NCBI GenBank assembly: GCA_003971905.1
Contig: RSEE01000015.1
Coordinates: 806,001 to 870,000, forward strand
DNA: 64,000 bases
Direction: 5' to 3'
Source of the DNA: Moniliella sp. 'wahieum'
Taxonomy: Eukaryota
Shown here: positions 1 through 64,000 of the stretch, one piece after another
How the letters are laid out: every line of letters starts with the position of its first letter
How positions within the stretch are numbered: position 1 is the first letter of the stretch
Position numbers and translations under genes: made by a program
The notes under the pieces: model-generated
The model's database searches: none
Seen by the model: only the letters and a program-made list of their open reading frames with translations
Told to the model about the DNA's origin: nothing

Positions 1-637
1 TCCAAGAGCGTAATGAACCAGCGCTCGCTGGAACGATCAAGAAGCGCAAAGAGCAAAAGAGAGGGCAGGACGACTTTTCTAACGAAGAGGTCATTATGCG
101 GCTGTTGCGGTACGTCCCTTGCTCACCTTGTTGTTGTTTTTTTCCAAAACTGACACAACATACATAGGATGCGGCCAGGCACAGGAATTCCTTTCGCAGC
201 AGCTTGAGATGAAGCAGCAACTGAGCAAGATGTTTTCTTCAGCGACTCATGCGCCCATGCGCTCCACGATCCGTCGCAAGGGAGGCGCGGTGCGCGCAAC
301 CCTGGTGCCCGTCCGCCAGCAGCTGGCTCTCGTTTCTCACCCCGTTACACTCCTTCACTCGGCCAGCTTCCTCCGCCAGCTCCAGCCCTGGCTCCTTCTT
401 CACCCGCCTCGTATACGCCCTCGCAGCCGCTGGCGTATACGGCCTCCCGGCCGCCAGGATATCCTGCTTCCCGCTCAAACCGTTCAGGGCGGCTCTCTGG
501 TAGTCGGGCTGCTCCTTGATCTGTTTGGATTGAATATGATTGTCTGTGGTGTTGACTGTAGCAGCCGGAGAGCGAAGGGAGGCAGCGGCGGTTTCGGCGT
601 GCTTCAGATTGAAAATGAAAAGGCGGCCAATCTCTGA
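1..637 (+). CDS. 3' part of an unidentified intron-containing gene (starts before window)
   Basis: Open frame 3 (QERNEPALAGTIKKRKEQKRGQDDFSNEEVIMRLLR), GTACGT donor at 110, CTGAC branch and TAG acceptor near 167, continuing as ...QAQEFLSQQLEMKQQLSKM. True stop is uncertain. Confidence 0.35.
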
Positions 638-981
638 AGGGGAGTGGAACATGCTGACATGAATAGAATAAATGGTGTCCGCCACGCCACTCACTTTCGT
701 TCCTCCATCATCAATGAGTCGGTCCCGGCAGACTTGGATGGTGTTGAGGCTCGGCGCGCTCAAACGGAGAGGACAGAGGACTACAACTGTGGAGCTTTTT
801 TGACAATGCCGTCGTCGGAGACGATCCGTGATCGTCGTCCAGTGTGAACAGTTGAAAGAGTGATCGTGTGGCGCGAGCCTGCTCGCCGCGCGCTTTTGCG
901 CCACACAGCTACGATCCCTTCCCCACCCCCATCCCCACCCCCTCCCCCATCCCCACTCCCCCGCTCCCCCTCGGCGGCAAG

Positions 982-2604
982 ATGGGGGATCCAGGCAGTC
1001 GCACGGCATCAGGCCGGCCAACTTTTTTTCCCTCCACCCCTTCCCCCAAATCGCCTCTCCCAACCCTCACTTCTTTGCCTGGCCCCCGCCGCCCCCGCCA
1101 GAGCCTGCTCCTGCTCCTGCTCCGGCTCCGGCTCCTGCTCCGGCTCCTGCTCCGGCTCCTATGTTTGATCCTGTTCCTGTGTTTGATCCTTCTTTTGCAC
1201 CCCAACCAGTTGTGCAGGCTCCTGCTCACGAGGAAAAGGACGAAGTTGAGTCGCCGTTCCAGTTCAACACGTGGGGCTCCTCCCCCTCGTCCACCCGCAG
1301 CTCTATCACTTCTTCTTCTCAGCTCGACGAATTCCCTAGCCTGCGAAGTCTGCCCCGCTTTGATCCTCTCCCTCCCGACCACCCACGCGCTATGCACATT
1401 CCTCCCCCCCACGGCGGAGCGACAGTGACGATATCCCTCTCCCGTCCATACTTCAGGGCCAACAGTCGTGGACCGACCTCTCCCCCAGCTCGTTCCATCA
1501 CTCCCCACATCAGCGTGTCCCCCATCATTCGCGCTCCTTCTCTACTCCTTTTGTGCGCGTGCAGAAGGACACCGCCAACGGTGAGCGCCCGCCAACTCGC
1601 ATTAGGCGTCTATCCTCCCCACCCCTCCGTCTCCGGTCACACTCCTACCACCTGGTCCGGGAGTGCAGAGGGACCTGACCAGCACTTTTGTCGCTGCGCG
1701 CAATGTTGTCCTCGCATGCCCGGAACGACGTATGGAGCTACTGCAGACCCAACGCATCTTGCGGAGGGGGACAAGCTGCGCGCCCTCCACGCTGATGGCG
1801 CATCTCTTCGTCAAGGGGAGATGAGCCTTGTACGTTGGGTGCCCGATGCCTCGGTCGAGGCCCAACGGTGTGCACTCTGTTCCACCGCGTTCACGTTCCT
1901 TTGGAGACGACACCACTGCCGCCTGTGTGGAAAGTGCGTGTGTGGTGGGCAGGAGTGCTCCCGGGTGGTTAGTCTTGACTCACTATCTCCCACATTAGAG
2001 GGAGTGCGTCTTTGTACCACGTGTCGGGACGAAGTGTACACCCATTCTTCACCCCCTACACCAGTGGGTGGGCACCCATGCTTCCCTTCTCCGTCTCGAG
2101 GCAGAAATACTCCTTCTCATTCAAGACTGCCCATTGACTCCCTCGCCCATTGATGCGACTTCGGGACCTGGGGAACAAGACACAGACCCGGCGTATTTCA
2201 TCACCCAGCTCCGACTCTACCGGAATCAGTACCAACAACTCCTCCCGCACCTCTGTCCTACCTCTCCAGACAGCCAACGGATCTGCAGAGCGATTTCCCG
2301 CCGCGCAGAGCTTTTCATCGAAAAACATATGTCCCTCTTGGGCCGTACAGTCCCGCCCCCCCCATCTTCACTACAACGCATTGGTCCAGCGGACGCAGCA
2401 GAGTCCCTGCCCGACGAGGAAAATCAACTGCTGCTCGCTACGTTGTCAGAGCAGGCGGTTCAGCTGTTTACATTCTTACGTCAGGCTAAGGAAGAGCACC
2501 GCAAAGACGACGAAGCGACGTTACAAGGGAGCTTGGATGAGCTTTTGGTGGAACTACAACGAGTCCAACAAACGCTCGTTCATCGCCCTGGTACAGCAAA
2601 TTGA
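982..2604 (+). CDS. PEP7: FYVE-domain vacuolar sorting protein, Pep7/Vac1/Rabenosyn-5-like (frameshifted in assembly)
   Basis: FYVE motif WVPD...CALC...RRHHCRLCGKCVC...VRLCTTC; upstream RDLTSTFVAARN motif; C-terminal Rabenosyn Rab-binding-like helix pair LSEQAVQLFTFLRQAKEEHRKDDEATLQGSLDEL; Pro/Ala-rich N-terminus. Start codon is a guess. Confidence 0.65.
1104..1160. repeat. 6/12-bp coding repeat (CCTGCT/CCGGCT) encoding poly-Pro-Ala
   Basis: cctgctcctgctcctgctccggctccggctcctgctccggctcctgctccggctcct visible directly. Confidence 0.85.
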
Positions 2605-3309
2605 TGTTTGGGGCGGATACTGTATATATGGAGCTACTGGAGGATGGCATGAACGTGGTTGTGCAGACGGGGTATCGATTAGATCACAGGACAGCTCTCA
2701 ACTCAAACCACTCTGTTTGTTGCGAGCCGGGGTGATCCCACGCACTCCCCATGTCTCCTAGCGTCGGTTCTGTCTACATCATCATGACCGGATTGGCTCT
2801 CTCCGAGCAACCCATGTGTTGTGTCTAAACGGGGCATGTTCCCGTTTAAGTAGGACATGGATCAAGTTCCAGTTGTATGCCCGAGTAAATTGTGGCCGGT
2901 GAGTCGCTTTGTTGGTGCCCATGCTTCTATCTTGCTTCGACTTATGTCTACTTGAACCTTTTACACACCAATAAAGGGATCGAAGCTCTAGTGTGTCCCT
3001 TCAATCTGCGCGTCCTGTTCTCGCTCCAATAAGTCGATCTCTTTTCTCTTCATCGTTCCCTTTGTTCCTGGCTGACGGCAGAGAGCTCACCGCTCACCTT
3101 TCATATGGTTTTTCCTGCTCCAAGACTCTTATCTCCTGCCTGCTAAGTGGGAGAGGTTCCCCCCCCTAGTCTTTCTCTCTTGCAACAGTAAATAATGTTT
3201 TGGGCATGGTTGTTGGTGTTTAGTACGTTTAGTAGACCTAACCTCAAATTGTAGCCCGCACAGAACGAAAGCAAAAGTAAAATATCAAGCCGAGGAGCAG
3301 AAAAGAATT

Positions 3310-3416
3310 CGACACCTGTGAGATTCGAACTCACGCCCTCAGAGAGGATTCGCTGGCCCTTGTAGCAAGGTGCTTCATATAGCAGGCGAACGGGGTAACC
3401 ACTGCCCTAAAGTGTC
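3310..3416 (-). tRNA. tRNA-Ser(GCT) with 25-nt intron
   Basis: Minus strand: acceptor GACACTT/AGGTGTC+G, D-loop AGTGGTTA, anticodon arm TTCGC-CTGCTA[intron]A-GCGAA, variable arm CCTC-TCT-GAGG, T arm GTGAG-TTCGAAT-CTCAC, TTTT downstream. Confidence 0.92.
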
Positions 3417-3841
3417 GCTTTCGGACCGACATGTCTTTTCTAGGAATGGCTTGCTGATTGATCATCGATCAACCAACTCGAACAATTCACCCATCCATCA
3501 ATCATCTTTGAGTGCAGCAGAGAGGCAAAGAAGAAGGGGGACAAGACGCGACGCTGTCTGGATTCAATATTGAGGCCTGAGGGCACGCTGGTTGAGAAAC
3601 ACTGCACGGCTGCGGGGTGCGTCTGGGATTATCGATCTTATCAACCCTAACCCCCTCGATTATCCCAGATTCCCGGCACTCTTAGCTTGAGAGCCACAGA
3701 TGAGGGCTGAATTTTTGGGAGCATTTTCCCATTCACTCTCTATAATAGATCTATAATGATCGTTTGCCTTACCCTTATGCATTTGCCCTAGGGGTATATC
3801 TGGTTGAATCCGAGTCTACATCACTCTCTATTCCCACGTTA

Positions 3842-3912
3842 TAGGGGCGGCGACAAGTGGTTCCTATTCCAAGTGTTAGGGGCGGCGACAAGTGGTTCCT
3901 ATTCCAAGTGTT
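3842..3912. repeat. Perfect 35-bp tandem duplication
   Basis: taggggcggcgacaagtggttcctattccaagtgt x2. Confidence 0.9.
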
Positions 3913-3994
3913 CCAAATGGGATTCTTTCCAGTTCGATCAAATGCATTTTTAGGTATATTTTGGGTCAGTTAGGCTGTCCATTCCGCCATCCTC

Positions 3995-5826
3995 CTACAG
4001 TGAGGTTTCGTGGGCAGAGGGAGTTGCTGAGCCCTTGACATGGCCGCTGAAGGAGGAGGAAAGGGGAGGAGAGCAGAAATGCCGTCGACCATTCCAGCGT
4101 TTTGGTAATACCACGTTTTGCACGGCACATCTCGATGACACGGGGTTCTGCTCAATCATCTGTTGGATCTCCGCCCACGCGTCCAGTGTCTTCGCCCTCT
4201 TGGTGCCCTTTCGGGATGCGGGAACAGTTGTGCCAGCGAGGTCTTCCTCCGGCAAGTCATCAGCATCCTCGCCGACCTCGACCTGGTTGCCCCCGGATGC
4301 TGATTCCCTGCCCCTGGTGGGGGTCGAATCTGCCTGCGCGCCCCCATAAATTTCCTTCTGCATCGCTGTAGCGAGAAGGAGGGTCACGACTTTGCGACGA
4401 GACGCCATGGGAACGAGAGCTTGCGTGTTGGTCCCTATACTCCCCCAAACCCTTCCTGCCCATGACGCAGTCTGGTTCATCCAGTCCTCCTGGTTCGATG
4501 CATCCACAGTCATGGGCTGAAATCACCGAAAGTCAATATCTCCGACTGCAAGCAACAGACGTCATGGCGTCATGGTCATATCGGGTATGTGCACACAACG
4601 TACCGCCAAATCGTAAATGCAGCGACGCATGGTGGACCAGACCGGGTCCAGGAAACTGTCAACAGGGTTTGGACAAACTGTCTTTCTCAACCGATGTGAG
4701 CCAGGAAGTGGCCCGGGTCAAAGTTAAACTCTTCGAGACCTCGGGACGAACATGCCAGTTGCCGGCGGAAAAACAAGCCTAAGTCTTTGTTGTTGCAGGC
4801 CCGCTCTCGGGATGCAGAAAAACCCATACCGCGAGCTCTCTGCACAGGGCTGTGAGTAGTGATCCGTTCGTGTAAAGAGGGAGAAAAGTCAGTACTTTGC
4901 AAGTAATCGTTCGGTTAGCGGCAAGAGCTGATGGTCCCGACCTTGTTGTGCTCCAGCAAGCGTTCGAAGTACTGGCGTGGTTGGCCATGGTAAAGCCCCT
5001 GGCGAATGATTCTTGCTTCGCACTGTTTGACATAAAGAGCTCCCGAAATTTCTTGATTTCCTCATGGAGTGATACAACTTTCCGGTGTAGCGAGCGGTTC
5101 GAAGAAATAATGGCCTGCTCCGCCGTGAAAGGGACAGATCAGGCGGGATACAAGGAATTCCTCTGGATTGACGAGACCCTCTTCTTCTTCGGCGTCTGCT
5201 GGGCGCGGAAACAAGTTGTCAACGTCAACATCCCCTCGTCTGAATCGTTGTTCATCACCGTCGTGTTCGGCTTGTTGCTGAAAAGACGCAGAACCGCTGA
5301 ACCATCTGGGCCGGGAGCCGGAGAGGGAGAAGCCGCCACACCTCTCGTTGGTTCTCAGCTGCTCCCTCTCCCCCCTCAGGCCCGCTGGTGGTCCCACTGG
5401 CGTCACCACGATCGTCCTGGATCAGTTCGTCACCTTCGAATCAGTCTCCATCATGGGCTCTGGCTCGGGGTTGATACGTCGGGTGTCCCTCGGGCGCCTG
5501 CGAGCGGCGTTGTTGGTCCGAGATGCCTGGGACCTCTTGGTGGTGCGGGAGGGAGGCATTGTAGAGTGGCGGGACTGCCTCAACAGAAAGGTCGTGAGGG
5601 GAAAGGTCGTGGGGGGAAAGGTCGTGGGGGGAAAGGTCGTGGGGGAAAGGTCGTGGGGGGAAAGGTCGTGGGGGAGGGCATGCAGTTCGCGTAAAAGGAT
5701 GCGTCTGTGTCGTCGCGTCATCCCTAGAGGCCGTACAGGGATCGAGATCTGAGATGCGCAGAGCGAGATGTGACCGTACCACCTCTTCAAATTGAGGCCC
5801 GGGGCCGCTGTCTCATCGATCATCAA
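3995..5826 (-). CDS. Fragmented hypothetical ORF, probable accessory gene of the adjacent CMC-like transposon
   Basis: Chain of overlapping minus-strand ORFs (5422-5826, 5062-5409, 4779-5033, 3995-4513), low-complexity N-terminus, charged C-terminus (KRAKTLDAWAEIQQMIEQ); divergent from the transposase. Confidence 0.35.
5587..5675. repeat. ~15-bp minisatellite (AAAGGTCGTGGGGGG), about 6 copies
   Basis: Directly visible; encodes PHDLS/PTTFP repeats on the minus strand. Confidence 0.9.
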
Positions 5827-6614
5827 CCTAAAAAAAGAAGCATGGTGGTGGAGGTGGAATGAGTGATCAAAACACCGAGCGAGTCCGGTGCGCGCTCAGT
5901 TGCCCGGGGCGCAATACTCAATGTCAGGTTCAAGATCGACCCGGGGAGCCCAGCTGCTCGGGTGCCACAGCATGATGCATGATGTGGCACCCCGGAAACA
6001 CACAAAGGACGAGTAAATTTTAAATAGCATACTGTGCCCCCTGCGGCCTGAGCGCACACAGAGGCCCCCGAGAGGGGCAGGGGCCGCTCGCGGGAAGAAA
6101 TTCTCGTCGCTCTTCGCTCATCCCACTTGTCGATGACTACGCAACAAGTAACCCTAACCGGTAACCGGTCCCCGCGGCAACGGGCACCGGGCAACAGTAA
6201 CGTACGGTGTAACCTCAGCGTTAGGGCCCTGACTAAGCGCTCACCCGTGCTGCCTGCAGAATAAGACCCACACTATTACGGCCTGCGGCCTCACCCTCCT
6301 GAGGGGCCCGAGGCTTCTGGTGACTCATGAGGTGCGTGAGCCTGCGTCGATTTGATTGTGCAGCAGCCTCCACAGGCATAGGGGGGCACTATTATCCTAC
6401 CCAGACTCTTCCGTAGCCACAGCCTCCCTCTAACGAACAAGTTGAATACGCGCTGAGAATGTCATAGCGTGCCAGCAGCGGAAAAATAGGACAGACAGTT
6501 CAAGCCCATTTCCATCGGAAAGACACCTGCTCGGGGCTCACCAACCTGAAGAACTCTCCTACAGGCACACCATCACCATCCCCCCAAAACCACTCACCAT
6601 CTGCCAACAACAGC

Positions 6615-9600
6615 ATGCCCGTTCGCCCGAAACCGGAACTTGATCCCGAAAACAGAAACTATTGGTATCCGGCTGTCACCACCGAAGGGAGTGGTGGCAC
6701 CGTACTGTATCGATGTTTGGTGTGCAATAAGTCCACCCTGATACGCCGGGGTTCTTTCCACACCTTCACGAGGTCCGCCGGGCACGCAAGGGCCAAGAGG
6801 CTACTCGCACATCGGATGAGGGAACAGCTTGAAAAGCAAGGGAATTATCAGAATTGATCTCTGGCAGAGATTCCCCCCTACCAAAGAACGGCTCAACAGG
6901 CACATCACCTAACGAGTATCAGGACAATCCTGACGACGACGACGCTCCTGATCGAGACTACGAAGACGGTATCGTGGTCGATGAGGAGGAGGGGGGATTA
7001 TCGCAACTTCATCGAGGTTGCTCTCCTTCGGAGTTCTTCCTTGAGGTCCTTTCAGACGACGAAGCGGAGAGACGCCAGGCGATGAAAGACGTGTGCCAAG
7101 AGAGAGAGCGCAAACGCAGACGTGTCGCCGACTCCTTGTCCAACCAGCAGGATGCTCCCAACCTGGAGGAGATGCCTGCTTTGGAGGACATGCCTCCCCT
7201 TCCGGAAGAGCTGGTTGCTGAACGTGGCATGCCCCCCCTTGTGGAGGGGGACATGATATCTACTACCGTTGACACGCTCAATCAGAACACTGAATCAGAA
7301 GAGGAAGAGACAAGCGAAGACGACGAGATGAGTGTGGATGTGCCCGCCCCCCTTCCTGACTCTGTGGAAAGAGAAGCATTTGCTCTCTGGATGGCGAATA
7401 TGCTGTTTACCCCAGGACACTGCGGCCCCACCAGAGTGACACACTTCCCGAACCTTCGGCTCAGGATGCTGGGAAGGCGCTGGGCCTTAGCCCTGCGCCT
7501 TCACACGACTTTGGTATCTTCGAATCTTTGATGGTGAGTATACTAGCCTTGATTGGTGATGTGGTAAGGGTGCTAACACAGCTGTGAACAAAAAAGGGCT
7601 GGATGCTTACCTTTGCCTGCGTCATGCCCAAGGTACCCCTCCCGAGGGGAATCCGCCATATGATTCATGGCTTGGTGGACATGGCATTTTCGCGTTCCAA
7701 TGGCCCACCCGTGATGTCGTTCAACAAGTTCGAGAGTCTCTTTTCCAAGATCTGCTGGCGCCCCAGCGATATCACCGCCCAACGTGACTCAAGCTCCCAA
7801 TTGCAGTACACCCTTAAGCTTCCTGAGATTGTGACTCTATGGTTTGGAAGCAAAGACCTTCGTGCCCATATGACGGATTACCCCACCGTTGGATCCACGA
7901 TTCAGCACTTGTCCGATGGGTATCGTTTCTATGAAGCCGTTCGGCAGCCATGCGCGCGGCTCCCTAGAGGAGGAATTGCCTGGGAAGGAGAGCCATTGTT
8001 GATATTGGTTCCTCGGGATCCTAGCGAGGCAGGGCCGCATCCCCCCGCTGGTTCATTCCCCGCCGCTTTTTGGGGGGGGAGGAAAAGAAAAGTAATGGGG
8101 GGAAGCCAAGACTCCGAGCTTTTGGAACACCAATCAGTTCAAGCACCCGCCGTGAGCATGAGACCAAGGATATTTACGTCGACCTCGATGTCTGTTCAAA
8201 ACCCAACTATGGAACAGATTGGTTTACGACGCCTGGCAATACCTTTTACGATCGTAACGGTGGACTCATTCAGCCCAATCCTTGGCGCCGGTTGAGCAAA
8301 TACCCCGATTATGATCCTGTCCTATTTTGTCCAATGGTGGCCTGGGTGGATGACGCTCGCATCCATGCGGCCAATAGGCAAAGCGCCGGCATCACCATGC
8401 TCCTTCTTCAAGCAGCTGGTCTAACTCAAGAAATGCTGAATGCACCAAATACGATCACCACCTATTCGGCTCAACAACATTCCGACGAGCCTCGTGCCTT
8501 GGAACCGCTGATTAAAGATTTTGTATGTTCCTGACCCCATGTATGCCATCACAATGGGTGTATGGAATTGTGGACACCAATGTTGTTGAAAACAGAGAAT
8601 TGCGAGAAACAGGGTTGCACATTGTAGACGCAAAGACGGATTCTCTCGTGGTTGTGGTGCCCCAACTGCTATGCATCAACGCTGATAACCCCGCTCATAA
8701 CAAGATGGCAGCAAGAGGCCCTCCTGGCACAAGCACGCACCCTTGCCGCTTCTGTTGCATGAATGTCAGCGAAGTTGGAAGCGTGAGCCACTTCCAACAG
8801 ATCTTTAGCAGGAGTCCATCGCGTTCTGCTTCGGTACTGCGTTCGAATCTCCACCAGGCGGCAATATTCGCACGAGAAGGAGACAATGCCGCCTACGATC
8901 GCTTGACTTGGGAAACGGGTGACCGATGCCCCAATAACCTCACGCGATTTGCTAATGAGTGCATTGCTGATGTTGACGTGGTTGCAGGCACCCGGGAGGG
9001 GTATCCAGCCCACACGATCCGGCGCCCTAACGACAATCAACTGCACGCAACGCGGGAACAGAGGTTATAAGAGAAAACCGACGACTCTGGTTCACCCATT
9101 TGGATTCAGAGAATTTTTTGTATTGCCCACTCTTGCGTCTTGAGGAGTTCGAGTTGAAGTCGTTTTTCCCCTTTGACTATCTCCATGGATTCTTGCTTGG
9201 TCCAGGCAAGGAGTTACTCCGCATGCTTTCGCAACAGTTGCAGCCAAAGGCTAAAGATCAATTGACCTTGTTTCTTTACGCTCTGGACACTTCCGGGCTA
9301 CCCAATGTGGACGGCAAGACACTCCAAGCCAAGCTGTTGATGAAGAACCTGGTAACTTGCCAGGGCAAAGATGTTTCCAAGATGCTCGTTGCAGCACTTA
9401 TGCGGCGATCCCGATGCTGGAACCTCTTGAAGATGTCGGTAAGAGTAAGCAGGATCCTACCTGGAAGGTCGCGTACGAGTTCGTTTTCCCCCGACCCCTT
9501 CACGCCGCCTTTGTATCCGCCGCGAAGGCACAGCAGTTGCTCCGACAAAGGTGGTTCGACCGCGCAGAAATGCCGCACTACCTTGTGAGTCCCCCGCAAC

Positions 9601-11056
9601 TCCTCTTTATCCTTGAAAGAACAAACTAGTTAATTTTTCTCTCCATGCAGGATTCTGTTCAACAAGCTCTCTTTGACCTCGCGGACAAGTTATCGCTGAT
9701 CCCCGGGGAAGAGACACTGTTGGAACGGAAGCACAAGTTCCACATTCTCTTTGCTCATGTGCGGGCCTGCATTCGGTACTATGGCCCAGTTTTTCAATGC
9801 TGATACTGCCCGGTTCGAGTCGCAAATAGGGCCTGCACGTGCGGCTGCAACACGGACAAATGGACATAACCCCAGCCGCGACATTATCCACGTGCTTTGG
9901 CGCAAAGAGGTAATCAAGCACTACTCGGCTCCTGGTTTCACCTTACCTCAATGGCAAGGAAGGTGGAAGGTGCAGTTGCCTTGCCCCCCCGGTGCGGCGA
10001 ATCTGATCGCTCAATGCTTGGCTGATATCAGGGCCAAAAGAACGCCCGGTACGCCCCCCCCTCCGCCAACACACTTTTTGTGATGCAATTGTTGCTAGAG
10101 GCTAACACCCGCATGCATTGCCTGAAAGGATATGTTACCTTCAAAGGCTATCGACCTCAACCAAATCTTGCTTTGAATCGGTACTTTCTCTTCCCTCGCC
10201 TGACCCAACACGAAGTGGGCCCGTTTCCCGCAGGTGATCAGAAAAAGGTCGCTCACTTGCCCCATTTCACCCAAGCCAAGAATGTGGCCGCCCAAACCGG
10301 GAAGTGGTAAGTGAAGGTCACCGGGTAACCATTCGCATGGAAGGTCCCGACCAGCCATCCGGGAATCAAGCTCCGTTTACGATTGGTGAGGTTCAATCCA
10401 TTGGCGTTGTAACTGACAAGGTGCGCGTTACCCTGGATTCGGTCTGGATTGTCTATAAGCCAATGCTTGTAACTGGGCGTGTTCAGCCTGAATCCGATTG
10501 CCGCATCGTGGAAGAGTTGCCCCGTCATGCTGAACGATTCGCCTTGGCCAGTGTACGTTTACCATCCCTATATCCACGTGCTTATTGTATTGTGTTGCAA
10601 CACTCATGGCTGATCATTTTGGACCCGGATAAAGCGGATTGGCAACCTTGTAGGGCTACAGCACTGCTGCTCGAGCAAGTGCAAGATTGATCCAAACGGC
10701 CATTCCGAGGCGATTCATGATATTGGCGCAGGGGGACGCAGGAGGCGATCACAATCACCACGCCTTCTATTCGGCACGTTGCGCATCTGAAGCATGTCCT
10801 GGTGGAGTACGCATTGAAAACCCCTCCAAAGGGCCACAGCAACCTCAATTTGCGCCTGGGACAACCGAGCACAGAGCAGCGCGATGCCGAAACATTGGCG
10901 CAAGTGATTGCTCAACGCCGCCGGGCTGCTGTAGGTGATGCCCCCTCAGCATACCGCCGGAGGGCGCGAAGCGGCGTAGGCCCATTGCGCGGACCAGTCG
11001 CCCGTCCCACGCATCTGGTTTGGACCCTACCTACTGTTGAGGACGAACGGAAGTGA
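6615..11056 (+). mobile_element. CMC/EnSpm (CACTA)-like fungal DDE transposase, multi-exon/frameshifted
   Basis: Ordered motifs: N-terminal CxxC...H (YRCLVCNK...SAGH), PMVAWVDD, LLCINADNPAHNKM..HPCRFC, PFDYLHGFLLGPGK, FGTMAQFFNADTARFES..RTNGHNPSRDI, IVLQH. These match the basidiomycete DD..ADNP..CxxC..LH.LLG..FES..SRDI transposase pattern. TIRs were not found. Confidence 0.75.
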
Positions 11057-11441
11057 GGGAGGGATGGTTGTTCTATTCCAAGAAGAAGCTTCTCAACACA
11101 GGAAGGATACAGAGGGGAGAGTCGGACAGGAAGGAATGATTACGACATGCTGGCATGCTGGCGTATTATTTGTAATCACGCCAACACCTACGAACAAGAT
11201 GAAGAGTTTGAATAGAATGATGCGCATCAACGGCGAAGCAAGCATATGAACCACACCAGCGACGAAGACAAAATGTATAGAAGGTATATAGTTGAGCACT
11301 AATGTCAGTGGCGTTTTTGATATACTATAGTAGCTCGCATGCAACCTATAATAATATAGTGTTGGAGGAGATGTCTGCCTTGTTCGCCTTCTGCCTTGTT
11401 GGTATGTGCTTTCGCAGCTTGTCGGGATATTTGCAAACGGA

Positions 11442-12035
11442 GAACCAATGGTGAAGGACGAGGATGGCGGGAGACAGAGGAGACAGCGTACCGACTACCA
11501 CGTGATGGGGCCCGGAGCACTGGGAGGATCAGGAATGGAAGTCGACCACACGCTGCGCGACACGGGATCGCTGGAGGCGCAGAGCGCGTTCCGGAGGGTG
11601 GTGCATGCGAGCACCGCTACCCCCTTGGAACGCCGGGAGAAGGAACTGCTTCGGATGCTTGAACAAGCAGAATGCGACAAGAACGCCAAGTACCAGGGAC
11701 GCACTCAAGAGACGTTTTTCCCCCTGGTTTTGACGACGCGAGGATACTACGGCACCAAGACGGCGGGCAAGTTGTTTGCGCATTGGAAGGAGTTGGCTAC
11801 TAAGTCTCAGTGGACATGGTTCCTCGCTCGGATGTCAACCACATTCATCCGTGTCCACACGCGCTACCTAGGGTACGGGACCGGATGGCGCGAGCCGGAG
11901 GGTCCTGATATCCTGGGCGATCCCCCTGGTTCCTTGACCCTGGTGGTGCCCCCAAGTAACCCCCGCAAGATGAACGGTTAGGATTAGACGTAGCGTTCCC
12001 CCTGTCCCAGCCTTAAGCTCTGCCAATGACATGGA
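11442..12035 (+). mobile_element. 5'-truncated CRE/Cnl1-like non-LTR retrotransposon (RLE endonuclease end + 3' UTR)
   Basis: EPMV...RTDYHV...MEVDHT...KNAKY...FFPLVLTTRG RLE motifs; near-identical to the 3' part of the copy at 34422-35995. Confidence 0.8.
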
Positions 12036-12844
12036 ATCAGCCACGGGAAAGAGATGAATGCTACGGCGCCGATCACAGGAAAACAATAAGCAAAGTTTAT
12101 ATGCCCCATAGCAAACAATGTGCTTTATCCCCAAGACGCAGAATATGGAAATTTCACATACACAGTCCGCAGCCGTGTGCAAGCAGTTCCGCTTACATGT
12201 TACAAGGAACTGGGCCGATAGAGAACCAACATGCCAATAAGTGTTTGGTGTCGTCACTTCGCCCCATGCGCACTCTTAACAACAGCAGCTCTGTTGTGTT
12301 ATGCTCAAAATGAAGAGAAAAAGCGCATCACATATGGGGCCACAACTGACGACGAAGGGGATAGAGAGTATGTGTCTGTCTTTCGTATACGCCGAAAGAC
12401 CTTCCCATATGCGTGTGTTGGAACGCATATATGTGGTACACATGGCCCCACACACGAGGTCACTATACACGCTTATAATAAGAAGGGTGTTTCTTCAAAT
12501 GGCAACATTGGTGTGGTGGTCTCTCGGGTCTCAGATCTCACATAGCGTTGTCTTAGGCACGCCGCTGGCCTTCTCAGATCTCAGTCCACTCAGATAATGT
12601 CACATGTCAAGTTTCAGGCCCTCAGACCTCCGGCGCATTGCTCAACGACATTCCACCGTTCGCACCGGTCCGGTCACCGAAGAAGAAAGACCGCCGCGGA
12701 TCATCGATCACCGATCATGCACTATGCATCAGGAACTCATCAACAAACTATACTCGCGCAAGTCGCCCCAGGATACCTGATCGAGAACGAAAGGCTCGTC
12801 GGTACATTTTATAGGTACCTCGATCTCTGTCGCTTGTCGCATTG

Positions 12845-13024
12845 TGTTGGGACGGGCGGTCCCCTACATAAGCCATCAAGGCGCCTTATTACTCAGGCTT
12901 GTTTGCACCCTGTCTCCTGTAGGTGGGCATAAGGCTTAGACCCAACCACCACCACCGCGATTGCTTGCTCTGCTATATTTCCAGAGGTTCAGCGCCCAAC
13001 CCTTGGGCTGTTCCGGTCTTACCA
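12845..13024 (+). mobile_element. Solo LTR, diverged relative of the copia LTR at 18003
   Basis: TGTTGGGAC...TTCCGGTCTTACCA; shares actcaggcttgt, aaggcttagacc, accaccac..gcgattgc, tttccagaggttc and cccttggg blocks with the 18003 LTR; flanks CATTG/CATGG (1-mismatch 5-bp TSD). Confidence 0.8.
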
Positions 13025-13119
13025 CATGGTGCACCAAATGGCTCAGTACTGAGGCTCAGTCCACAAGACCTCTGTGCGGACCAAGCAGTGATGCGAAGTT
13101 CCGCGCGGATTTGAACGGG

Positions 13120-13705
13120 GTAATGACTCATGCATGAGTCCTACGCCTGGGTGAGCCTGAAGGCCTGAGGCTCAGGCCTGAGGAGGGCCTGATGAGCCTG
13201 AGGCTTGTAACCGGTAACCGGTAACCGGCGGTAATGTAATAAGTACCAAGTGCCAATCGCCCCCAATTAAGCGCTGTGAGACGCGTGACATATGACATGC
13301 GAGCGCGCGAGAACTGTCCAAAGGTACAGGATGTATCAGACTAACATAGGATGGATGGTGCAGACCGTTGGGTAGTACGAGGTACGACGCACTAGAGTTC
13401 GTAGAGTTACTAGCTACTAGTTAGTAGAGGTTGAAAACAATACATCCAGACCAATTAAAAAGTGTTACACTGTGACGCGTGACGCGTGAGATGGAGATCT
13501 GGCAAAAAAGAAGAATTGGAATATGCGGAGAAAGTGAGACTGTGTGGTCCGCGGGGGCCACGGTGACCGGTGACCGATGACTAGTGACGCGTGACGAGTG
13601 ACACGCGTCTCGGACGAACGGAAGCTTGACAGCTTGACAGTTTGACAGGTGCGAGTCACCGGTGACATGTGAGCGCGAGCGCTCTGCGCTGGTGCATGAT
13701 GAGAC
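13120..13705. repeat. Cluster of 7-bp periodic xyTNAy'x' palindrome arrays
   Basis: (GGTAACC)3 near 13207, CCTGAGG runs, (CGTGACG)2 near 13472, phased TGA array 13564-13601, CTTGAC runs. Confidence 0.85.
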
Positions 13706-15569
13706 TGGCCGCTGACCAATGGCATGTGAATGCGACGGAGAGGCTTTTGCAGCATGAAAGTGGTGGAAGTGTGATGGGGGTAGCAATGTAGTCCCATCAT
13801 GCAATTATTCTCGATGGGGGGCTGGCCTGGGTTTGCCTTCGGATTGGTTCAGACAGCTGCTGTACTCTTCTCTCAGCACCATAGATCTCATTCCTAGGGT
13901 CTGGCTGTTGTTCCCCCGTTACAGGCTTGCATCAGGTCTTCTCTCCTCTGATGGATATAGCGAACAATCAACAAGGGAAGAAGGAAAGCATACTATATCC
14001 TCCTGATAGTTGTGAGTACAACCATCATGTGCGCATGTACACAATATTCCGGAAGATGACCTTTGCCAGGCGTTCCAATTCGAGGTGGATGACCGCGGTG
14101 GACAGATATATTCTCTTTGGTCTGAGATCTGAGATCTGATGCTCAATATTCAATGCACAACGCATGTAAGGGTTCCGAGGCTCTGGAGAGAGTGCCTGAA
14201 CTTGACACGCGCGCGTGTGTGTATATTCTGGGGTCGGTCAAAGATCGGCGAGCACTCATTAAATTATGCGTTAATCATCACTAGCAGGATCGTCGAAATC
14301 ATTGATCAGGGATGGGGAGCACTTGGATCCTTGGTATTGGGGGAGGGGGGGGGCACAGGGCGACGAATATTCAACAGCGCTTAGGCCTTGGGTCATACGC
14401 GCCAAGCTCTGCCAAGGCGCTGAGGGTCTATCAAGCGATGACGGTGACGAGGGGACTAGCACACAAAGATGTGGCTAGTTGTATAGTGCGCGGGACCAGG
14501 ACCACCTGCCCTCGGTGGGATGTTGTAGTCGATGATTGATGCATGATGTATGATGAGGCGTGTTGAGACGTTGACGCCTGAGGCATGTGGATGGTGGGGA
14601 AACGGCTTCCTTTGGACGCGAGTGCTTTAGACCTCAGGTTACCGGGGTGAGGCCTCAGGCCTCAGGCCTCAGGGCCTGAGGGCATGAGGCGAGGCAGGTC
14701 ACGGGGACCTTGTCGATCATCGATCATTCACTTGAAGAGGATCATAGTTTTGGTAAGTTGGCGGACTGAGTAAGACAATCCAACTCTCGTGGCCACACGG
14801 GATAGAGGGCTAGCCAGCTGTGACAGGGGAGATTTGCGAGGTGAAGTGACCAGAAATACTTCTGTAGTGCCTGAGCGGGGCCAACACATATTTGACTCCC
14901 GTCACTTTGACCCAGACCTCTTGAGTGGCTCTATATTGGATGGTACCTATTGGAAGTGTTATGATGTACCTGAGCTGGACATGATTGCTCGGGTACTATA
15001 GTACGCCGCGGTTATACGCGTTTTACAGTTCCATGTTGACGCGCAGGCTGGTTACTGGTTGTAATGGGAACATCCTGGGGTACGAGGGGCAGGAAGCCAG
15101 GGTTGTGTCTGGAGAGGCTGGAGAGCAACTGGGGGGTTCTCTACGATCCCCCAGTACCCCGGCCTCCCCGCGTCCGCAGTCAAGCGCTGATGTTCTCGGT
15201 CGATGACAGTCGCGGCCCCCGTGGGGCGCATTTGTGTGTCACATGTCACACACACCTGTGCCCGCAGGTCACCGGTGACCGGTGACCGGTGACATGGCCA
15301 CATACACCGGGCAGCCATGTAAGCAGGAATCCAGCCTCTCTTGCGTCCTCTCGGGGGGGGGGATGTCGATTTTTTCTTCCCAGGAGCGAAGTATAAAACG
15401 GAGCACCATTGCCTATCCACTGGCGCTTCCTTTTCTTCTTACCCTCACCTCCGCTGCTGCACTTCCCCTTACGGCTCATTCAGTCGACCTACCACCAAAG
15501 GCTTGTTGAGGTGCACCCTCCCCCCTCCTTCCCTACTGAGAAAAGTTTTTCAACTCTCCGTCATTCATT

Positions 15570-17411
15570 ATGCAAATCGCTGGCACTCGAATTGGTGTCA
15601 TGGTCTACCTGGTCACCTTGGTGACCATTGGTGCCGGCCTTAACGTATGCATTTCCCCCTATGCCAGCCAACAACAGCGATGCAACTAACCATTTCTCGG
15701 GTCATCAGTTCGGATACGAAACCGGTATTATGGCCGGATTGTATCCCATGGAAGACTTCCAACGCCGTTTTGCGACTGGTCCCGTCACCCACGTTGATGG
15801 CAAGTACCAGAAGGCCTGGTCCAAGTGGCTTCAGGGTCTGATCACGGGCTTTATGTCAATTGGCTGTGGTGTCGGTGCCCTTACCGGCAACATCTGGCAA
15901 AAGGCTCTCGGCACCAAGTACTGCGTTCAGATTTCCGCCCTTTGGATTATCATTGGTTGCATCATCAAGGTTGCTGCGGACCACTCCTGGGTTCAATTCG
16001 GCATTGGCCGTCTGGTCTCTGGCTACGGTATTGGCATGTCCTCCGCTCTTGCTCCTGTCTATCAGTCGGAGCTTATGCCGGGTCAAATCCGTGGTATGAT
16101 GGGAGGGTTCTTCCAATTTGCGATTACCCTCGGCATTCTTTTGGCGTACGCCATTGCCATCGGTACTCGTTACGCGGGTCACAACGACTCGGCCTCGTGG
16201 CGGGTTTTGGTTGCTATGGGCTTCCTCTTTGCCATGATTCAAGGCGCTTTGGCGATGCTCACGCCCGAGTCTCCCACTATCAGTGCTCAGAAGGGCCGTT
16301 TCGACGAAGCAAAGAGGGCCATCGCTGTCATGCACGGTGTGTCCGTTGAGGACAACGACCCTCACGTCGAGGCTGAGTACAACGACCTTGTCCAGAGCAT
16401 CGAAGAGGAGAAGAAGTCCAACGCGTCTGAGGCCTCCTGGGCGGATTGCTTCCGGTCTGAGAACTCCACCTGCTTCCGTACGATCATGGGCATGACCCTT
16501 CAAATGGGCCAGCAACTCTGCGGCGGCAACTGTATGTTGGCTTTAACCCCATCACCTCCTTCCTGTTACTAACTTTCTCTGCTTTCCTTAGACTTCTTCT
16601 TTTATGGTAACCAGGTGTTTGCGAACGCCGGTCTGAAGGACTCGTACGTCACTCAAATCATTCTTGGTGCTGTCAACTTCGTTTGCACTGCCCCTGGTCT
16701 CTGGATGGTGGAAGCATGGGGACGTCGCAACACCCTCTTGTACGGTTCTGTTGGGTGCTCTATCTGGCTGTTCGTGTTCGCCATCGCAGGTGTTGCGGGT
16801 AACGAAAGTCACAAAATGGGCGACCCCCATGTTTCCAAGTCCATCGGTGACCTCATGACCTGCGCTGGTTGCTTCTACGTCTTCTGCCTTGCCTGCACCT
16901 GGTCTCCGGCCGTGTGGATCTGGTGCGGTGAGAACTTTGGCTCGCGCACTCGCGCCAAGCAAGCAGCTTTGTCGACGGCCACCAACTGGGCGTGGAACTT
17001 TGCCTTGGCTTTCTTCACTCAGCCCATTACTGGCAACATTGGCTATGGTATGTTTTATCCTATTCTTCTTTACGGATTGTTGCGTTAACACGATTCTCCT
17101 CAGCCTACGGTTTCATCTTTGCCTCCTGGAACATTGTGAACGCGTTCATCGTCTTCTTCTTTGTGCGTGAGACCCAAGGCCTCAGTCTGGAGCAAGTCGA
17201 CCTCATGTACCACGACCCCAGCTGCAAGCCCTGGAACAGCCGTACCTGGTGCCCTCCTGGCTACACTTCCCGCCGCGCTCTTGTCACTGGCAAAGAAGTC
17301 GCCGCCCTCGTCACGGCTGAGGACATGGAGAAGATTGGCGAGGAGAAGCTGCAGGAGGGCAAGATGGCCGAATCCTCCCTGGGCGAGAAGACCCCTGAGC
17401 CTTCCATTTAA
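15570..17411 (+). CDS. MFS sugar porter (hexose transporter)
   Basis: FGYETG, GRLVSGYGIG, PVYQSELMP..IRG, PESP, QQLCGGN, VEAWGRR, ENF..RTRAK, RETQGLSLEQVD motifs; three GT-AG introns (~15645, ~16532, ~17048). Confidence 0.93.
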
Positions 17412-18002
17412 AAACGTCCAACGTCACTCAGTGCTCTACGTGTGGCCAAACTCTCTTTTTTATGTCTCATTGGTGTCTTTTGATCTCACGATCCCACCTG
17501 TTACGTGCCCCTTCTCGGTCTCACGTCCCTTTCTCCACTTCGGTCCCCCTGTGATTTCTTGCCACAGTCCATTGATGTGCTCCGACTGAGCTCAGCCGCT
17601 CAGCGCCATCAACTTTTGTTTCTTTTACCCCAGTAAGCTCGAAGAGCTTGTTGCCTCATGTTTTACGCCTTGCGCTTCACGACCGGCGTCATTCCCATGA
17701 TGCATGCCCCTGAATGATATCACCGACTGTGGCTCCCTTTCATTTTCCCTTATAAACCCACCTTAGCTCATTTTGCTTGTCCTTTTATTTTCTCCGTAGG
17801 AGTTCTAAGCGGGCAAAGCGATCGCATCAGTCCGAGATGGCACGATACTGCTATAATGGATTCCACAGCCCCCGGTGGCAGGGGAGTTGGAAAAGGAAAT
17901 TCGTAGGCGCGTATAAACAGGGGATGAATCAATTATCCCCGGATGGGCCTTCCATCAACATGTTAGTACTAGTAGTGATTCATTCCAATGTTAAACGCTA
18001 CT

Positions 18003-21000
18003 TGTTGGGACCCGTGGTCCCGTACTTAGGCCAAGGCGCCTCATCACCCTTCACCCCTGATTTGTCCTCCGAAGCCTCCACGTGTATACTCAGGCTTGTC
18101 TGAACCCCTGTCTCTAGGTGTGGCACAAGGCTTAGACCTTAACCACCACCATCGCGATTGCATTGCTCTACATTTCCAGAGGTTCTTCACCCAATCCCTT
18201 GGGTTCCTCCGGTCTTACAGAGTTACAATCCTCTTGACGCTCAGCCCTGAGCCTTCCACTCTTACACTCTTCGGTCCTCCGCTGCCGGCCCTATCCACAA
18301 GCGCTTGCTCGAACTGCGTAAGCTAATGGCAAGCATCATGAGCTCTCAGACTCAGGAGTCTTGGTTCAACTCCTCAACCCCTACTTCACCAACTGCCGGA
18401 GCAGAAGAGAGCACCACTCCCGTCGGAGTTGACCACGCCTCCCCGCCGCTGACACCATCGCGTGAATCTACCCCTACACCTCAACCCACCCCCGTGGGCC
18501 CCGACAACACCGCGAACGACGTCGCCACCCTCGCCGACCGCATTCGCAACATGTTCAAATTGTTTCCCGAACACATCACCCTCAAACAGCTACAGGACAC
18601 TGGTATCAAGCTTGGGTACAGCGAAAAGACGACCACAGAAGCCATTGTCATGTTATCATGTGAGAATCCACCCAATGCTAGCAAGAACGAAGGTGCCTTA
18701 TCGTCAACTCCGGCCGTCGACGACAACCCGTGGGCTTTGACTCCCGACAAGCTCCTCCGTAGTGCCACTCGCAGCAACGTGCCGTACCACGAGCGTTTCC
18801 ACAACAACAGCTCGTTTTGGTTATGGACCCGGATCTTCCTCCCTCGTATCCAGATTATCCCTGGAGCGCGTGAGCATCTGGAACAGGGCAAGGCCCTGGA
18901 CGGGTATAACGCAGAACTGGACGCTCACTTGGCCAACATTCTACTCCCGTGGATAGACTCCGACGTCGTCCAGCAGATCACCGGCGATGGCACGCCGGCT
19001 CTAGGGTCTGCATACTATCATGCTCTGCGTGATTTGTACGGCACCGTTTCAGACACTGAGATCTGTGATATCCTCATAAAGGTTCTCACTCTCAAAATGG
19101 GCACCAAGTCGGGCCGCCAATACCTGAATGAGTTCACTGTGGCGGTAACCCAGTACGAGATGACGTCCAAGTCCAAGCTGGACGAGATTGGTCTAGCACA
19201 GATGCTACGGAAAGGCGTTACTGATCAGGGGTGGTTGCACCTCCATCGTAACAGCAGCTACGCCGAATTGCGCCGAGCAGTGAGCGAACTCAAAGGCTCC
19301 AACTACGGCAGTACCTCCAGTTCAAGCCCAGCTCCCTCCAGTACGGCCCCTTCGGAAGCCACGTCGCACAGCCAAACAAGCAGTACGGTGACAGGCCGCG
19401 GACGAGGCCGAGGTGGCAGCGGGTACAGAGGAAGTCACCGTGGTGGCCAACGTGGCGGCCACTTTAGCCGGCCGGCTACGACAGCCCAGACCACCTCATC
19501 TGCCCATGCAGTAACCCCTATGGCAGCCACTACACCACCCAAGCCAGCCAACCTCCCTGCGCAACACGATTCAGGTGCGAGACCATCCGTATTCAATGAA
19601 CGAAGTGCGTTTATCAATCTTCGTCCACACCGCGAGCCCATAGCAGTGGCAAACGGACAGATCGCATACACTGAAGGCATTGGCACCATCTCTATGTACA
19701 TTCAAACCCAGAACGGAGCCCCTATCCGCATCCACCTACCCGGCAGCTTGTACTGCCCCACCTTCCCGACCAACCTGCTCAGCGCTTACCATCTATCTAT
19801 CGCAGGCATTGGCAGCTGGATCCCTCCAGGTGGCCATGGTCTCTATCTCGGACGACACGGCGAACCTTTTCGTCTCGCCGCCGACTCAAGCTATTCCCTT
19901 ACTCTGGCGCCCAATACGACAGCCACAGCCAACAGCGCCACTTCGCTACTCAACCTTGATGCAACCCTGGTCAAGGTGAAAAACGCCCACATCCGATGGA
20001 ATCATGCACCTCTAGATCAACTTTCATCCCTCACGTCGGATGACCCAGCATTCGAACGGGTCAACAGTGGCGACATCGCTTTAGTCCGGTCCTCGTGGCA
20101 CTGTGCACCATGCGCATTAAGCAGAGCCACTGCCCCACCCCACGCCACGACTGGACGCCCAATCCGAACCATTCGCCCTTTCTCTCTCCTCCACCTCGAC
20201 GTCCTTGACATATCCCGCCAAGGCGGCGGGGTCATACTTACGCCCTTATCATTGTCGACGACTTTACGCGGTATACCTGGACGCTACCCCTGGTGTCCAA
20301 GGGTGATGCCACAGCCGAACTTCAAGCCTTCATCCGGCGCGAGCATCGCCAACATCCCGACCGCCCCCTTCAGACGGTCCGCTCTGACAATGCGCCTGAA
20401 CTCACCACCGCAATGGACGAGTTTTACTGCGAGCTGGGAGTAGTGAGCGAGCGCACCAATCCTGGCGAAAGTGCGTCCAATGGGGTCGCCGAACGCGCCA
20501 TAAGATCGATTACGGATCGCGCTCGACTCATGGTAATCGCCAACAGATTGACTCCCGACGAGTGGTGGGAACACAGCTTGTTGGCGGCCACATATGCACA
20601 CAACCAGTCGCCGCCGAAAGCACTGGGTGGGGACAGCCGATTTGTCCGGTACCATGGCTTCAAACCCTCCCTTCGCATGCGCGGTTTTGGCACTCTTGCC
20701 TACCTGCACCTATTGCCCAACCAACGCGAGGGCGGCAAACTTGGTCCGCGGGCCGTCCCAGCAATGTTGGTGGGTTACGGGCACGGCCGCGGTTCGAAGG
20801 GGTGGCTCTTTGCCATCCACCAGGACGACGGCCAAGTTGGATTCCGTTGGAAAAAGCCGTCCACCTGGACGCATGTCCCGTACACCACCGAATATCCCAC
20901 GCACTTTCATCTGGACCCCCTTGTCCCTGCTGGTGGCGGAGAGGTGCGGGGGGGCGGAGAAATGGGTGCTGGTGGTCAGACAGCTCCCCACCCCGGCGTG

Positions 21001-23556
21001 TGCGTTTTGCGATAGATGAACTGACCCGCGATACTAATGGTAAGAAAGACAATGCCCCCCATGGAAAAAGAAATTAAAAGAACGAAAAACAGAGGCACAT
21101 CGCCCGGCTCAAGCCAACGAAAATGAGAATTCAGAGCCTGGCCCCACTCCCACCAACTCCAACCCCCCACATGTATCCCCCCAACCTGTTGCATCTGACC
21201 CCGCAGGCATGGCACAACGCCAGGCAAAGCAAGCCGAAGAAAATGAAACTATCACAGAAGATGCCGTTGACACTGGCCACCAAGTCCTGCTTTCCCCTCC
21301 CTCTTCCACTTCCCCTTCCTCTCCCGCCCTATCCCCCTCCCCTCTCTCCCCCCCGACACGCTCGCCCCCGTGACCGTGCCCCTGACCGATACAGCCGTCC
21401 CCGCACTCGTGCGTCGCAATCCCGTTCGCCAAGCGCGTATCAACGCTCCACCCCTCGACCTGTCCATTCCAGCCAACGACAATTTGCGCGATGGCACCTT
21501 TTCCCTGCTCGTCAACAAGGCCCCTAGCATCTTTGGCAACCCGGCCGCCCTCTCCGCCCTAGGAATGCAGGCTTTGGTGAGTATTTTCGGACCAGCGCCG
21601 GACACATCCATGCTACCTGCTTCGGAGCCAAGCTCGCCCCCCATTGCACTCGCAATCGAATCCGCGGCAAGTGACACCGAGGTCATACTGACCACCGATG
21701 GGGTCCCGGTGGCCCCCAAGAACATCAAGAAGTTGGTGGGTCACCCTGCCTTTGATGGCGTACTCGAGGCAATGCGCCTCGAGCTTCGGCGTTTTGACGA
21801 GCGTGACGTGAAGGAAGTTGTACCCATCCCCCCAGGGATCAAACCCCTTCCCGGCATGTGGGTCATAGGTACTAAGACGGATGCGGATGCTAACTTCCTC
21901 AAGTACCGTGCCCGCTACGTTGTGGGAGGGCACCGGCAAGTTCCTGGCACATGGGCGAAATCTTTTGCTCCTGCCGTTCGTACTGCTGCCGTCAACACGC
22001 TAATTGCGTTGGCCGAAGCTGATGGCCTCCACTTATTTTCTGCCGATGTGGAAGCTGCCTACCTCTATGCCGATATCAACGAGCTCGTCTATGTTCGACC
22101 ACCCCCCTTCTTCCCAGAAGCGCCCGGTCATTGCTGGAGACTCAAGAAAAGTCTCTATGGCCTGCACCAGAGCGGGGCCAACTTTGGAGATTGGCTCCGC
22201 ACTTTCCTTTGCGACCGACTCCACTTCACTAGCCTAAAATCAGAGCCTTGCCTGTTCATACGTCGCACCGAACCTCTTGGCCTGATCCTAATCGCCGTCC
22301 ACACTGACGACTTTTTGGTCGCGTGTCGGTCCCAAGAAGCGTATGATGAATTCTTAGTGGAATTAAGGCGCAGCATCCAAATTAAGTCCAACGGCCCCCT
22401 ACGTTTCCATCTCGGCTGCCAATACGACCGTATCGATGGACGACTGTACATCAGCCAACCCAAATTCATCGCTGAGACGCTTGCCGCGCATGACATATCA
22501 CCTCACCGGCCCCGCTACCTTCCAATCGGCCACCAACTTCCGCCTCCCAAGCGACCCGAACACGAAAAGCGTGCCACTCGAGACGAGCACCGTGCCTACC
22601 GTTCTATTGTCGGATCCAGCTTGTGGGCGGCTCGTATGTCCCGGCCTGATGCCCTCTTTGCGGCTACCTTTTTAGCGCGGTTTATGGACGACCCGTCCGC
22701 CGCCCACCGACGCGCAGCGGAGGACCTATTACGTTTCTTCGCCGGTACGTCTGACTACTCTTTGTGCCTCACACCCAACCGATCTCGCCCTCTACTCGAG
22801 CTGCACACCGATGCCTCCTTTGCATCAGACAAGAGCAACTCTCACTCCGTTTCGGGCCATGTTGTTTTTGTTTTCGGTGTGCCTGTATCCTGGGGCTCCA
22901 AGTCCCAAAATCAAGGTGTGAGCAACACAGCAGCATCTGAATACCTAGCCATGGGAGATGGCCTTCGAGATGCTCTATTCATTCGCAACATACTGTTTGA
23001 ACTTGGTGTCTGCAAGGCTAATCACCCGATTGAGCTCTTTGTTGACAACACCGCTGCCAAAGCGTTGGCCGAAAAGCTCGGCAGCCTAGGCAAAATACGG
23101 GAGATTGACGTCTCGTACCACGAGGTGCGGGAACGCATCCACCGAGGCGAAATTAAAGTCCACTACACTCCAGGTGCACACCATCTCCCTGACTGGTTCA
23201 CCAAACCTCTTTCTCTTCCCAAGATCATTTCTGCGCGTAACAATTTCGATTTGGCTTCTCTTTCTTCGCGCTGATCCCCTTTCTACTTTTCTTTTGTTGA
23301 TGGCCAACGGGCTTCTTTCGTTCCCTTGGCCCGGGGGGGTGTTGGGACCCGTGGTCCCGTACTTAGGCCAAGGCGCCTCATCACCCTTCACCCCTGATTT
23401 GTCCTCCGAAGCCTCCACGTGTATACTCAGGCTTGTCTGAACCCCTGTCTCTAGGTGTGGCACAAGGCTTAGACCTTAACCACCACCATCGCGATTGCAT
23501 TGCTCTACATTTCCAGAGGTTCTTCACCCAATCCCTTGGGTTCCTCCGGTCTTACA
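18003..23556 (+). mobile_element. Full-length Ty1/copia LTR retrotransposon
   Basis: 217-bp LTRs 18003-18219 and 23340-23556 (TG...CA, identical by eye); perfect TSD CTACT; G-run PPT; gag-PR(HDSGA)-IN(HxRWNH..CAPC, LHLD, RSDNAPE, NGVAER)-RT(KKSLYGLHQSG, HTDD)-RH(TDASFA, PDWFTKPL) in copia order. Confidence 0.96.
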
Positions 23557-23777
23557 CTACTAGTAACTAGTAACACAGCTACGACTCCTTCTTTGACTTT
23601 TGCGAAGCTACGCAAAAACCCTGTAAAATCACCATGGTGAGTTGGGTTTCAGACACATTTTTTCGGGCGAGGCACATAGTGAAACCAATCGTCATACGGA
23701 GATGCAGAAGAAGCAATGCCGCTCAAACAAGGATTAATGGTGTGGATGCAGCTCAGCATACATCATGTGTGTATTGT

Positions 23778-24262
23778 TCAACGACGCGGCTTCTCTTTCT
23801 TCTCACGAAAGGGCGTACAGACCTGGGTGCAGAATGTCAGTCCAAGTCGTCAAAACCAAGGGAGAAAGAGGTACGTACCGACACCGGACACCTTGATGAC
23901 ACGGAAACGCACACCGGGAATGTCACCCTTGGCCTTACCCTTACGGCCGAAACCCTCGATGAGCACCTCATCGTTCTCGTCAACGAAGTTGAGGCAACCG
24001 TCGTGGGGAACGAAGGCAGCAACTTTCTTGCCGTTTTTGATCAGCTGGACACGAACACACTTGCGGATGGCAGAGTTGGGCTGCTTGGCCTCAACACCAA
24101 CCTTCTCAAGAACGATGCCCTTGGCCTGAGAAGAGCCAGCAGTAGGGGATGATTTGTAGAAGTTGCCGAGGCACGCTTCTTCCATGCCTTGTCGGCCCAC
24201 TTGTTCTCACGGCGGGTCGTGTGCAGCTTGCGCGCTGCGTTCAGGCCACTAGGCTTACCCAT
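23778..24262 (-). CDS. RPS23: 40S ribosomal protein uS12/S23
   Basis: [13 protein letters not shown]...[28 protein letters not shown]...[15 protein letters not shown] intron before last exon ending REKKEKPRR*; probable 5'UTR intron 24268-24504. Confidence 0.96.
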
Positions 24263-24654
24263 GGTGCCTACAAAGTCAGGGGTCAGCCGCATGCTCCTTC
24301 AAACCACCGCAGGCCGAAGTGACGGCCGGCGCCCCCCCACTGCCCCACCTGCGTAACCTCAGCCCCAGTACCGACCCCCAAAGTTTGCATAGGCAGCCCA
24401 TCCACCAGCATATGCAAGCAAATAAGCAAGCCGACTTCGCAAGGAAGGGTGTCTAGGGCTTCATGGCAGCGGGCAGCAAGGCGTAGCCGCAGACATGCAC
24501 TTACTGAATCGACCGGTGGTGAGCAGGCACTTCGACTGGGGTTAAGGTGGTACTTGGTGCATGAGCACCAGCACAAATCCAACCCTATTGTGAATAGGAT
24601 GCGCTGCGGCGCATTTGCTTATTTTCGTTGTTATAGAAACTGCTGCAGTGCTCG

Positions 24655-24671
24655 TTAGGGTTGCGTGACTT
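24655..24671. promoter_or_regulatory. Candidate RP-gene cis-elements (telobox-like TTAGGGTT plus Homol-D-like AGTCACG) in the bidirectional promoter
   Basis: ttagggttgcgtgactt lies midway between divergent RPS23 and RPL27; the resemblance to known fungal RP promoter motifs is inference. Confidence 0.4.
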
Positions 24672-25005
24672 GCATGTTAGCACGGGGGAAGTGTTATGTC
24701 CCACTCAATGCTGTTTCTCTATGATACTACGGCACGGAGGCCCCACTGTCTGCCCAAGTGGACGGTTTACCTTACACCTTTCTGTGTCACCTCCATCGCA
24801 CATATCTAGGTCCGTCTACGTTCCCTAACACGTGGATGTTCTCTGCCGCACAGATGACGCTGCACGGGCGATAGGACATGCCTGCGGCCGATGTGCAGGC
24901 TGGCACTGGTTGCCACTCCCCAACTCAGCCCATGGGGAGACGGGCCAGGATGGACGTCACCGCGTATGAGATGGGAAACTGACGTTTTTTGGTTGTGCAG
25001 ACACA

Positions 25006-25417
25006 ATGGCGCGCATCTACAAGCCTGGGAAGGTTGCTCTTGTCCTCCACGGCCGCCAAGCCGGTAAGAAGGTCGTCGTGATCAAGCAGCATGACGACGG
25101 GACCAAGGAACGCCCTTACCCTCACGTTCTTGTCGCCGGTATTGAGCGCTACCCCCCGCAAGGTCACCAAGGCCATGGACGCCAAGAAGGTTTCGCGGCG
25201 CAGCAAGGTTAAGCCTTTTGTCAAGGCCATTAACTACAACCACCTGATGCCTACCCGCTATGCTCTTGAGCTCGAAGGTCTCAAGGGTGTTGTGACCGCC
25301 GACGCGCTTAAGGAGCCGGCTAGCAAGAAGGACTCGAAGAAGGCCGTCAAGAAGCTGTTTGAGGAGCGCTACTTGACCGGCAAGAACCGCTGGTTCTTCA
25401 CACCCCTCCGCTTCTAA
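25006..25417 (+). CDS. RPL27: 60S ribosomal protein eL27 (assembly frameshift at C-run ~25153)
   Basis: [19 protein letters not shown]...AGIERYP/RKVTK...[19 protein letters not shown]...[12 protein letters not shown]; probable 5'UTR intron 24810-25000. Confidence 0.96.
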
Positions 25418-26199
25418 GTGTTCTCTCTTGCAACTGGGCCACCCGTCCTTTTGCATTTGTGCGTGGGAACGCGAGGCCTGATTGAAGGGGTTATAGTCGC
25501 TCTTTCTCCATCCAGCAAGAAGGATCTTTACCCCCTCTGGCCTTGCAACGAGTGCAGGTCGGACTGCACCTTTTTGCTCTGGCCTTCTGAGATTACAACG
25601 CCCCCAAAGTGCATCATGGCTATGATCAACCTCAGACCTCATGACTCAGTATGGCTTTCAGGCGCTAGATGTAATGCAGGTAATAGTAGTAGTTGCAATT
25701 GTGCACCATTTGCACACATACATGACATTAGGAGACCACCGAGCCTGATATAGGGCACGACATTTTCGGGCCGTTGTCCGTCACTCCAACGCGAACCCAC
25801 TGATATCCCTCTGACACTCGCTATCCTACTACTCTCCTGCACATCACTGTGTCCACAACAGCTGTTCAGTGTACGTTCTTTGTGAGCTCCAGGTTGTCAT
25901 GCGCACCACCCATCACTTCCAAAACTTTAGTACCATTGCATATGTATCGTATGTATTGCTCTATCTGCTACCAACAGCCCCCGACGGCCTTCAGTCCGGG
26001 AAAAATGTCAGCAATTCTCCAAAGAGGATTATTACAAAACCACACGCACGCTTTCCTGGACGTCCACACAAACATGCAATTCCCTGCATCATGAACAACT
26101 CCGCCACGTGGAAAAGGCACCAACCATCAAAAAGACAATGAAAGCGTTCGATGCCTTGAGCAAGCCGACGGTTGATATTGTGGGAAAAACTTGACCTCA

Positions 26200-27497
26200 G
26201 AAGGAGATGAGAAACTGTCGGTCCATTCCATTCCTCTCACATGTTGGGTGCTGCGGGGGCCGATCCTGCCGCCGAAGAGAATTACCAACACTTCACTCTG
26301 TTGGGTTTACTAGGGATTGCCTATATGCAATCTTCTTAGCTCCGACCTGGGCTGTTGCCAACAGTGGTTCGGTCTATATTGGCTTAACCTTGAGGTCCAC
26401 AGTTGACGGATTATGGGGTACGACGCGTTATATGTCGCACACGGTCGATGGGCGGGGCCGAGACCCTTTCCCCCTTACATGACAAAAGGTCACATCTTTT
26501 GGTCCACCCAAGGTGCCCACTACAGTTGGTTATTTCCTTGTACCGTAAAACACGTGCTGGACATATACTAGTTGTTACCTCAACGGTAGGCTAGACTATT
26601 GTGTGCGGTTGAGTTGCCCTTAACTCTACCGCTCCATTACTTGTAAAGAAATTTGTTGCAGCGGCAGTGACTGACACTCTATTATCTGGCACATCCAAAC
26701 TGGGTGCTCACGAAATGGTCTATCTTCGTCGTGTATATCGCTCTTATTGGCTCGTCTAGTACCTTTAACCGTTTTGGGGGTGCGGATTCTCAACACGTTC
26801 AACAAGTTTCCCTCGCTTGAAGCATTCTTAGCTTCTTCGTCATCTTTGTCGCCCCGCTTGCCTGCTTCAATTCGCGCCTGCGCAGTGGAGACTGGATTTT
26901 CGCTACTTTTGTTAACGAAACTGGTTGACCAGATGGCATTGCTTGCATTATACAGTGGGATAAGCACAGTGCTCTTTATAGTCGGAGCTAGTGTGTACAA
27001 AATCCTCTTGTATCGTTTGCCATAAAAGATATGACACTGACTAGATGCATTTTCCGGGGGGTATAGCCCTCTTGATTACTGAGAGATTCTCACGCCAGTT
27101 CTATGGGGAAAACGCACCGCTATATACTAGCTATGTGATAGCGTCATACGTCATCGTCGGGGAGTCATCCTTCATACTTCTGATTGCTGTTTTGGGCGCA
27201 ATAACCGACCCTGTCACCGTCAGCTACGCCCAGGGTGGAGAGTTTCTCATCGTTTCTTACCAGTCTCTGCGCAACTTGGAAAAGGAACAATTTTCTCTTG
27301 AGTGTGGTAGCATTTGGAACACTATTTTTCATTCTGCCGGCCTTGATGATTACCCCCAGCAGGATGATTCAATCGTTTGCGAGCGAAAGGTAACTTTCCG
27401 CATTGGTTTGAATGAGATGTCTGAGAGCCGTGAGTCGCCGTCGGTCTGGGCCACACTGTGTTCATCATCAACCATTTTTGCGGTTCATTTGTTTTGA
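26200..27497 (+). CDS. Putative orphan multi-pass membrane protein (fragmented)
   Basis: Hydrophobic ORF segments 26747-27025 and 27045-27497 with plausible intron signals; no recognisable family. Confidence 0.22.
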
Positions 27498-29727
27498 TGG
27501 TTATTTGACAGGAGTTGAAGATGTGGGAAAAGATGGGGATCATATTCATCCAGTGGAAAGAGGGCAAGGGGGATATATGATGCCTCGGAGAAGAAGAGAA
27601 CATGGCGAGCTAAGTCACACGGATAGGAAAGGGGAGAATAGTCAATGGGGAAAACAAGGTCTCGAACAAACCACAGAGACCCGTCCAAACCTGTTGGTGA
27701 GTAGAATTGTGACCAGGTGGATCTGACCCCGACAGGCTGCCTCATTTTTGTCCCTAACCACAAATACTTCTTTCCATCATCCAAAGTGCATTGGTTGTTC
27801 TTTCAGTTTAGTTTTGTCTTTTCCCTGCGAGCTTGCCATATGTTCTTCTGCTGGGGGCGCAAAAAATTGTTGGATAGGATGGGGATTCAATCCCGCCGGT
27901 CCTGAGACGGTTGGGACCTATTATTGCAAATGCCGCTTCTCTGGGCTACAAATGTCGTTTCTCTGTTGGGCTACCTACTCTGACGCCGGTGCGGTCCTGC
28001 TTTTCCCATCCGTATATATATTTGGGGAGAGGAACGACTGGTCTCTTCAGCCCTCAACTGGATAATGTATTGTGTTTTGGGGCGTTGACTCATTTCAGTA
28101 CAAGGAACTAACACTTCCAGCCTCACTATCATACGAGGCATTCTACTAGTAAATCATATGGTAGCCTCTCCGACGAAAGACTCGCTCCCTGCAATACAGT
28201 GGTACTTACTAGTCTCTCCCTCAACAATTCCAAATCTGGCGAGTTCGTGGCCATGTGAGCAAGCGACTTGGTGCTTTCTTCTGAAGCACCCTCCTGCTTC
28301 CTAACGCCACCATCATCCATCTCTCGCCCGCAATTGATCACCTATGGTACTGCCCTATATACACCTGAACATCCACATTTTGCGAGGTCTCCATATATAG
28401 CCACAGATGCATCTCGAAAAACCAAAGTCTCTCTGTTAGAGGGTACTGCTACGGTTCTCCTGTGCGGCCCTCAATGGATCGGTGATACTCGCCTGGCCGA
28501 GCGGAAGAGTTCCGCTCGCAGGCCGCGCACGCCTACTCGCTCCTTCCTTCTCTCTCTCCTTTGTTCTTCCCTTCAGACGTTGCTTGAGACTTTTGTGGCT
28601 TATATACCACTTTGCCTTCACGCCTTGTCTGAAGGTACGCCTCTGCTTCCTTTCTTGACCTGTTGCTCCTCACAAGCAGACGTTGCTTGAAAAGACTTGC
28701 GGCTCACCCACTTTGCCTTCAAGCTTCAAGCTTCACGCCTTATCTGAAGGCTGCTTTGCAGCTGATCCATAGGATCGCGAGTGTTCCCAAGTCGCTCTCT
28801 AGCACTCTCGACCATCGAGTATTGAAGCGTCAAGTTGCAAAACGCTGCCACTACTCATCACCCAAGCACATATACCACTGGTCGCCGCCCCGACGATCAT
28901 CAAACATCATGCAATGCCTCATGCATCATGCATGTGCGTCACTACCCGGGCTCGATGCATGTGAATCTTCCCACGGGGCCTGGGCCTGATGAAGCTTGAA
29001 GCTTGAAGCTTGAAGACATGAAGCTGAGAGGCTGATGCAGAGAGCTGAGGCTGAGAAAACCAATATTCAGCCGCTGAAATTCAGCGTTCAGCTGGTTCAT
29101 CGATCGACGAGTTCATCAATCACGATCAACGAAGCCTTTATGATGGCACAGCCCCGCAGTAATGCACGTATACCGTCTTCTCCCCTACCAGAGACTCAAG
29201 AGGAGGACCTTGCAGGACCCGTTCAAGTAGTGGTGGTGCACTGCATTAGCGTGGAAACGCCGTGTGACAAATGTGGCCGAGTGCATATAGGACGCGGAAA
29301 CGTGACAAAATGATAATGATGCAGACAGCAGCATGATAAGTAAGCGACGTAATTTAAACGTTCAATGAGGTCAGTAGGCGCTAGTAGGCTAGTAGCTAGT
29401 AGGCGTACGCCACGCGTCATGCATCATGCCCCTGCATCACGCGTCATCCCGTCGGTGGCTATTCTCAATTGATTCATTTAAGGGCTGGATCCTTAATCAT
29501 GATGCATGATGCAAGAGGATCGATGATCGATGACACACGTAATTGGAGCGCCTCGCAAGCCCCGAAGAGCCTGAGACCGCCCCAGGGCTCAGGCTCAGGC
29601 TTTTGAGGCAAGACATTTGTGACACATGCGTTCGGGGTTGACCGAACCAGCAAAAAAAACTGTCCGATTCGCTACCGCCGCTTCATCAACCTCATCGCGA
29701 ACGCAACCACCGCCATTCATCCATCCG

Positions 29728-31633
29728 ATGGCCTTGCGTGCGATGGTGCTGTCGTATTTTGTGCTCGCCATCCTTTCCACTGCCGCGGCTCCATCAGTGC
29801 TGGCAGCCCCCACGTTTCCTCAACCTTGGAACTTCATCCATTCCCGCTCCAACACCATCTCGCCCGATGCACTGGTCGATCTGGGTTATGTGCGCTACCA
29901 GGGCTCCGTCAATCCCTCAACGCAACTGCGTTCCTGGCAGGGCATCCGTTACGTTGCCCCTGCAACACCCGAAACGCGTTGGCAAACGCCGTCACCACCC
30001 CGAGTGGAGAACCTGACAGTCCCAGCCCTGATTCCTCCTCCAAGTTGTCTCCAGCAACCTGCGTCCGGCCTGGCAGCGCCGATAACACAGGCTCCTCTGA
30101 GGACTGCCTCTATGTTAACGTCGTTTCGCCTTCCAATGCAACCAGCCTCCCGTGTTGGTCTGGTTCCATGGTGGAGGTAAGTTCTCCGAAATTGATCTAG
30201 GTTGCATATACTGACGCAGCGTAATTGCTTTGGTGCAGGATACGCATCTGGGAGTGCAAGTTCGTATGACCCCACGAGCCTTATGCAGACCAGCACCTCC
30301 AAATTTGTCTTCGTCGCAGTACAATACCGACTAGGCATTCTTGGCTATCTGTCCTCTACGGATCTATCCCAAAACGCAGGTACAGCGAATGTGGGCATGT
30401 TTGACCAAAATGCGGCGCTCCAGTGGGTCCACGACCACATCGCTGCATTTGGTGGAGACCCCACTCGGGTTACTATTGCAGGTCAATCAGCTGGTGGTGG
30501 TGCGGTGTTGCACCACAGCGTTAGTTACAACGGTTCACTCGGCACCAATCTCTTCACGGGAATAATTGCTTCCTCCCCCTCCCCCGGTCTGCCTAAGACG
30601 GAATGGTTCAACTCATCCACAGTCGAGAAGCTTTACGCCGATGTGGCTGAGGCAGCCCAGTGCGGCTCGGGATCTGCTGTGGAGTGCCTAAGGAAGCTCT
30701 CTTTTGACGAGATCCAAGTATTGAGTCAGAACATTACGAACAGGAGCCCAAATGGCACATGGCCTTTCAATCCTGATTGACGGGTTCTTTTTGACGGACC
30801 AACCTGCCACGCTATGGCCCAAGGCAAAGTGAACGGCAAGTATGCCATGGTTGGCCATAACGCTGAGGAGGGAACCGCCTTGTACCAAACTCTGTGACGA
30901 ATGACACGGATTCGGCGGCCTGGTTGGCGCAGTCTATGCCTTTCCTTGGGGGCAATACCACAACAGCCGATGTCCTCAGTCAATACCCCTTCGACGATTC
31001 CGTGGACGTAAACTTTGCTACCTCCGGAACTAGTTTACCCACCGCTTCCTCTACCACTTCCACCACCTTTGGCCCGCACGCTCGTCTTTCCAACATCTGG
31101 GCCGAGGCCGATATTATTTGCCCCAGCTTGTGGCTAGCGCAGGCGTACGGTACGAATGGCTTCGCATATCAGTACTCTGTCGTACCTGCTCTTCATACCT
31201 CCGACCTTTCGCTTATATTCCCTTCTACTGCTCTTCAATCTTTCCACGGACCTGAACTCGGGACTGCATTCCAAACATTCTGGACTGATTTTATCTCTGA
31301 GAACAACCCACGTTCACAGGCCTGCCAAGTTCAAGCCACGGCCCTTAGCGGGTTGGGGCCAGCAGCAGAGAGCAGCAACGCTGCCCTTTGTACTTGGCCT
31401 AGTACCGGCAACCAGTCTGTCCAACAAGGAATCAGCCGGGCTTCAGCTTCCTCAACCTCAATCAGACCGGTGGCCATGCGAGACGCCACAAGTTCCACCC
31501 CCCTTTGGGTACCACTTATTATGCCAGTCCAGGACTGAGTAACAACTTCACCGTCGCTGATGCTTACTCGTGGGAGGGCGGCCGTGGTGCACGGTGTAAC
31601 TGGTGGCGCTCGCTCATTACCCAAGCTGTGTAA
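29728..31633 (+). CDS. Secreted type-B carboxylesterase/lipase
   Basis: Signal peptide; VDLGY; SEDCLYVNV; WFHGG|GY across an intron; YRLGILGYL; DQNAALQWV..IAAFGGDPTRVTIAGQSAGG nucleophile elbow; ALHTSDL; C-terminal EGGRGARCNWWRS. Confidence 0.92.
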
Positions 31634-31976
31634 CGCGTGTAATGCCATGATGCTGCATGGTGCGAGGCCCGTCCACGGGCCATGTCTCTCGTGTGTTTAC
31701 GATGTCAAAACAGAAGCTTACTCTCCCTATCAACACTAAACTCCCGAACTTGGTGCTATTATACGAATCATCATCGACGTCGCGCTTGATTTCGATAACT
31801 GATATCGACTTTCATACGGTCTTTCGGTTCCTTTCTTCCTGTCCTCTCGTATAATTTAGCACGGTTTTGCATACTGCTTTGTCACATCCGTACGTTATAT
31901 CCGTAGATGACATGGAGAGAAGTGCTTGGTGTATTCAGCTGCCTGCGTCTGGTGACTATCAGCTTGTCATTACAAG

Positions 31977-32073
31977 GGCGAGATAGCGAAGTGGTCTAAC
32001 GCGCTGTGTTAAGGATTAAGTTCATCCCTAACCGCAGTCCTCCGGGGCGTGGGTTCGAATCCCACTCTCGTCA
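31977..32073 (+). tRNA. tRNA-Leu(AAG) with 17-nt intron
   Basis: GGCGAGA/TCTCGTC+A acceptor, D-loop AGTGGTCTA, CTGTG-TTAAGG[intron]C-CGCAG, variable arm, GTGGG-TTCGAAT-CCCAC, TTTTT terminator. Confidence 0.93.
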
Positions 32074-32169
32074 TTTTTCATTTGCCGTGCAGAAAAGTCT
32101 TTGAACATCGGACCGCGATCTGAACGCGATCCATGTGTCGGCACATCCACCACGTAGTGGCAATCACTA

Positions 32170-32350
32170 TCTCTAGTCCTAGTAGTCCTAGGCATCGACA
32201 TCTCTCGTCCGCGTCACTAGTCACTAGTCACTAGTCACTTGGGATGTGCGGGGGACCGGCCGGTGACCGGTGACCGGTGACCGGTGACCTCTGAGATCAA
32301 GCATTATGACGGGTGACGCTGATACATAGTCGATGATGGTGACCGATGAT
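32170..32350. repeat. Heptamer palindrome arrays (GTCACTA)4, (GGTGACC)4
   Basis: 32213-32239 and 32262-32289 visible directly. Confidence 0.9.
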
Positions 32351-34421
32351 GGGTGATAAATGATGTCTTACGGAGTCCGGGGTTAATTTTAATCGGCGTC
32401 TCTCGCCACTGGCCCCCACAGCAGGGCGGGGGCGCTGTAAACATGTAAACGCCAAAGTGTGGAACTTACTGAGAACTGAGAGAAGTGAGAGCCGAGAAGT
32501 CAGTCTGAACGCAAGGAGGAGGCTTTCTGTGACGCCACGCTGGTGTAGTGGCGACGGTAGCTCAAGCCCGGAACCTTCGCATTCTCTCATTCCTTGCAAT
32601 AGTATATCCTTCTTTTGGCGGGCAGGAATGTTCTGTATAGTAGCCTCTGTTAGTAGCTCATGTGCAACGCAATAATGCACCATCAACTTCCTGATCTCTG
32701 GCCTTCTACAGCTGCATGGTCACTACCTGTGCATAAGGTCCAGCGGTGTATTCAGAAAGCTATACATAGCTATAATCGAAATTTCTTGTGCACAATCTTG
32801 TGGGCCTTGCCCACCTTGAATTTTGTAGGAAGTCCTCACATATCTATCCGGAACCTTGTCACCAGTATTTTCGTTAGCTATGTATACTAGTTCGCACCAC
32901 CCCGTGTCCCGCCAAGAGCACGATGTGATCTGACAAGAATCCTTTAGGCATCAGTTTATGTCGCAACAGGTGCCGCGGGCAAGCGGTCTCTTGGCCCACA
33001 TCTTGTTGGTGAACTTACCGAACATGGGCGTCACGGCGTCCCCCCTCCAATTTCTTTGGAATTAAGGCCTCTTGCGGGGCCGATCAAATACATGCATGCA
33101 ATACACCATCTTAACTGCCTGCTCTCTGGTGTTCAATACACTCAGAACACTGGCTGCACGGGGCATGTGCAGGCCCCGTGCCTGTTGACCCTAGTGCCGG
33201 GGCGCGGTCACTAGACACTAGCCACTGTGACCCGTATTCCCGTATATGAGAGGCTGATCAGTCCAACATCTGTTTCGGAAACCATACCTGGTCGATCTAG
33301 ATCGTGTCTCCCTTGCTAAGCCCTCACCCGCTCACCGTAAAACGAAGCTTGATCGTGGGGAAAAGAAACTGGGTCCTCATTGGCTGTATGATAGAGTACG
33401 AGATTGAGGTCCCGACGGATTGGGACGCGATAGAATGTAGGGGTGGGATTCGGGCACCACCGCACTTGAGAATGCGGTCGATGAAAAGGTGGTCGGCTCT
33501 CCAGTATACATTTTATATTGTTAGGCGTGGGATGTATGTACTAGAGGGGGGCAGAAACGTTCGAGATATGGCCAATAATGGAGCTGAGTTTCAGAGCCTG
33601 GTGCCCTGAGATTCCCAGAAAGGTTTGGAAAGGCGCGGGAGGGGAAAGAACGAAGTAGCGGGGCGTCTCATCTCCACAAAGAGCCTAACGCGCATCATAG
33701 TTCCGATAGCTACCAGAGCCTCCGGGATCCTCCCGTCTCGGTCGGGTCGAGGGACCCAACGTACCTATGGGAGTAACGAACCGCGCACCACTGGCTGTGG
33801 AGGGTTATATGACCATCGTGCGTGTTGTTGATTGATGCTGCCCTTCCTTCTGGTTTAAACGGCACCATTCCATATGCAATCTGAATGAATACCATCGACA
33901 TTCAAAGCAAGATTCCTTCAAAACGAGAGTAAAAGGAGACTCGCGGTAATAGGGCGAAGAGTTGGAGGAAAAAGATAAGTCGCAGGAGGATACGGCGGTC
34001 GATGTGGGGATCAGACTCACTTGATCACGTTCTTTGTCACCAAGTTGTCTGGCCCCCTTAATTTGTTCTAGACCTGTTTCCCCCTTTGGATCATGTCCCT
34101 CTTTCCCTCCAGTGATTTAGCTCTGTTCTCTTGTTCTCCGAGGCTATATAACCTCGCTTTCCACTCGATGAATATGATCCTCATCCTTCCCCCATTCCAT
34201 CTCCTTACGATGGGTAATCTCAGGGTGCGGTTGCCTAACTGATTATATATTGTCCTTGGGATCCATAAGTCCTGGGTAGCCATGACGAATTCCCGGATAT
34301 CACAAAAGCGCAGCGGTGGTGGAGACCACCCCCACCCCCCTCACAATCGTCTTCCTTTGCGACCTAGCAGGAAGAAGGAGAGATTGTAGCAGTCACGGAG
34401 ACTCTGCATGGCTAAGTAACG

Positions 34422-35995
34422 TCCATTTCATTGGCAGACTTAAGAAGGCTGGGACAGGGGGAACGCTACGTCTAATCCTAACCGTTCATCTTGCGGGGGT
34501 TACTTGGGGGCACCACCAGGGTCAAGGAACCAGGGGGATCGCCAGGATATCAGGACCCTCCGGCTCGCGCCATCCGGTCCCGTACCCTAGGTAGCGCGTG
34601 TGGACACGGAGGAACGTGGTTGACATCCGAGCGAGGAACCATTTCCACTGAGACTTAGTAGCCAACTCCTTCCAATGCGCAAACAACTTGCTCGCCGTCT
34701 TGGTGCCGTAGTATCCTCGCGTCGTCAAAACCAGGGGGAAAAACGTCTCTTGAGTGCGTCCCTGGTACTTGGCGTTCTTCTCGCATTCTGCTTGTTCAAG
34801 CATCCGAAGCAGCTCCTTCTCCCGGCGTTCCAAGGGGTTGCGGTGCTCGCGTGCACCACCCTCCGGAACGCGCTCTGCGCTGCCAGTGATCCCGTGTCGC
34901 GCAGCGTGTGGTCGACCTCCATTCCTGATCCTCCCAGTGCTCCGGGTCCCATCACGCGGTAGTCAGTGCGCTGTGTCCTCTGTCTCCGGCCATCCTCGTC
35001 CTCCACCATTGGTTCGTTGTGGACATGGGTGTCGGGAATGGAGCGTAGGAGCTGGAGAATGGGCTCCCGCACTGCGTCATGCAACGCTCCAAACTTGGCC
35101 TGGGAGCGAGTGCAATACATGATGTGCTCCAGCGAGGACATGACACCGCACTTGCACATGCTGCGCGTGGTGCGGCACAGCGTGCGGAGCTGGAGACCAA
35201 CCTGGACCTGCTGGTCGGAGAGCCTGAGGTATGGGACGGACGGAATGGCGGAGAGCCAGTTGTGGCTCAGCGGGTTGCTGTGCTCAACCACGTGACGACC
35301 ATCGGCAGCGTCCAGCTTCTGGAGCAGCTCCTGTCGACTTTTCTCCCACATCTCGCGGCAGCGCTGGCGTTGCTTCGTAAATGCGTTGGCCTCTGCCGTT
35401 TGCGGTCCCGAACGGTCAACATAAGTGGTAATAAGATAGTCGTTGACCTCGTTGGCCGCGGCACGGGCGTGGGGCGCGATAACGAGTAAAGCGGGCTGCC
35501 GCATCCTCCTAGCCGGAGAGGCAGGCTCATGAGCATGTCGAAGTGGTCGTCCTTGGCACCTTGGGGATCCTCGTCGCCCGGATCCGTCTGAACTCCGTAC
35601 AGATGAAGGCATCGATCTCGGCCAGCACTTCGTCTAGCTCTCTTCCATCTGCATGGTGCGGAGCAGGTGGCGCAGCTTGGTCTGAGTGCTGAGCCGCCAT
35701 AGTAAGAGGCGTCCCTGGCGGGTGATGCCATCAAACTTAGGCATGTTCTCCTCAGACTGGCCAGTTGGGCCCGGAGCCACGATCGACGACAGTCTACCCC
35801 TCCCACACAAGTGCCCAGAACCTGCAGACCATCCTCCCGGATCTGGTCCCGGTCCCGCTCGACGCACTTGCGCAGGTTGAGCTTGAGGCCTGACGCGTCG
35901 TCTTCCAAAATCTCCGCAGCTTGGCCGGTAATGCCTGGCTCTGGACCGAAAATGGTAATGTCGTCCAGGTATGCCATCACCAGGATTTCCACCTT
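34422..35995 (-). mobile_element. 5'-truncated CRE/Cnl1/MoTeR-like non-LTR retrotransposon (RT C-half + Zn knuckle + RLE)
   Basis: MAYLDDIT, GLKLNLRKC, VLGTCVG, KLRHLLRT, SLPLRLGGCG, WLSAIPS..LRLSD, CKCG..EHIMYC, HDAV..EP..RTD..EVD; frameshifted. Confidence 0.88.
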
Positions 35996-38462
35996 TGGGA
36001 AATCAACCTAATTATACGTTGTAAAAAACAACAAAAAAACAAAAGCCACCACGTCCGCGGTTCCCTCCCGTTACTACACAGCACGGGGCGAATGGTTAGT
36101 AGCTTTTGGTGATAGCGTACTTCTAAGACCGCCGCTAGTGAGCCTAGGCATGAGGTATTCGGTGCCCTTCTTGCATCTGCTCTCCTCGGATGTGCAATCA
36201 AGAGATCAAGTGATACCAAGTTCGCGCCCTCCTGCATCATCAACATATTAATTAGCAGGGAAAAGAACCTACTGGTGCGACGAGACTCGTTCGTGTTGGT
36301 AGGGGGATTTGGGAGGCGAAGATGGCATGGGGCAGGGCACGGGCTGTGGAATGGAAACCTGATGCGGAGCAGGAAGAGAAACGCCCATCCCCGTATGAAC
36401 GATGAGAGGCTGCCACATTACCCTACTCCCCATATTACCAGAAAAGGCGATGAATAGTGGAAGATGAGAGGAATGCAAAGGGGTGGTTCCACACTACTGA
36501 TATATTGAGATGAGCAACAGAAACAACGGCGTACTTGTCGAGTGCATTCTGGTTTTGAATGGCCGACGCATTTGATCTACTGTATGGTATGCGCCAAACC
36601 ACTGCTATAACGTAGGGAGTAAAACTGAAGTACAGAATCATGGTAACATCAATCTTCTAAGAGATGCTCCTTCACCTTTCTCCTTGGCCGCATTTTCTCT
36701 GTCGTCACAGCTAGTACCTCTCATTTTTCTCTTCTACTGCACAGGCGCCAAGACCGCATCTTTTACTCTGGGTATACCGCATCTGGGCGGCAGTGTTCGC
36801 TCAACTGCGAGATTTTCCCTCTGAAGACCCAAGAAGACGGCTTGTAGTACTGGTCTTTCATCAGTAGTACCAAATATTCAGGGAAACTATGTACCAATCG
36901 TGAATGATTATGGGTGTCTGGCTCGACATACGAGGCGTGTGAATGCAGTGATGCGATGCCGACTATCAAAGCGCAGATGCTCGCGTTTGAGGCCAAAAGA
37001 TGTGATGAGATCAATTGGATTATGCAGTCTTCTGCACATCAAACCGTTGACATGAGTTGACAAGCCATGCGGACACAATGGTGCGAAAGCGGACTCATTA
37101 CAAGAGGCAAGAGGGAGATCGACGATGGTGGCGCTATATTGCAGAGAGGTCCGGGTCAAGCACGTCTCAGGTGGTCCGCAGCTGTGAATGTGAGGGAAAG
37201 CGGAAAGTGCACAATGCAGTGGCTGGCCAGCAGTGGCCACTAACCCCTCGGCACTGTTCTATGGAGTGTCCGCGACAGTGCATGCTGCATCCCCCTGCTT
37301 CCGACCCAGACAGGCTTCTCCACTGGAATAGACCCATTCTATTCTACCCACATTCTCCGGCCGTCTCTTGCATCGTGCAATTCTGCAGCGTTGGCCGATG
37401 ATCGAATGATCGATGATCGATGATGCCAAGGACAGCCGCAGAGTGCCTACGTAATAAAACGGCTTCCCCAAGCCGCCCACATTGTGCAGGCAGGGAGGGG
37501 CACTGTGTGTGGACATGTGGACTGCGTATAGAGCTGCGCTGAGGCGCTAGGCCTGAGGCGCTGAGGAGTTACTAGTTACTCAGACTCAGTAGTCACTAAG
37601 TACTGATGGCTGATGCATGTGATGCATGCAGACGAGCGCCTGATGGGTGATGCGGATGTTAGGCGGGCGACTTGTGACTTGTGACATGTGACATTGCGAC
37701 GGCGGCATCCAGGCACAGGGCAGCTCTCTGCCTGGATGGGCCGCCCCCACAGGTGTGGTGCGGGAGGTGGGGGCACCGCGTTTGGCTGCTGGGGGGCTCC
37801 CTAGACTGCCTCTGTGCTGTGTGTCCTGGTCGTGCTTCCTCTGGCTCGGGGGCGGCGGGGTAGGCGGGGGCATCAGAGGGCACGCGACGGGGGTGGGCAC
37901 GAGGCGGGTGCAGCCCATGCAGCAGGCAGCACGCAGCACCCAGCGCCTAGCACGCATTATGCAGCGGCGAATGGGCCGGCCAGGCTAGACTCAGTGCTCG
38001 GTACTCAGACGCCCATATTCGGATCCCAGATCTCACATCGCACACGGCTGGGCTGTGCCCAGGTTGTGCGCTGCGGTGCTGCATACTCCGACTCGCCTTG
38101 GGTCGGTCTCCCCACTCTCGCTCTCTCGCCGCTCTTCCCCCGTCCCCTCGTCGACTTGGACCGCCGCCCCCTGTAACCCCCCCGCCACCCCCCCCCACTT
38201 GCACCCCACTGCCACCTCCACCTCCATCTCCACCTCCACTGCCACCTCCACCCCCATCGTCATTCCTGCGCCCTGCCATGTTGGGTACCCACAGCCACAC
38301 CCCGCGCCTGCATCCACCCAGGCCAGCTCGCCTCTTCGCCCTGCCCCCTCTCCCGCTGACAGCGGCACTCCCAATCGCAGGTGGCGCTCTGTCTTGGGCT
38401 TCCCCAAGCGCTCGTCTCTTGCTCGCAGCGCCTCCCAACGCAGCGACGACATCCCCCCCCAC

Positions 38463-40879
38463 ATGCTCACCCTCGACCCAGCCTCCTCCCAGCCGCCCGT
38501 TCCTCTCCCGAGTCTTCCTACCGTGCCGCCCTCCCAGCCGCCTTCGACTCTGGTTTCCCCCTCTGCGTCCAGCGCCGGCACCTTCTCCGACCGCCCCAGC
38601 CCCGTCTCGTCTGCCGAGCAGCCCACCGTCTCCCCATGGTCCCGCCCAGCATCAATCCTTCTGCCTCCTTGCCTGATTCACATTCCCCCTTTGCCAGCAC
38701 TACGTACCACGAGGAACAAATGCGTATCTTCCATACCGCTACGGGTCATGCCTTAGGCCAGCCGGTTGATTCCATGCCTCCAGTCTCGCCCACCACGACG
38801 CGCGAGATCCAAGCTTCCCAATTGGGATCGCCCCAGGAGGCAGACACTGCTAAGGGTTTGAACCCTGCCAGCCCATCTGCCTCGCCCACCGCCCAAGTTC
38901 ACGCATCCCTCCGCCCCCGTACAGCGCGTCCACCTCAGGTGGCACACCTACTCCACCTGCGACACCCAGTACGCTCGCACCTGCACCAGCGGATGATCTG
39001 CATCGCTGGCCTACCTTTACCGGATCGAATGTGCCGATGAATGCTAACGCGCTCAGCTTCAGTTCGCAAGACTTTGAGCCACAGCAGCAGAAGCAGCAAC
39101 AGGCGGCTTCTTGCGTTCGGTCTCGCGGCCGGGCTCCCGCTCGACAGGACCAGGATCGGGATCGGGATCGGGTCCCGGCCCGTCCCCTCTGAAGCGGATT
39201 CATTCGGCCTCAGCCGCGCAAGCATCGAGCGGCGGGTCCAAGGAGGGAGCGCAGGGTGCCTCCTCCCTGGCCTCGGGAACGGAATCTCCATCAGGAGGGA
39301 GCAGCGGACCGATCGGCAGTTTGCTTTTTTGGCGCCATCGGGGTCGGGACAAGGAAGCTAAGGCAATCTCCTCACCACTTCGTCCCAAGCGGAAGGGATC
39401 GTTGGGGTCGTCGTTGGCTCTGCTTCATATCAACACGCCCTCCCCTCGCACTCCTTCACCGCCCACTTCGACTCGGTCCAAGCCACCTTCGTATTCAGTA
39501 GGCCACTTGCCTAGTTTGGCACACTGCCCCTCTGCACCGAATGCTTTGATGCGTCCGAATGTTCCTTTACCCCCGGTGTGGGGCCCGTACATATTCCGCC
39601 TCGGCGATCAAGGTAGCGGCTGCCGAGGTGGGTCCCGGCTCGTTCAACAAGATCAAGCTTCTGGGCAAGGGGGATGTGGGCAAAGTCTATCTGGTACGAG
39701 AAAAGAAGACGGAAAAACTCTTTGCCATGAAAGGTACGTTTTTTCCCCATTTTGAGTGGGGTTCTATGGCCAGTTACTGACACGACAGCCTGGATGGTAG
39801 TCTTGAGCAAGAAGGAAATGATCAAGCGCAACAAAATCAAGCGCGTTTTGACCGAGCAGGAGATCCTTGCGTCGCTCAACCACCCTTTCATCATTACACT
39901 CTACCACAGCTTCCAATCGGAAGAGTATTTGTACTTCTGCATGGAGTACTGTGTGGGCGGAGAGTTTTTCCGTGCTCTCCAATCCCTGCCGGGAAAATGT
40001 CTGCCCGAAGAGGATGCCAAGTTTTATGCGGCCGAGGTCACGGCTGCCATTGAGTATCTTCATCTCATGGGCTTTATCTACCGCGACCTGAAGCCCGAAA
40101 ATATTCTATTGCACGAGTCGGGCCACGTGATGCTCTCCGACTTTGATCTTTCCGCCCGCGCCGGTCCTCGGGAGGAGCGCCGGCGGCGATCAGGCAGGCA
40201 ACGCCTACGAGTGTGCCCCTGGTCGACACACGCTCCTGCATTGGTGACTTGCGCACCAATTCGTTTGTTGGTACTGAAGAGTACATTGCACCCGAGGTGA
40301 TCAAAGGCTGCGGCCACACGTCGGCTGTCGACTGGTGGACGCTGGGGATCTTGATCTACGAAATGATTTATGCCACCACGCCGTTCAAAGGCTCGTCGCG
40401 CAATGGCACCTTTTCGAACGTGCTCAAGCGCGATGTGGTCTTCCCCGAGCCGTCGTCGAGTCACCATGTGCAAGCGCTATCCCCAGCAGGCAAGAGCTTG
40501 ATCAAAAAACTCCTCATCAAGGACGAACCTCTCGCCTGGGCTCCGTTTCAGGAGCGTCAGAGGTGAAGGAGCACCGCTGGTTTGCGTCACTCAACTGGGG
40601 TTTGCTCCGCAACCGTCAACCGCCCATTATCCCCCCAAGCCGGCCGAAGTGCTCGCCGCTCTTGAAGCGCAACAGGCTCGGGCGGGTGAAAAGTCCAAGC
40701 CTGCCTCGGCAGGCTCTTCGGCCTCAGGGCTTACTCCCGTTCCCGTTCCCAGCGCTTCATCGCGCAACATTGAGCCTCTGCCTGGTACCAATGGGGATGC
40801 GCGTTTTACGCCCGACTCGAACAATCCCTTTTCTGGCTTTGAGTGCATCACGCTGCACCACGATGGCGACAATGAGTGA
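38463..40879 (+). CDS. nrc-2: AGC Ser/Thr kinase, Nrc-2/Kin82/Fpk1 family
   Basis: [116 protein letters not shown]; long S/P-rich N-terminus, start uncertain. Confidence 0.92.
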
Positions 40880-41238
40880 CGCACCGCGCCAATTGCCATT
40901 TTGGCGCCCACCACCAAATCCCCACCGCCTCGCCCCCGCCCCAGTCATCTGCTCGTCTCCTACTGATTCACCCCGATGTAATATCCCTACGATCCTACGT
41001 GCCTTGCTTGACGGATCGTAGGCCCTCATTTGTGACTCCCGTTCCAACCCACGTCGCGTCGCGTCCCATCCTTCATTCTCGATTGCACTTGCTCCCACTC
41101 TTCTCGTTGTCACATGTCACTACTTGTCACTCCCTAGCCTTGTCCCCTTTGCCCAGTTGCTTGGGCTGAGATCCTCTGAAAAAAAATGTTGACACTATCT
41201 CCTAACTTGGCTAGCTCAACTGAAAATGCATCTGTGCC

Positions 41239-42431
41239 TTACGTGCTCACTTCCGTTACCCCGGGCTCAGTCGCTTCGCCCCATACCTCGGCCAGGAGCC
41301 GGACCGCAGCAGTGTGTGGACCGTCAGTTAGGACGAGAGGTGTAGCGGCGGGCGGACCGAGTGGTACGTCGAGGTGGCGGTAGGGACAAAAATCGGCATG
41401 AAACGCGACTGGGTCCAAATTGGCCGTCGCAGTCGGGCCGCTGTACCGCCGTAGCCCCACCTCGCGCGCACAGAGGCTGCAGGCCAGCACCCTTGGGTGA
41501 CAAGCCGCCACCCCCGCGGCCAGAGCAGCTGCGCGGCAGCATCGGCCTCCACTGCCACCCCAGAAGCGTCGTCTGGACCGATGCGGAGCGTGTCCCCGGA
41601 CAACGAAGCAGCGAGGGCGGTGCTAAGAGAGGCGGCAGCCTCGGCCCGAGCGGGGGGGAGAGAAGTAGTTCGGGAGGTGAAAAGATGTCGGCTGGATGCG
41701 GAAGTGGGCAGGGGGGGGGGGTTAGAGTTAGTACACGTTGTATTGAAGAGCAGGGCGCACGTACCGTCGCACGGACCCAGCCGCCATGCACAGCCCGGAT
41801 GATGTGGAAGAGCAAGTGCAGGGAGAGAGGGGGACGGGGTGCGCGTCCACTTTGCCAGACCAGCATCCAACACTGCCGTGTCGCACGCCACCTTGCCCTC
41901 GGGGCCCAGGAGAAAATCCGGGATGCTCCCGCGCAGCACTGACCCAACCTCGGCCGGCTGCCACAAACTTGGCAGTTCAGCGCTTCTTCCCGTACACTCG
42001 CGCTCGAACTCGCACTTGAGCTGGCCGCGCTCACATCGTTGACCTCGGGCGGTGCTCGTCGCCATCCCCATCGGGCTACCTGGAGTGGAGCGAACAGTGC
42101 ACGGGCCCACCCCGACCAAGTGTCATAAACGGGTCCCCATCCAGCTGCGTCGGGGGCTGGGCGTGGGTCGTGTCGGTGCGCCGTAGGCCAAGCTGCGTGC
42201 GACGCTGACAAAGTCTGCTAGGGGAACGACGCGGGCAGGGTCCAAGTAGAGGCGGTAGGCCGAGGGCCGGAGGGTGGCCAGGCGGGCATGCAGCGCCGGT
42301 AAGCTGGTGGGCGCATACGCCGCGTCACCCTCCGCGTCGTCAGGCAAGGCAGGGGGGAGCGGGTACGCGTCCAGGCTGCGGTCGAGGGCGCGGAGGACGT
42401 CGGCGGCGGCCTGGATGCTGGGCTCGGCCAT
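41239..42431 (-). CDS. C3HC zinc-finger protein, Rsm1/Pml39/NIPA-like
   Basis: YAPTSLPALHARLATLRPS, GW, LNCQVCG, AAQLL..GW, LACSLCAREVGL, DPVAFHADFCPY motifs across shifted frames. Confidence 0.6.
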
Positions 42432-42678
42432 GCTCGCGTCGGGTGGGATGGAGTATCGAGTGTAGGTGGCCGGCTGGCGAGGGCGACTGGCTCACCTGCA
42501 ATTTGAAATCCAGGCGAGGGCCATGTATCATGCGTCATCATTCATCATGCATCACCCAGCAGCTGGCAGCCTCTCCGATCCTCAGACAGACTGAGTACTC
42601 CGATCAATCAGACTCAGCCCTCAATGGGAGGACTTCTTGCCACCTCGCACGCATTCCTGCGCCGCCATTGCCACCACC

Positions 42679-45098
42679 ATGCCCAGCAAGCCCCGGCCCG
42701 AGGAGGCCATCCCCCTCACCGCCACCAAGCACGTGGTTTTCCGCCTTAGCTCGACGACGAGGCCGAGCCCAGCACCCCAGTCAGTCGCCCTGCCACCAAT
42801 CCCATGCCGGGTGCCTCGTCCCAGTCGGCCGCACGCGCCACCCGGAGCACAAAAGCAAGGGAAAGGCACCGGCCCTGACGGCGAGCCAGTTGTACACCCA
42901 GATGGTCAACCGCCATCAGCTCTCTCAAGTGAGTCTGAACCAGCTGCGCCGGACCGAGGCCCTCGCCTCTGATGCCGCTCCCTCCCCCCCCACCAAGAGC
43001 CACGACGGCGCATCATACCAGGCGCTCGGGATGGATGATCCAGAGGATGAAGACCAGATCGGCTTGTTAGGACATGACAGTATGTCCGCATCCTCCCCAC
43101 GATCGCGCCAAACCTCGGGTGCAGACGCAAACGTGGCTGGGAGGGGTTCAGCGTTCGGTAGAGGAGTACTTGGTATCCTGCCGCCAAGCGTTACAGCAAA
43201 GCAGACGGGCGCGCATTTTGTTTTTTATTGCCTTCTTATTGGCTGGCGTGCTGTTGATGATTCTCGCCTTGTTCCCTTCCCACCGCTCAGTACTCACGTC
43301 ATGGAGAAACAACCAGCATGGGGGAGATGGCAGAGAGCACCAAGCCGAGGCCGATGCGGTTCCTGCGGCAGAACTGGGAGAAGGAAATGGTCTGCTGGAT
43401 CTACGCCAGGCGAAGCCGGGATATGGTACAAATCTCTGCCCGGCGCGATGGCAACGGGCACGCTGCCCTTTTGGGCGTCCGCTGCCGCGCTCCCGTCGGG
43501 CGTGTCGCAGACCAGAGGGCACGAGGTGATCCAGACCGCTGTGGCTGGGGCAAAGGAAGTACAAGAGCTGGCGCCTTTTACCCACATGGGTCCCCTCTCT
43601 CCCTACAGGTCAGCTGATGGCTTTGGTGTGACAATGTACGGTACCGTGATCTGTCGGCACTGATGCCAGATGAAAATGGCAGAGGGACGTGTTCTGTCGA
43701 CCAAGTCCATATTCTCCACCGCCATGGTGCTCGGTACCCCACCATCGATTCACCTGCCCATTCGGTCGCCGCCTTGGCCCGGGCACGGGATCTTGGCGAC
43801 GTTTCTTTCTCTCTGGTCCTCTCGCGTTTCTTCAAACGTGGCAGTATCGGCTTGGTGCGGAACTGTTGACCCCTCCCGGCCGTTTGCAATTGTACCACAG
43901 CGGGTCCAGGCCCACATGCAGTACGCCCATCTCTTTGGCGAACAGTTCCGCGGGGCGCAGGGCCATGTTCCCGATCCCATCCCCGAACGACGAGAAGCAA
44001 GCCGGAGGCAATGGGGGTGGAGCGCCTCCTCCCCAGGGGCTGTATTAGTGCGGGCAGGATCGCAGCGGCGGATCGTTGACTCGGCGCTGGCATGGTTACA
44101 GGGCTTCTACGGTCCTCAGTTGTGGAATGATTTTGCGTACCCCCGACGCCGACCTGGCATCGCCATCCGGCATGTCTCGCTCCCTCCACGCCCGTTTGGA
44201 AGTGAAAACCGCCCTCGCATCGACTTGCAGATTCACCCAGAGGCCAAGGGTGGAACACGACACTGGCTAGTAACTTTGCGTGCCCGGCGGCTAACCGGGG
44301 CAATGCGACTACCGCAGCGAACCTCAACGCGTTCAAGGAGGCAACCCTCCAACAGGCGGTGCAACGTCTCCAGCCGCATGTCCAAGTCCGCTCCGTCTCC
44401 CACGACCAAAAGGAGGAAGAGCGATGGGATGGAAAACTTACACCTTCGTTGATAAATGCGATGCAGCAACTCTGCTCCTACGAAACGGTGGCTTTGGGTC
44501 AATCCGACTTCTGTGGCCTGTTCACCTCGCAGGAATGGCGCGACTACGAACATTTGTGGGACATGCAATTCCACGGCTACGATGGTGCTGGCACCCGCTC
44601 GGTCGCGCAGGGCATCGGCTGGGTCAACGAATTCTTGGCGAGGCTGACAAACCAACCTTGGGACGAAGCGACGCAGACCAGTGAAAACACGACAGTCAAC
44701 TCTGATCCCACCCGCTTCCCCACCGATGCTAGCCAACGTGTTTTTGCCGACTTTACCCATGACAGTGTCCTCACCAGCGTTCTCGCCGCCCTCGGCGCCG
44801 TTCAGCTCAACACACTCCCCCCACCTCAAGGGAAAACGAGCAGGCGCGTTTCCGCTCCAGCCAACTCGTTCCCTTTGCGGCGCGAATGGTATTTGAGCGG
44901 TTGTCGTGTGGGCCCGACCAGGACCGTGCCGGTACATACGTCCGTATGGTGCTCAACGATGCCGTTGTGCCATTGTCCGACCTTGGCTGCCCTGCCCGCC
45001 CCGATGGCCTCTGCGCTCTGGATCAGTTCCTCCACGCTCTGCAAGACCGCCAGCACCGTGCTGACTATCGCCGCGTATGTGGGACATGGGAAGAGTAA
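42679..45098 (+). CDS. Histidine acid phosphatase / phytase-like, N-terminally anchored
   Basis: VHILHRHGARYPT (RHGxRxP), QRRIVDSALAWLQGFYG, LCSYETVALGQSDFCGLFT, AQGIGWVNEFLARL, ADFTHD, MVFERLSC, YVRMVLNDAVVPL; hydrophobic segment near 43220. Confidence 0.9.
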
Positions 45099-47166
45099 TC
45101 ACCCCCCCCACCCAGACCTTGAGCCGGGAGAAGGACAAGACTCCCCGCCAACCCGACTCGTTCAAGTGGACAGATTCCGCGACGCTTATACCATTTCAAG
45201 ACGCTTGCCTGCCTGCTGGGGGCATACTGTAGACACCCATTCTCTTGGGTACTATATGGCCAGCTAATGTATCTTTGGGATCTCCTTTCCTTATCCACCC
45301 TCTCAAAACGAACCCCATCGAAAGTTGTGCGCTGCAAGTGCCATACAGGGTGAGGATAGAGGCTCAGGGCGATACCTGATCCTGACTACCTAATAAAAGG
45401 ACTACTCTGTCTGGCGGTCAATGCCAGGAATGACAGAACTAAGGTGCTACTACTAGTACTATAGCCGAGAACACCTCCGGGGACCTAATGGCCAAGGTAC
45501 GTGCACTGTTCGGATCACTGGGTATCCTGATCTGAGAATCACAGAGCCGGAACATCTGGGGAGACCTCATGGCAGCATCGATGAGGCCTGGAGTCCTGAT
45601 GGTCCTCGAGGGTGATGCAATCGCACTGGTGGTGGCGGTGGTCTATAATCCAGCCCGCAACGCCGACAGAGGACCATCAAACAGCCAATCTTCGCCAGGG
45701 GCTATTAGGGTGGGAGAGGAACAAGGAAGCCAGAAGCGAGAAAACAACGGAACTCGTACGCCTGCCAGAGGAGGGACTGAAGGGACTTTTCGGCCGAAAT
45801 GCACATGCTTGTACTATTGTTGAGCCACCCGCGGAAACGGTTTGCCACCTCCACCGGCAATGAATTGCGTCCGGAAAACCTCCGTTCGTGAAGCTAGCGA
45901 AGCTCTTGAAAAGCTTGAAGCTTGAAGCTAGTAAGTAGTAACTACTTCGTCGTGTGGCGTTTAACATGTCGGAGATCTGAGATAGTCCACCTGGCCACTG
46001 AATGTTACATGCATGTTACACGTGTCGCATTTTCACATGTATAACTGTCACACGGCATAATACTGTCACTTACTATCTACCCTGCCGGTGAGACGTCGGT
46101 GTGATGAGGAAGACACAAGTAATACGATGAAGTGCTATCGGATGATATTCTTAGTGCCTCCGGAGCCTTATTCGCAGCCTTCGGAGCCTTCATTTGCTTC
46201 GTCTGCTTGGATATATGCCAACAGCTAGTGTGCCAGGGCGCTATGGGGCTTAGACAGGAGGGGGTTACCAAAAAAGCCGTGTCAGCCAACAGTCAGCACG
46301 CTCAACCAGTGGGGATCATTTTCCCCACCATCCATTCTCGTCCCTTCCCGCCTTTCCTGTCCAACTCCTGACCGTTTCCAGTCAATTGGTTCAGTATAGA
46401 CAACCCCTCGTCTTCACTTAGCTGCCTCCCCTTCATCTTCCGACCTCGTCATCCACCTTTCCATCCGCCCAGCGGTCACGCACAACAGGCGGGCGAGTAG
46501 TAAGGTTGTTAAAACGGATTCTGGTGACCCTCCGATATAGAACTTAGAGATTAGAGATAGAGATCGTTGGCGTAGCCAGCCCCACCCACCCGTGACGCGT
46601 GACGCTTAGGCGAGTGCGAGCCATACGGTTGTTGGCGGATTCTGGTGCCCCCTCCGATATAGAACTTAGAGGTTATTGAGAAAAGAGAGTATATATTGCC
46701 GACAGTGTCCGGAGTACTGACAGCCGCGGGATCGAGATCCGAGGTGCTCAGGTAGTGAGCTGCGGAGTGGGGGGACGTGACAGGATGTCTAGAAGCATCG
46801 CTCAGGGCCGCAGTGTGCGGAAGGGGCTATTGGTGCGAGAATTTTTGGTGCACTCTCTGAGGTCTGATCTCGAAAGAGACAAAAAAACGTTAAACAAAAA
46901 AGTGACGACACGCTTTATATAACTTTGCCTGGCACTACATTGCCATTCACCCCACCTGCACCAATACCGCCTGCCTCATTCCCACCGTTACCTCGGCGTC
47001 TTGGTCTAGTGGATCCAGAACAGGTGCTTCCCCCTTTTTGGTTGAAGGTCAGGCGCGACACGCGACTATTCTTTGGACGACTCTCTTCGCGACAGTGTTT
47101 TACCTTTGAATACCACACAAAAGGATGTGGGGGCCACACCAAACCACCAGCACAAAAGGGACGCCA

Positions 47167-49690
47167 ATGGCAGCTGACGAGAACCCGCCAATGGCCACTC
47201 CTCCGTCGGCAGCACCCACCTCTTCGCCTGCGCACTTCCGGCCTCCCTCGCCACTTCAACGCCATTCCAGTCATTTACGCGAGGCCATCAGTCATGCTGT
47301 TCACACTGCTACCCACGTGCTGGTCCCATCCGACTCCAGACTGCACTTGAGTGACAGTAGTAACGATACAGACGGCAACAGCAACAACGACAGTAACAGC
47401 AATAACCTGTACGATAGCGATAAGAACCATCATATCCGCGACAATGCCGGTCTCGCCTCACCGCCATCCCGTGCTTCAATAAGGACTACCACATCTCGTC
47501 GCGCACAGTATTCCCGCTGGGCTGAACCTACCCGTCCCCTTACCCTTGCTTCTACCGGCCTGCCCCATGCCGAGATCAATATGGGTGGTGGGCATGCCGT
47601 CTCGACCGATTCAGAAAATGACTCTCTCCGCCCTTTCCATATCCAGCAGCGCCTCAGCCATCGTGACCAAGGTGAAGCCATTACTGTGGAATCTAATACA
47701 TTTGTGGGTATGAGCACAAGCACGAGCACGAACGCCACCAACAAGGACTCGAAGCGCACCCAAATCTTGGCTAATAGCCAACACACAATGGATGTCTTCC
47801 CCACTGCGCTCCCAGCAGAAGGTCGCGAGAGCAGTGGGCACCAGATCGAACAACACGAGGACGAAAGCGAAGACGAGGCCTACTTTGATCGTGCTCATTC
47901 ATCATCCGGAAAATACGTGGCAGTGATGGGGCCAGATGTGGCAGTCAAAGTAGCACATCTGTTCAAGCCCCCCATGATCCGGCAATGGGTACACGGTTCC
48001 CATTACTTTGGGGAAACGAGCGAGCGAGCGCCATCCCGGACTGAGCTCTTTTTCGACCTAGTAGCCGTTGCCATGGTACACAAGGTTGCAGATTCCCTCA
48101 TGATGGCACCCACCCGCGCCATTCAGGTCGCCTTTTTTCCATCACGTTTTTCCTCGCCTGGACCCTATGGTTGGACCAGCGTATGCTGGTCAATCAAAGT
48201 GGTAGTGACGATATTTTCCAGAGGGCATACCTGGTGGCCATGATGATCCTTGTCAACGCCTTTGTCTCCAATGCGAGCGGGGTCAAAGTTGCTACATTCG
48301 TTTCTGGAGAGGGTGGAAGTACAGAAGAAAAAGCACCGGCCGCGGCGAGGAATGCCATGCATCTCATCACCCGCTTGGCCATCTTACCTCGTGCTGAGGG
48401 CGAGGAGGAGACGGTTCGCCCAGACCTTGAAGCTCATATGTTTGGTCCTTACTACTTTGCTGAGCATTGGCATATCTTCCTTAAAGGTGCCATGAGCTTC
48501 TGGCTGACAGCCCGGTTTCTCAAGATGTGGATCCTTGGGTTGTTGGCCGTGATGCTTCCCAACTTCCGCGCTGCTCTGCTTCTTCAACTTTGCACCACAC
48601 TCGTTTGCACTGCCTGTTTTCTCCCACTTATATTTAGCCGTGACCCAATCGTCGTCATGAGTCTCGCCGTGGCGGGCGTTTTGCTTGAGTTCTTCCTCCG
48701 CTTTGGTCTAGCAGCAGCACAGAAGGGCTTGCATAAGGTTTCCAAACGTCGTCGGCGGTCCCGCTTTCACTTTCCAGCTCAGTCAGTGGAGCATATGGCT
48801 GAGCGCATGATGTTGTTCACGATTCTGGTGATTGGGGAAACGATTATGAACTCGGCCTACACGGGAATATACGCGCACCATGGTCATGCCGGGTGGGATG
48901 TTCTTGCTGGTCGATCGTCCTTGACGATTATCAACTCTTTCCTTTTGGCTTGGATCTACTTTGACTCAGATGGTTCGCGCACTTTTGTGCATGCTCTACG
49001 GCGACACTACCACCATGCCCTCCAGTTCACCAATATCCACGCGCCCTATGCGGTGGTGTAATTGTGCTCTCTTCGGTAATCCCCAGGCTGATTTCAAACG
49101 AGACGGTAGACCAAGGAACCTTGTGGTACTACTCGGGCGGTCTGGCTGTCGCCCTGATCAGCATCGCTTCCATCGCTTGCCTACACGAGAGCTTGGACCT
49201 GTATGGCTCTGCGTGGTTCTCTACCATCTCTCGTATCTTTGCACGGATCTTGGCCGCGGTTGTCTTCCTCTGTCTCCCGATCAAAGCCGATTGGCGCACA
49301 GTCGACTATCTCGGCGCCCATACCGGCATTCTTGTTGTTCTCGTCATTTCGAGACAGTAAGTAAGATTGGAGCGGTGGGACGAGTGTATGACAAATCCAG
49401 GCACAGGCGCTGGACGAGTACCAAGAAGCCATGGATGCCACTCGCATGACCACCACCTGAACAACATGCCCACCTTGGCCAGCCTGAGCACCGATTTTGC
49501 TGCTCTCGAGGTAAAGCCCAAGTTGGCCACACACCCGCCCGCGGGCCTTTGGAACAAGATCAAGTATCACGCAGGCCAGGTCCGAGCTATGGTGGACAAG
49601 GAGTACCTTTCCCCGGTCTTTCGTCCAAGAGCCGTTGGCACAATTACGAGGACCTCTCCTACAATGAGCTGGGCGAAGAGGACGGGGTAA
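47167..49690 (+). CDS. LtrA (low temperature requirement A)-like multi-pass membrane protein
   Basis: ELFFDLVAVA, HMAERMMLFTILVIGETI, AWIYFD, FVHALRRH motifs; multiple TM segments. Confidence 0.8.
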
Positions 49691-50239
49691 CGAGGTGGAG
49701 TTGGCCAGGTCAAACTCCATAAGCTGCGCCCATCGAGAAGGTGGGCGCTGACTGCGTTTTAACCGCGGCTTACACAATTTCGTCCCCTCGCCTGGTCATT
49801 ATTGACACTCATTTCTTCCCCCCCTGTGTCTTTCCGTTGCATTTTGGCTCACCAGCCCTGTTATTCCCGTTTCCTGTCTCTTTCCTACACTAGGCCATCA
49901 TTCTGCTCCGTTTCTTTCTTGCACAATCCACCCCATTTGCATATGTTCGCTTTCATTGGCTCACGGCGCCGCTCAAATCGCGTGCACGCTGTTAAGCCTC
50001 CTGGACACAATAGGCCCAAATGACATCTGTGGGATCTATGCTTGTTATGGGCATTCCCTGTAACCCATTCACGTCCAACTCCCCAGCGGTGCCGCAACTT
50101 TATCGAAGCATATGTGCAGCATTCTCACAAGGATCATGGTAACCTCGATCAGCATAGCTTAGGGTGGGACACAAACATGTGAGTGGCCTGCGTGGCAGCA
50201 TAGAAAGGTCATCGCCTTACAATGGCTAAGATGCCGGAC

Positions 50240-51277
50240 TCATCGTTTGGGCTGCAAAAACGTTCGCAGGGTCGATTGACGGGTATCAGGATGCACCCCT
50301 GGCCGTTTGAGGTGAGGAGTTTCGTTAGTCCCCTGCACAGCCAATGTCAGAGGTAATGCCCTTCGAGCGAGCATGGTGCGTTGTTCTTTCTTGTTATCCT
50401 TTTCGGTAAATGCAGACGAGGTGGTGCAACGCTTTTTCTCTGGAGCGTCATCGTGGGGGCTGGCAGGCCGCTTCGTTCCCAACGGGCTGCATCCATGAGG
50501 GATTCCCCTTCCGGTTTGAGACTGAGAGAGGAAAGAGTAAATGTAGTGATCGACGTGTTGACTAGGAACCCCGACCCAGGCAGACCATGGGGTACAAAAC
50601 GGATGCGAACTTCCTGATCCATAGTCCATGGCTGACGATCACAATTCTCACCACATTTGGTGCCTTGGAGGCCAATGGCAAAGAAGGATTCGACTCAGAA
50701 GGGCCTCTGCCCGGTGGCAGTGCCATGTCCATGCACGCCTTCAGGGCAATGTCAATCCACTTCACAGCTGTTTGTTTAACACGGCAAGCAAAGTCTGCTT
50801 GCGATTCGCCTGCACCTTCCCCTCCTTCAAATCCAGCAACACGTACTCCACGGCACTTGCCCTCTCTTGCACCGAACGAGCGTTCTGCTAATCCGGCGTC
50901 AACAAAGTGCATCCCGCGTCCCTGTGACCAAGCACGTATCAGATCCGACACGACTCTTAGCCGTCCTCCCCTTCCTCGGGCGAGGGGAGATGTGAAGAAG
51001 AACAGTGCCAGGCGTGCAGAAACCGCCTGGGCTGTGCTTTTCGTACGCGCCCAGGGGACTTGCTACAACGAGGTGGATGGGCTTCTGTTGGATTGAGCTG
51101 AGAAAGGTTAGTTGGTGGCAAAGTGCTGGCCCAGGCGGCGCACCTGAGCTCCCCCCTGGGAGTAAGGGGTGAGTCAGTGAGGCCCTGCAGAACTTTGGCC
51201 ACGTTGGCCTCGGTCTCCCCGTGCCGGACGAGCAGTAGTTCCAGCGTGGGTGCCGAGGGCGTAGCTGGCGTGGCCAT
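50240..51277 (-). CDS. Phosphoglycerate mutase-family histidine phosphatase
   Basis: LLLVRHGETEAN..LQG.TDSPLTPRG, LAERSFGAREG, GES, IVIVSHGLWI, NTSIT. Confidence 0.88.
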
Positions 51278-51859
51278 CCAGATGGCGGGGCGGCTGCGGG
51301 GCGAAAGGACGGGGGACTCTGGTGCGACTGCGTTCCTCCTTGGAATCCATATACGACTGGGCCACGAGACAGACGTGTCGAGAGCCGCGTGTAGACGCCG
51401 GTGGTTTTCTGAACGTTCAACACGTGCAACGCTGGCCAGCGGCTGGCGTGATGCGTGATGCATGATGCATGGTGAAGCTCGATGAAGCTGAAGCGGCCCG
51501 CTCAGCTGAAAACCCGGGTCGGAGGTGGAGCAATTACCTCAGCAGAGCGCAACACTGGCGCGGTGCGGCGGGGCGAGCGACAGCCAAGCACGTGGAGCAG
51601 ATCCGTGGAAGCACCGCCCGTCCCCCCTGCAGGCGACCGCCAAGCCGCCGAGCGGGCTCCAAATCGTCCGAATCCGCTCGGGCTCTGCTGTGCGGTTGCG
51701 CTCCTCTCCCACCACCCGCTTCCACGCACTCCCACCGCGCGATGGATGCGGCCAGCGGCCGTCAGCATGCGCCCGGGCACGCATCGCATGCCGTCTACGC
51801 ACTCGTTTTCCCCCATTCCCCGCAGATATACTCAACCCCGCCCCCCCCACCATGTCACA

Positions 51860-53991
51860 ATGCCCACCGCCCCCTGGCTCCCGGCCCCCGCACTGGGGCT
51901 AGCCAGCTGGGTTGCCTCGGCCTCGGCCGGCAACTCACCGGCCGCACGCAAGGGCGCCCAGCCCTCGTCTGCCCGCTACACGGCATCCGCACATGCTGTG
52001 CGCACCGGATTCCGCAATCCCTGGCGCAGCTGGCACCACCCCAGCCCGCTCCAACTTTGGTCCGGGCTCCAGTGGGCGGTGGCGCTCAGGCGAGCCCCAG
52101 CCGCGCGGATCCAGTGCAAGAGACCGAACAGAACATGCCTGGTGAATGGGTTGACTCGCCCCTGTCTAGTGCCCGGCCCAGCTTGGACCAGGAGGAGAAA
52201 AGTTCGCCGCTGCTCACCCCGCCCCTGCAAGATCAGTCGGCAATGCACCAGGTCGCTACCCAATTCCTCACCTCGTGGCCCTCCTCACTTGGGCGAGACG
52301 AGACGCGAACTACGTGGATTGGTCATGCAAGTGTGCTGCTGGAACTGCCTGTTCCTTCTCCCAAAGATGGGGTACTACGTTTACTCTTTGACCCAATCTT
52401 CTCGGAGCGTTGCTCCCCCCACAGCGCTTTGGTCCACGTCGGTCTCTTGATGTGCCAATTGCAGTTGAAGACCTACCTCCGATTGATCTCGTTTTGATTT
52501 CCCACTCCCACTATGACCATTTGGACTTTGACACAATTGTCGCACTCCTTGCTGCGAACGGACCCAACATCAAGTTTTTTGTTCCCCTTGGAAACAAGGC
52601 GTGGTTCGTTTCTTCCCTGACAGAGCACGGATTGGAGGAGGATAATGTCCTCGAGTGCGACTGGTGGGATGAGGCGGTTCTTTCTTTCCCCCCAAGAAAG
52701 AAGCACACGGTTGAGGAGAAAATGGAGGAGGAGGAGGAGGAGGTAACCGTTAAGGTTACTTGCACCCCTGCTCAGCATGGATCCGGTCGAGCAGGGATCG
52801 ATGCCGATTCTACTTTGTGGAGCAGCTGGTATATTACCTACTCTCGTCCACCCATCGCTGCCGGTGACCAGGGCAAGAGCTTCCGTGCCTTCTTCGCTGG
52901 CGATACTGGTTTTCAATTCCACGACCCCGCTACAGCCAAAAAGGAGGACGGGACCGAAAGCGATTCGTCCCCCGTACCGTACAGGCCACATCGCCCTCCC
53001 CGGAGTCAAACTGCTGCGCCTAATCTAGGAGGGAAAAACTTCTCTCATCTCGTGGAGTCCAGAGTAAAGAAAGTTCACTCACTCCGCGGGGGTCTTTAAG
53101 TACGTTGAAGAGGAAGGACGCTCACCACGCACAGGCGAAGAACAGCCAGCCTCCGTTCTCTCTACCCAAACCACCTTTCGCTCGCTTGAGAGAGGACCGA
53201 CTACGTGACAAATCTTCTCCAACCGACAGCTCCGTTTCCTCAGAGGTGGAGGATCCACCTTTGCTCCACGATGCGACATCCCATTTCCCGCATAGACATG
53301 CGCATGCCCCACCCCGTCTGAATACCTCCGTCACTACTGTTTTTCCCGATTCTTCATCTTCGCCCGTGGCAATCGATTCTCCCGCCTCCGAGCTTCCCCT
53401 CCTATCCCCCCCAGGCCAAGACCCCGAGGTGAAAGGACTATGACCACTTTCCCTATCACTCGGGACAGGGGCTCAGGTCGTGTACCGCAAACGGAAGACA
53501 AGTACCCCCGTTGCCCCGCTTTTGAGGAGATTTCAACTCGCCTGGGTCCTCCCGATCTAAACATGCTTCCCATCAGTGTGGGCGCAACATTAAGTTTCCT
53601 TAAAGGGTTTGACCCATTCCCTGCGGGTTGGTCCCCTTTTCCCTGTGGCGTGCATGAGGGGGTGACGGCCGCGAACCACATGACACCGCGGGACGCGGTC
53701 CGCTGCTTCCGTCTTATGGACCTTCGCCGTCCAAGTGACCAGAACAGTCCTCCGGCTGTAGCCTTGGCCATCCATTGGGCTACCTTTGTGGGGGATCCGG
53801 ACGAAGCGCGCCGTTCTCTTCACCGCCTTCGCCAGGCCTGCCGCGACTGGCATGTCAACTTCGCTCGTTCATTAGATACGCCGCTCCCTGATAACCTATC
53901 CGGGAATGATCCCATCTTCCTTGCTATTAATCCAGGCGAGAATGTTGTTTTGCCTCTCCGCTTGGCCCCCTCGCCAAGACCCAAGGAGTGA
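51860..53991 (+). CDS. Metallo-beta-lactamase fold NAPE-PLD/Fmp30-like hydrolase
   Basis: GFRNPWRSW, TWIGHAS, FDPIFSERCSP, LISHSHYDHLD (HxHxDH), TPAQHGSGR, FFAGDTG, CPAFEEI, HMTPRDAV, AIHWATF. Confidence 0.9.
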
Positions 53992-56796
53992 TGCGCCCAT
54001 CTGCAATCGCTTTCCTCCTATTCGCCGTTCTGCCAACAGCAAATGTGTGTGTGCATTTCTATCATTTACAACAAGTGTTTTCAAATGGTAAGAGATGATG
54101 GGACTGGTTGTAATTGGTCGGGTCAGCGATTGCAGGCACACTTGATGCCCCTCGTTCAGAACGTTCATGCAGTTCATGGACGGGTATAGATTGAGCGAAA
54201 CGGGATCGGACATTTCCTGTTTGAAGTTATGGTGCCTCATCGCCGGCCTCAACACATTCACGGTGTTTTCAAAAATGGATTCGCCTACCACTTATTGCAC
54301 GACGGGGTCATCGACTCTTCGTCCGTCATGCGCGGGCGCCGCCAGGGGGCCCGCCCTGGGGGTTTAAGGGGTACAATCCCTCCGAGGTCCTAAGGTTCGA
54401 CTCACGGTAGTTACGCGCTTGGGCTGGTTGGTGGTTCCGAGCGGAGCTAGGGACAAGGAGAAGCCTCTCGGCGTATAGCAGAGGCGGCTGCAGGTGACCA
54501 TGGGGGAAAGCCACGAACCATTGCTAACAGACAGGGACTAAAGGGAAACAAGGCAACAGAGAAAGAACGGGGAGAACAGGGGAGAACAGGGGGGACGGCT
54601 GCCGCAAGGACAGCCTAGAAAGGTAAGGTAAACAGGCATGGGGCGTGTTAATGCGAGGACAAAGGCCTACGGAAAGAAGAAGACAGAGGGATGTGATCTA
54701 TTCCAAGAGAGGAGCCCGTTAGGGGCAGAACATAGAGGAGAGTCGGATAGAACAGCGCGATGCGTGATGCGTGATCAGCTGCATGCATGATGGCGCTGAC
54801 AGCCCCACCACGACTCGACGCTAGGATCCGACGAGATTGGAAGAGTGACAAATCAAGAGCCAGCTGGCTAGGAGGAATCTGAGCCGAAAATGGGCTTGAT
54901 GCGGGAAGTCTCCTCAGCCCCACCAGGATCCGGCGTGAGCGTGAGGTAGCGACCTACACTGGAGCGTTGAACCGTATACGGTAGGAGCTTGGTAAAATCA
55001 TTCGCGGGGTTCTCGGTTCCAAGAACCTTGTGCCACAAAATGCGTCCCGAATCGACATGCTCGCGGAACCAATGGTTGCGAATGTCCATATGACGAAGGC
55101 GTCCAATGAAACCAGGGCGAGAGATAATTGACAGGGCAACAGCCGAGTCGCTATAGAGATCCACCGGACAGTTGGAAGGTACTAGTTGAAGCTCGACCAT
55201 GAGGTTACGAATGCGGAGAGCGTCGCGGGCGCCCTCACTAATAGCCATCATCTCAGCTTCAGCGGTCGACATTGCCGTAGTGGTCTGCTGGGCGCTGCGC
55301 CAGTGCACTAGGGCGCCAAAAACAAACACAGCGACCCCTGTTACCGACTTGCGTGTGACCTTGTCGCCGCCCCAATCGCTATCGGTAAATACGGCAATAG
55401 GAGGTGCCGTTCGATTGATCCTGAGACGCAGAGACCAATCCAATGTACCACGGAGGTAGCGCAGGACATGTTGTGCGGCGCTGCGGTGTGCAGCAGAGGG
55501 ATCCTTGTTCCAACGACTGAGAAGATGTACGACAAATGACAGGTCGGGCCGGCAGGTCTGCGCGGCCCAGCTGAGGCTCTGCACAATCGATATATAGCGC
55601 TTATGCTCGGCGACAGTGGCAGGAGCTTCGTCTGGTGGACGTGGCGGGAGAGGTGTATCAGGATTGATAGGCAAACGAACAGGGTTGCACTCGAGCATGT
55701 CGGTGCGGGCGAGTAAAGCTAACAGAAATGCACGCTGGTCGCAGTCAAAATCATCAGGGCGAGTAACATAGTGCACACCCAGCATCTTACTGAGAGGACC
55801 CTTGTCGCCAATCTTGATGTTGAGACCGAGTTCGTCCATGAATGCGTCAAAAGCAGCTTGGGACGGGGCCATGGCCATTCCGTCATCACAGTATATTGCG
55901 AGCATGATGGTCGTATTCGCTCGTTTGCGTATCCATACGTCCTGTTCTGTTACCGTCGAGCGGAAACCAATATCTCGTAGCTTGCTGGCGAGGTGGCGGT
56001 GCCACGCAGCGCCGGAGGCTGCAAGGCCATAGAGGGACTTCTTGAGTCGCCAAACGTTTGCTTTGTCGGTGAGAAAACGATCGGGAGGCTTAACGTATAC
56101 CTCATAGGGAATGGGTGCATGGAGATATGCACTCTTGCAGTCAAAATAATATGCCTGGAGGCCTTGCGCTTTACCTCCCACGGCTACGGTGCGAAAAGAC
56201 TGATGTGCTGCGCCACTCGAGAATGTGAGGGCCTTGGGCAACTCACTTGTATCCTCCTGGTTTCCTTGAACCACAATACGGGCTTTCCGTTTGAGGAACA
56301 TATTCTCTGGGTGACGCCAACACTGTAGACGGTGCGGGCACCCAAGATCTTCGTTCCGGCCGGAGGGCGTGGCACTTCTTCAAAGGCATCCATGGATCTG
56401 AGCCCGTCAAGCTCAATGTGTTCGGCCTGGCGCCACTGGGGCCACTCAGAGGTGGCCATTGCTTCACGCTCGGTCCGAGGGGCAAGGGGCACACCGTCAG
56501 CAGTGGTGCCGACAGTCGGGGGAGGGATGCGGAAACGGCGTTGCCGGCGGGGAATGGCTTTCTTTTTCGGGCTTGGTGTAAGGGATGCGGTGGCAGGATC
56601 AGGGGAAGAAACAGTAATAGTAGGGGGGATTGGGTGGGACAAAGGGGGATGACGCGCGGTGCGCGCATGGCCCGTTGGGCTCCAATCGGGATCAAGCTCG
56701 GCTGGCGGCTCATCCGTCAAGGGAGGCGCATGCGCATCCTTGGGTTGATAGAAATCAGGGGGGCGACGCGCCCGAGCCGGATTGCGACGGGGGCAG

Positions 56797-56860
56797 CTTC
56801 AGCCCCACCAGGCGTGGAAACTTCAGCCCCACCAGATGTGGAAACTTCAGCCCCACCAGG
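56797..56860. repeat. 24-bp tandem repeat, ~3 copies, in the copia IN-RT linker
   Basis: cttcagccccaccag...gtggaaa repeats encoding GGAEVST. Confidence 0.85.
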
Positions 56861-59800
56861 TGTATCCGGACGGTCGCGAAGCCCATCCGGTGGCGTACCC
56901 GGCAACGATTGGGCCTGGCGTATCGCCAGCCCGGGGTTTGTGGGATCCCACATGACGTCGGTGCACCACGCCCTGTACGAGCTGTGGCCGTCTTCTGTGA
57001 TAAACTCAAATTCGTATCCCTTGGAGCCGAGCGGATCGAATCCGACTAGCATGCCAGGGCGGGCGCGCGGCGCGGCGCGGTGGCCGCGCTCGGGACCTAA
57101 CAAAGTACACCAGCCGGCCGCACCCCAGGGTGCCCCAAAATAAGAGCTGCGTGGGAGGGGGCGGTCGTGATAGCGTTCAAATGGTGAGGGGGCGCCCAAT
57201 GCGGCCGACACACTAACGTTGGCATACAAAGCTGCCGCGACAGCGCGTCGGCCCAGTACTGAGACGGTGCGCGGGCGCCGGCGAGGAGGACGCGGGTACG
57301 CTCCTGTATAGTGCGAGCGGCGCGCTCGGCGTGGCCATTCTGCTGGGAGGTGTAGGGGGTGGTGGTGGTGTGCTGGATCGGTGCATGACCGGCAGCAGTG
57401 AGGAGGTGCGGGACACGGGAAAACTCAGTACCGCCATCGTGTGGAGACGGAAAAGACTGGCGCCGTGGCGGGCGAGGAGGCGGCGCTCCTCGAGGAGAAT
57501 TAAGTTGGCTAGTGCCATTGCAGCGTCGCTCTTGCGCACCAGCGGAATGGCCCAGAGATAGCCGGTGCAGTCGTCGACTACGACAAGTAAATTGCGCTCA
57601 CCCTTCAGCCCCGTCGGCCAATCTGTCACTAGATCGGCATGCAAGTGCGCCAGTGGGGCAGCTGCACGTGCCGTGTGGCTCTCAGGGAACGGGCGTCGGG
57701 TGCCCCGCCCCGCCGCGCACGCCTGACAAACGCAGGCCGCGTCGGCCTCGGCTGCATGGGCCTGGTGGAAGTGATGCGTTGCGCAACTGGCCCCGTGGCC
57801 GTGAGGCGGGGAAGCTGGCGCCAACCAACATGACCATGGCGGGCATGAGCAGCCAGTATCCGGGTATAGTCGGCCACGGCGGCACGGGCGTGGGCTTGAA
57901 TGGGGACGTTGGGGACGTCGCAGTGGTAATCAACCACATAGCCATTAGCGATACGGTCGTAGCGAGCAACAATTGCGGGATCGCTATGGATAACAGCGCC
58001 TTGGCGGTGTGCAAGGAACTCTACTCGATGACCAGCGGCATTTGCCTGCGGTACAGAGAGTAAGTCATGGTCTAACTGGGGGACAAGCAAGCAGTACAAG
58101 TCAAGGATGCATTCAGTTTGGACTGTGGAAGCCGGGATCGAACCCGCTTCACCCCACAGCCTGTCACCGCAAGCTTCCTGGACGCGCCAGCCAACTCAAC
58201 CCACCCAGTCGCAGGCTCGAGGAAAATGAAACCCTCGGGCGAGCGGACCATGCTCGGCGTCGCGCCGCTGTCAACTACCAGCTTGTGGAGCGCAGACGCA
58301 GTGGTGGGTGGTGGCAACCCCTGTGACAGGGCTGCCGCGAGTTCCTACTGGCGATCAGGAGGCGGAAAGAAACGGGGGCTAGGCCTTGCGCGTTCGCGGT
58401 AGGGCTAGTTGGCTGTGGGAATGCCGGAGCTGGTAAAACCAGAGGTGAGGGGTAGTACGTCGGCATATAGCCGGGCGAGTACATCGGTGGCGGAGGGGTT
58501 CCTCCTGCCTGGGCGTAGCGACTAACTGCTGTGGCCGAATGGGAAGTATTGGAGTTATTCGAGCTGCTCGACATCGGCATGTTCTTCAACTCCGGATGCA
58601 GTGACCAGCATTGGGCCTCTGCGTGTCTGCCATTGGGGTGAAGACGGCAGGTACCATTGCGCTCTGCGCGCCCTCCTTTGCCCTTGTGCGAGGAAACAGC
58701 CTTGGTGACGAGCACTGTGTCCTCGATGTTCAAGAACTGCAGCGCTTGGCTCCGGGTCTTGCCCTGGAGCTGTTGCTCTTCACGCGATTCGGCTCAGGGC
58801 AGCTATTGGCAAGAACGCTCCAGGCACGAACGCTGAGCGGGAGTCCAATCATTTCACCCATACCCACGATCCGCTCGATGCGGGCAAGGAACTTCCGCGC
58901 CGTCTCATGCGCCGCAGGCTTAAGTGTGTCCAGGCGGGAACTGACATCACTCTCAAGTTTGACCTGGGTGGGACGATTGCGCTCGCACATCTTGCGGTAC
59001 AGGCCTGAGGCCGAACCGCAGGCAACATGACTCTGCGTGGTCGAGTCACATTTGGTCAAAAGGACATGCTCGAGCCGCCTGTCGATCAGCTCTTCCTCAG
59101 GGGAAGAGGGGCCGTTGACGACTAGGTTCAGGAACTGGTATGCCGAGAGCTGGTTGCGCGTATCATAGTCATAATCAAGCCAGTGCGTCGTTCCGAGTTC
59201 CCAGGAGGGTAAGCTGTTTCCTTTAGCCAGCGCCCTAATCATCTCCTCCTCCACAGAACGTGTCTGATGAGAAGGGATTTCCAGAGGTGGGAAAGTGTCA
59301 ACACTGCTGGGGCTGTGGGCAGATGTTCGAACTGGGGGAAACCAATTGGGAATCAGCGCCGCGGTACCTTGAATGCGGTACTTGCGGGCAAAGTAAGCAA
59401 ATTCGTGCATGAATGCGAGGTCGTGAATCGCATCTTGTGCCTGTTCCGTAGACCACTCGGGGTGTAAATCTTGAAGATGCAACAGGAACATGAGCTCATG
59501 GTGGGTTAGGTTGGTTTTCGGGGAGTGATTTCCTTCGACAGAGGGGGGGGTGCCATCGTGGGCAATTTGGGCGTCTTCACCGTCCAGACGCTCGGGGGCG
59601 GCGGGGGTGGCGTGGGGAACTGCAGGCTCCTCTTGGGTAGCCTCGACACGAGGAATGGAAACTGCGGCAGACATGCTTTCGGCGCGCGGGTTACGCTTCT
59701 TCTTGGAAAGGGGTGGAAAAGCAGTATCGGCTCCGGAACGGAGACCAGGCATTCTGCCGTGTGGGGTGGGGTAGGTGGGAAAAAAATATAAGTAGGGCTC

Positions 59801-59909
59801 AGGCGGGCAGACGAGAGAGGTGTAGTCTCCGCCTACTCAGAGGATAGTGTGGGCTCAACCTGTTAATGCGAGGACAAAGGCCTACGGAAAGAAGAAGACA
59901 GAGGGAGGT

Positions 59910-60770
59910 TGTCACGGGGGGGTCCCGAGGTGGGACCCCCCCTGTAGTTTAGGGTATAAACCCTTGGACAGGTCAATCGGTGGCTCGTACGTTAGGTCCT
60001 GCTCCAGATCCTGGTTGAACCGAGCGGGTGTAGAGGCTAGGGAGAGACCCTCTAGTTTGGGTGGCTGCCTGCGTGCAAAGGCCGCAGTCCAGACCCTCCG
60101 AGGTAGGAGCCGTGTACGTAGGTCGTTAGACCAGCTGAAGGGGTCCAGGAGCTCCGGAGCTACTCTGTTCCTCGCCGCGTTACCACACTCGGTACGCTGT
60201 AGCCGGCGGGAACAGACAGAGTCCTAAAGAAGAGCAAGCGCTACTGATGTGAGTAACCGCGGCTTGCAGTGCACTCGACGTAAGTCGTAAATTCGTAAGC
60301 GTAAGGGTGGTAGAAGGTGGAAGGGCGAGAGAGGAACTGGTAGTCGGGGAGACCAACGGTAATAGACAGGATGGTCGACCAGGACCACAGCTAGCAAGCC
60401 TTAGACATGGCTGCTTATATACACCACAGCAGAAGGAACCAGGCCTCGAGTGCCTCATGACAAGTATGGACAGAATGCGGGGCACTTCCCAGAAAGGTAA
60501 AGACTAATGTACAGCCCTTGCTTCCCAAGGCGCTGACGCTGCGTAGTCGGGCGCAGCAGTAAGGGTTCTGCCAAGACTGGACGCAATAGTCACAAAGCAT
60601 CGTACCGATAAGCCCATGCGACCATGGCGGGCCGCGGATGATATCCGCAGCAAGGATAAGGTGTCGACTGGCTCTCTCTCGCTAGTCTATCCGGACTGAC
60701 GCGTGTTGTACTGAGATGTCTACGACATGCGGGGCTCAGCGTCCGGAGATAACCGGAGCGCCCCGTAACA
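59910..60770. mobile_element. 861-bp solo LTR (probably Ty3/gypsy-type) inserted in the copia 5' LTR
   Basis: TGTCACGGGG...CCCCGTAACA terminal inverted repeat; perfect TSD GAGGT at 59905-59909 and 60771-60775; no coding capacity. Confidence 0.88.
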
Positions 60771-61352
60771 GAGGTGATGGATCTATTCCAAGAGGGCCCG
60801 TTAGGGGCAGAACATAGAGGAGAGTCGGATAGAACAGCGCGATGCGTGATGCGTGATCAGCTGCATGCATGATGGCGCTGACAGGGCGACTATGTCGCTT
60901 GGATGCGTAGACGTGATGATCGCGCTAGCGGTTAGCATCATCTCGGGATCTTTCGTAAAGGATCCACAAGAAAGAGTTTAGCATTTTGATTCCGGAGTTT
61001 ATTCCCAGCGGGCCCTAGGTGCTCTTACCAGCCGGAAACAGAGAGGGCGGTGATGCTGGGAACGTGAAGGGTGGCGGCCGGAGTAAGGTGTTTGCTGGCG
61101 GGGCAGAAAGACTGCCGACTGCCAGCAGCCCAGCATCGCCACTCCCTACAGATCTCAGACCCTTCCAAGGCCATGGACGAGAGGGGGTAGGAATGCCCGA
61201 GAGGCGCAGGCGGCTGCCATCGACATCATCACACGCTCCTTGTTTCAATCAGGCCTCAGGCGCTATCACGTGGGGGTGGGGGAGAGGGACCCGTGGCGCG
61301 TGACGCGTGACGCGTGACGCGTGACGCTGAATAGAACGTTGAACGTTCAAGT

Positions 61353-64000
61353 TTGATTTTCAAGCCACTTGCGTTCTCTGGCAGCAATTTGCGCTTTGAG
61401 CTTCGAGCGCCCACTACCGCGCCTGGCTGTTCCATCGGCGCCCCCGAACCGGCATCAACCTTCAACCAACCAATGCTACCGTCGCGATCAGATGAAGTGC
61501 CTTTCCACCGACCCCGAAAGCACACAGATGACCCCGGAGCATTCCCACCACTCCGTGGCCGCAGTGCTGAGCTGGCCTCAACGCCCCGCACCCGCCAGGC
61601 GCACGTGGAAAGCGCCGAGCTAGTCCAGCAAACACAGCAGCTGCAACTCGAGAATGCGCTCCAACCTCCGGCATCCCCGTCTGATGCGCCTGAGCAGAGC
61701 CATACCATCAGCGAGTTTGAAGCCGAAGCCAGCTCCGACGCTTTGGTCTCTCTCCTCACAGTCTTCCCTGAGCACCCCTCGACATCCTTGAGGACGCCCT
61801 CACTACCGCCCATGGCGACTTCAATGCCGCCCTCGATATCCTCTTCGCCGCCCAAGAGGGAGTTGGCGCCGCATCACCGAGATCTCCTTCTTCTTCTCTC
61901 TGTGCAAGAATCTGAAGATGCAGAAGGGGAACAGGAACTGGATGCGGTCCCCATGCGGCCCATACACCTTCCTACTGCGCCATCCCGCCGCGCTGCGCAA
62001 ACCCAGCGCAGCCCGCTTGTTTTGGACACCAGTGTCTCATCTTCCTCAGCGCAGTCCCCTTATCTTATAAGTCAGAGTTCGTCAGCTCTCACTTCACCGA
62101 TACCGCCTCAGTCGTCCCTTCCATCATCCCTGGCTTCGCCGGTCTGCTGTCCACCTGTCCCTCCCCAGTCTCCCCCACCACACTTCGCCTGCCATGTCAG
62201 TTGGAGGGGGCGGTGATGCGCGTTCGCAAGTCTCCAAGAAGAAGAAGAAGGGTGCCACCGTGGTTCGTATGGGGAATGTAAGGCAAGGCGGGACAGATTT
62301 GGCCCTCCCCAAGCCGAAGGGAAAGGGCCAGTCCAGAAAGGGGAAAGCAGAAAAACTCGTCAAGGGAACTGATTTGCCTTCATCCCTCCTCCCTCGTGGC
62401 ACAGGAGGGGGAGTCAGATGAAGCGTTTGCGCTTCGTCTGTCTCGCGAGCGACCCACCGGCCCAGTCCCTGGGAGCGAGCATACGGCAAACTTGTTACGG
62501 ACAATGAGTGGGCTTTCGCTTCCTCCATCCTTGACCAACTCGGTTCTCTCCTCCTCCCCCCTCTCCCGAACAGGCATGGCGGAAAGCCCTTCTGTGACCT
62601 ATCGAAAATTTGGACTGGACTTGGCTGAGACTGTGCGTGTGGTGGTCCACTCTTCCTCCGAGAAGGCCCCGCCAAATTGCGCCAAAATTCCGCCTCAAGG
62701 GAAAGAGTGGAGTCCCGAGGTACATGTCCTGGCTGCTATGGTAGCACAACCGGTACAGTTGGCGGGCGTAGTCTTTCGCGCTGTGCGAGCGCAGGAGGAC
62801 GAGGCGCTTGACCTGCTGAACCTGTTAAAGTCCGTACACGGTTGGCGCAAAGCAACCGGCCGTGCCCCCCAAGAGCTTCCAGATGCAGGCTGGCTCGGAC
62901 TTGGACTTGCCGAACCCAACACTTGCGCATCTCTTAGAGCGCACGCACACGGAACAGTACCACCTAATGAAGCTACCGAACGATGGCCCGCCCGCGACTG
63001 GGCTTTCCACCGCGTCCACGACCGAGAAGGGCAACTCGGACCCTACTGGCGCCGATTTCGTCCGTGTCGATGCACCTCTGTGCGAGTGGTAAAGCAAGTC
63101 AAGCCAGGTGAGGGCGCCTTTACTTTCACGGGCAAGAAGCACAATGGTACCTTTTCTGGTCGATCAGGCAGTAAGGTGGCCCGCGAAGAGGAGGAGACGC
63201 TGTTAGACAAGCTCTCCCGAGCCCCGATCGTATCGCTACCATCGGCCAGCGGCAGGGCCACAGACGCGCTGGCGTGCCTGCGGCCGTGGCGGCGCGCCAA
63301 CCCTCGAGTTCACCCGGGGGAGGTAGTGGGGGGGGGATACACGTACGAACAGTGCAGGCAGATGGAGGCCACGGCACGGAAGGCTCGTACTGAGGCGCTT
63401 CAGTCTGCAGCTGCTGCGCATTCGGGCAAGGCCCTGGAGTTAAGGGCAAGGCGGCCAATTTGGCCCGGGGGGGTGCCAGCGCACACCATGCCCAGCGCGC
63501 TCAGGAGCTGGATGCAGAAATCAAGTTATGGAGTGCGCGGGCCGCCCATGCGTTGGTTGCCATGCGCCAAGACGGAACGGGTCACGTCAACCATTCCTCC
63601 AGCCAAGGGGTGAGGTGATTGATCTCCACCACCCTCTCTCACTGAGGCCATGACGGTGACGAGGGACTTGTTGCGGGATTGGGACACACGAGCCAGGGCA
63701 GGACAGGTAAGGGTGACCTGCAGATTATTACGGTGTAGGTCGACACTCGCCCAAGAACGTTGCAGTCATCAAAACCCAACATATGGCGCTTCTGGACGGG
63801 AAGGGTACCACTATGATGTAAACCATGGTGTCTCACCGTCCGTCCAGGAGGAGGTGAACGCACTCCCGCATTGTATTATTCGTATACACGTTTCATTCAG
63901 CCACACTCTGCATGTACGCCTCTATACCTACCCGGCAGGTATGGGACAGACTGGTTTCGGGGGTTGCCCATTAGCTTGAATGGGCGACGAGCGTACCAGT
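61353..64000 (+). mobile_element. Possible Mutator/MULE-like transposase gene, truncated by window end
   Basis: Long fragmented ORFs. CRCTSVRVVK...FTGKKHNG resembles the WRKY/GCM1-type C..HN finger. YHYDVNH...RLYT...GFGGCPLA resembles the MULE first-Asp D.TH..LYT..G.PLA block. Pattern recognition only. Confidence 0.35.

Follow-up and report, generated by a model that had tools for sequence, protein, structure and literature searches.

Heptanucleotide arrays with a shared T-N-A palindromic grammar in non-coding DNA of the basidiomycete Moniliella sp. 'wahieum'

Introduction

It is accepted that the C-N-G triplet repeats (CAG/CTG, CGG/CCG) change in copy number through hairpin slip-outs. DNA mini-hairpins of 7 nt consist of a 2-bp stem and a triloop of the extra-stable G-N-A type, and 7 nt is reportedly the smallest stable DNA hairpin, a result attributed to Hirao and colleagues. 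PIF/Harbinger-type transposases have T-N-A as their target triplet, leave 3-bp TNA/TWA target duplications and prefer promoters, as do MITEs such as mPing, and the bZIP consensus sites (AP-1/Gcn4 and Yap1) combine TGA/TCA or TTA/TAA into an odd palindrome of 7 bp. Bacterial heptanucleotide repeats include the cyanobacterial STRR. G-rich intergenic heptanucleotide repeats of Xanthomonas and Nostoc are described by Rehm et al. 2015 (PMC4692102).

The non-coding DNA of the basidiomycete Moniliella sp. 'wahieum' contains short 7-base tandem repeats of many different words that follow one rule. The units have in common TGA, TCA or TAA followed by a 4-base palindrome, and the same unit can be viewed as a 2-bp stem, a 3-nt T-N-A apex and a 2-bp return, or read as a 6-bp A....T palindrome plus one base. 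Like the C-N-G repeats, the arrays have an odd-palindromic, self-pairing unit with one mismatch per unit, but the unit is 7 nt long, centres on T-N-A and forms six pairs for each mismatch, the genome holds many units, the arrays have only 2-4 units and their copy-number change is something that we infer. With the bacterial heptamer repeats the arrays share the 7-nt period, a position between genes and a large number of loci in each genome, whereas compared with bacterial-type arrays (43 prokaryote-like loci) the Moniliella units are self-palindromic and the host is a eukaryote. The 2 + 3 + 2 layout is that of the mini-hairpins, the smallest self-folding DNA unit, and offers a reason for the period, although the Moniliella centre is T-N-A and no array has G-N-A. 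PIF/Harbinger sites likewise have T-N-A at the centre of a loose palindrome and a preference for DNA upstream of genes, but a 3-bp duplication cannot yield a 7-nt period, and the Moniliella array ends stop at TNA at only 2 of 45 loci. The centre of a bZIP site lies between opposed half-sites, whereas the Moniliella TGA is itself the centre and is repeated directly from unit to unit. Searches of the literature gave no account of a many-unit T-N-A heptamer grammar, which is apparently new.

Results

Period-7 arrays follow one grammar

Exact period-7 tandems of at least 14 nt were counted in the window, i.e., the whole 64-kb stretch analysed, and in 100 dinucleotide-preserving shuffles of it. The window holds 42, against 3.27 ± 1.90 expected and a shuffle maximum of 9, all of them short units joined head to tail without a spacer, as in simple tandem repeats. 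Odd-palindromic units make up 27 of the 42, where the shuffles give 0.31, and 26 are centred on T-N-A, where they give 0.03. The pattern is real and far above chance, as the comparison with composition-matched controls shows, and the common grammar across unrelated units claimed in the initial annotation was borne out; its example arrays were all found where it had placed them or a few bases away. The excess at other periods is little or far below that at period 7 (62 vs 51 expected at period 5, 5 vs 0.9 at period 8 and 4 vs 0.2 at period 9), and 36 of the 97 rows reported by Tandem Repeats Finder have period 7. The autocorrelation of TGA peaks at distances 7, 14 and 21, as had been predicted (57, 43 and 29, background about 15-18), and that of TCA reaches 54 at distance 7.

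With short forms included, a TNA, a 4-bp palindrome and a second TNA occur at 45 loci against 2.1 expected. Only five triplets are in excess in such an XYZ-pal4-XYZ arrangement, namely TGA (21 vs 0.75), TCA (19 vs 0.72), TAA (3 vs 0.12), TTA (2 vs 0.25) and TAG (2 vs 0.10), and this limitation indicates something specific about these triplets, which counts against a microsatellite origin. The odd-palindromic units are of 13 kinds, 12 of them centred on T-N-A, and the stems of the palindromic units use 10 of the 16 dinucleotides. A-N-T centres, although as A/T-rich as T-N-A, account for a single array, again at odds with microsatellites. In favour of microsatellites, non-palindromic TGA heptamers also form arrays (GCGTGAT, GACTTGT, GCTCACC, ACTGAGA), and no dispersed repeat family connects the clusters within the window. 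In an Rfam scan of the window only two tRNA genes reached the gathering score, and nothing matched at the arrays.

A weaker form of the rule was detected in seven eukaryote-like metagenome contigs, one of them Thelephora-like (9 loci vs 1.7 expected). At 42 prokaryote-like metagenome loci TNA-pal4-TNA was not in excess (9 vs 10.4 expected), and 43 such loci had two T-N-A-palindromic arrays among their other period-7 arrays. Prokaryote-like contigs with (GGTGACC)3 often bear several further TGA-containing heptamer arrays (L062, L030).

Distribution of the arrays along the window

The arrays cluster at 12.5-15.3k, 28.5-29.6k, 32.0-32.4k, 37.4-37.7k, 42.5k and 61.0-61.4k. Upstream of these lie (CATGATG)2.1 at 5970..5984, inside a 31-nt quasi-palindrome (5961-5991), and (GGTAACC)2.1 at 6155..6169. 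The largest cluster (12480..15320) has a TCA-only patch at 12.5-12.74k and a TGA-rich patch at 13.0-15.3k; ~100 nt separate the end of the latter from the TATA-like box of a sugar-transporter gene (ATG 15571), and a solo Copia LTR (12845-13024) sits inside the cluster. The TGA-rich patch includes (GGTAACC)3.1 at 13207..13228, (CGTGACG)2.6 at 13472..13489, (TCTGAGA)2.7 at 14121..14139, (GATCATC)2.1 at 14713..14727 and (TGTCACA)2 at 15237..15250. A plus-strand chain of TGAs at exact 7-nt spacing (13561..13606) carries the tetramers CCGG, CCGG, CCGA, CTAG, CGCG and CGAG, of which adjacent ones differ by symmetric double changes; these point to a force that keeps the palindrome, which counts against a microsatellite origin. 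It is followed by a period-8 array, (AGCTTGAC)3.2 at 13623..13648, that reads as TGA + C + AGCT. Orientation flips within arrays at 14648-14689, where (CCTCAGG)3.4 (14650-14673) continues into an inverted period-8 array (GGCCTGAG; together 14650..14689), at 15267-15293, where GGTCACC and then (GGTGACC)3.3 include a 21-nt odd palindrome, and at 61334-61350.

Farther along, (AGTAACT)2.3 (23559..23574) adjoins the 3' LTR of Copia-1 and its CTACT target duplication. The next cluster comprises (CTTCAAG)2.7 at 28717..28735, (CATCATG)2.1 at 28919..28933, (CTTGAAG)3.7 at 28990..29015, ~710 nt upstream of a carboxylesterase ATG (~29728), (CTAGTAG)2.1 at 29388..29402, which is TAG + CTAG and the sole palindromic array without a T-N-A centre, and (CATGATG)2.3 with (GATGATC)2.3 at 29498..29533. 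Near a tRNA gene (31977-32073), (AGTCACT)3.9 lies ~140 nt downstream (32213..32239), followed by (GGTGACC)4.3 at 32260..32289. A (GATGATC) array with a one-base insertion (37396..37424) precedes a period-8 array, (GCGCTGAG)4, with (AGTTACT)2 at 37536..37580. At 37669..37694 the non-palindromic (GACTTGT)2.4 abuts (TGTGACA)2.1, the two being one base apart and that base completing the palindrome, which speaks for microsatellites. A TCA-rich patch (42520..42620) occupies a 250-nt divergent promoter between ATGs at 42432 (minus strand) and 42680 (plus strand). The remaining arrays are (CTTGAAG)2.7 at 45911..45929, (CGTGACG)2.1 at 46591..46605, the non-palindromic (GCGTGAT)2.3 leading into (CATGATG)2.3 at 51446..51471, and (CGTGACG)4.4 (61297-61327) with (GTTGAAC)2, together 61297..61347. 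A repeated element, identical at 54714-54802 and 60796-60884, also carries the motifs of the arrays.

Coding-like ORFs take up 31% of the window and overlap with 0 of the 42 arrays; the test is to some degree circular, since all three frames of a strand are closed by a TGA array on that strand. The non-coding, often promoter-proximal location that had been noted thus holds with this qualification, and is in line with microsatellites. Most clusters are 5' of genes, including those for the sugar transporter, the esterase, a kinase and an LtrA-like protein; arrays also occur 3' of genes and of a tRNA gene, and many are 0.5-2.5 kb away from any start codon. The plus strand, which is that of most genes, carries TGA or TAA in 19 of 26 arrays (binomial p=0.029), with the stop on the other strand in the remaining 7, and at 28.7-29.5k and 42.5k the arrays have mixed or opposite orientation. 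Of the 27 palindromic arrays, 11 stop three frames of one strand, as arrays of three or more units do.

Folding, ends and lengths

Palindromic arrays have a mean fold z of -2.65 (n=27) against -0.04 for the 15 others, and stems of G/C only go with greater array length (21.6 vs 17.4 nt, 9 vs 17 arrays, one-sided Mann-Whitney p=0.04), both in favour of self-folding microsatellites. Against them, in a DNA nearest-neighbour model T-N-A units form the weakest hairpins of the four core types, with a mean MFE of three units of -3.2 compared with -5.2 and -5.6 for C-N-G and G-N-C. As T-N-A nevertheless accounts for 26 of the 27 palindromic arrays, stability alone does not explain the core, in keeping with the earlier argument that more than generic slippage is needed.

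The array ends are spread over all seven phases, which favours microsatellites. Run lengths modulo 7 at the 45 loci are distributed as 2, 7, 7, 4, 4, 14 and 7 for residues 0-6, so that residue 5 is the modal class (14/45) and residue 0 the rarest. The commonest short form is a 12-mer, 5-mer + 2 + 5-mer, and 12 of the 45 loci consist of a 5-mer, the reverse complement of its adjacent two bases and the same 5-mer again (8 with boundary pattern 0,2 and 4 with 2,0). Whether the inserted tetramer is predicted by its flank, as the initial annotation had asked, can thus be answered with a partial yes. The uneven lengths and the 12-mer form are not predicted by plain slippage. At most loci the flanks extend the period by at least two bases on one or both sides.

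Two simple insertion models did not fit the array ends. A PIF/Harbinger-type 3-bp TNA excision footprint, i.e., a 3-bp duplication with four leftover bases, predicts a bare TNA-pal4-TNA of length 10 at ~56% of loci, and 2 of 45 were of this form. A 7-bp target-site or staggered-cut duplication predicts a clean 14-nt duplication at ~56%, and again 2 of 45 loci had it.

Discussion

We tentatively put first, at rather less than even confidence, the reading of the arrays as lineage-enriched, non-coding heptanucleotide microsatellites that are self-complementary, expand through slippage aided by hairpins and are eliminated from genes. Perfect head-to-tail copies (2-4.4 per array) of many unrelated units argue for local, recent copy-number change and not for a dispersed element. 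One or two units that slip out while DNA is replicated or repaired would fold back, and the folded loop may evade loop repair, so that gains or losses of whole 7-nt units become fixed; in yeast, palindromic loops are said to evade mismatch repair (Nag, White and Petes, 1989). Self-complementary units would then give rise to arrays, and expand them, far more often than other 7-mers, as a 7-nt counterpart of the hairpin-forming C-N-G triplet repeats. Genes would be cleared of the arrays by selection, since 7 is not divisible by 3 and TGA/TAA closes every frame. The T-N-A apex may be favoured kinetically, as it always contains a weakly stacked pyrimidine-purine step. Nothing in this microsatellite scenario explains why the lineage is so rich in arrays.

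A rival reading, which we consider unlikely, is that an enzyme, for example a transposase-like or hairpin-forming nuclease, cleaves DNA at T-N-A in open chromatin and leaves the arrays as scars. Repair may add short palindromic bases, P-nucleotide-like, from an opened hairpin or fill a staggered cut, and repeated hits or later slippage may lengthen the scar into an array. T-N-A and the promoter preference would be those of PIF/Harbinger-type transposases, the excess is confined to five triplets, the 12 loci of 5-mer/two bases/5-mer have the form given by a 5-bp target duplication plus two hairpin-derived bases, residue 5 is modal, and the chain at 13561-13606 keeps TGA while its tetramers change and stay palindromic. 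However, the 64-kb window lacks terminal-inverted-repeat elements flanked by a target duplication of 3 bp (TNA), 7 bp or 8 bp, and a Pfam scan for DDE_Tnp-type domains (162 of the 194 window ORFs of at least 110 aa) detected only the Copia integrase and no other DDE transposase. Together with the scarcity of bare and clean 14-nt forms, this speaks against the TNA-target footprint proposed in the initial annotation, at least in its simple form. Ten tetramers derived from element ends would need ten element families, and the 5+2+5 model leaves the TGA at one 5-mer end unaccounted for. Selection on promoters, with the arrays as 7-bp-spaced TGA sites for a factor or as structure-forming (cruciform/slipped) DNA that keeps upstream regions open, seems to us similarly doubtful. 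Most clusters are 5' of genes, as ~100 nt before the sugar-transporter TATA-like box and in the 250-nt divergent promoter, the plus-strand bias and the motifs in the repeated element agree with such a role, and the symmetric double changes preserve palindromic tetramers. Contig L034 has (GGTGACC)3 650 nt and a CTTGAAG array 530 nt upstream of a carboxylesterase-like ATG, and the carboxylesterase of the window also has CTTGAAG arrays upstream, but the two esterases lack detectable orthology. The stems vary freely, so that nothing beyond TGA is readable sequence-specifically, and neighbouring units mismatch at TNA positions about as often (0.28-0.34) as at those of the tetramer (0.22-0.42), which indicates no general extra constraint on TGA. 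The suggested TGA/TCA half-site binder did not hold up for classical palindromic sites, since 1 of the 9 AP-1-type sites in the window is in a cluster, CRE sites number 0 and the one Yap-type site is outside the clusters. Some arrays are 3' of genes or of a tRNA gene, orientation is inconsistent, successive sites 7 bp apart face different sides of the helix, and the divergent promoter of the highly expressed RPS23/RPL27 pair has no arrays, which argues against a general promoter requirement.

It is quite improbable that the arrays are kept to end translation in all three frames, by TGA, TAA or TAG at 7-nt intervals, for ORFs that lie upstream or result from read-through in spacers with pervasive transcription. 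The triplets in excess are all three stop codons and complements only, arrays of at least three units stop all frames of one strand, and the plus-strand bias fits; against this, the role needs no palindromy, period 4 or 5 would serve equally well yet shows no excess, 7 of 26 arrays have the stop on the opposite strand, many are far from any start codon, and selection for such a role in a eukaryote would be weak. Assembly or base-calling artefacts would also give arrays, but are barely credible given the restriction to non-coding DNA, the 13 different units with decayed copies, and the same grammar in the seven independent eukaryote-like contigs and in the loose end of a contig of run X2. A broader idea, which we regard as speculative and probably wrong, is a basidiomycete-wide process, strongest in this lineage, that writes T-N-A palindromic heptamers into open non-coding chromatin, where the arrays may then serve as structural promoter elements. 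Candidate agents are a nuclease that forms hairpins or makes staggered cuts and a repair polymerase that switches templates, and the most frequent scar would hold two copies of a 5-mer with two palindromic bases, copied from the end of the 5-mer, between them.

Which microsatellite classes are favoured in a genome reflects how its DNA is replicated and repaired. Here, the pairing of a stop-type triplet with a 4-bp palindrome recurs at period 7 in many unrelated units at ~900 times chance, and so strict a rule is a clean, countable read-out of a so far unnamed process. Many bacteria also have TGA-containing heptamer arrays, as yet unexplained, and this parallel leads one to ask why a period of 7 appears in more than one domain. 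Should the Moniliella arrays change by whole units between strains, they would make excellent markers and a natural system for hairpin-driven repeat instability beyond triplet repeats. If they mark enzyme-made breaks or act in promoters, they would hint at a new activity in fungal chromatin, and a process that writes T-N-A heptamers, if real, would be a new endogenous mutational signature of eukaryotes with a readable sequence grammar.

Period-7 arrays and their enrichment over chance

The arrays, short non-coding tandems of period 7 with many different units, mostly odd palindromes around a T-N-A centre, are real and striking. Across the 64 kb of the window, period 7 accounts for 36 of the 97 rows reported by Tandem Repeats Finder, and a direct count gave 42 exact tandems with this period and a length of 14 nt or more. 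The unit is odd-palindromic in some rotation in 27 of the 42, with 26 centred on T-N-A and CTAGTAG as the one exception. Twelve units make up the 26 T-N-A-centred arrays: GGTGACC, CGTGACG, CATGATG, GATGATC and CTTGAAG occur at three or more loci each, GGTAACC, TGTGACA and AGTAACT at two, and TCTGAGA, CCTCAGG, AGTCACT and GTTGAAC at one. Every example named in the initial annotation was found in place.

The chance level was taken from 100 shuffles preserving dinucleotides, which gave 3.27 ± 1.90 period-7 tandems (maximum 9) versus the 42 observed, 0.31 palindromic ones versus 27, and 0.03 T-N-A-centred ones versus 26. In dinucleotide shuffles of the window, period-5 tandems showed no excess (62 observed, 51 expected), and a small excess was seen for period 8 (5 versus 0.9) and period 9 (4 versus 0.2). 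The proposed enrichment of period 7 and of T-N-A is thus borne out, as is the expected autocorrelation: TGA-TGA distances peak at 7 (57), 14 (43) and 21 (29) over a background of ~15-18, and TCA-TCA distances at 7 (54).

Arrays gather in a few clusters of ~5.8 kb in total (for example at 12.5-15.3k, 28.5-29.6k and 37.4-37.7k), where TGA or TCA stands at 5.5% of positions versus 2.9% elsewhere in the window. Both flanking base pairs are complementary around 30% of TGA and 22% of TCA triplets in clusters, versus 7% elsewhere. A general palindrome excess does not account for the arrays; even palindromes of at least 12 nt are barely in excess (26 versus 15.3 expected), and the excess of odd palindromes of at least 13 nt (44 versus 17.1) comes mostly from the arrays themselves.

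Unit grammar

The unit has three equivalent readings: xy-TNA-y'x', TNA plus a 4-bp palindrome, and a 6-bp A....T palindrome plus one base. Of the 57 TGA-N4-TGA pairs, 31 have a palindromic tetramer, as do 23 of the 54 TCA-N4-TCA pairs; once identical neighbours are merged, the count is 40 palindromes among 97 tetramers, versus ~1 in 16 expected. Hexamer palindromes of the A....T type are also enriched outside exact arrays, with 53 in ~5.1 kb of clusters versus 156 in 58 kb elsewhere. When short forms are counted, the rule TNA-pal4-TNA (a T-N-A triplet, a 4-bp palindrome and a T-N-A triplet) holds at 45 separate loci, versus 2.1 expected under a second-order Markov model. With the triplet left free (XYZ-pal4-XYZ), and rotations of those arrays aside, only TGA (21 versus 0.75 expected), TCA (19 versus 0.72), TAA (3 versus 0.12), TTA (2 versus 0.25) and TAG (2 versus 0.10) are enriched.

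Period-8 arrays within clusters (AGCTTGAC, GCGCTGAG and GGCCTGAG) follow the heptamer design with one base added. In the chain at 13561-13606 six TGAs are kept while the tetramers run CCGG, CCGG, CCGA, CTAG, CGCG and CGAG, which are symmetric double changes. This one chain suggests an extra constraint on TGA, but none was seen across decayed arrays overall, where TGA is no better preserved than the tetramer. At 5961-5991 a (CATGATG)2 array lies between 9-nt inverted arms, forming a quasi-palindrome of 31 nt in which 13 of 15 pairs match.

Host and genomic setting

To judge from introns of fungal appearance and from ribosomal protein L27, whose best named matches are Rhodosporidiobolus, Malassezia, Rhodotorula and other basidiomycetes (71-75% identity, no closer named match), the host is a basidiomycete fungus. 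Pfam identified a FYVE protein, a sugar transporter, two Copia elements, RPS23, RPL27, a carboxylesterase, a kinase, two histidine phosphatases, an LtrA-like protein and a metallo-beta-lactamase-fold protein. Rfam placed tRNA genes at 31977-32073 (+ strand, 47.4 bits) and 3310-3416 (- strand, 44 bits), both probably intron-bearing since each is ~100 nt long; ARAGORN found no tRNA gene in the window. The cluster at 32150-32360 starts ~100 nt downstream of the former, and the latter has short forms within ~160 nt, at 3460 and 3571.

The initial annotation had seen essentially no arrays in coding sequence, and none of the 42 overlaps the coding-like ORFs that fill 31% of the window, a test with some circularity, since TGA arrays themselves interrupt the reading of their strand. 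Most clusters sit 5' of genes, including one ~100 nt ahead of the sugar transporter's TATA-like box, one within a 250-nt divergent promoter, and others upstream of the genes for the esterase, kinase and LtrA-like protein. Some lie downstream of genes or beside a tRNA gene, and the RPS23/RPL27 promoter has no arrays. The + strand carries TGA or TAA in 19 of 26 arrays (p=0.029), a bias inseparable from gene direction because nearly all window genes are also on the + strand; array orientation is mixed or opposite in two regions.

The window also holds several retroelements. A Copia-type LTR retrotransposon at 18003-23556 directly adjoins an (AGTAACT)2 array; its 217-nt LTRs show 100% identity, its target duplication is CTACT, and its insertion appears recent. 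A solo LTR of a related Copia element (12845-13024, flanks CATTG/CATGG) separates the TCA-only from the TGA-rich patch of the largest cluster. The second Copia element (54600-60900, - strand) has an odd repeat layout, in which copies of an 89-nt repeat are spaced by 6082 nt and those of a 49-nt repeat by 5215 nt, and may be nested or rearranged. Inverted copies of one retroelement fragment lie at 34445-36025, with a reverse-transcriptase-like ORF at 34728-35633 (- strand), and at 11442-12040. This element is also found, at 95-99% identity, in contigs from two runs, X1 (a food metagenome) and X2, so a relative of this fungus occurs there. Where two sequencing runs were compared with 28500-46700, their coverage was confined to the retroelement at 34.4-36.0k and the kinase domain and did not reach the arrays. 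Tandem repeats of other kinds occur at 5586-5674 (15 nt x6, GAAAGGTCGTGGGGG), 3842-3912 (35 nt x2) and 56797-56860 (24 nt x2.7).

Tests of mechanism

The footprint of a transposase with a 3-bp TNA target had been offered as a cause. In its simple form, where four bases are left behind with the duplicated target, it predicts TNA-bounded scars in random flanks. It was not supported: only 2 of the 45 loci begin and end with TNA, the window holds no matching TNA-target element, no matching transposase turned up in the 162 scanned of its 194 ORFs of at least 110 aa, and a search of the window for elements with inverted repeats and TNA, 7-bp or 8-bp target duplications returned array self-matches only. 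A clean 7-bp duplication, which predicts 14-nt runs, fares no better, with length 14 at only 2 of 45 loci and length modulo 7 of 0 the rarest class; the modal class is 5 (14 of 45). By boundary pattern, the commonest short form (12 of 45) is a 12-mer in which two copies of a 5-mer enclose two bases, the reverse complement of the 5-mer's adjoining pair. The pattern is like that of a 5-bp duplication with two hairpin-derived bases, an account that leaves the TGA in the 5-mer unexplained and finds no other support.

Palindromic arrays fold well, with a mean z of -2.65 versus -0.04 for other arrays, and longer arrays go with G/C stems (p=0.04). In the nearest-neighbour model T-N-A centres give the weakest hairpins, so stability is not why 26 of 27 arrays are T-N-A. 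Against a promoter code read by a TGA/TCA half-site binder, also proposed earlier, classical opposed TGA/TCA sites are not enriched, stems vary freely, and across decayed arrays TGA is kept no better than the tetramer. The LTR pair of the first Copia element and the 89-nt repeat pair are each 100% identical and are therefore uninformative as mutation clocks; 1-nt offsets are the sole differences between the two retroelement copies, and 7-nt indels are absent.

The rule in other genomes

(GGTGACC)3 was found in at least 122 metagenome stretches. Among the matches listed, most are prokaryote-like (G+C 0.6-0.7, ORF cover >0.75), and their other heptamer arrays often contain TGA and are not self-palindromic; TNA-pal4-TNA is not in excess at the 42 prokaryote-like loci compared (9 versus 10.4 expected). 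Two such contigs (L062 and L030) carry 10-16 period-7 arrays with many different TGA- or TCA-containing, non-palindromic units, so these bacteria share TGA at period 7 with the fungus.

Seven stretches among the matches listed are eukaryote-like (ORF cover <0.5). They hold 12 further period-7 arrays, three of them T-N-A palindromes, and TNA-pal4-TNA at 9 loci versus 1.7 expected, a density comparison biased upward because the contigs were picked for holding the seed array. One contig encodes a fungal Zn2Cys6 domain and another kinase-like genes nearest Thelephora (49-56% identity). These results indicate a thinner version of the grammar in other basidiomycetes. On one eukaryote-like contig (L034:8001-8160), a secreted carboxylesterase-like gene is preceded by (GGTGACC)3 at 650 nt and by a CTTGAAG-type array at 530 nt, and in the window CTTGAAG arrays likewise lie upstream of the carboxylesterase. 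Neither protein nor DNA similarity between the two loci extends beyond the arrays, and the proteins are not detectably orthologous.

Interpretation

The openly available article texts searched gave no description of the arrays, even for literal array strings; the 'palindromic microsatellite' of PMC7218506 refers to (A)n/(T)n palindromes from the mitochondria of Fusarium and is unrelated to the arrays. An artefact is very improbable, because the arrays are restricted to non-coding DNA, decayed copies exist and the grammar recurs in independent contigs. That the arrays serve as three-frame stops is improbable too, if less extremely so. Both are less likely than an origin by break-and-repair, which we consider rather unlikely, or a selected promoter or structural role, which is about equally doubtful. 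These last two readings are in play because the T-N-A (stop-triplet) centre, the uneven array boundaries and the symmetric changes between neighbouring units are left unexplained by the most economical reading, to which we lean only tentatively. On that reading the arrays would form a class of heptanucleotide microsatellites with self-complementary units, analogous at 7 nt to C-N-G repeats; slipped-strand folding would drive them and selection would keep them out of genes.

Follow-up and report, generated by a model that had tools for sequence, protein, structure and literature searches.

A TNA-centred, flank-templated 7-bp increment in fungal heptamer arrays and in a pair of duplicated segments

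Two neighbouring copies of a non-coding segment of about 62 bp differ at a TCA triplet by exactly two heptamers, which raises the question of how such short tandem arrays arise. We analysed the pair within a 64-kb window, that is, the whole stretch of DNA under study. Copy 1 (28574..28635, plus strand) has the unexpanded site and reads cagacg...ccactttgcCTTCA (28616-28620) followed by cgccttgtctgaagg. Its single TNA-centred heptamer, CT-TCA-CG, lies at 28616..28622 (plus strand) between flanks identical to those of the array in copy 2 and would represent the target state xyTNAzw. Copy 2 (28677..28750, plus strand) bears the array and reads cagacg...ccactttgcCTTCA (28717-28721), AGCTTCA (28722-28728), AGCTTCA (28729-28735) and cgccttatctgaagg. 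What is a single CTTCA-CG in copy 1 is CTTCA-AG-CTTCA-AG-CTTCA-CG in copy 2: a perfect array of 19 bp (7 × 2 + 5; 28717..28735, plus strand; a minimal-grammar locus with n = 2), which runs from x to the A of the TNA (phase 1-5) and is followed by CG as in copy 1. TRF and an independent scan both called it as CTTCAAG × 2.7. When both copies were re-read, the 14 extra bases reported in a preliminary description (28722..28735, plus strand; AGCTTCA twice, missing from copy 1) proved exact to the base.

The two copies are true paralogues, with similarity beyond chance outside the indel. Three collinear blocks are identical at 14/14, 14/14 and 19/20 positions, and a global alignment gave 50 identical positions of 54 aligned, with indels of 3, 2, 3 and 14 bp. 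No third copy of the segment was found within the 64-kb window. In copy 2 the site is bracketed by a short inverted repeat (28716..28750), formed by CCTTCA (28716-28721) and TGAAGG (28745-28750). Its arms are also present in copy 1, at 28615-28620 and 28630-28635, and as single strands the bracketed structures are predicted to be weak (-3.9 and -7.5 kcal/mol; z -1.6 and -1.9). A further array with the same CTTCAAG unit lies 254 bp downstream in opposite orientation (28990..29015, minus strand; CTTCA-AG three times plus CTTCA, 26 bp = 7 × 3 + 5). The arrays at 28717 and 28990 are 100% complementary over 19 nt, and their flanks are unrelated.

The preliminary description had observed that the first extra unit, AGCTTCA, was not copied from the GCCTTCA before it, and that the AG it starts with reverse-complements the CT ahead of TCA; the sequence agrees on both counts. 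From this it had proposed that xy-TNA becomes xy-TNA-y'x'-xy-TNA, and the rule is general in the window. Perfect period-7 arrays of at least two copies numbered 42, against 3.2 in shuffles (20 shuffles of the 64-kb window). Among tandem arrays, strong enrichment was confined to period 7, with 5 arrays against 0.7 in shuffles for period 8 and 62 against 52 for period 5. Counted as nnTNA-k-nnTNA with the first pair repeated (xyTNA-k-xyTNA), a spacer of k = 2 occurred 110 times against 5.1 expected. The increment is fixed at 7 bp and k = 0 is not enriched (5 against 5.9), while spacers of 1, 3 and 4 nt occurred 23, 24 and 16 times against about 5 expected each. The 2-nt spacer was y'x' in 79 of the 110 cases. 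The rest consisted of z plus x', the product expected of a 1-nt offset (7 cases), a plain copy of zw (2, from one locus), z plus another base (5) and other dinucleotides (17). On both strands together, the 12-mer xy-TNA-y'x'-xy-TNA was present at 79 positions, and every other centre pair reached at most 6.

The dependence on the local flank was visible from both sides. TNA-N4-TNA with a palindromic N4 occurred 60 times against 1.97 expected, and the N4 matched the flanking dinucleotide on the left only in 15 cases, on the right only in 16, on both sides in 24 and on neither in 5. Such left/right symmetry would be expected of a two-ended break. The inner tetranucleotides are of at least 11 kinds, with T.A alone fixed, and the centre triplets of 53 palindromic-unit runs were TGA in 22, TCA in 17 and TAA/TTA in 6. 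In total about 40 loci were found in the 64 kb (about 0.6 loci per kb), and period-7 runs make up 3.1% of the window. The arrays are concentrated in intergenic DNA upstream of genes (at 12.2-15.3, 28.7-29.6 and 37.3-37.7 kb); the longest reach 4.4 units, and the longer ones consist mostly of whole palindromic units. A leftward y'x' extension was present at 8 of 40 loci against 2.5 expected (P = 0.003); decay of longer arrays accounts for only part of this excess, which speaks against the explanation preferred below.

The 14-bp difference between the copies represents two steps of a mutational process active at about 40 sites in the window. At a site xyTNAzw, where N is mostly C or G, 7 bp are added such that xyTNA is repeated directly, and the dinucleotide at the junction does not copy zw but reverse-complements the neighbouring xy (or zw, when read on the other strand). 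The product is xyTNA-y'x'-xyTNA-zw, and once a site has the fully palindromic form xyTNAy'x', further growth yields a perfect array of heptamers. Taken alone, the pair is a single case whose polarity is unproven; it is of value because it spells out a rule borne out by the rest of the window. The window-wide counts uphold what had been suggested from the pair, namely that the palindromic half y'x' forms de novo on the local flank as the heptamer is added. The flank matches across the window likewise account for the shared grammar of arrays whose units differ.

An ordinary microsatellite would offer another origin: palindromic heptamers already present would slip via hairpins, and the AG of the pair would be a coincidence or a later mutation. 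Once two or more units are present, copy number can indeed change by slippage, and the predominance of whole palindromic units in the longer arrays fits such growth. However, isolated TnA-centred palindromic heptamers outside arrays were found 194 times against 180 expected, so that pre-existing palindromes are not the source of the arrays. Among loci with at most two mismatches to (xyTNAy'x')2, 19 had a single mismatch, which lay in the outer two positions in 13 against an expected fraction of 4/14 (P = 0.00036). In seven further loci the two mismatches fell together in a single terminal dinucleotide, where 0.1 such loci are expected. If perfect dimers had decayed, internal and terminal mismatches should stand in the ratio 10:4; the concentration in the outer two bases contradicts this and argues that the palindrome arises when the array is born, and that these loci are not perfect repeats in decay. 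In our own tally, 9 of 12 TNA-centred runs of 12 bp were in the phase xyTNA..xyTNA or its mirror (P = 0.0011). A non-palindromic TNA heptamer had been plainly duplicated at one locus only, and the hairpins are predicted to be weak (z -1.3 to -1.9). We therefore consider an ordinary microsatellite origin very unlikely. Selection for stable hairpins was rejected because the predicted folds are weak. Also by our own tally, the dimers comprised about 8 perfect, 13 one-mismatch and 7 two-mismatch cases against an expected 1:6:9. Fully and half-palindromic targets are thus commoner than a random zw would give, which counts against the mechanism proposed below unless a target or repair bias is also assumed.

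The direction of change within the pair was considered separately. Parsimony mildly favours a gain of two units by copy 2 after the segment was duplicated, because gains alone then suffice, whereas a loss in copy 1 needs gains followed by an exact loss. We infer that copy 1, with its single CTTCACG, preserves the ancestral form of the site. The opposite polarity is possible, if on the unlikely side: the CTTCAAG array would predate the duplication, and copy 1 would have lost two units by slippage or by microhomology-mediated deletion between the CTTCA repeats, making the pair a loss and not a birth of an array. A 14-bp deletion between direct CTTCA repeats yields the copy 1 sequence exactly, and unit loss is common in perfect short arrays. 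With the copies differing at 4 of 54 positions, it is also unsurprising that a 19-bp array should have stayed perfect since the duplication. This history would nevertheless require more events (gains, duplication and exact loss). CTTCACG would still be the primitive state of the site, and is its ultimate ancestor, because the window-wide rule starts from an unexpanded site. A search for the orthologous locus in metagenome contigs, using the neighbouring carboxylesterase exon, gave 76 pattern matches, of which none was confirmed.

Put most simply and symmetrically, the rule is a 7-bp duplication centred on TNA (target xyTNAzw) whose junction dinucleotide gives way to bases templated by the flank. 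The preliminary description had instead spoken of an inverted-then-direct copying event. In its one-sided form this would predict a mirror product, and we have refined it to the symmetric duplication. A 5-bp duplication with one-sided P nucleotides was set aside on the same result: the mirror product that it predicts, with spacer revcomp(NA), was found in 0 of 110 cases. Hairpin opening and template switching had been offered as alternative routes, and they fared differently. P nucleotides characteristically leave a spacer-free even palindrome beside a direct repeat, and the y'x'|xy found here next to the repeated xyTNA fits hairpin opening. A switch onto a nearby inverted repeat does not hold as a general route, since the reverse complement of xyTNA was present within 40 bp at only 1 of 19 minimal arrays, namely 28717..28735 (chance about 0.07 per locus).

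We propose that a staggered break and hairpins underlie the rule, as would be left by a transposon. A 7-bp staggered break centred on TNA would be that of a cut-and-paste element inserted with a 7-bp target-site duplication, and excision of the element would seal both flanks as blunt covalent hairpins. Host nucleases may then open each hairpin 2-3 nt off its tip. Off-tip opening would shift two bases between the strands (P nucleotides) with no net gain or loss, and end joining that retains both 7-bp copies would always give a net change of +7. A non-palindromic target would be converted into xyTNA.y'x'.xyTNAzw or xyTNAzw.w'z'.TNAzw, the same grammar on opposite strands. At a palindromic target both opened ends would share the self-complementary 4-nt overhang y'x'xy, and the clean ligation that this allows would favour repeated growth. 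Arrays as long as 4.4 units could be built only by repeated hits or by slippage; subsequent gains and losses of units may stem from repeat hits, or perhaps from ordinary slippage. We hold the whole explanation, in which the rule is combined with hairpin-type excision scars of a transposon with a 7-bp target-site duplication and with a gain in copy 2, tentatively and as falling just short of probable. Footprints would hardly be expected at a density as great as about 40 loci in the 64 kb, and this counts against the transposon-scar reading.

No transposon with a TNA-centred 7-bp duplication was found in the 64-kb window. Searches of the window for elements with terminal inverted repeats and any duplication of 2-10 bp, and for inverted ends flanked by TNA-centred 7-bp duplications, returned array artefacts alone. 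An inverted repeat of about 170 bp at 27.5 and 34.2 kb was considered as a pair of transposon ends and set aside, its edges being too decayed for the duplication to be read. By Pfam, none of the 57 ORFs scanned in the window matched a DNA transposase; the matches found were to Copia parts and host genes.

These results would also suit an endogenous process that involves no mobile element, in which breaks at nnTSAnn in open intergenic DNA are repaired by an inverted-then-direct copy. The agent could be a domesticated transposase, another hairpin-forming nuclease, or a template-switching replication or repair polymerase. The lack of a transposon in the inverted-repeat and duplication scans and of a transposase among the 57 ORFs fits this reading, as does the clustering of very dense arrays in intergenic stretches upstream of genes. 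So does the combination of features: we know of no superfamily that unites a 7-bp duplication with a need for T at position 3 and A at position 5 and with even palindromes of the blunt-hairpin kind. Even, spacer-free palindromes are, however, typical of covalent hairpins, as in V(D)J P nucleotides, and a polymerase would hardly make them (y'x'xy), since fold-back needs a loop. The 1 of 19 result excludes a switch onto nearby inverted repeats as the general route, and a constant +7 with a symmetric T/A requirement resembles a dimeric enzyme of fixed stagger. We consider an endogenous process unlikely. Far less probable still, to the point of being almost negligible, is that the heptamers are cis-regulatory sites bound by dimeric transcription factors and kept in tandem by selection. 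Their mainly intergenic location upstream of genes and the suitability of palindromic sites for dimeric factors agree with this, but with at least 11 inner tetranucleotides and only T.A fixed no one factor would read them all, and outer bases that follow the local flank are a mutational, not a binding, signature.

Beyond a simple transposon scar, the system may be self-reinforcing: a hairpin-forming enzyme that turns any TNA heptamer palindromic would make its own best substrate, with cohesive y'x'xy ends and two targets in place of one, so that arrays would ratchet. The enzyme might belong to an undescribed transposon family with a 7-bp nnTSAnn target or be a domesticated descendant of one, and the arrays, at about 3% of the window and mostly intergenic, would each record individual break-repair events. 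We regard this reading as doubtful.

Known systems share parts of the pattern. Transib and RAG form blunt hairpins but duplicate 5 bp, and hAT elements duplicate 8 bp (nTnnnnAn). A hAT footprint was specifically rejected, as the period is 7 and not 8, and y'x'|xy is an even palindrome that contains the complement of x, the terminal base. By our own derivation, neither 8-bp hAT chemistry nor a 3-bp (TNA) duplication can yield the observed string. PIF/Harbinger elements prefer an extended palindromic target centred on a T-N-A triplet, like the window sites, but differ in their 3-bp duplication and mostly precise excision; we derive that with a 3-bp duplication no y'x'xy insert would come from the base pair outside the triplet. 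Microsatellites and minisatellites that change by slippage likewise show whole-unit length changes and perfect tandem repeats. Here, by contrast, the units are palindromic and TNA-centred and the unit added first does not copy the 7 bp beside it (plain 7-bp copies: one locus), although later unit changes could be due to slippage. Ripley-type quasi-palindrome template switching creates or perfects palindromes from local sequence, which is the point in common, but it needs a nearby inverted repeat and adds no fixed 7 bp.

Cleavage by hAT, Transib, MULE and RAG1 leaves hairpins on the flanking DNA, which the host opens and end-joins with footprints (PMC5499845). Ds footprints in Candida albicans are described as consisting without exception of short deletions or of palindromic insertions of P nucleotides, two types being dominant, and hAT palindromes as odd, with the complement of the flanking base at their centre (PMC5873905). 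The window arrays resemble such footprints (hAT, Transib, MULE) and V(D)J P nucleotides in the retained target duplication and the short, flank-templated palindromic additions (PMC5499845, PMC5873905), and in having a few dominant products with variants one or two bases longer or shorter, here the spacers of 1, 3 and 4 nt. They differ by a 7-bp duplication that requires T and A at positions 3 and 5, by even palindromes, by tandem pile-up at the density given above, and by the lack of an accompanying element in the 64 kb. Fungal DNA transposons with 7-bp target duplications are reported in a further paper, namely hAT7 in rusts (Pucciniales) and Kyakuja in Laccaria (PMC12730594). Both are described from Basidiomycota, and the likeness lies in the duplication length. 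The window, by contrast, may be ascomycete-like: a protein atlas placed its proteins in the fungi, with Ascomycota the most frequent, which is weak ground, and a homologue search gave a single hit at 74% identity. The superfamily of hAT7 forms flank hairpins (PMC12730594), whereas hAT palindromes are odd (PMC5873905) and those of the window even. No homologue of hAT7 or Kyakuja was found by Pfam among the 57 ORFs scanned in the window. Searches of the open literature, at the level of listings and the opening lines of abstracts, brought up no paper on fungal TNA-centred palindromic heptamer arrays or on footprint arrays of this kind.

If our preferred explanation is true, the arrays would form a dense natural record of how a fungus repairs double-strand breaks through hairpins, in which each site keeps the target, the hairpin-opening offset and the joining outcome. 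The target rule of an unknown enzyme and the hairpin-opening preference of the host could then be tested from sequence alone, and so could the birth of a microsatellite class. How microsatellites are born is a long-standing question, usually answered by a chance proto-repeat plus slippage. Mobile elements would also gain a route to remodel promoters without staying.

As a control only, we used metagenome contigs seeded with three GGTGACC units, which share the array itself with the window but are otherwise unrelated to it. A total of 122 stretches matched and 121 loci were analysed. Other TNA-N4-TNA sites with a palindromic N4 occurred at 0.047 per kb in these contigs, whereas the window has 0.80 per kb. 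One of the contigs (L034) carried several different units.

The two members of the flagged pair end in ...CCACTTTGC-CTTCA-CGCCTTGTCTGAAGG (copy 1, 28574-28635) and ...CCACTTTGC-CTTCA-AGCTTCA-AGCTTCA-CGCCTTATCTGAAGG (copy 2, 28677-28750). The sequence was re-read, and every base of the two-heptamer difference was found as the preliminary description had given it, with the additional 14 bp of copy 2 at 28722-28735. The two copies are genuinely paralogous, with identities of 14/14, 14/14 and 19/20 in three collinear blocks and 50 of 54 aligned positions identical, and the indels besides the 14 bp measure 3, 2 and 3 bp. Since the insert is preceded by GCCTTCA, its first added unit, AGCTTCA, was not copied from the neighbouring 7 bp, and reverse-complementing the CT that precedes TCA gives the AG of that unit. 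The interval is non-coding and precedes the carboxylesterase ORFs by about 0.9 kb. Around copy 1 there is a 9-bp perfect inverted repeat (CCTTCAGAC / GTCTGAAGG, 28570-28578 and 28627-28635), of which copy 2 retains only part. At 28990-29015, 254 bp downstream of the flagged array (28717-28735), a second array, whose flanks are unrelated, carries the CTTCAAG unit inverted (TGAAGCT x3.7); it may have arisen independently, or a small inversion that broke within an array may have left it as a trace.

The pair is a single instance, and its worth is that it states a rule, xyTNA to xyTNA-y'x'-xyTNA (y'x' being the reverse complement of xy), that is confirmed elsewhere in the window. At period 7 there were 42 perfect tandem arrays with two or more copies, compared with 3.2 in shuffles (20 shuffles of the window); the corresponding figures were 5 and 0.7 at period 8, 46 and 13 at period 6, and 62 and 52 at period 5. 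The unit rotates to xyzNz'y'x' in 27 of the 42 period-7 arrays, as do 10.4% of all heptamers. Period-7 runs of at least 12 bp occupy 2010 of the 64000 bases, and their palindromic units (53 rows) are centred on TGA (22), TCA (17), TAA/TTA (6) or other triplets (8). When the 12-mer xy[aNc]y'x'xy[aNc] was counted for every pair a..c, T..A occurred 79 times and any other pair at most 6 times.

Direct repeats of nnTNA were enriched almost exclusively at spacing k=2 (110 vs 5.1 expected); they were at chance level at k=0 (5 vs 5.9) and mildly enriched at k=1, 3 and 4 (23, 24 and 16 vs about 5). The k=2 spacer is y'x' in 79/110 cases. A spacer that begins with z continues with x' in 7 cases and with another base in 5; in 2, which are one locus on both strands, the following zw (the bases after TNA) is simply copied, and 17 have something else. 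TNA-N4-TNA was found 60 times (1.97 expected) with N identical in both triplets and N4 palindromic. In 55 of these, one or both halves of N4 are the reverse complement partner of the adjoining dinucleotide (15 on the left only, 16 on the right only, 24 on both sides); the other 5 match on neither side. The grammar is carried by 40 loci in the window, 19 of which, including the flagged array, are minimal, with non-matching bases at both sides. Other TNA-pal4-TNA sites had a density of 0.047 per kb in 423.5 kb of metagenome contigs, which served as an external control and were chosen solely for carrying three GGTGACC units, vs 0.80 per kb in the window. One unrelated metagenome contig, L034 (GC 0.51), holds GATCATC, GGTGACC and CTTGAAG units within 1 kb (4167-5137), and the same process may occur in other eukaryote-like genomes.

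A perfect dimer, (xyTNAy'x')2, that has lost a terminal base by mutation looks like the grammar. All window loci with at most two mismatches from such a dimer were therefore scanned, which gave 17 perfect loci, 19 with one mismatch (0.1 expected) and 35 with two (7.0 expected). Of the 19 single mismatches, 13 affected the two outer positions and 6 the ten inner ones, against a uniform-decay prediction of 4/14 outer (P=0.00036), and 7 further loci had both mismatches in one terminal dinucleotide (0.1 expected). Decayed perfect dimers were rejected as the source of the grammar because of this outer excess. TNA-centred runs of exactly 12 bp started at x and ended with the A of TNA, or the mirror of this, in 9 of 12 cases (P=0.0011, our tally), and isolated palindromic TnA heptamers outside arrays were not enriched (194 vs 180). 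Because the mismatches are outer-biased, the 12-bp runs in phase and the isolated heptamers not enriched, we conclude that arrays usually start from an xyTNAzw that is not palindromic, with xyTNA repeated and y'x' written between. The flagged pair displays exactly this step, xyTNAzw to xyTNA-y'x'-xyTNAzw. The earlier proposal that the palindromic half is made de novo from local flank is thus upheld by the y'x' spacers, the flank-matched N4 and the outer mismatch bias.

By the window-wide rule, the single CTTCACG of copy 1 is the primitive state of the site. No third copy of the 62-bp segment is present in the window as an outgroup. Gain in copy 2 after the segment duplication is mildly favoured by parsimony, though not proven, because it requires one or two gains, whereas an array older than the duplication, the less parsimonious order, requires the gains plus an extra event, the loss of exactly two units from copy 1; slippage loss from a perfect array does happen easily.

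Covalent hairpin intermediates, as known from V(D)J P nucleotides, leave an even palindrome without spacer (y'x' directly followed by xy) next to a direct repeat. This arrangement speaks for hairpin opening, one of two routes initially suggested; the other, template switch on a nearby inverted repeat, was rejected, as within 40 bp such a repeat occurs at only 1/19 minimal loci, namely at the flagged array, where TGAAG follows 9 bp downstream. Folds predicted for the single strand are weak. In the simplest symmetric model, the break would create a 7-bp target duplication, xyTNAzw, both flanks would be sealed as blunt hairpins, and each hairpin would be opened 2 nt from its tip and the strands joined without loss, so that the net change would always be +7. 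An opening offset of 3 nt would yield the identical string, since T pairs with A. The two predicted products, xyTNA.y'x'.xyTNAzw and xyTNAzw.w'z'.TNAzw, would be one grammar on opposite strands, and the near-equal left-only and right-only counts fit this prediction. Where zw already equals y'x', both opened ends would share the self-complementary overhang y'x'xy and give a perfect tandem duplication of 7 bp; this can account for whole-unit arrays being the longest.

An offset of 1 nt would give xyTNAz.x'.xyTNAzw. This product fits the non-palindromic arrays of GCTCACC (3085-3098) and of CGTGATG (51447, 54763, 60845; read as GCGTGAT at 51446-51461, 54759-54775 and 60841-60857), whose first and seventh bases are complementary. 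A chain at 13561-13602, with TGA every 7 bp and the palindromic or nearly palindromic tetramers CCGG, CCGA, CTAG, CGCG and CGAG between, looks like the result of successive events with either product or either flank. Period-8 and period-6 relatives at 13623-13648, 37536-37566, 29044-29054 and 29587-29597 (e.g. CTTGA-C-AG repeated, GCTGA-G-GC repeated, GCTGA-G / GCTCA-G hexamers) resemble the same event plus or minus one base.

Other duplication lengths were considered. A 5-bp duplication with one-sided P nucleotides gives the same string, but its mirror product, with spacer revcomp(NA), was seen in 0/110 cases. By our derivation, the observed string cannot be produced by a 3-bp TNA duplication, nor, from general hAT features (8-bp duplication, nick one base into the flank, odd palindromes), by hAT chemistry. 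The process in the window is akin to the footprints of hairpin-type transposons and to P-nucleotide addition in V(D)J joining: the fixed-length duplication and flank-templated palindrome of such footprints are both present, whereas the hAT-specific pattern is not. With hAT, Transib, MULE and RAG1, the flanking DNA is left with hairpins; host enzymes open these and end joining seals the ends, so that footprints result (PMC5499845). Every Ds footprint in Candida albicans shows short deletions or palindromic insertions of P nucleotides, two types being dominant (PMC5873905), and among fungal elements 7-bp duplications are known from hAT7 (rusts) and Kyakuja (Laccaria) (PMC12730594). The titles and abstract openings of the literature searched held no description of TNA-centred palindromic heptamer arrays.

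Several points count against transposon footprints. Searches for inverted ends plus target duplication revealed no element with a TNA-centred 7-bp duplication in the 64-kb window, and a Pfam scan of 57 ORFs revealed no DNA transposase. The density is high (40 loci/64 kb), and no superfamily known to us unites exactly these features. Targets that are palindromic or half-palindromic exceed the expectation for random zw (our tally), and leftward extension by y'x' occurs in 8/40 loci (2.5 expected, P=0.003), for which decay of three-unit arrays accounts only partly (e.g. at 29515, with a single mismatch in the first unit). Because of these points, an endogenous hairpin-forming activity that makes the breaks stays a live rival to transposon excision.

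A Copia element whose 217-bp LTRs (18003-18219 and 23340-23556) are 100% identical is bounded by the 5-bp duplication CTACT (17998-18002 / 23557-23561). The left edge of an ACTAGTA x2.3 array (23559-23574) was the site of this very recent insertion (18003-23556), and the array is therefore the older of the two. A second, decayed Copia lies at about 54.7-60.9 kb. The window is eukaryotic, most probably DNA of a filamentous fungus. Host-like ORFs encode a sugar transporter (15.6-17.4 kb), grouped with fungal clusters in the protein atlas, Ascomycota being most frequent, a carboxylesterase (about 29.6-31.5 kb), a FYVE protein, a protein kinase, a histidine phosphatase and a metallo-beta-lactamase-fold protein. 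Two inverted copies of about 597 bp (11442-12035 and 34422-35015, 95.6% identical) differ by substitutions and small 1-2-bp gaps only, with no 7n indel; at 34.4-36.0 kb the repeat copy lies next to an ORF that has a YLDD-type reverse-transcriptase-like motif and no Pfam match, and we read these repeats as fragments of a non-LTR retroelement. Another inverted pair (27510-27700 and 34030-34205), a repeat that measures about 170 bp with copies about 76% identical, flanks a stretch of about 6.6 kb holding the flagged region and the carboxylesterase gene; its edges are too decayed for a target duplication to be read. Longer tandem repeats unrelated to the heptamer arrays are located at 5586-5675, 3842-3912 and 56797-56860, and consist of the 15-mer GAAAGGTCGTGGGGG x6, a perfect 35-mer x2 and a 24-mer x2.7.
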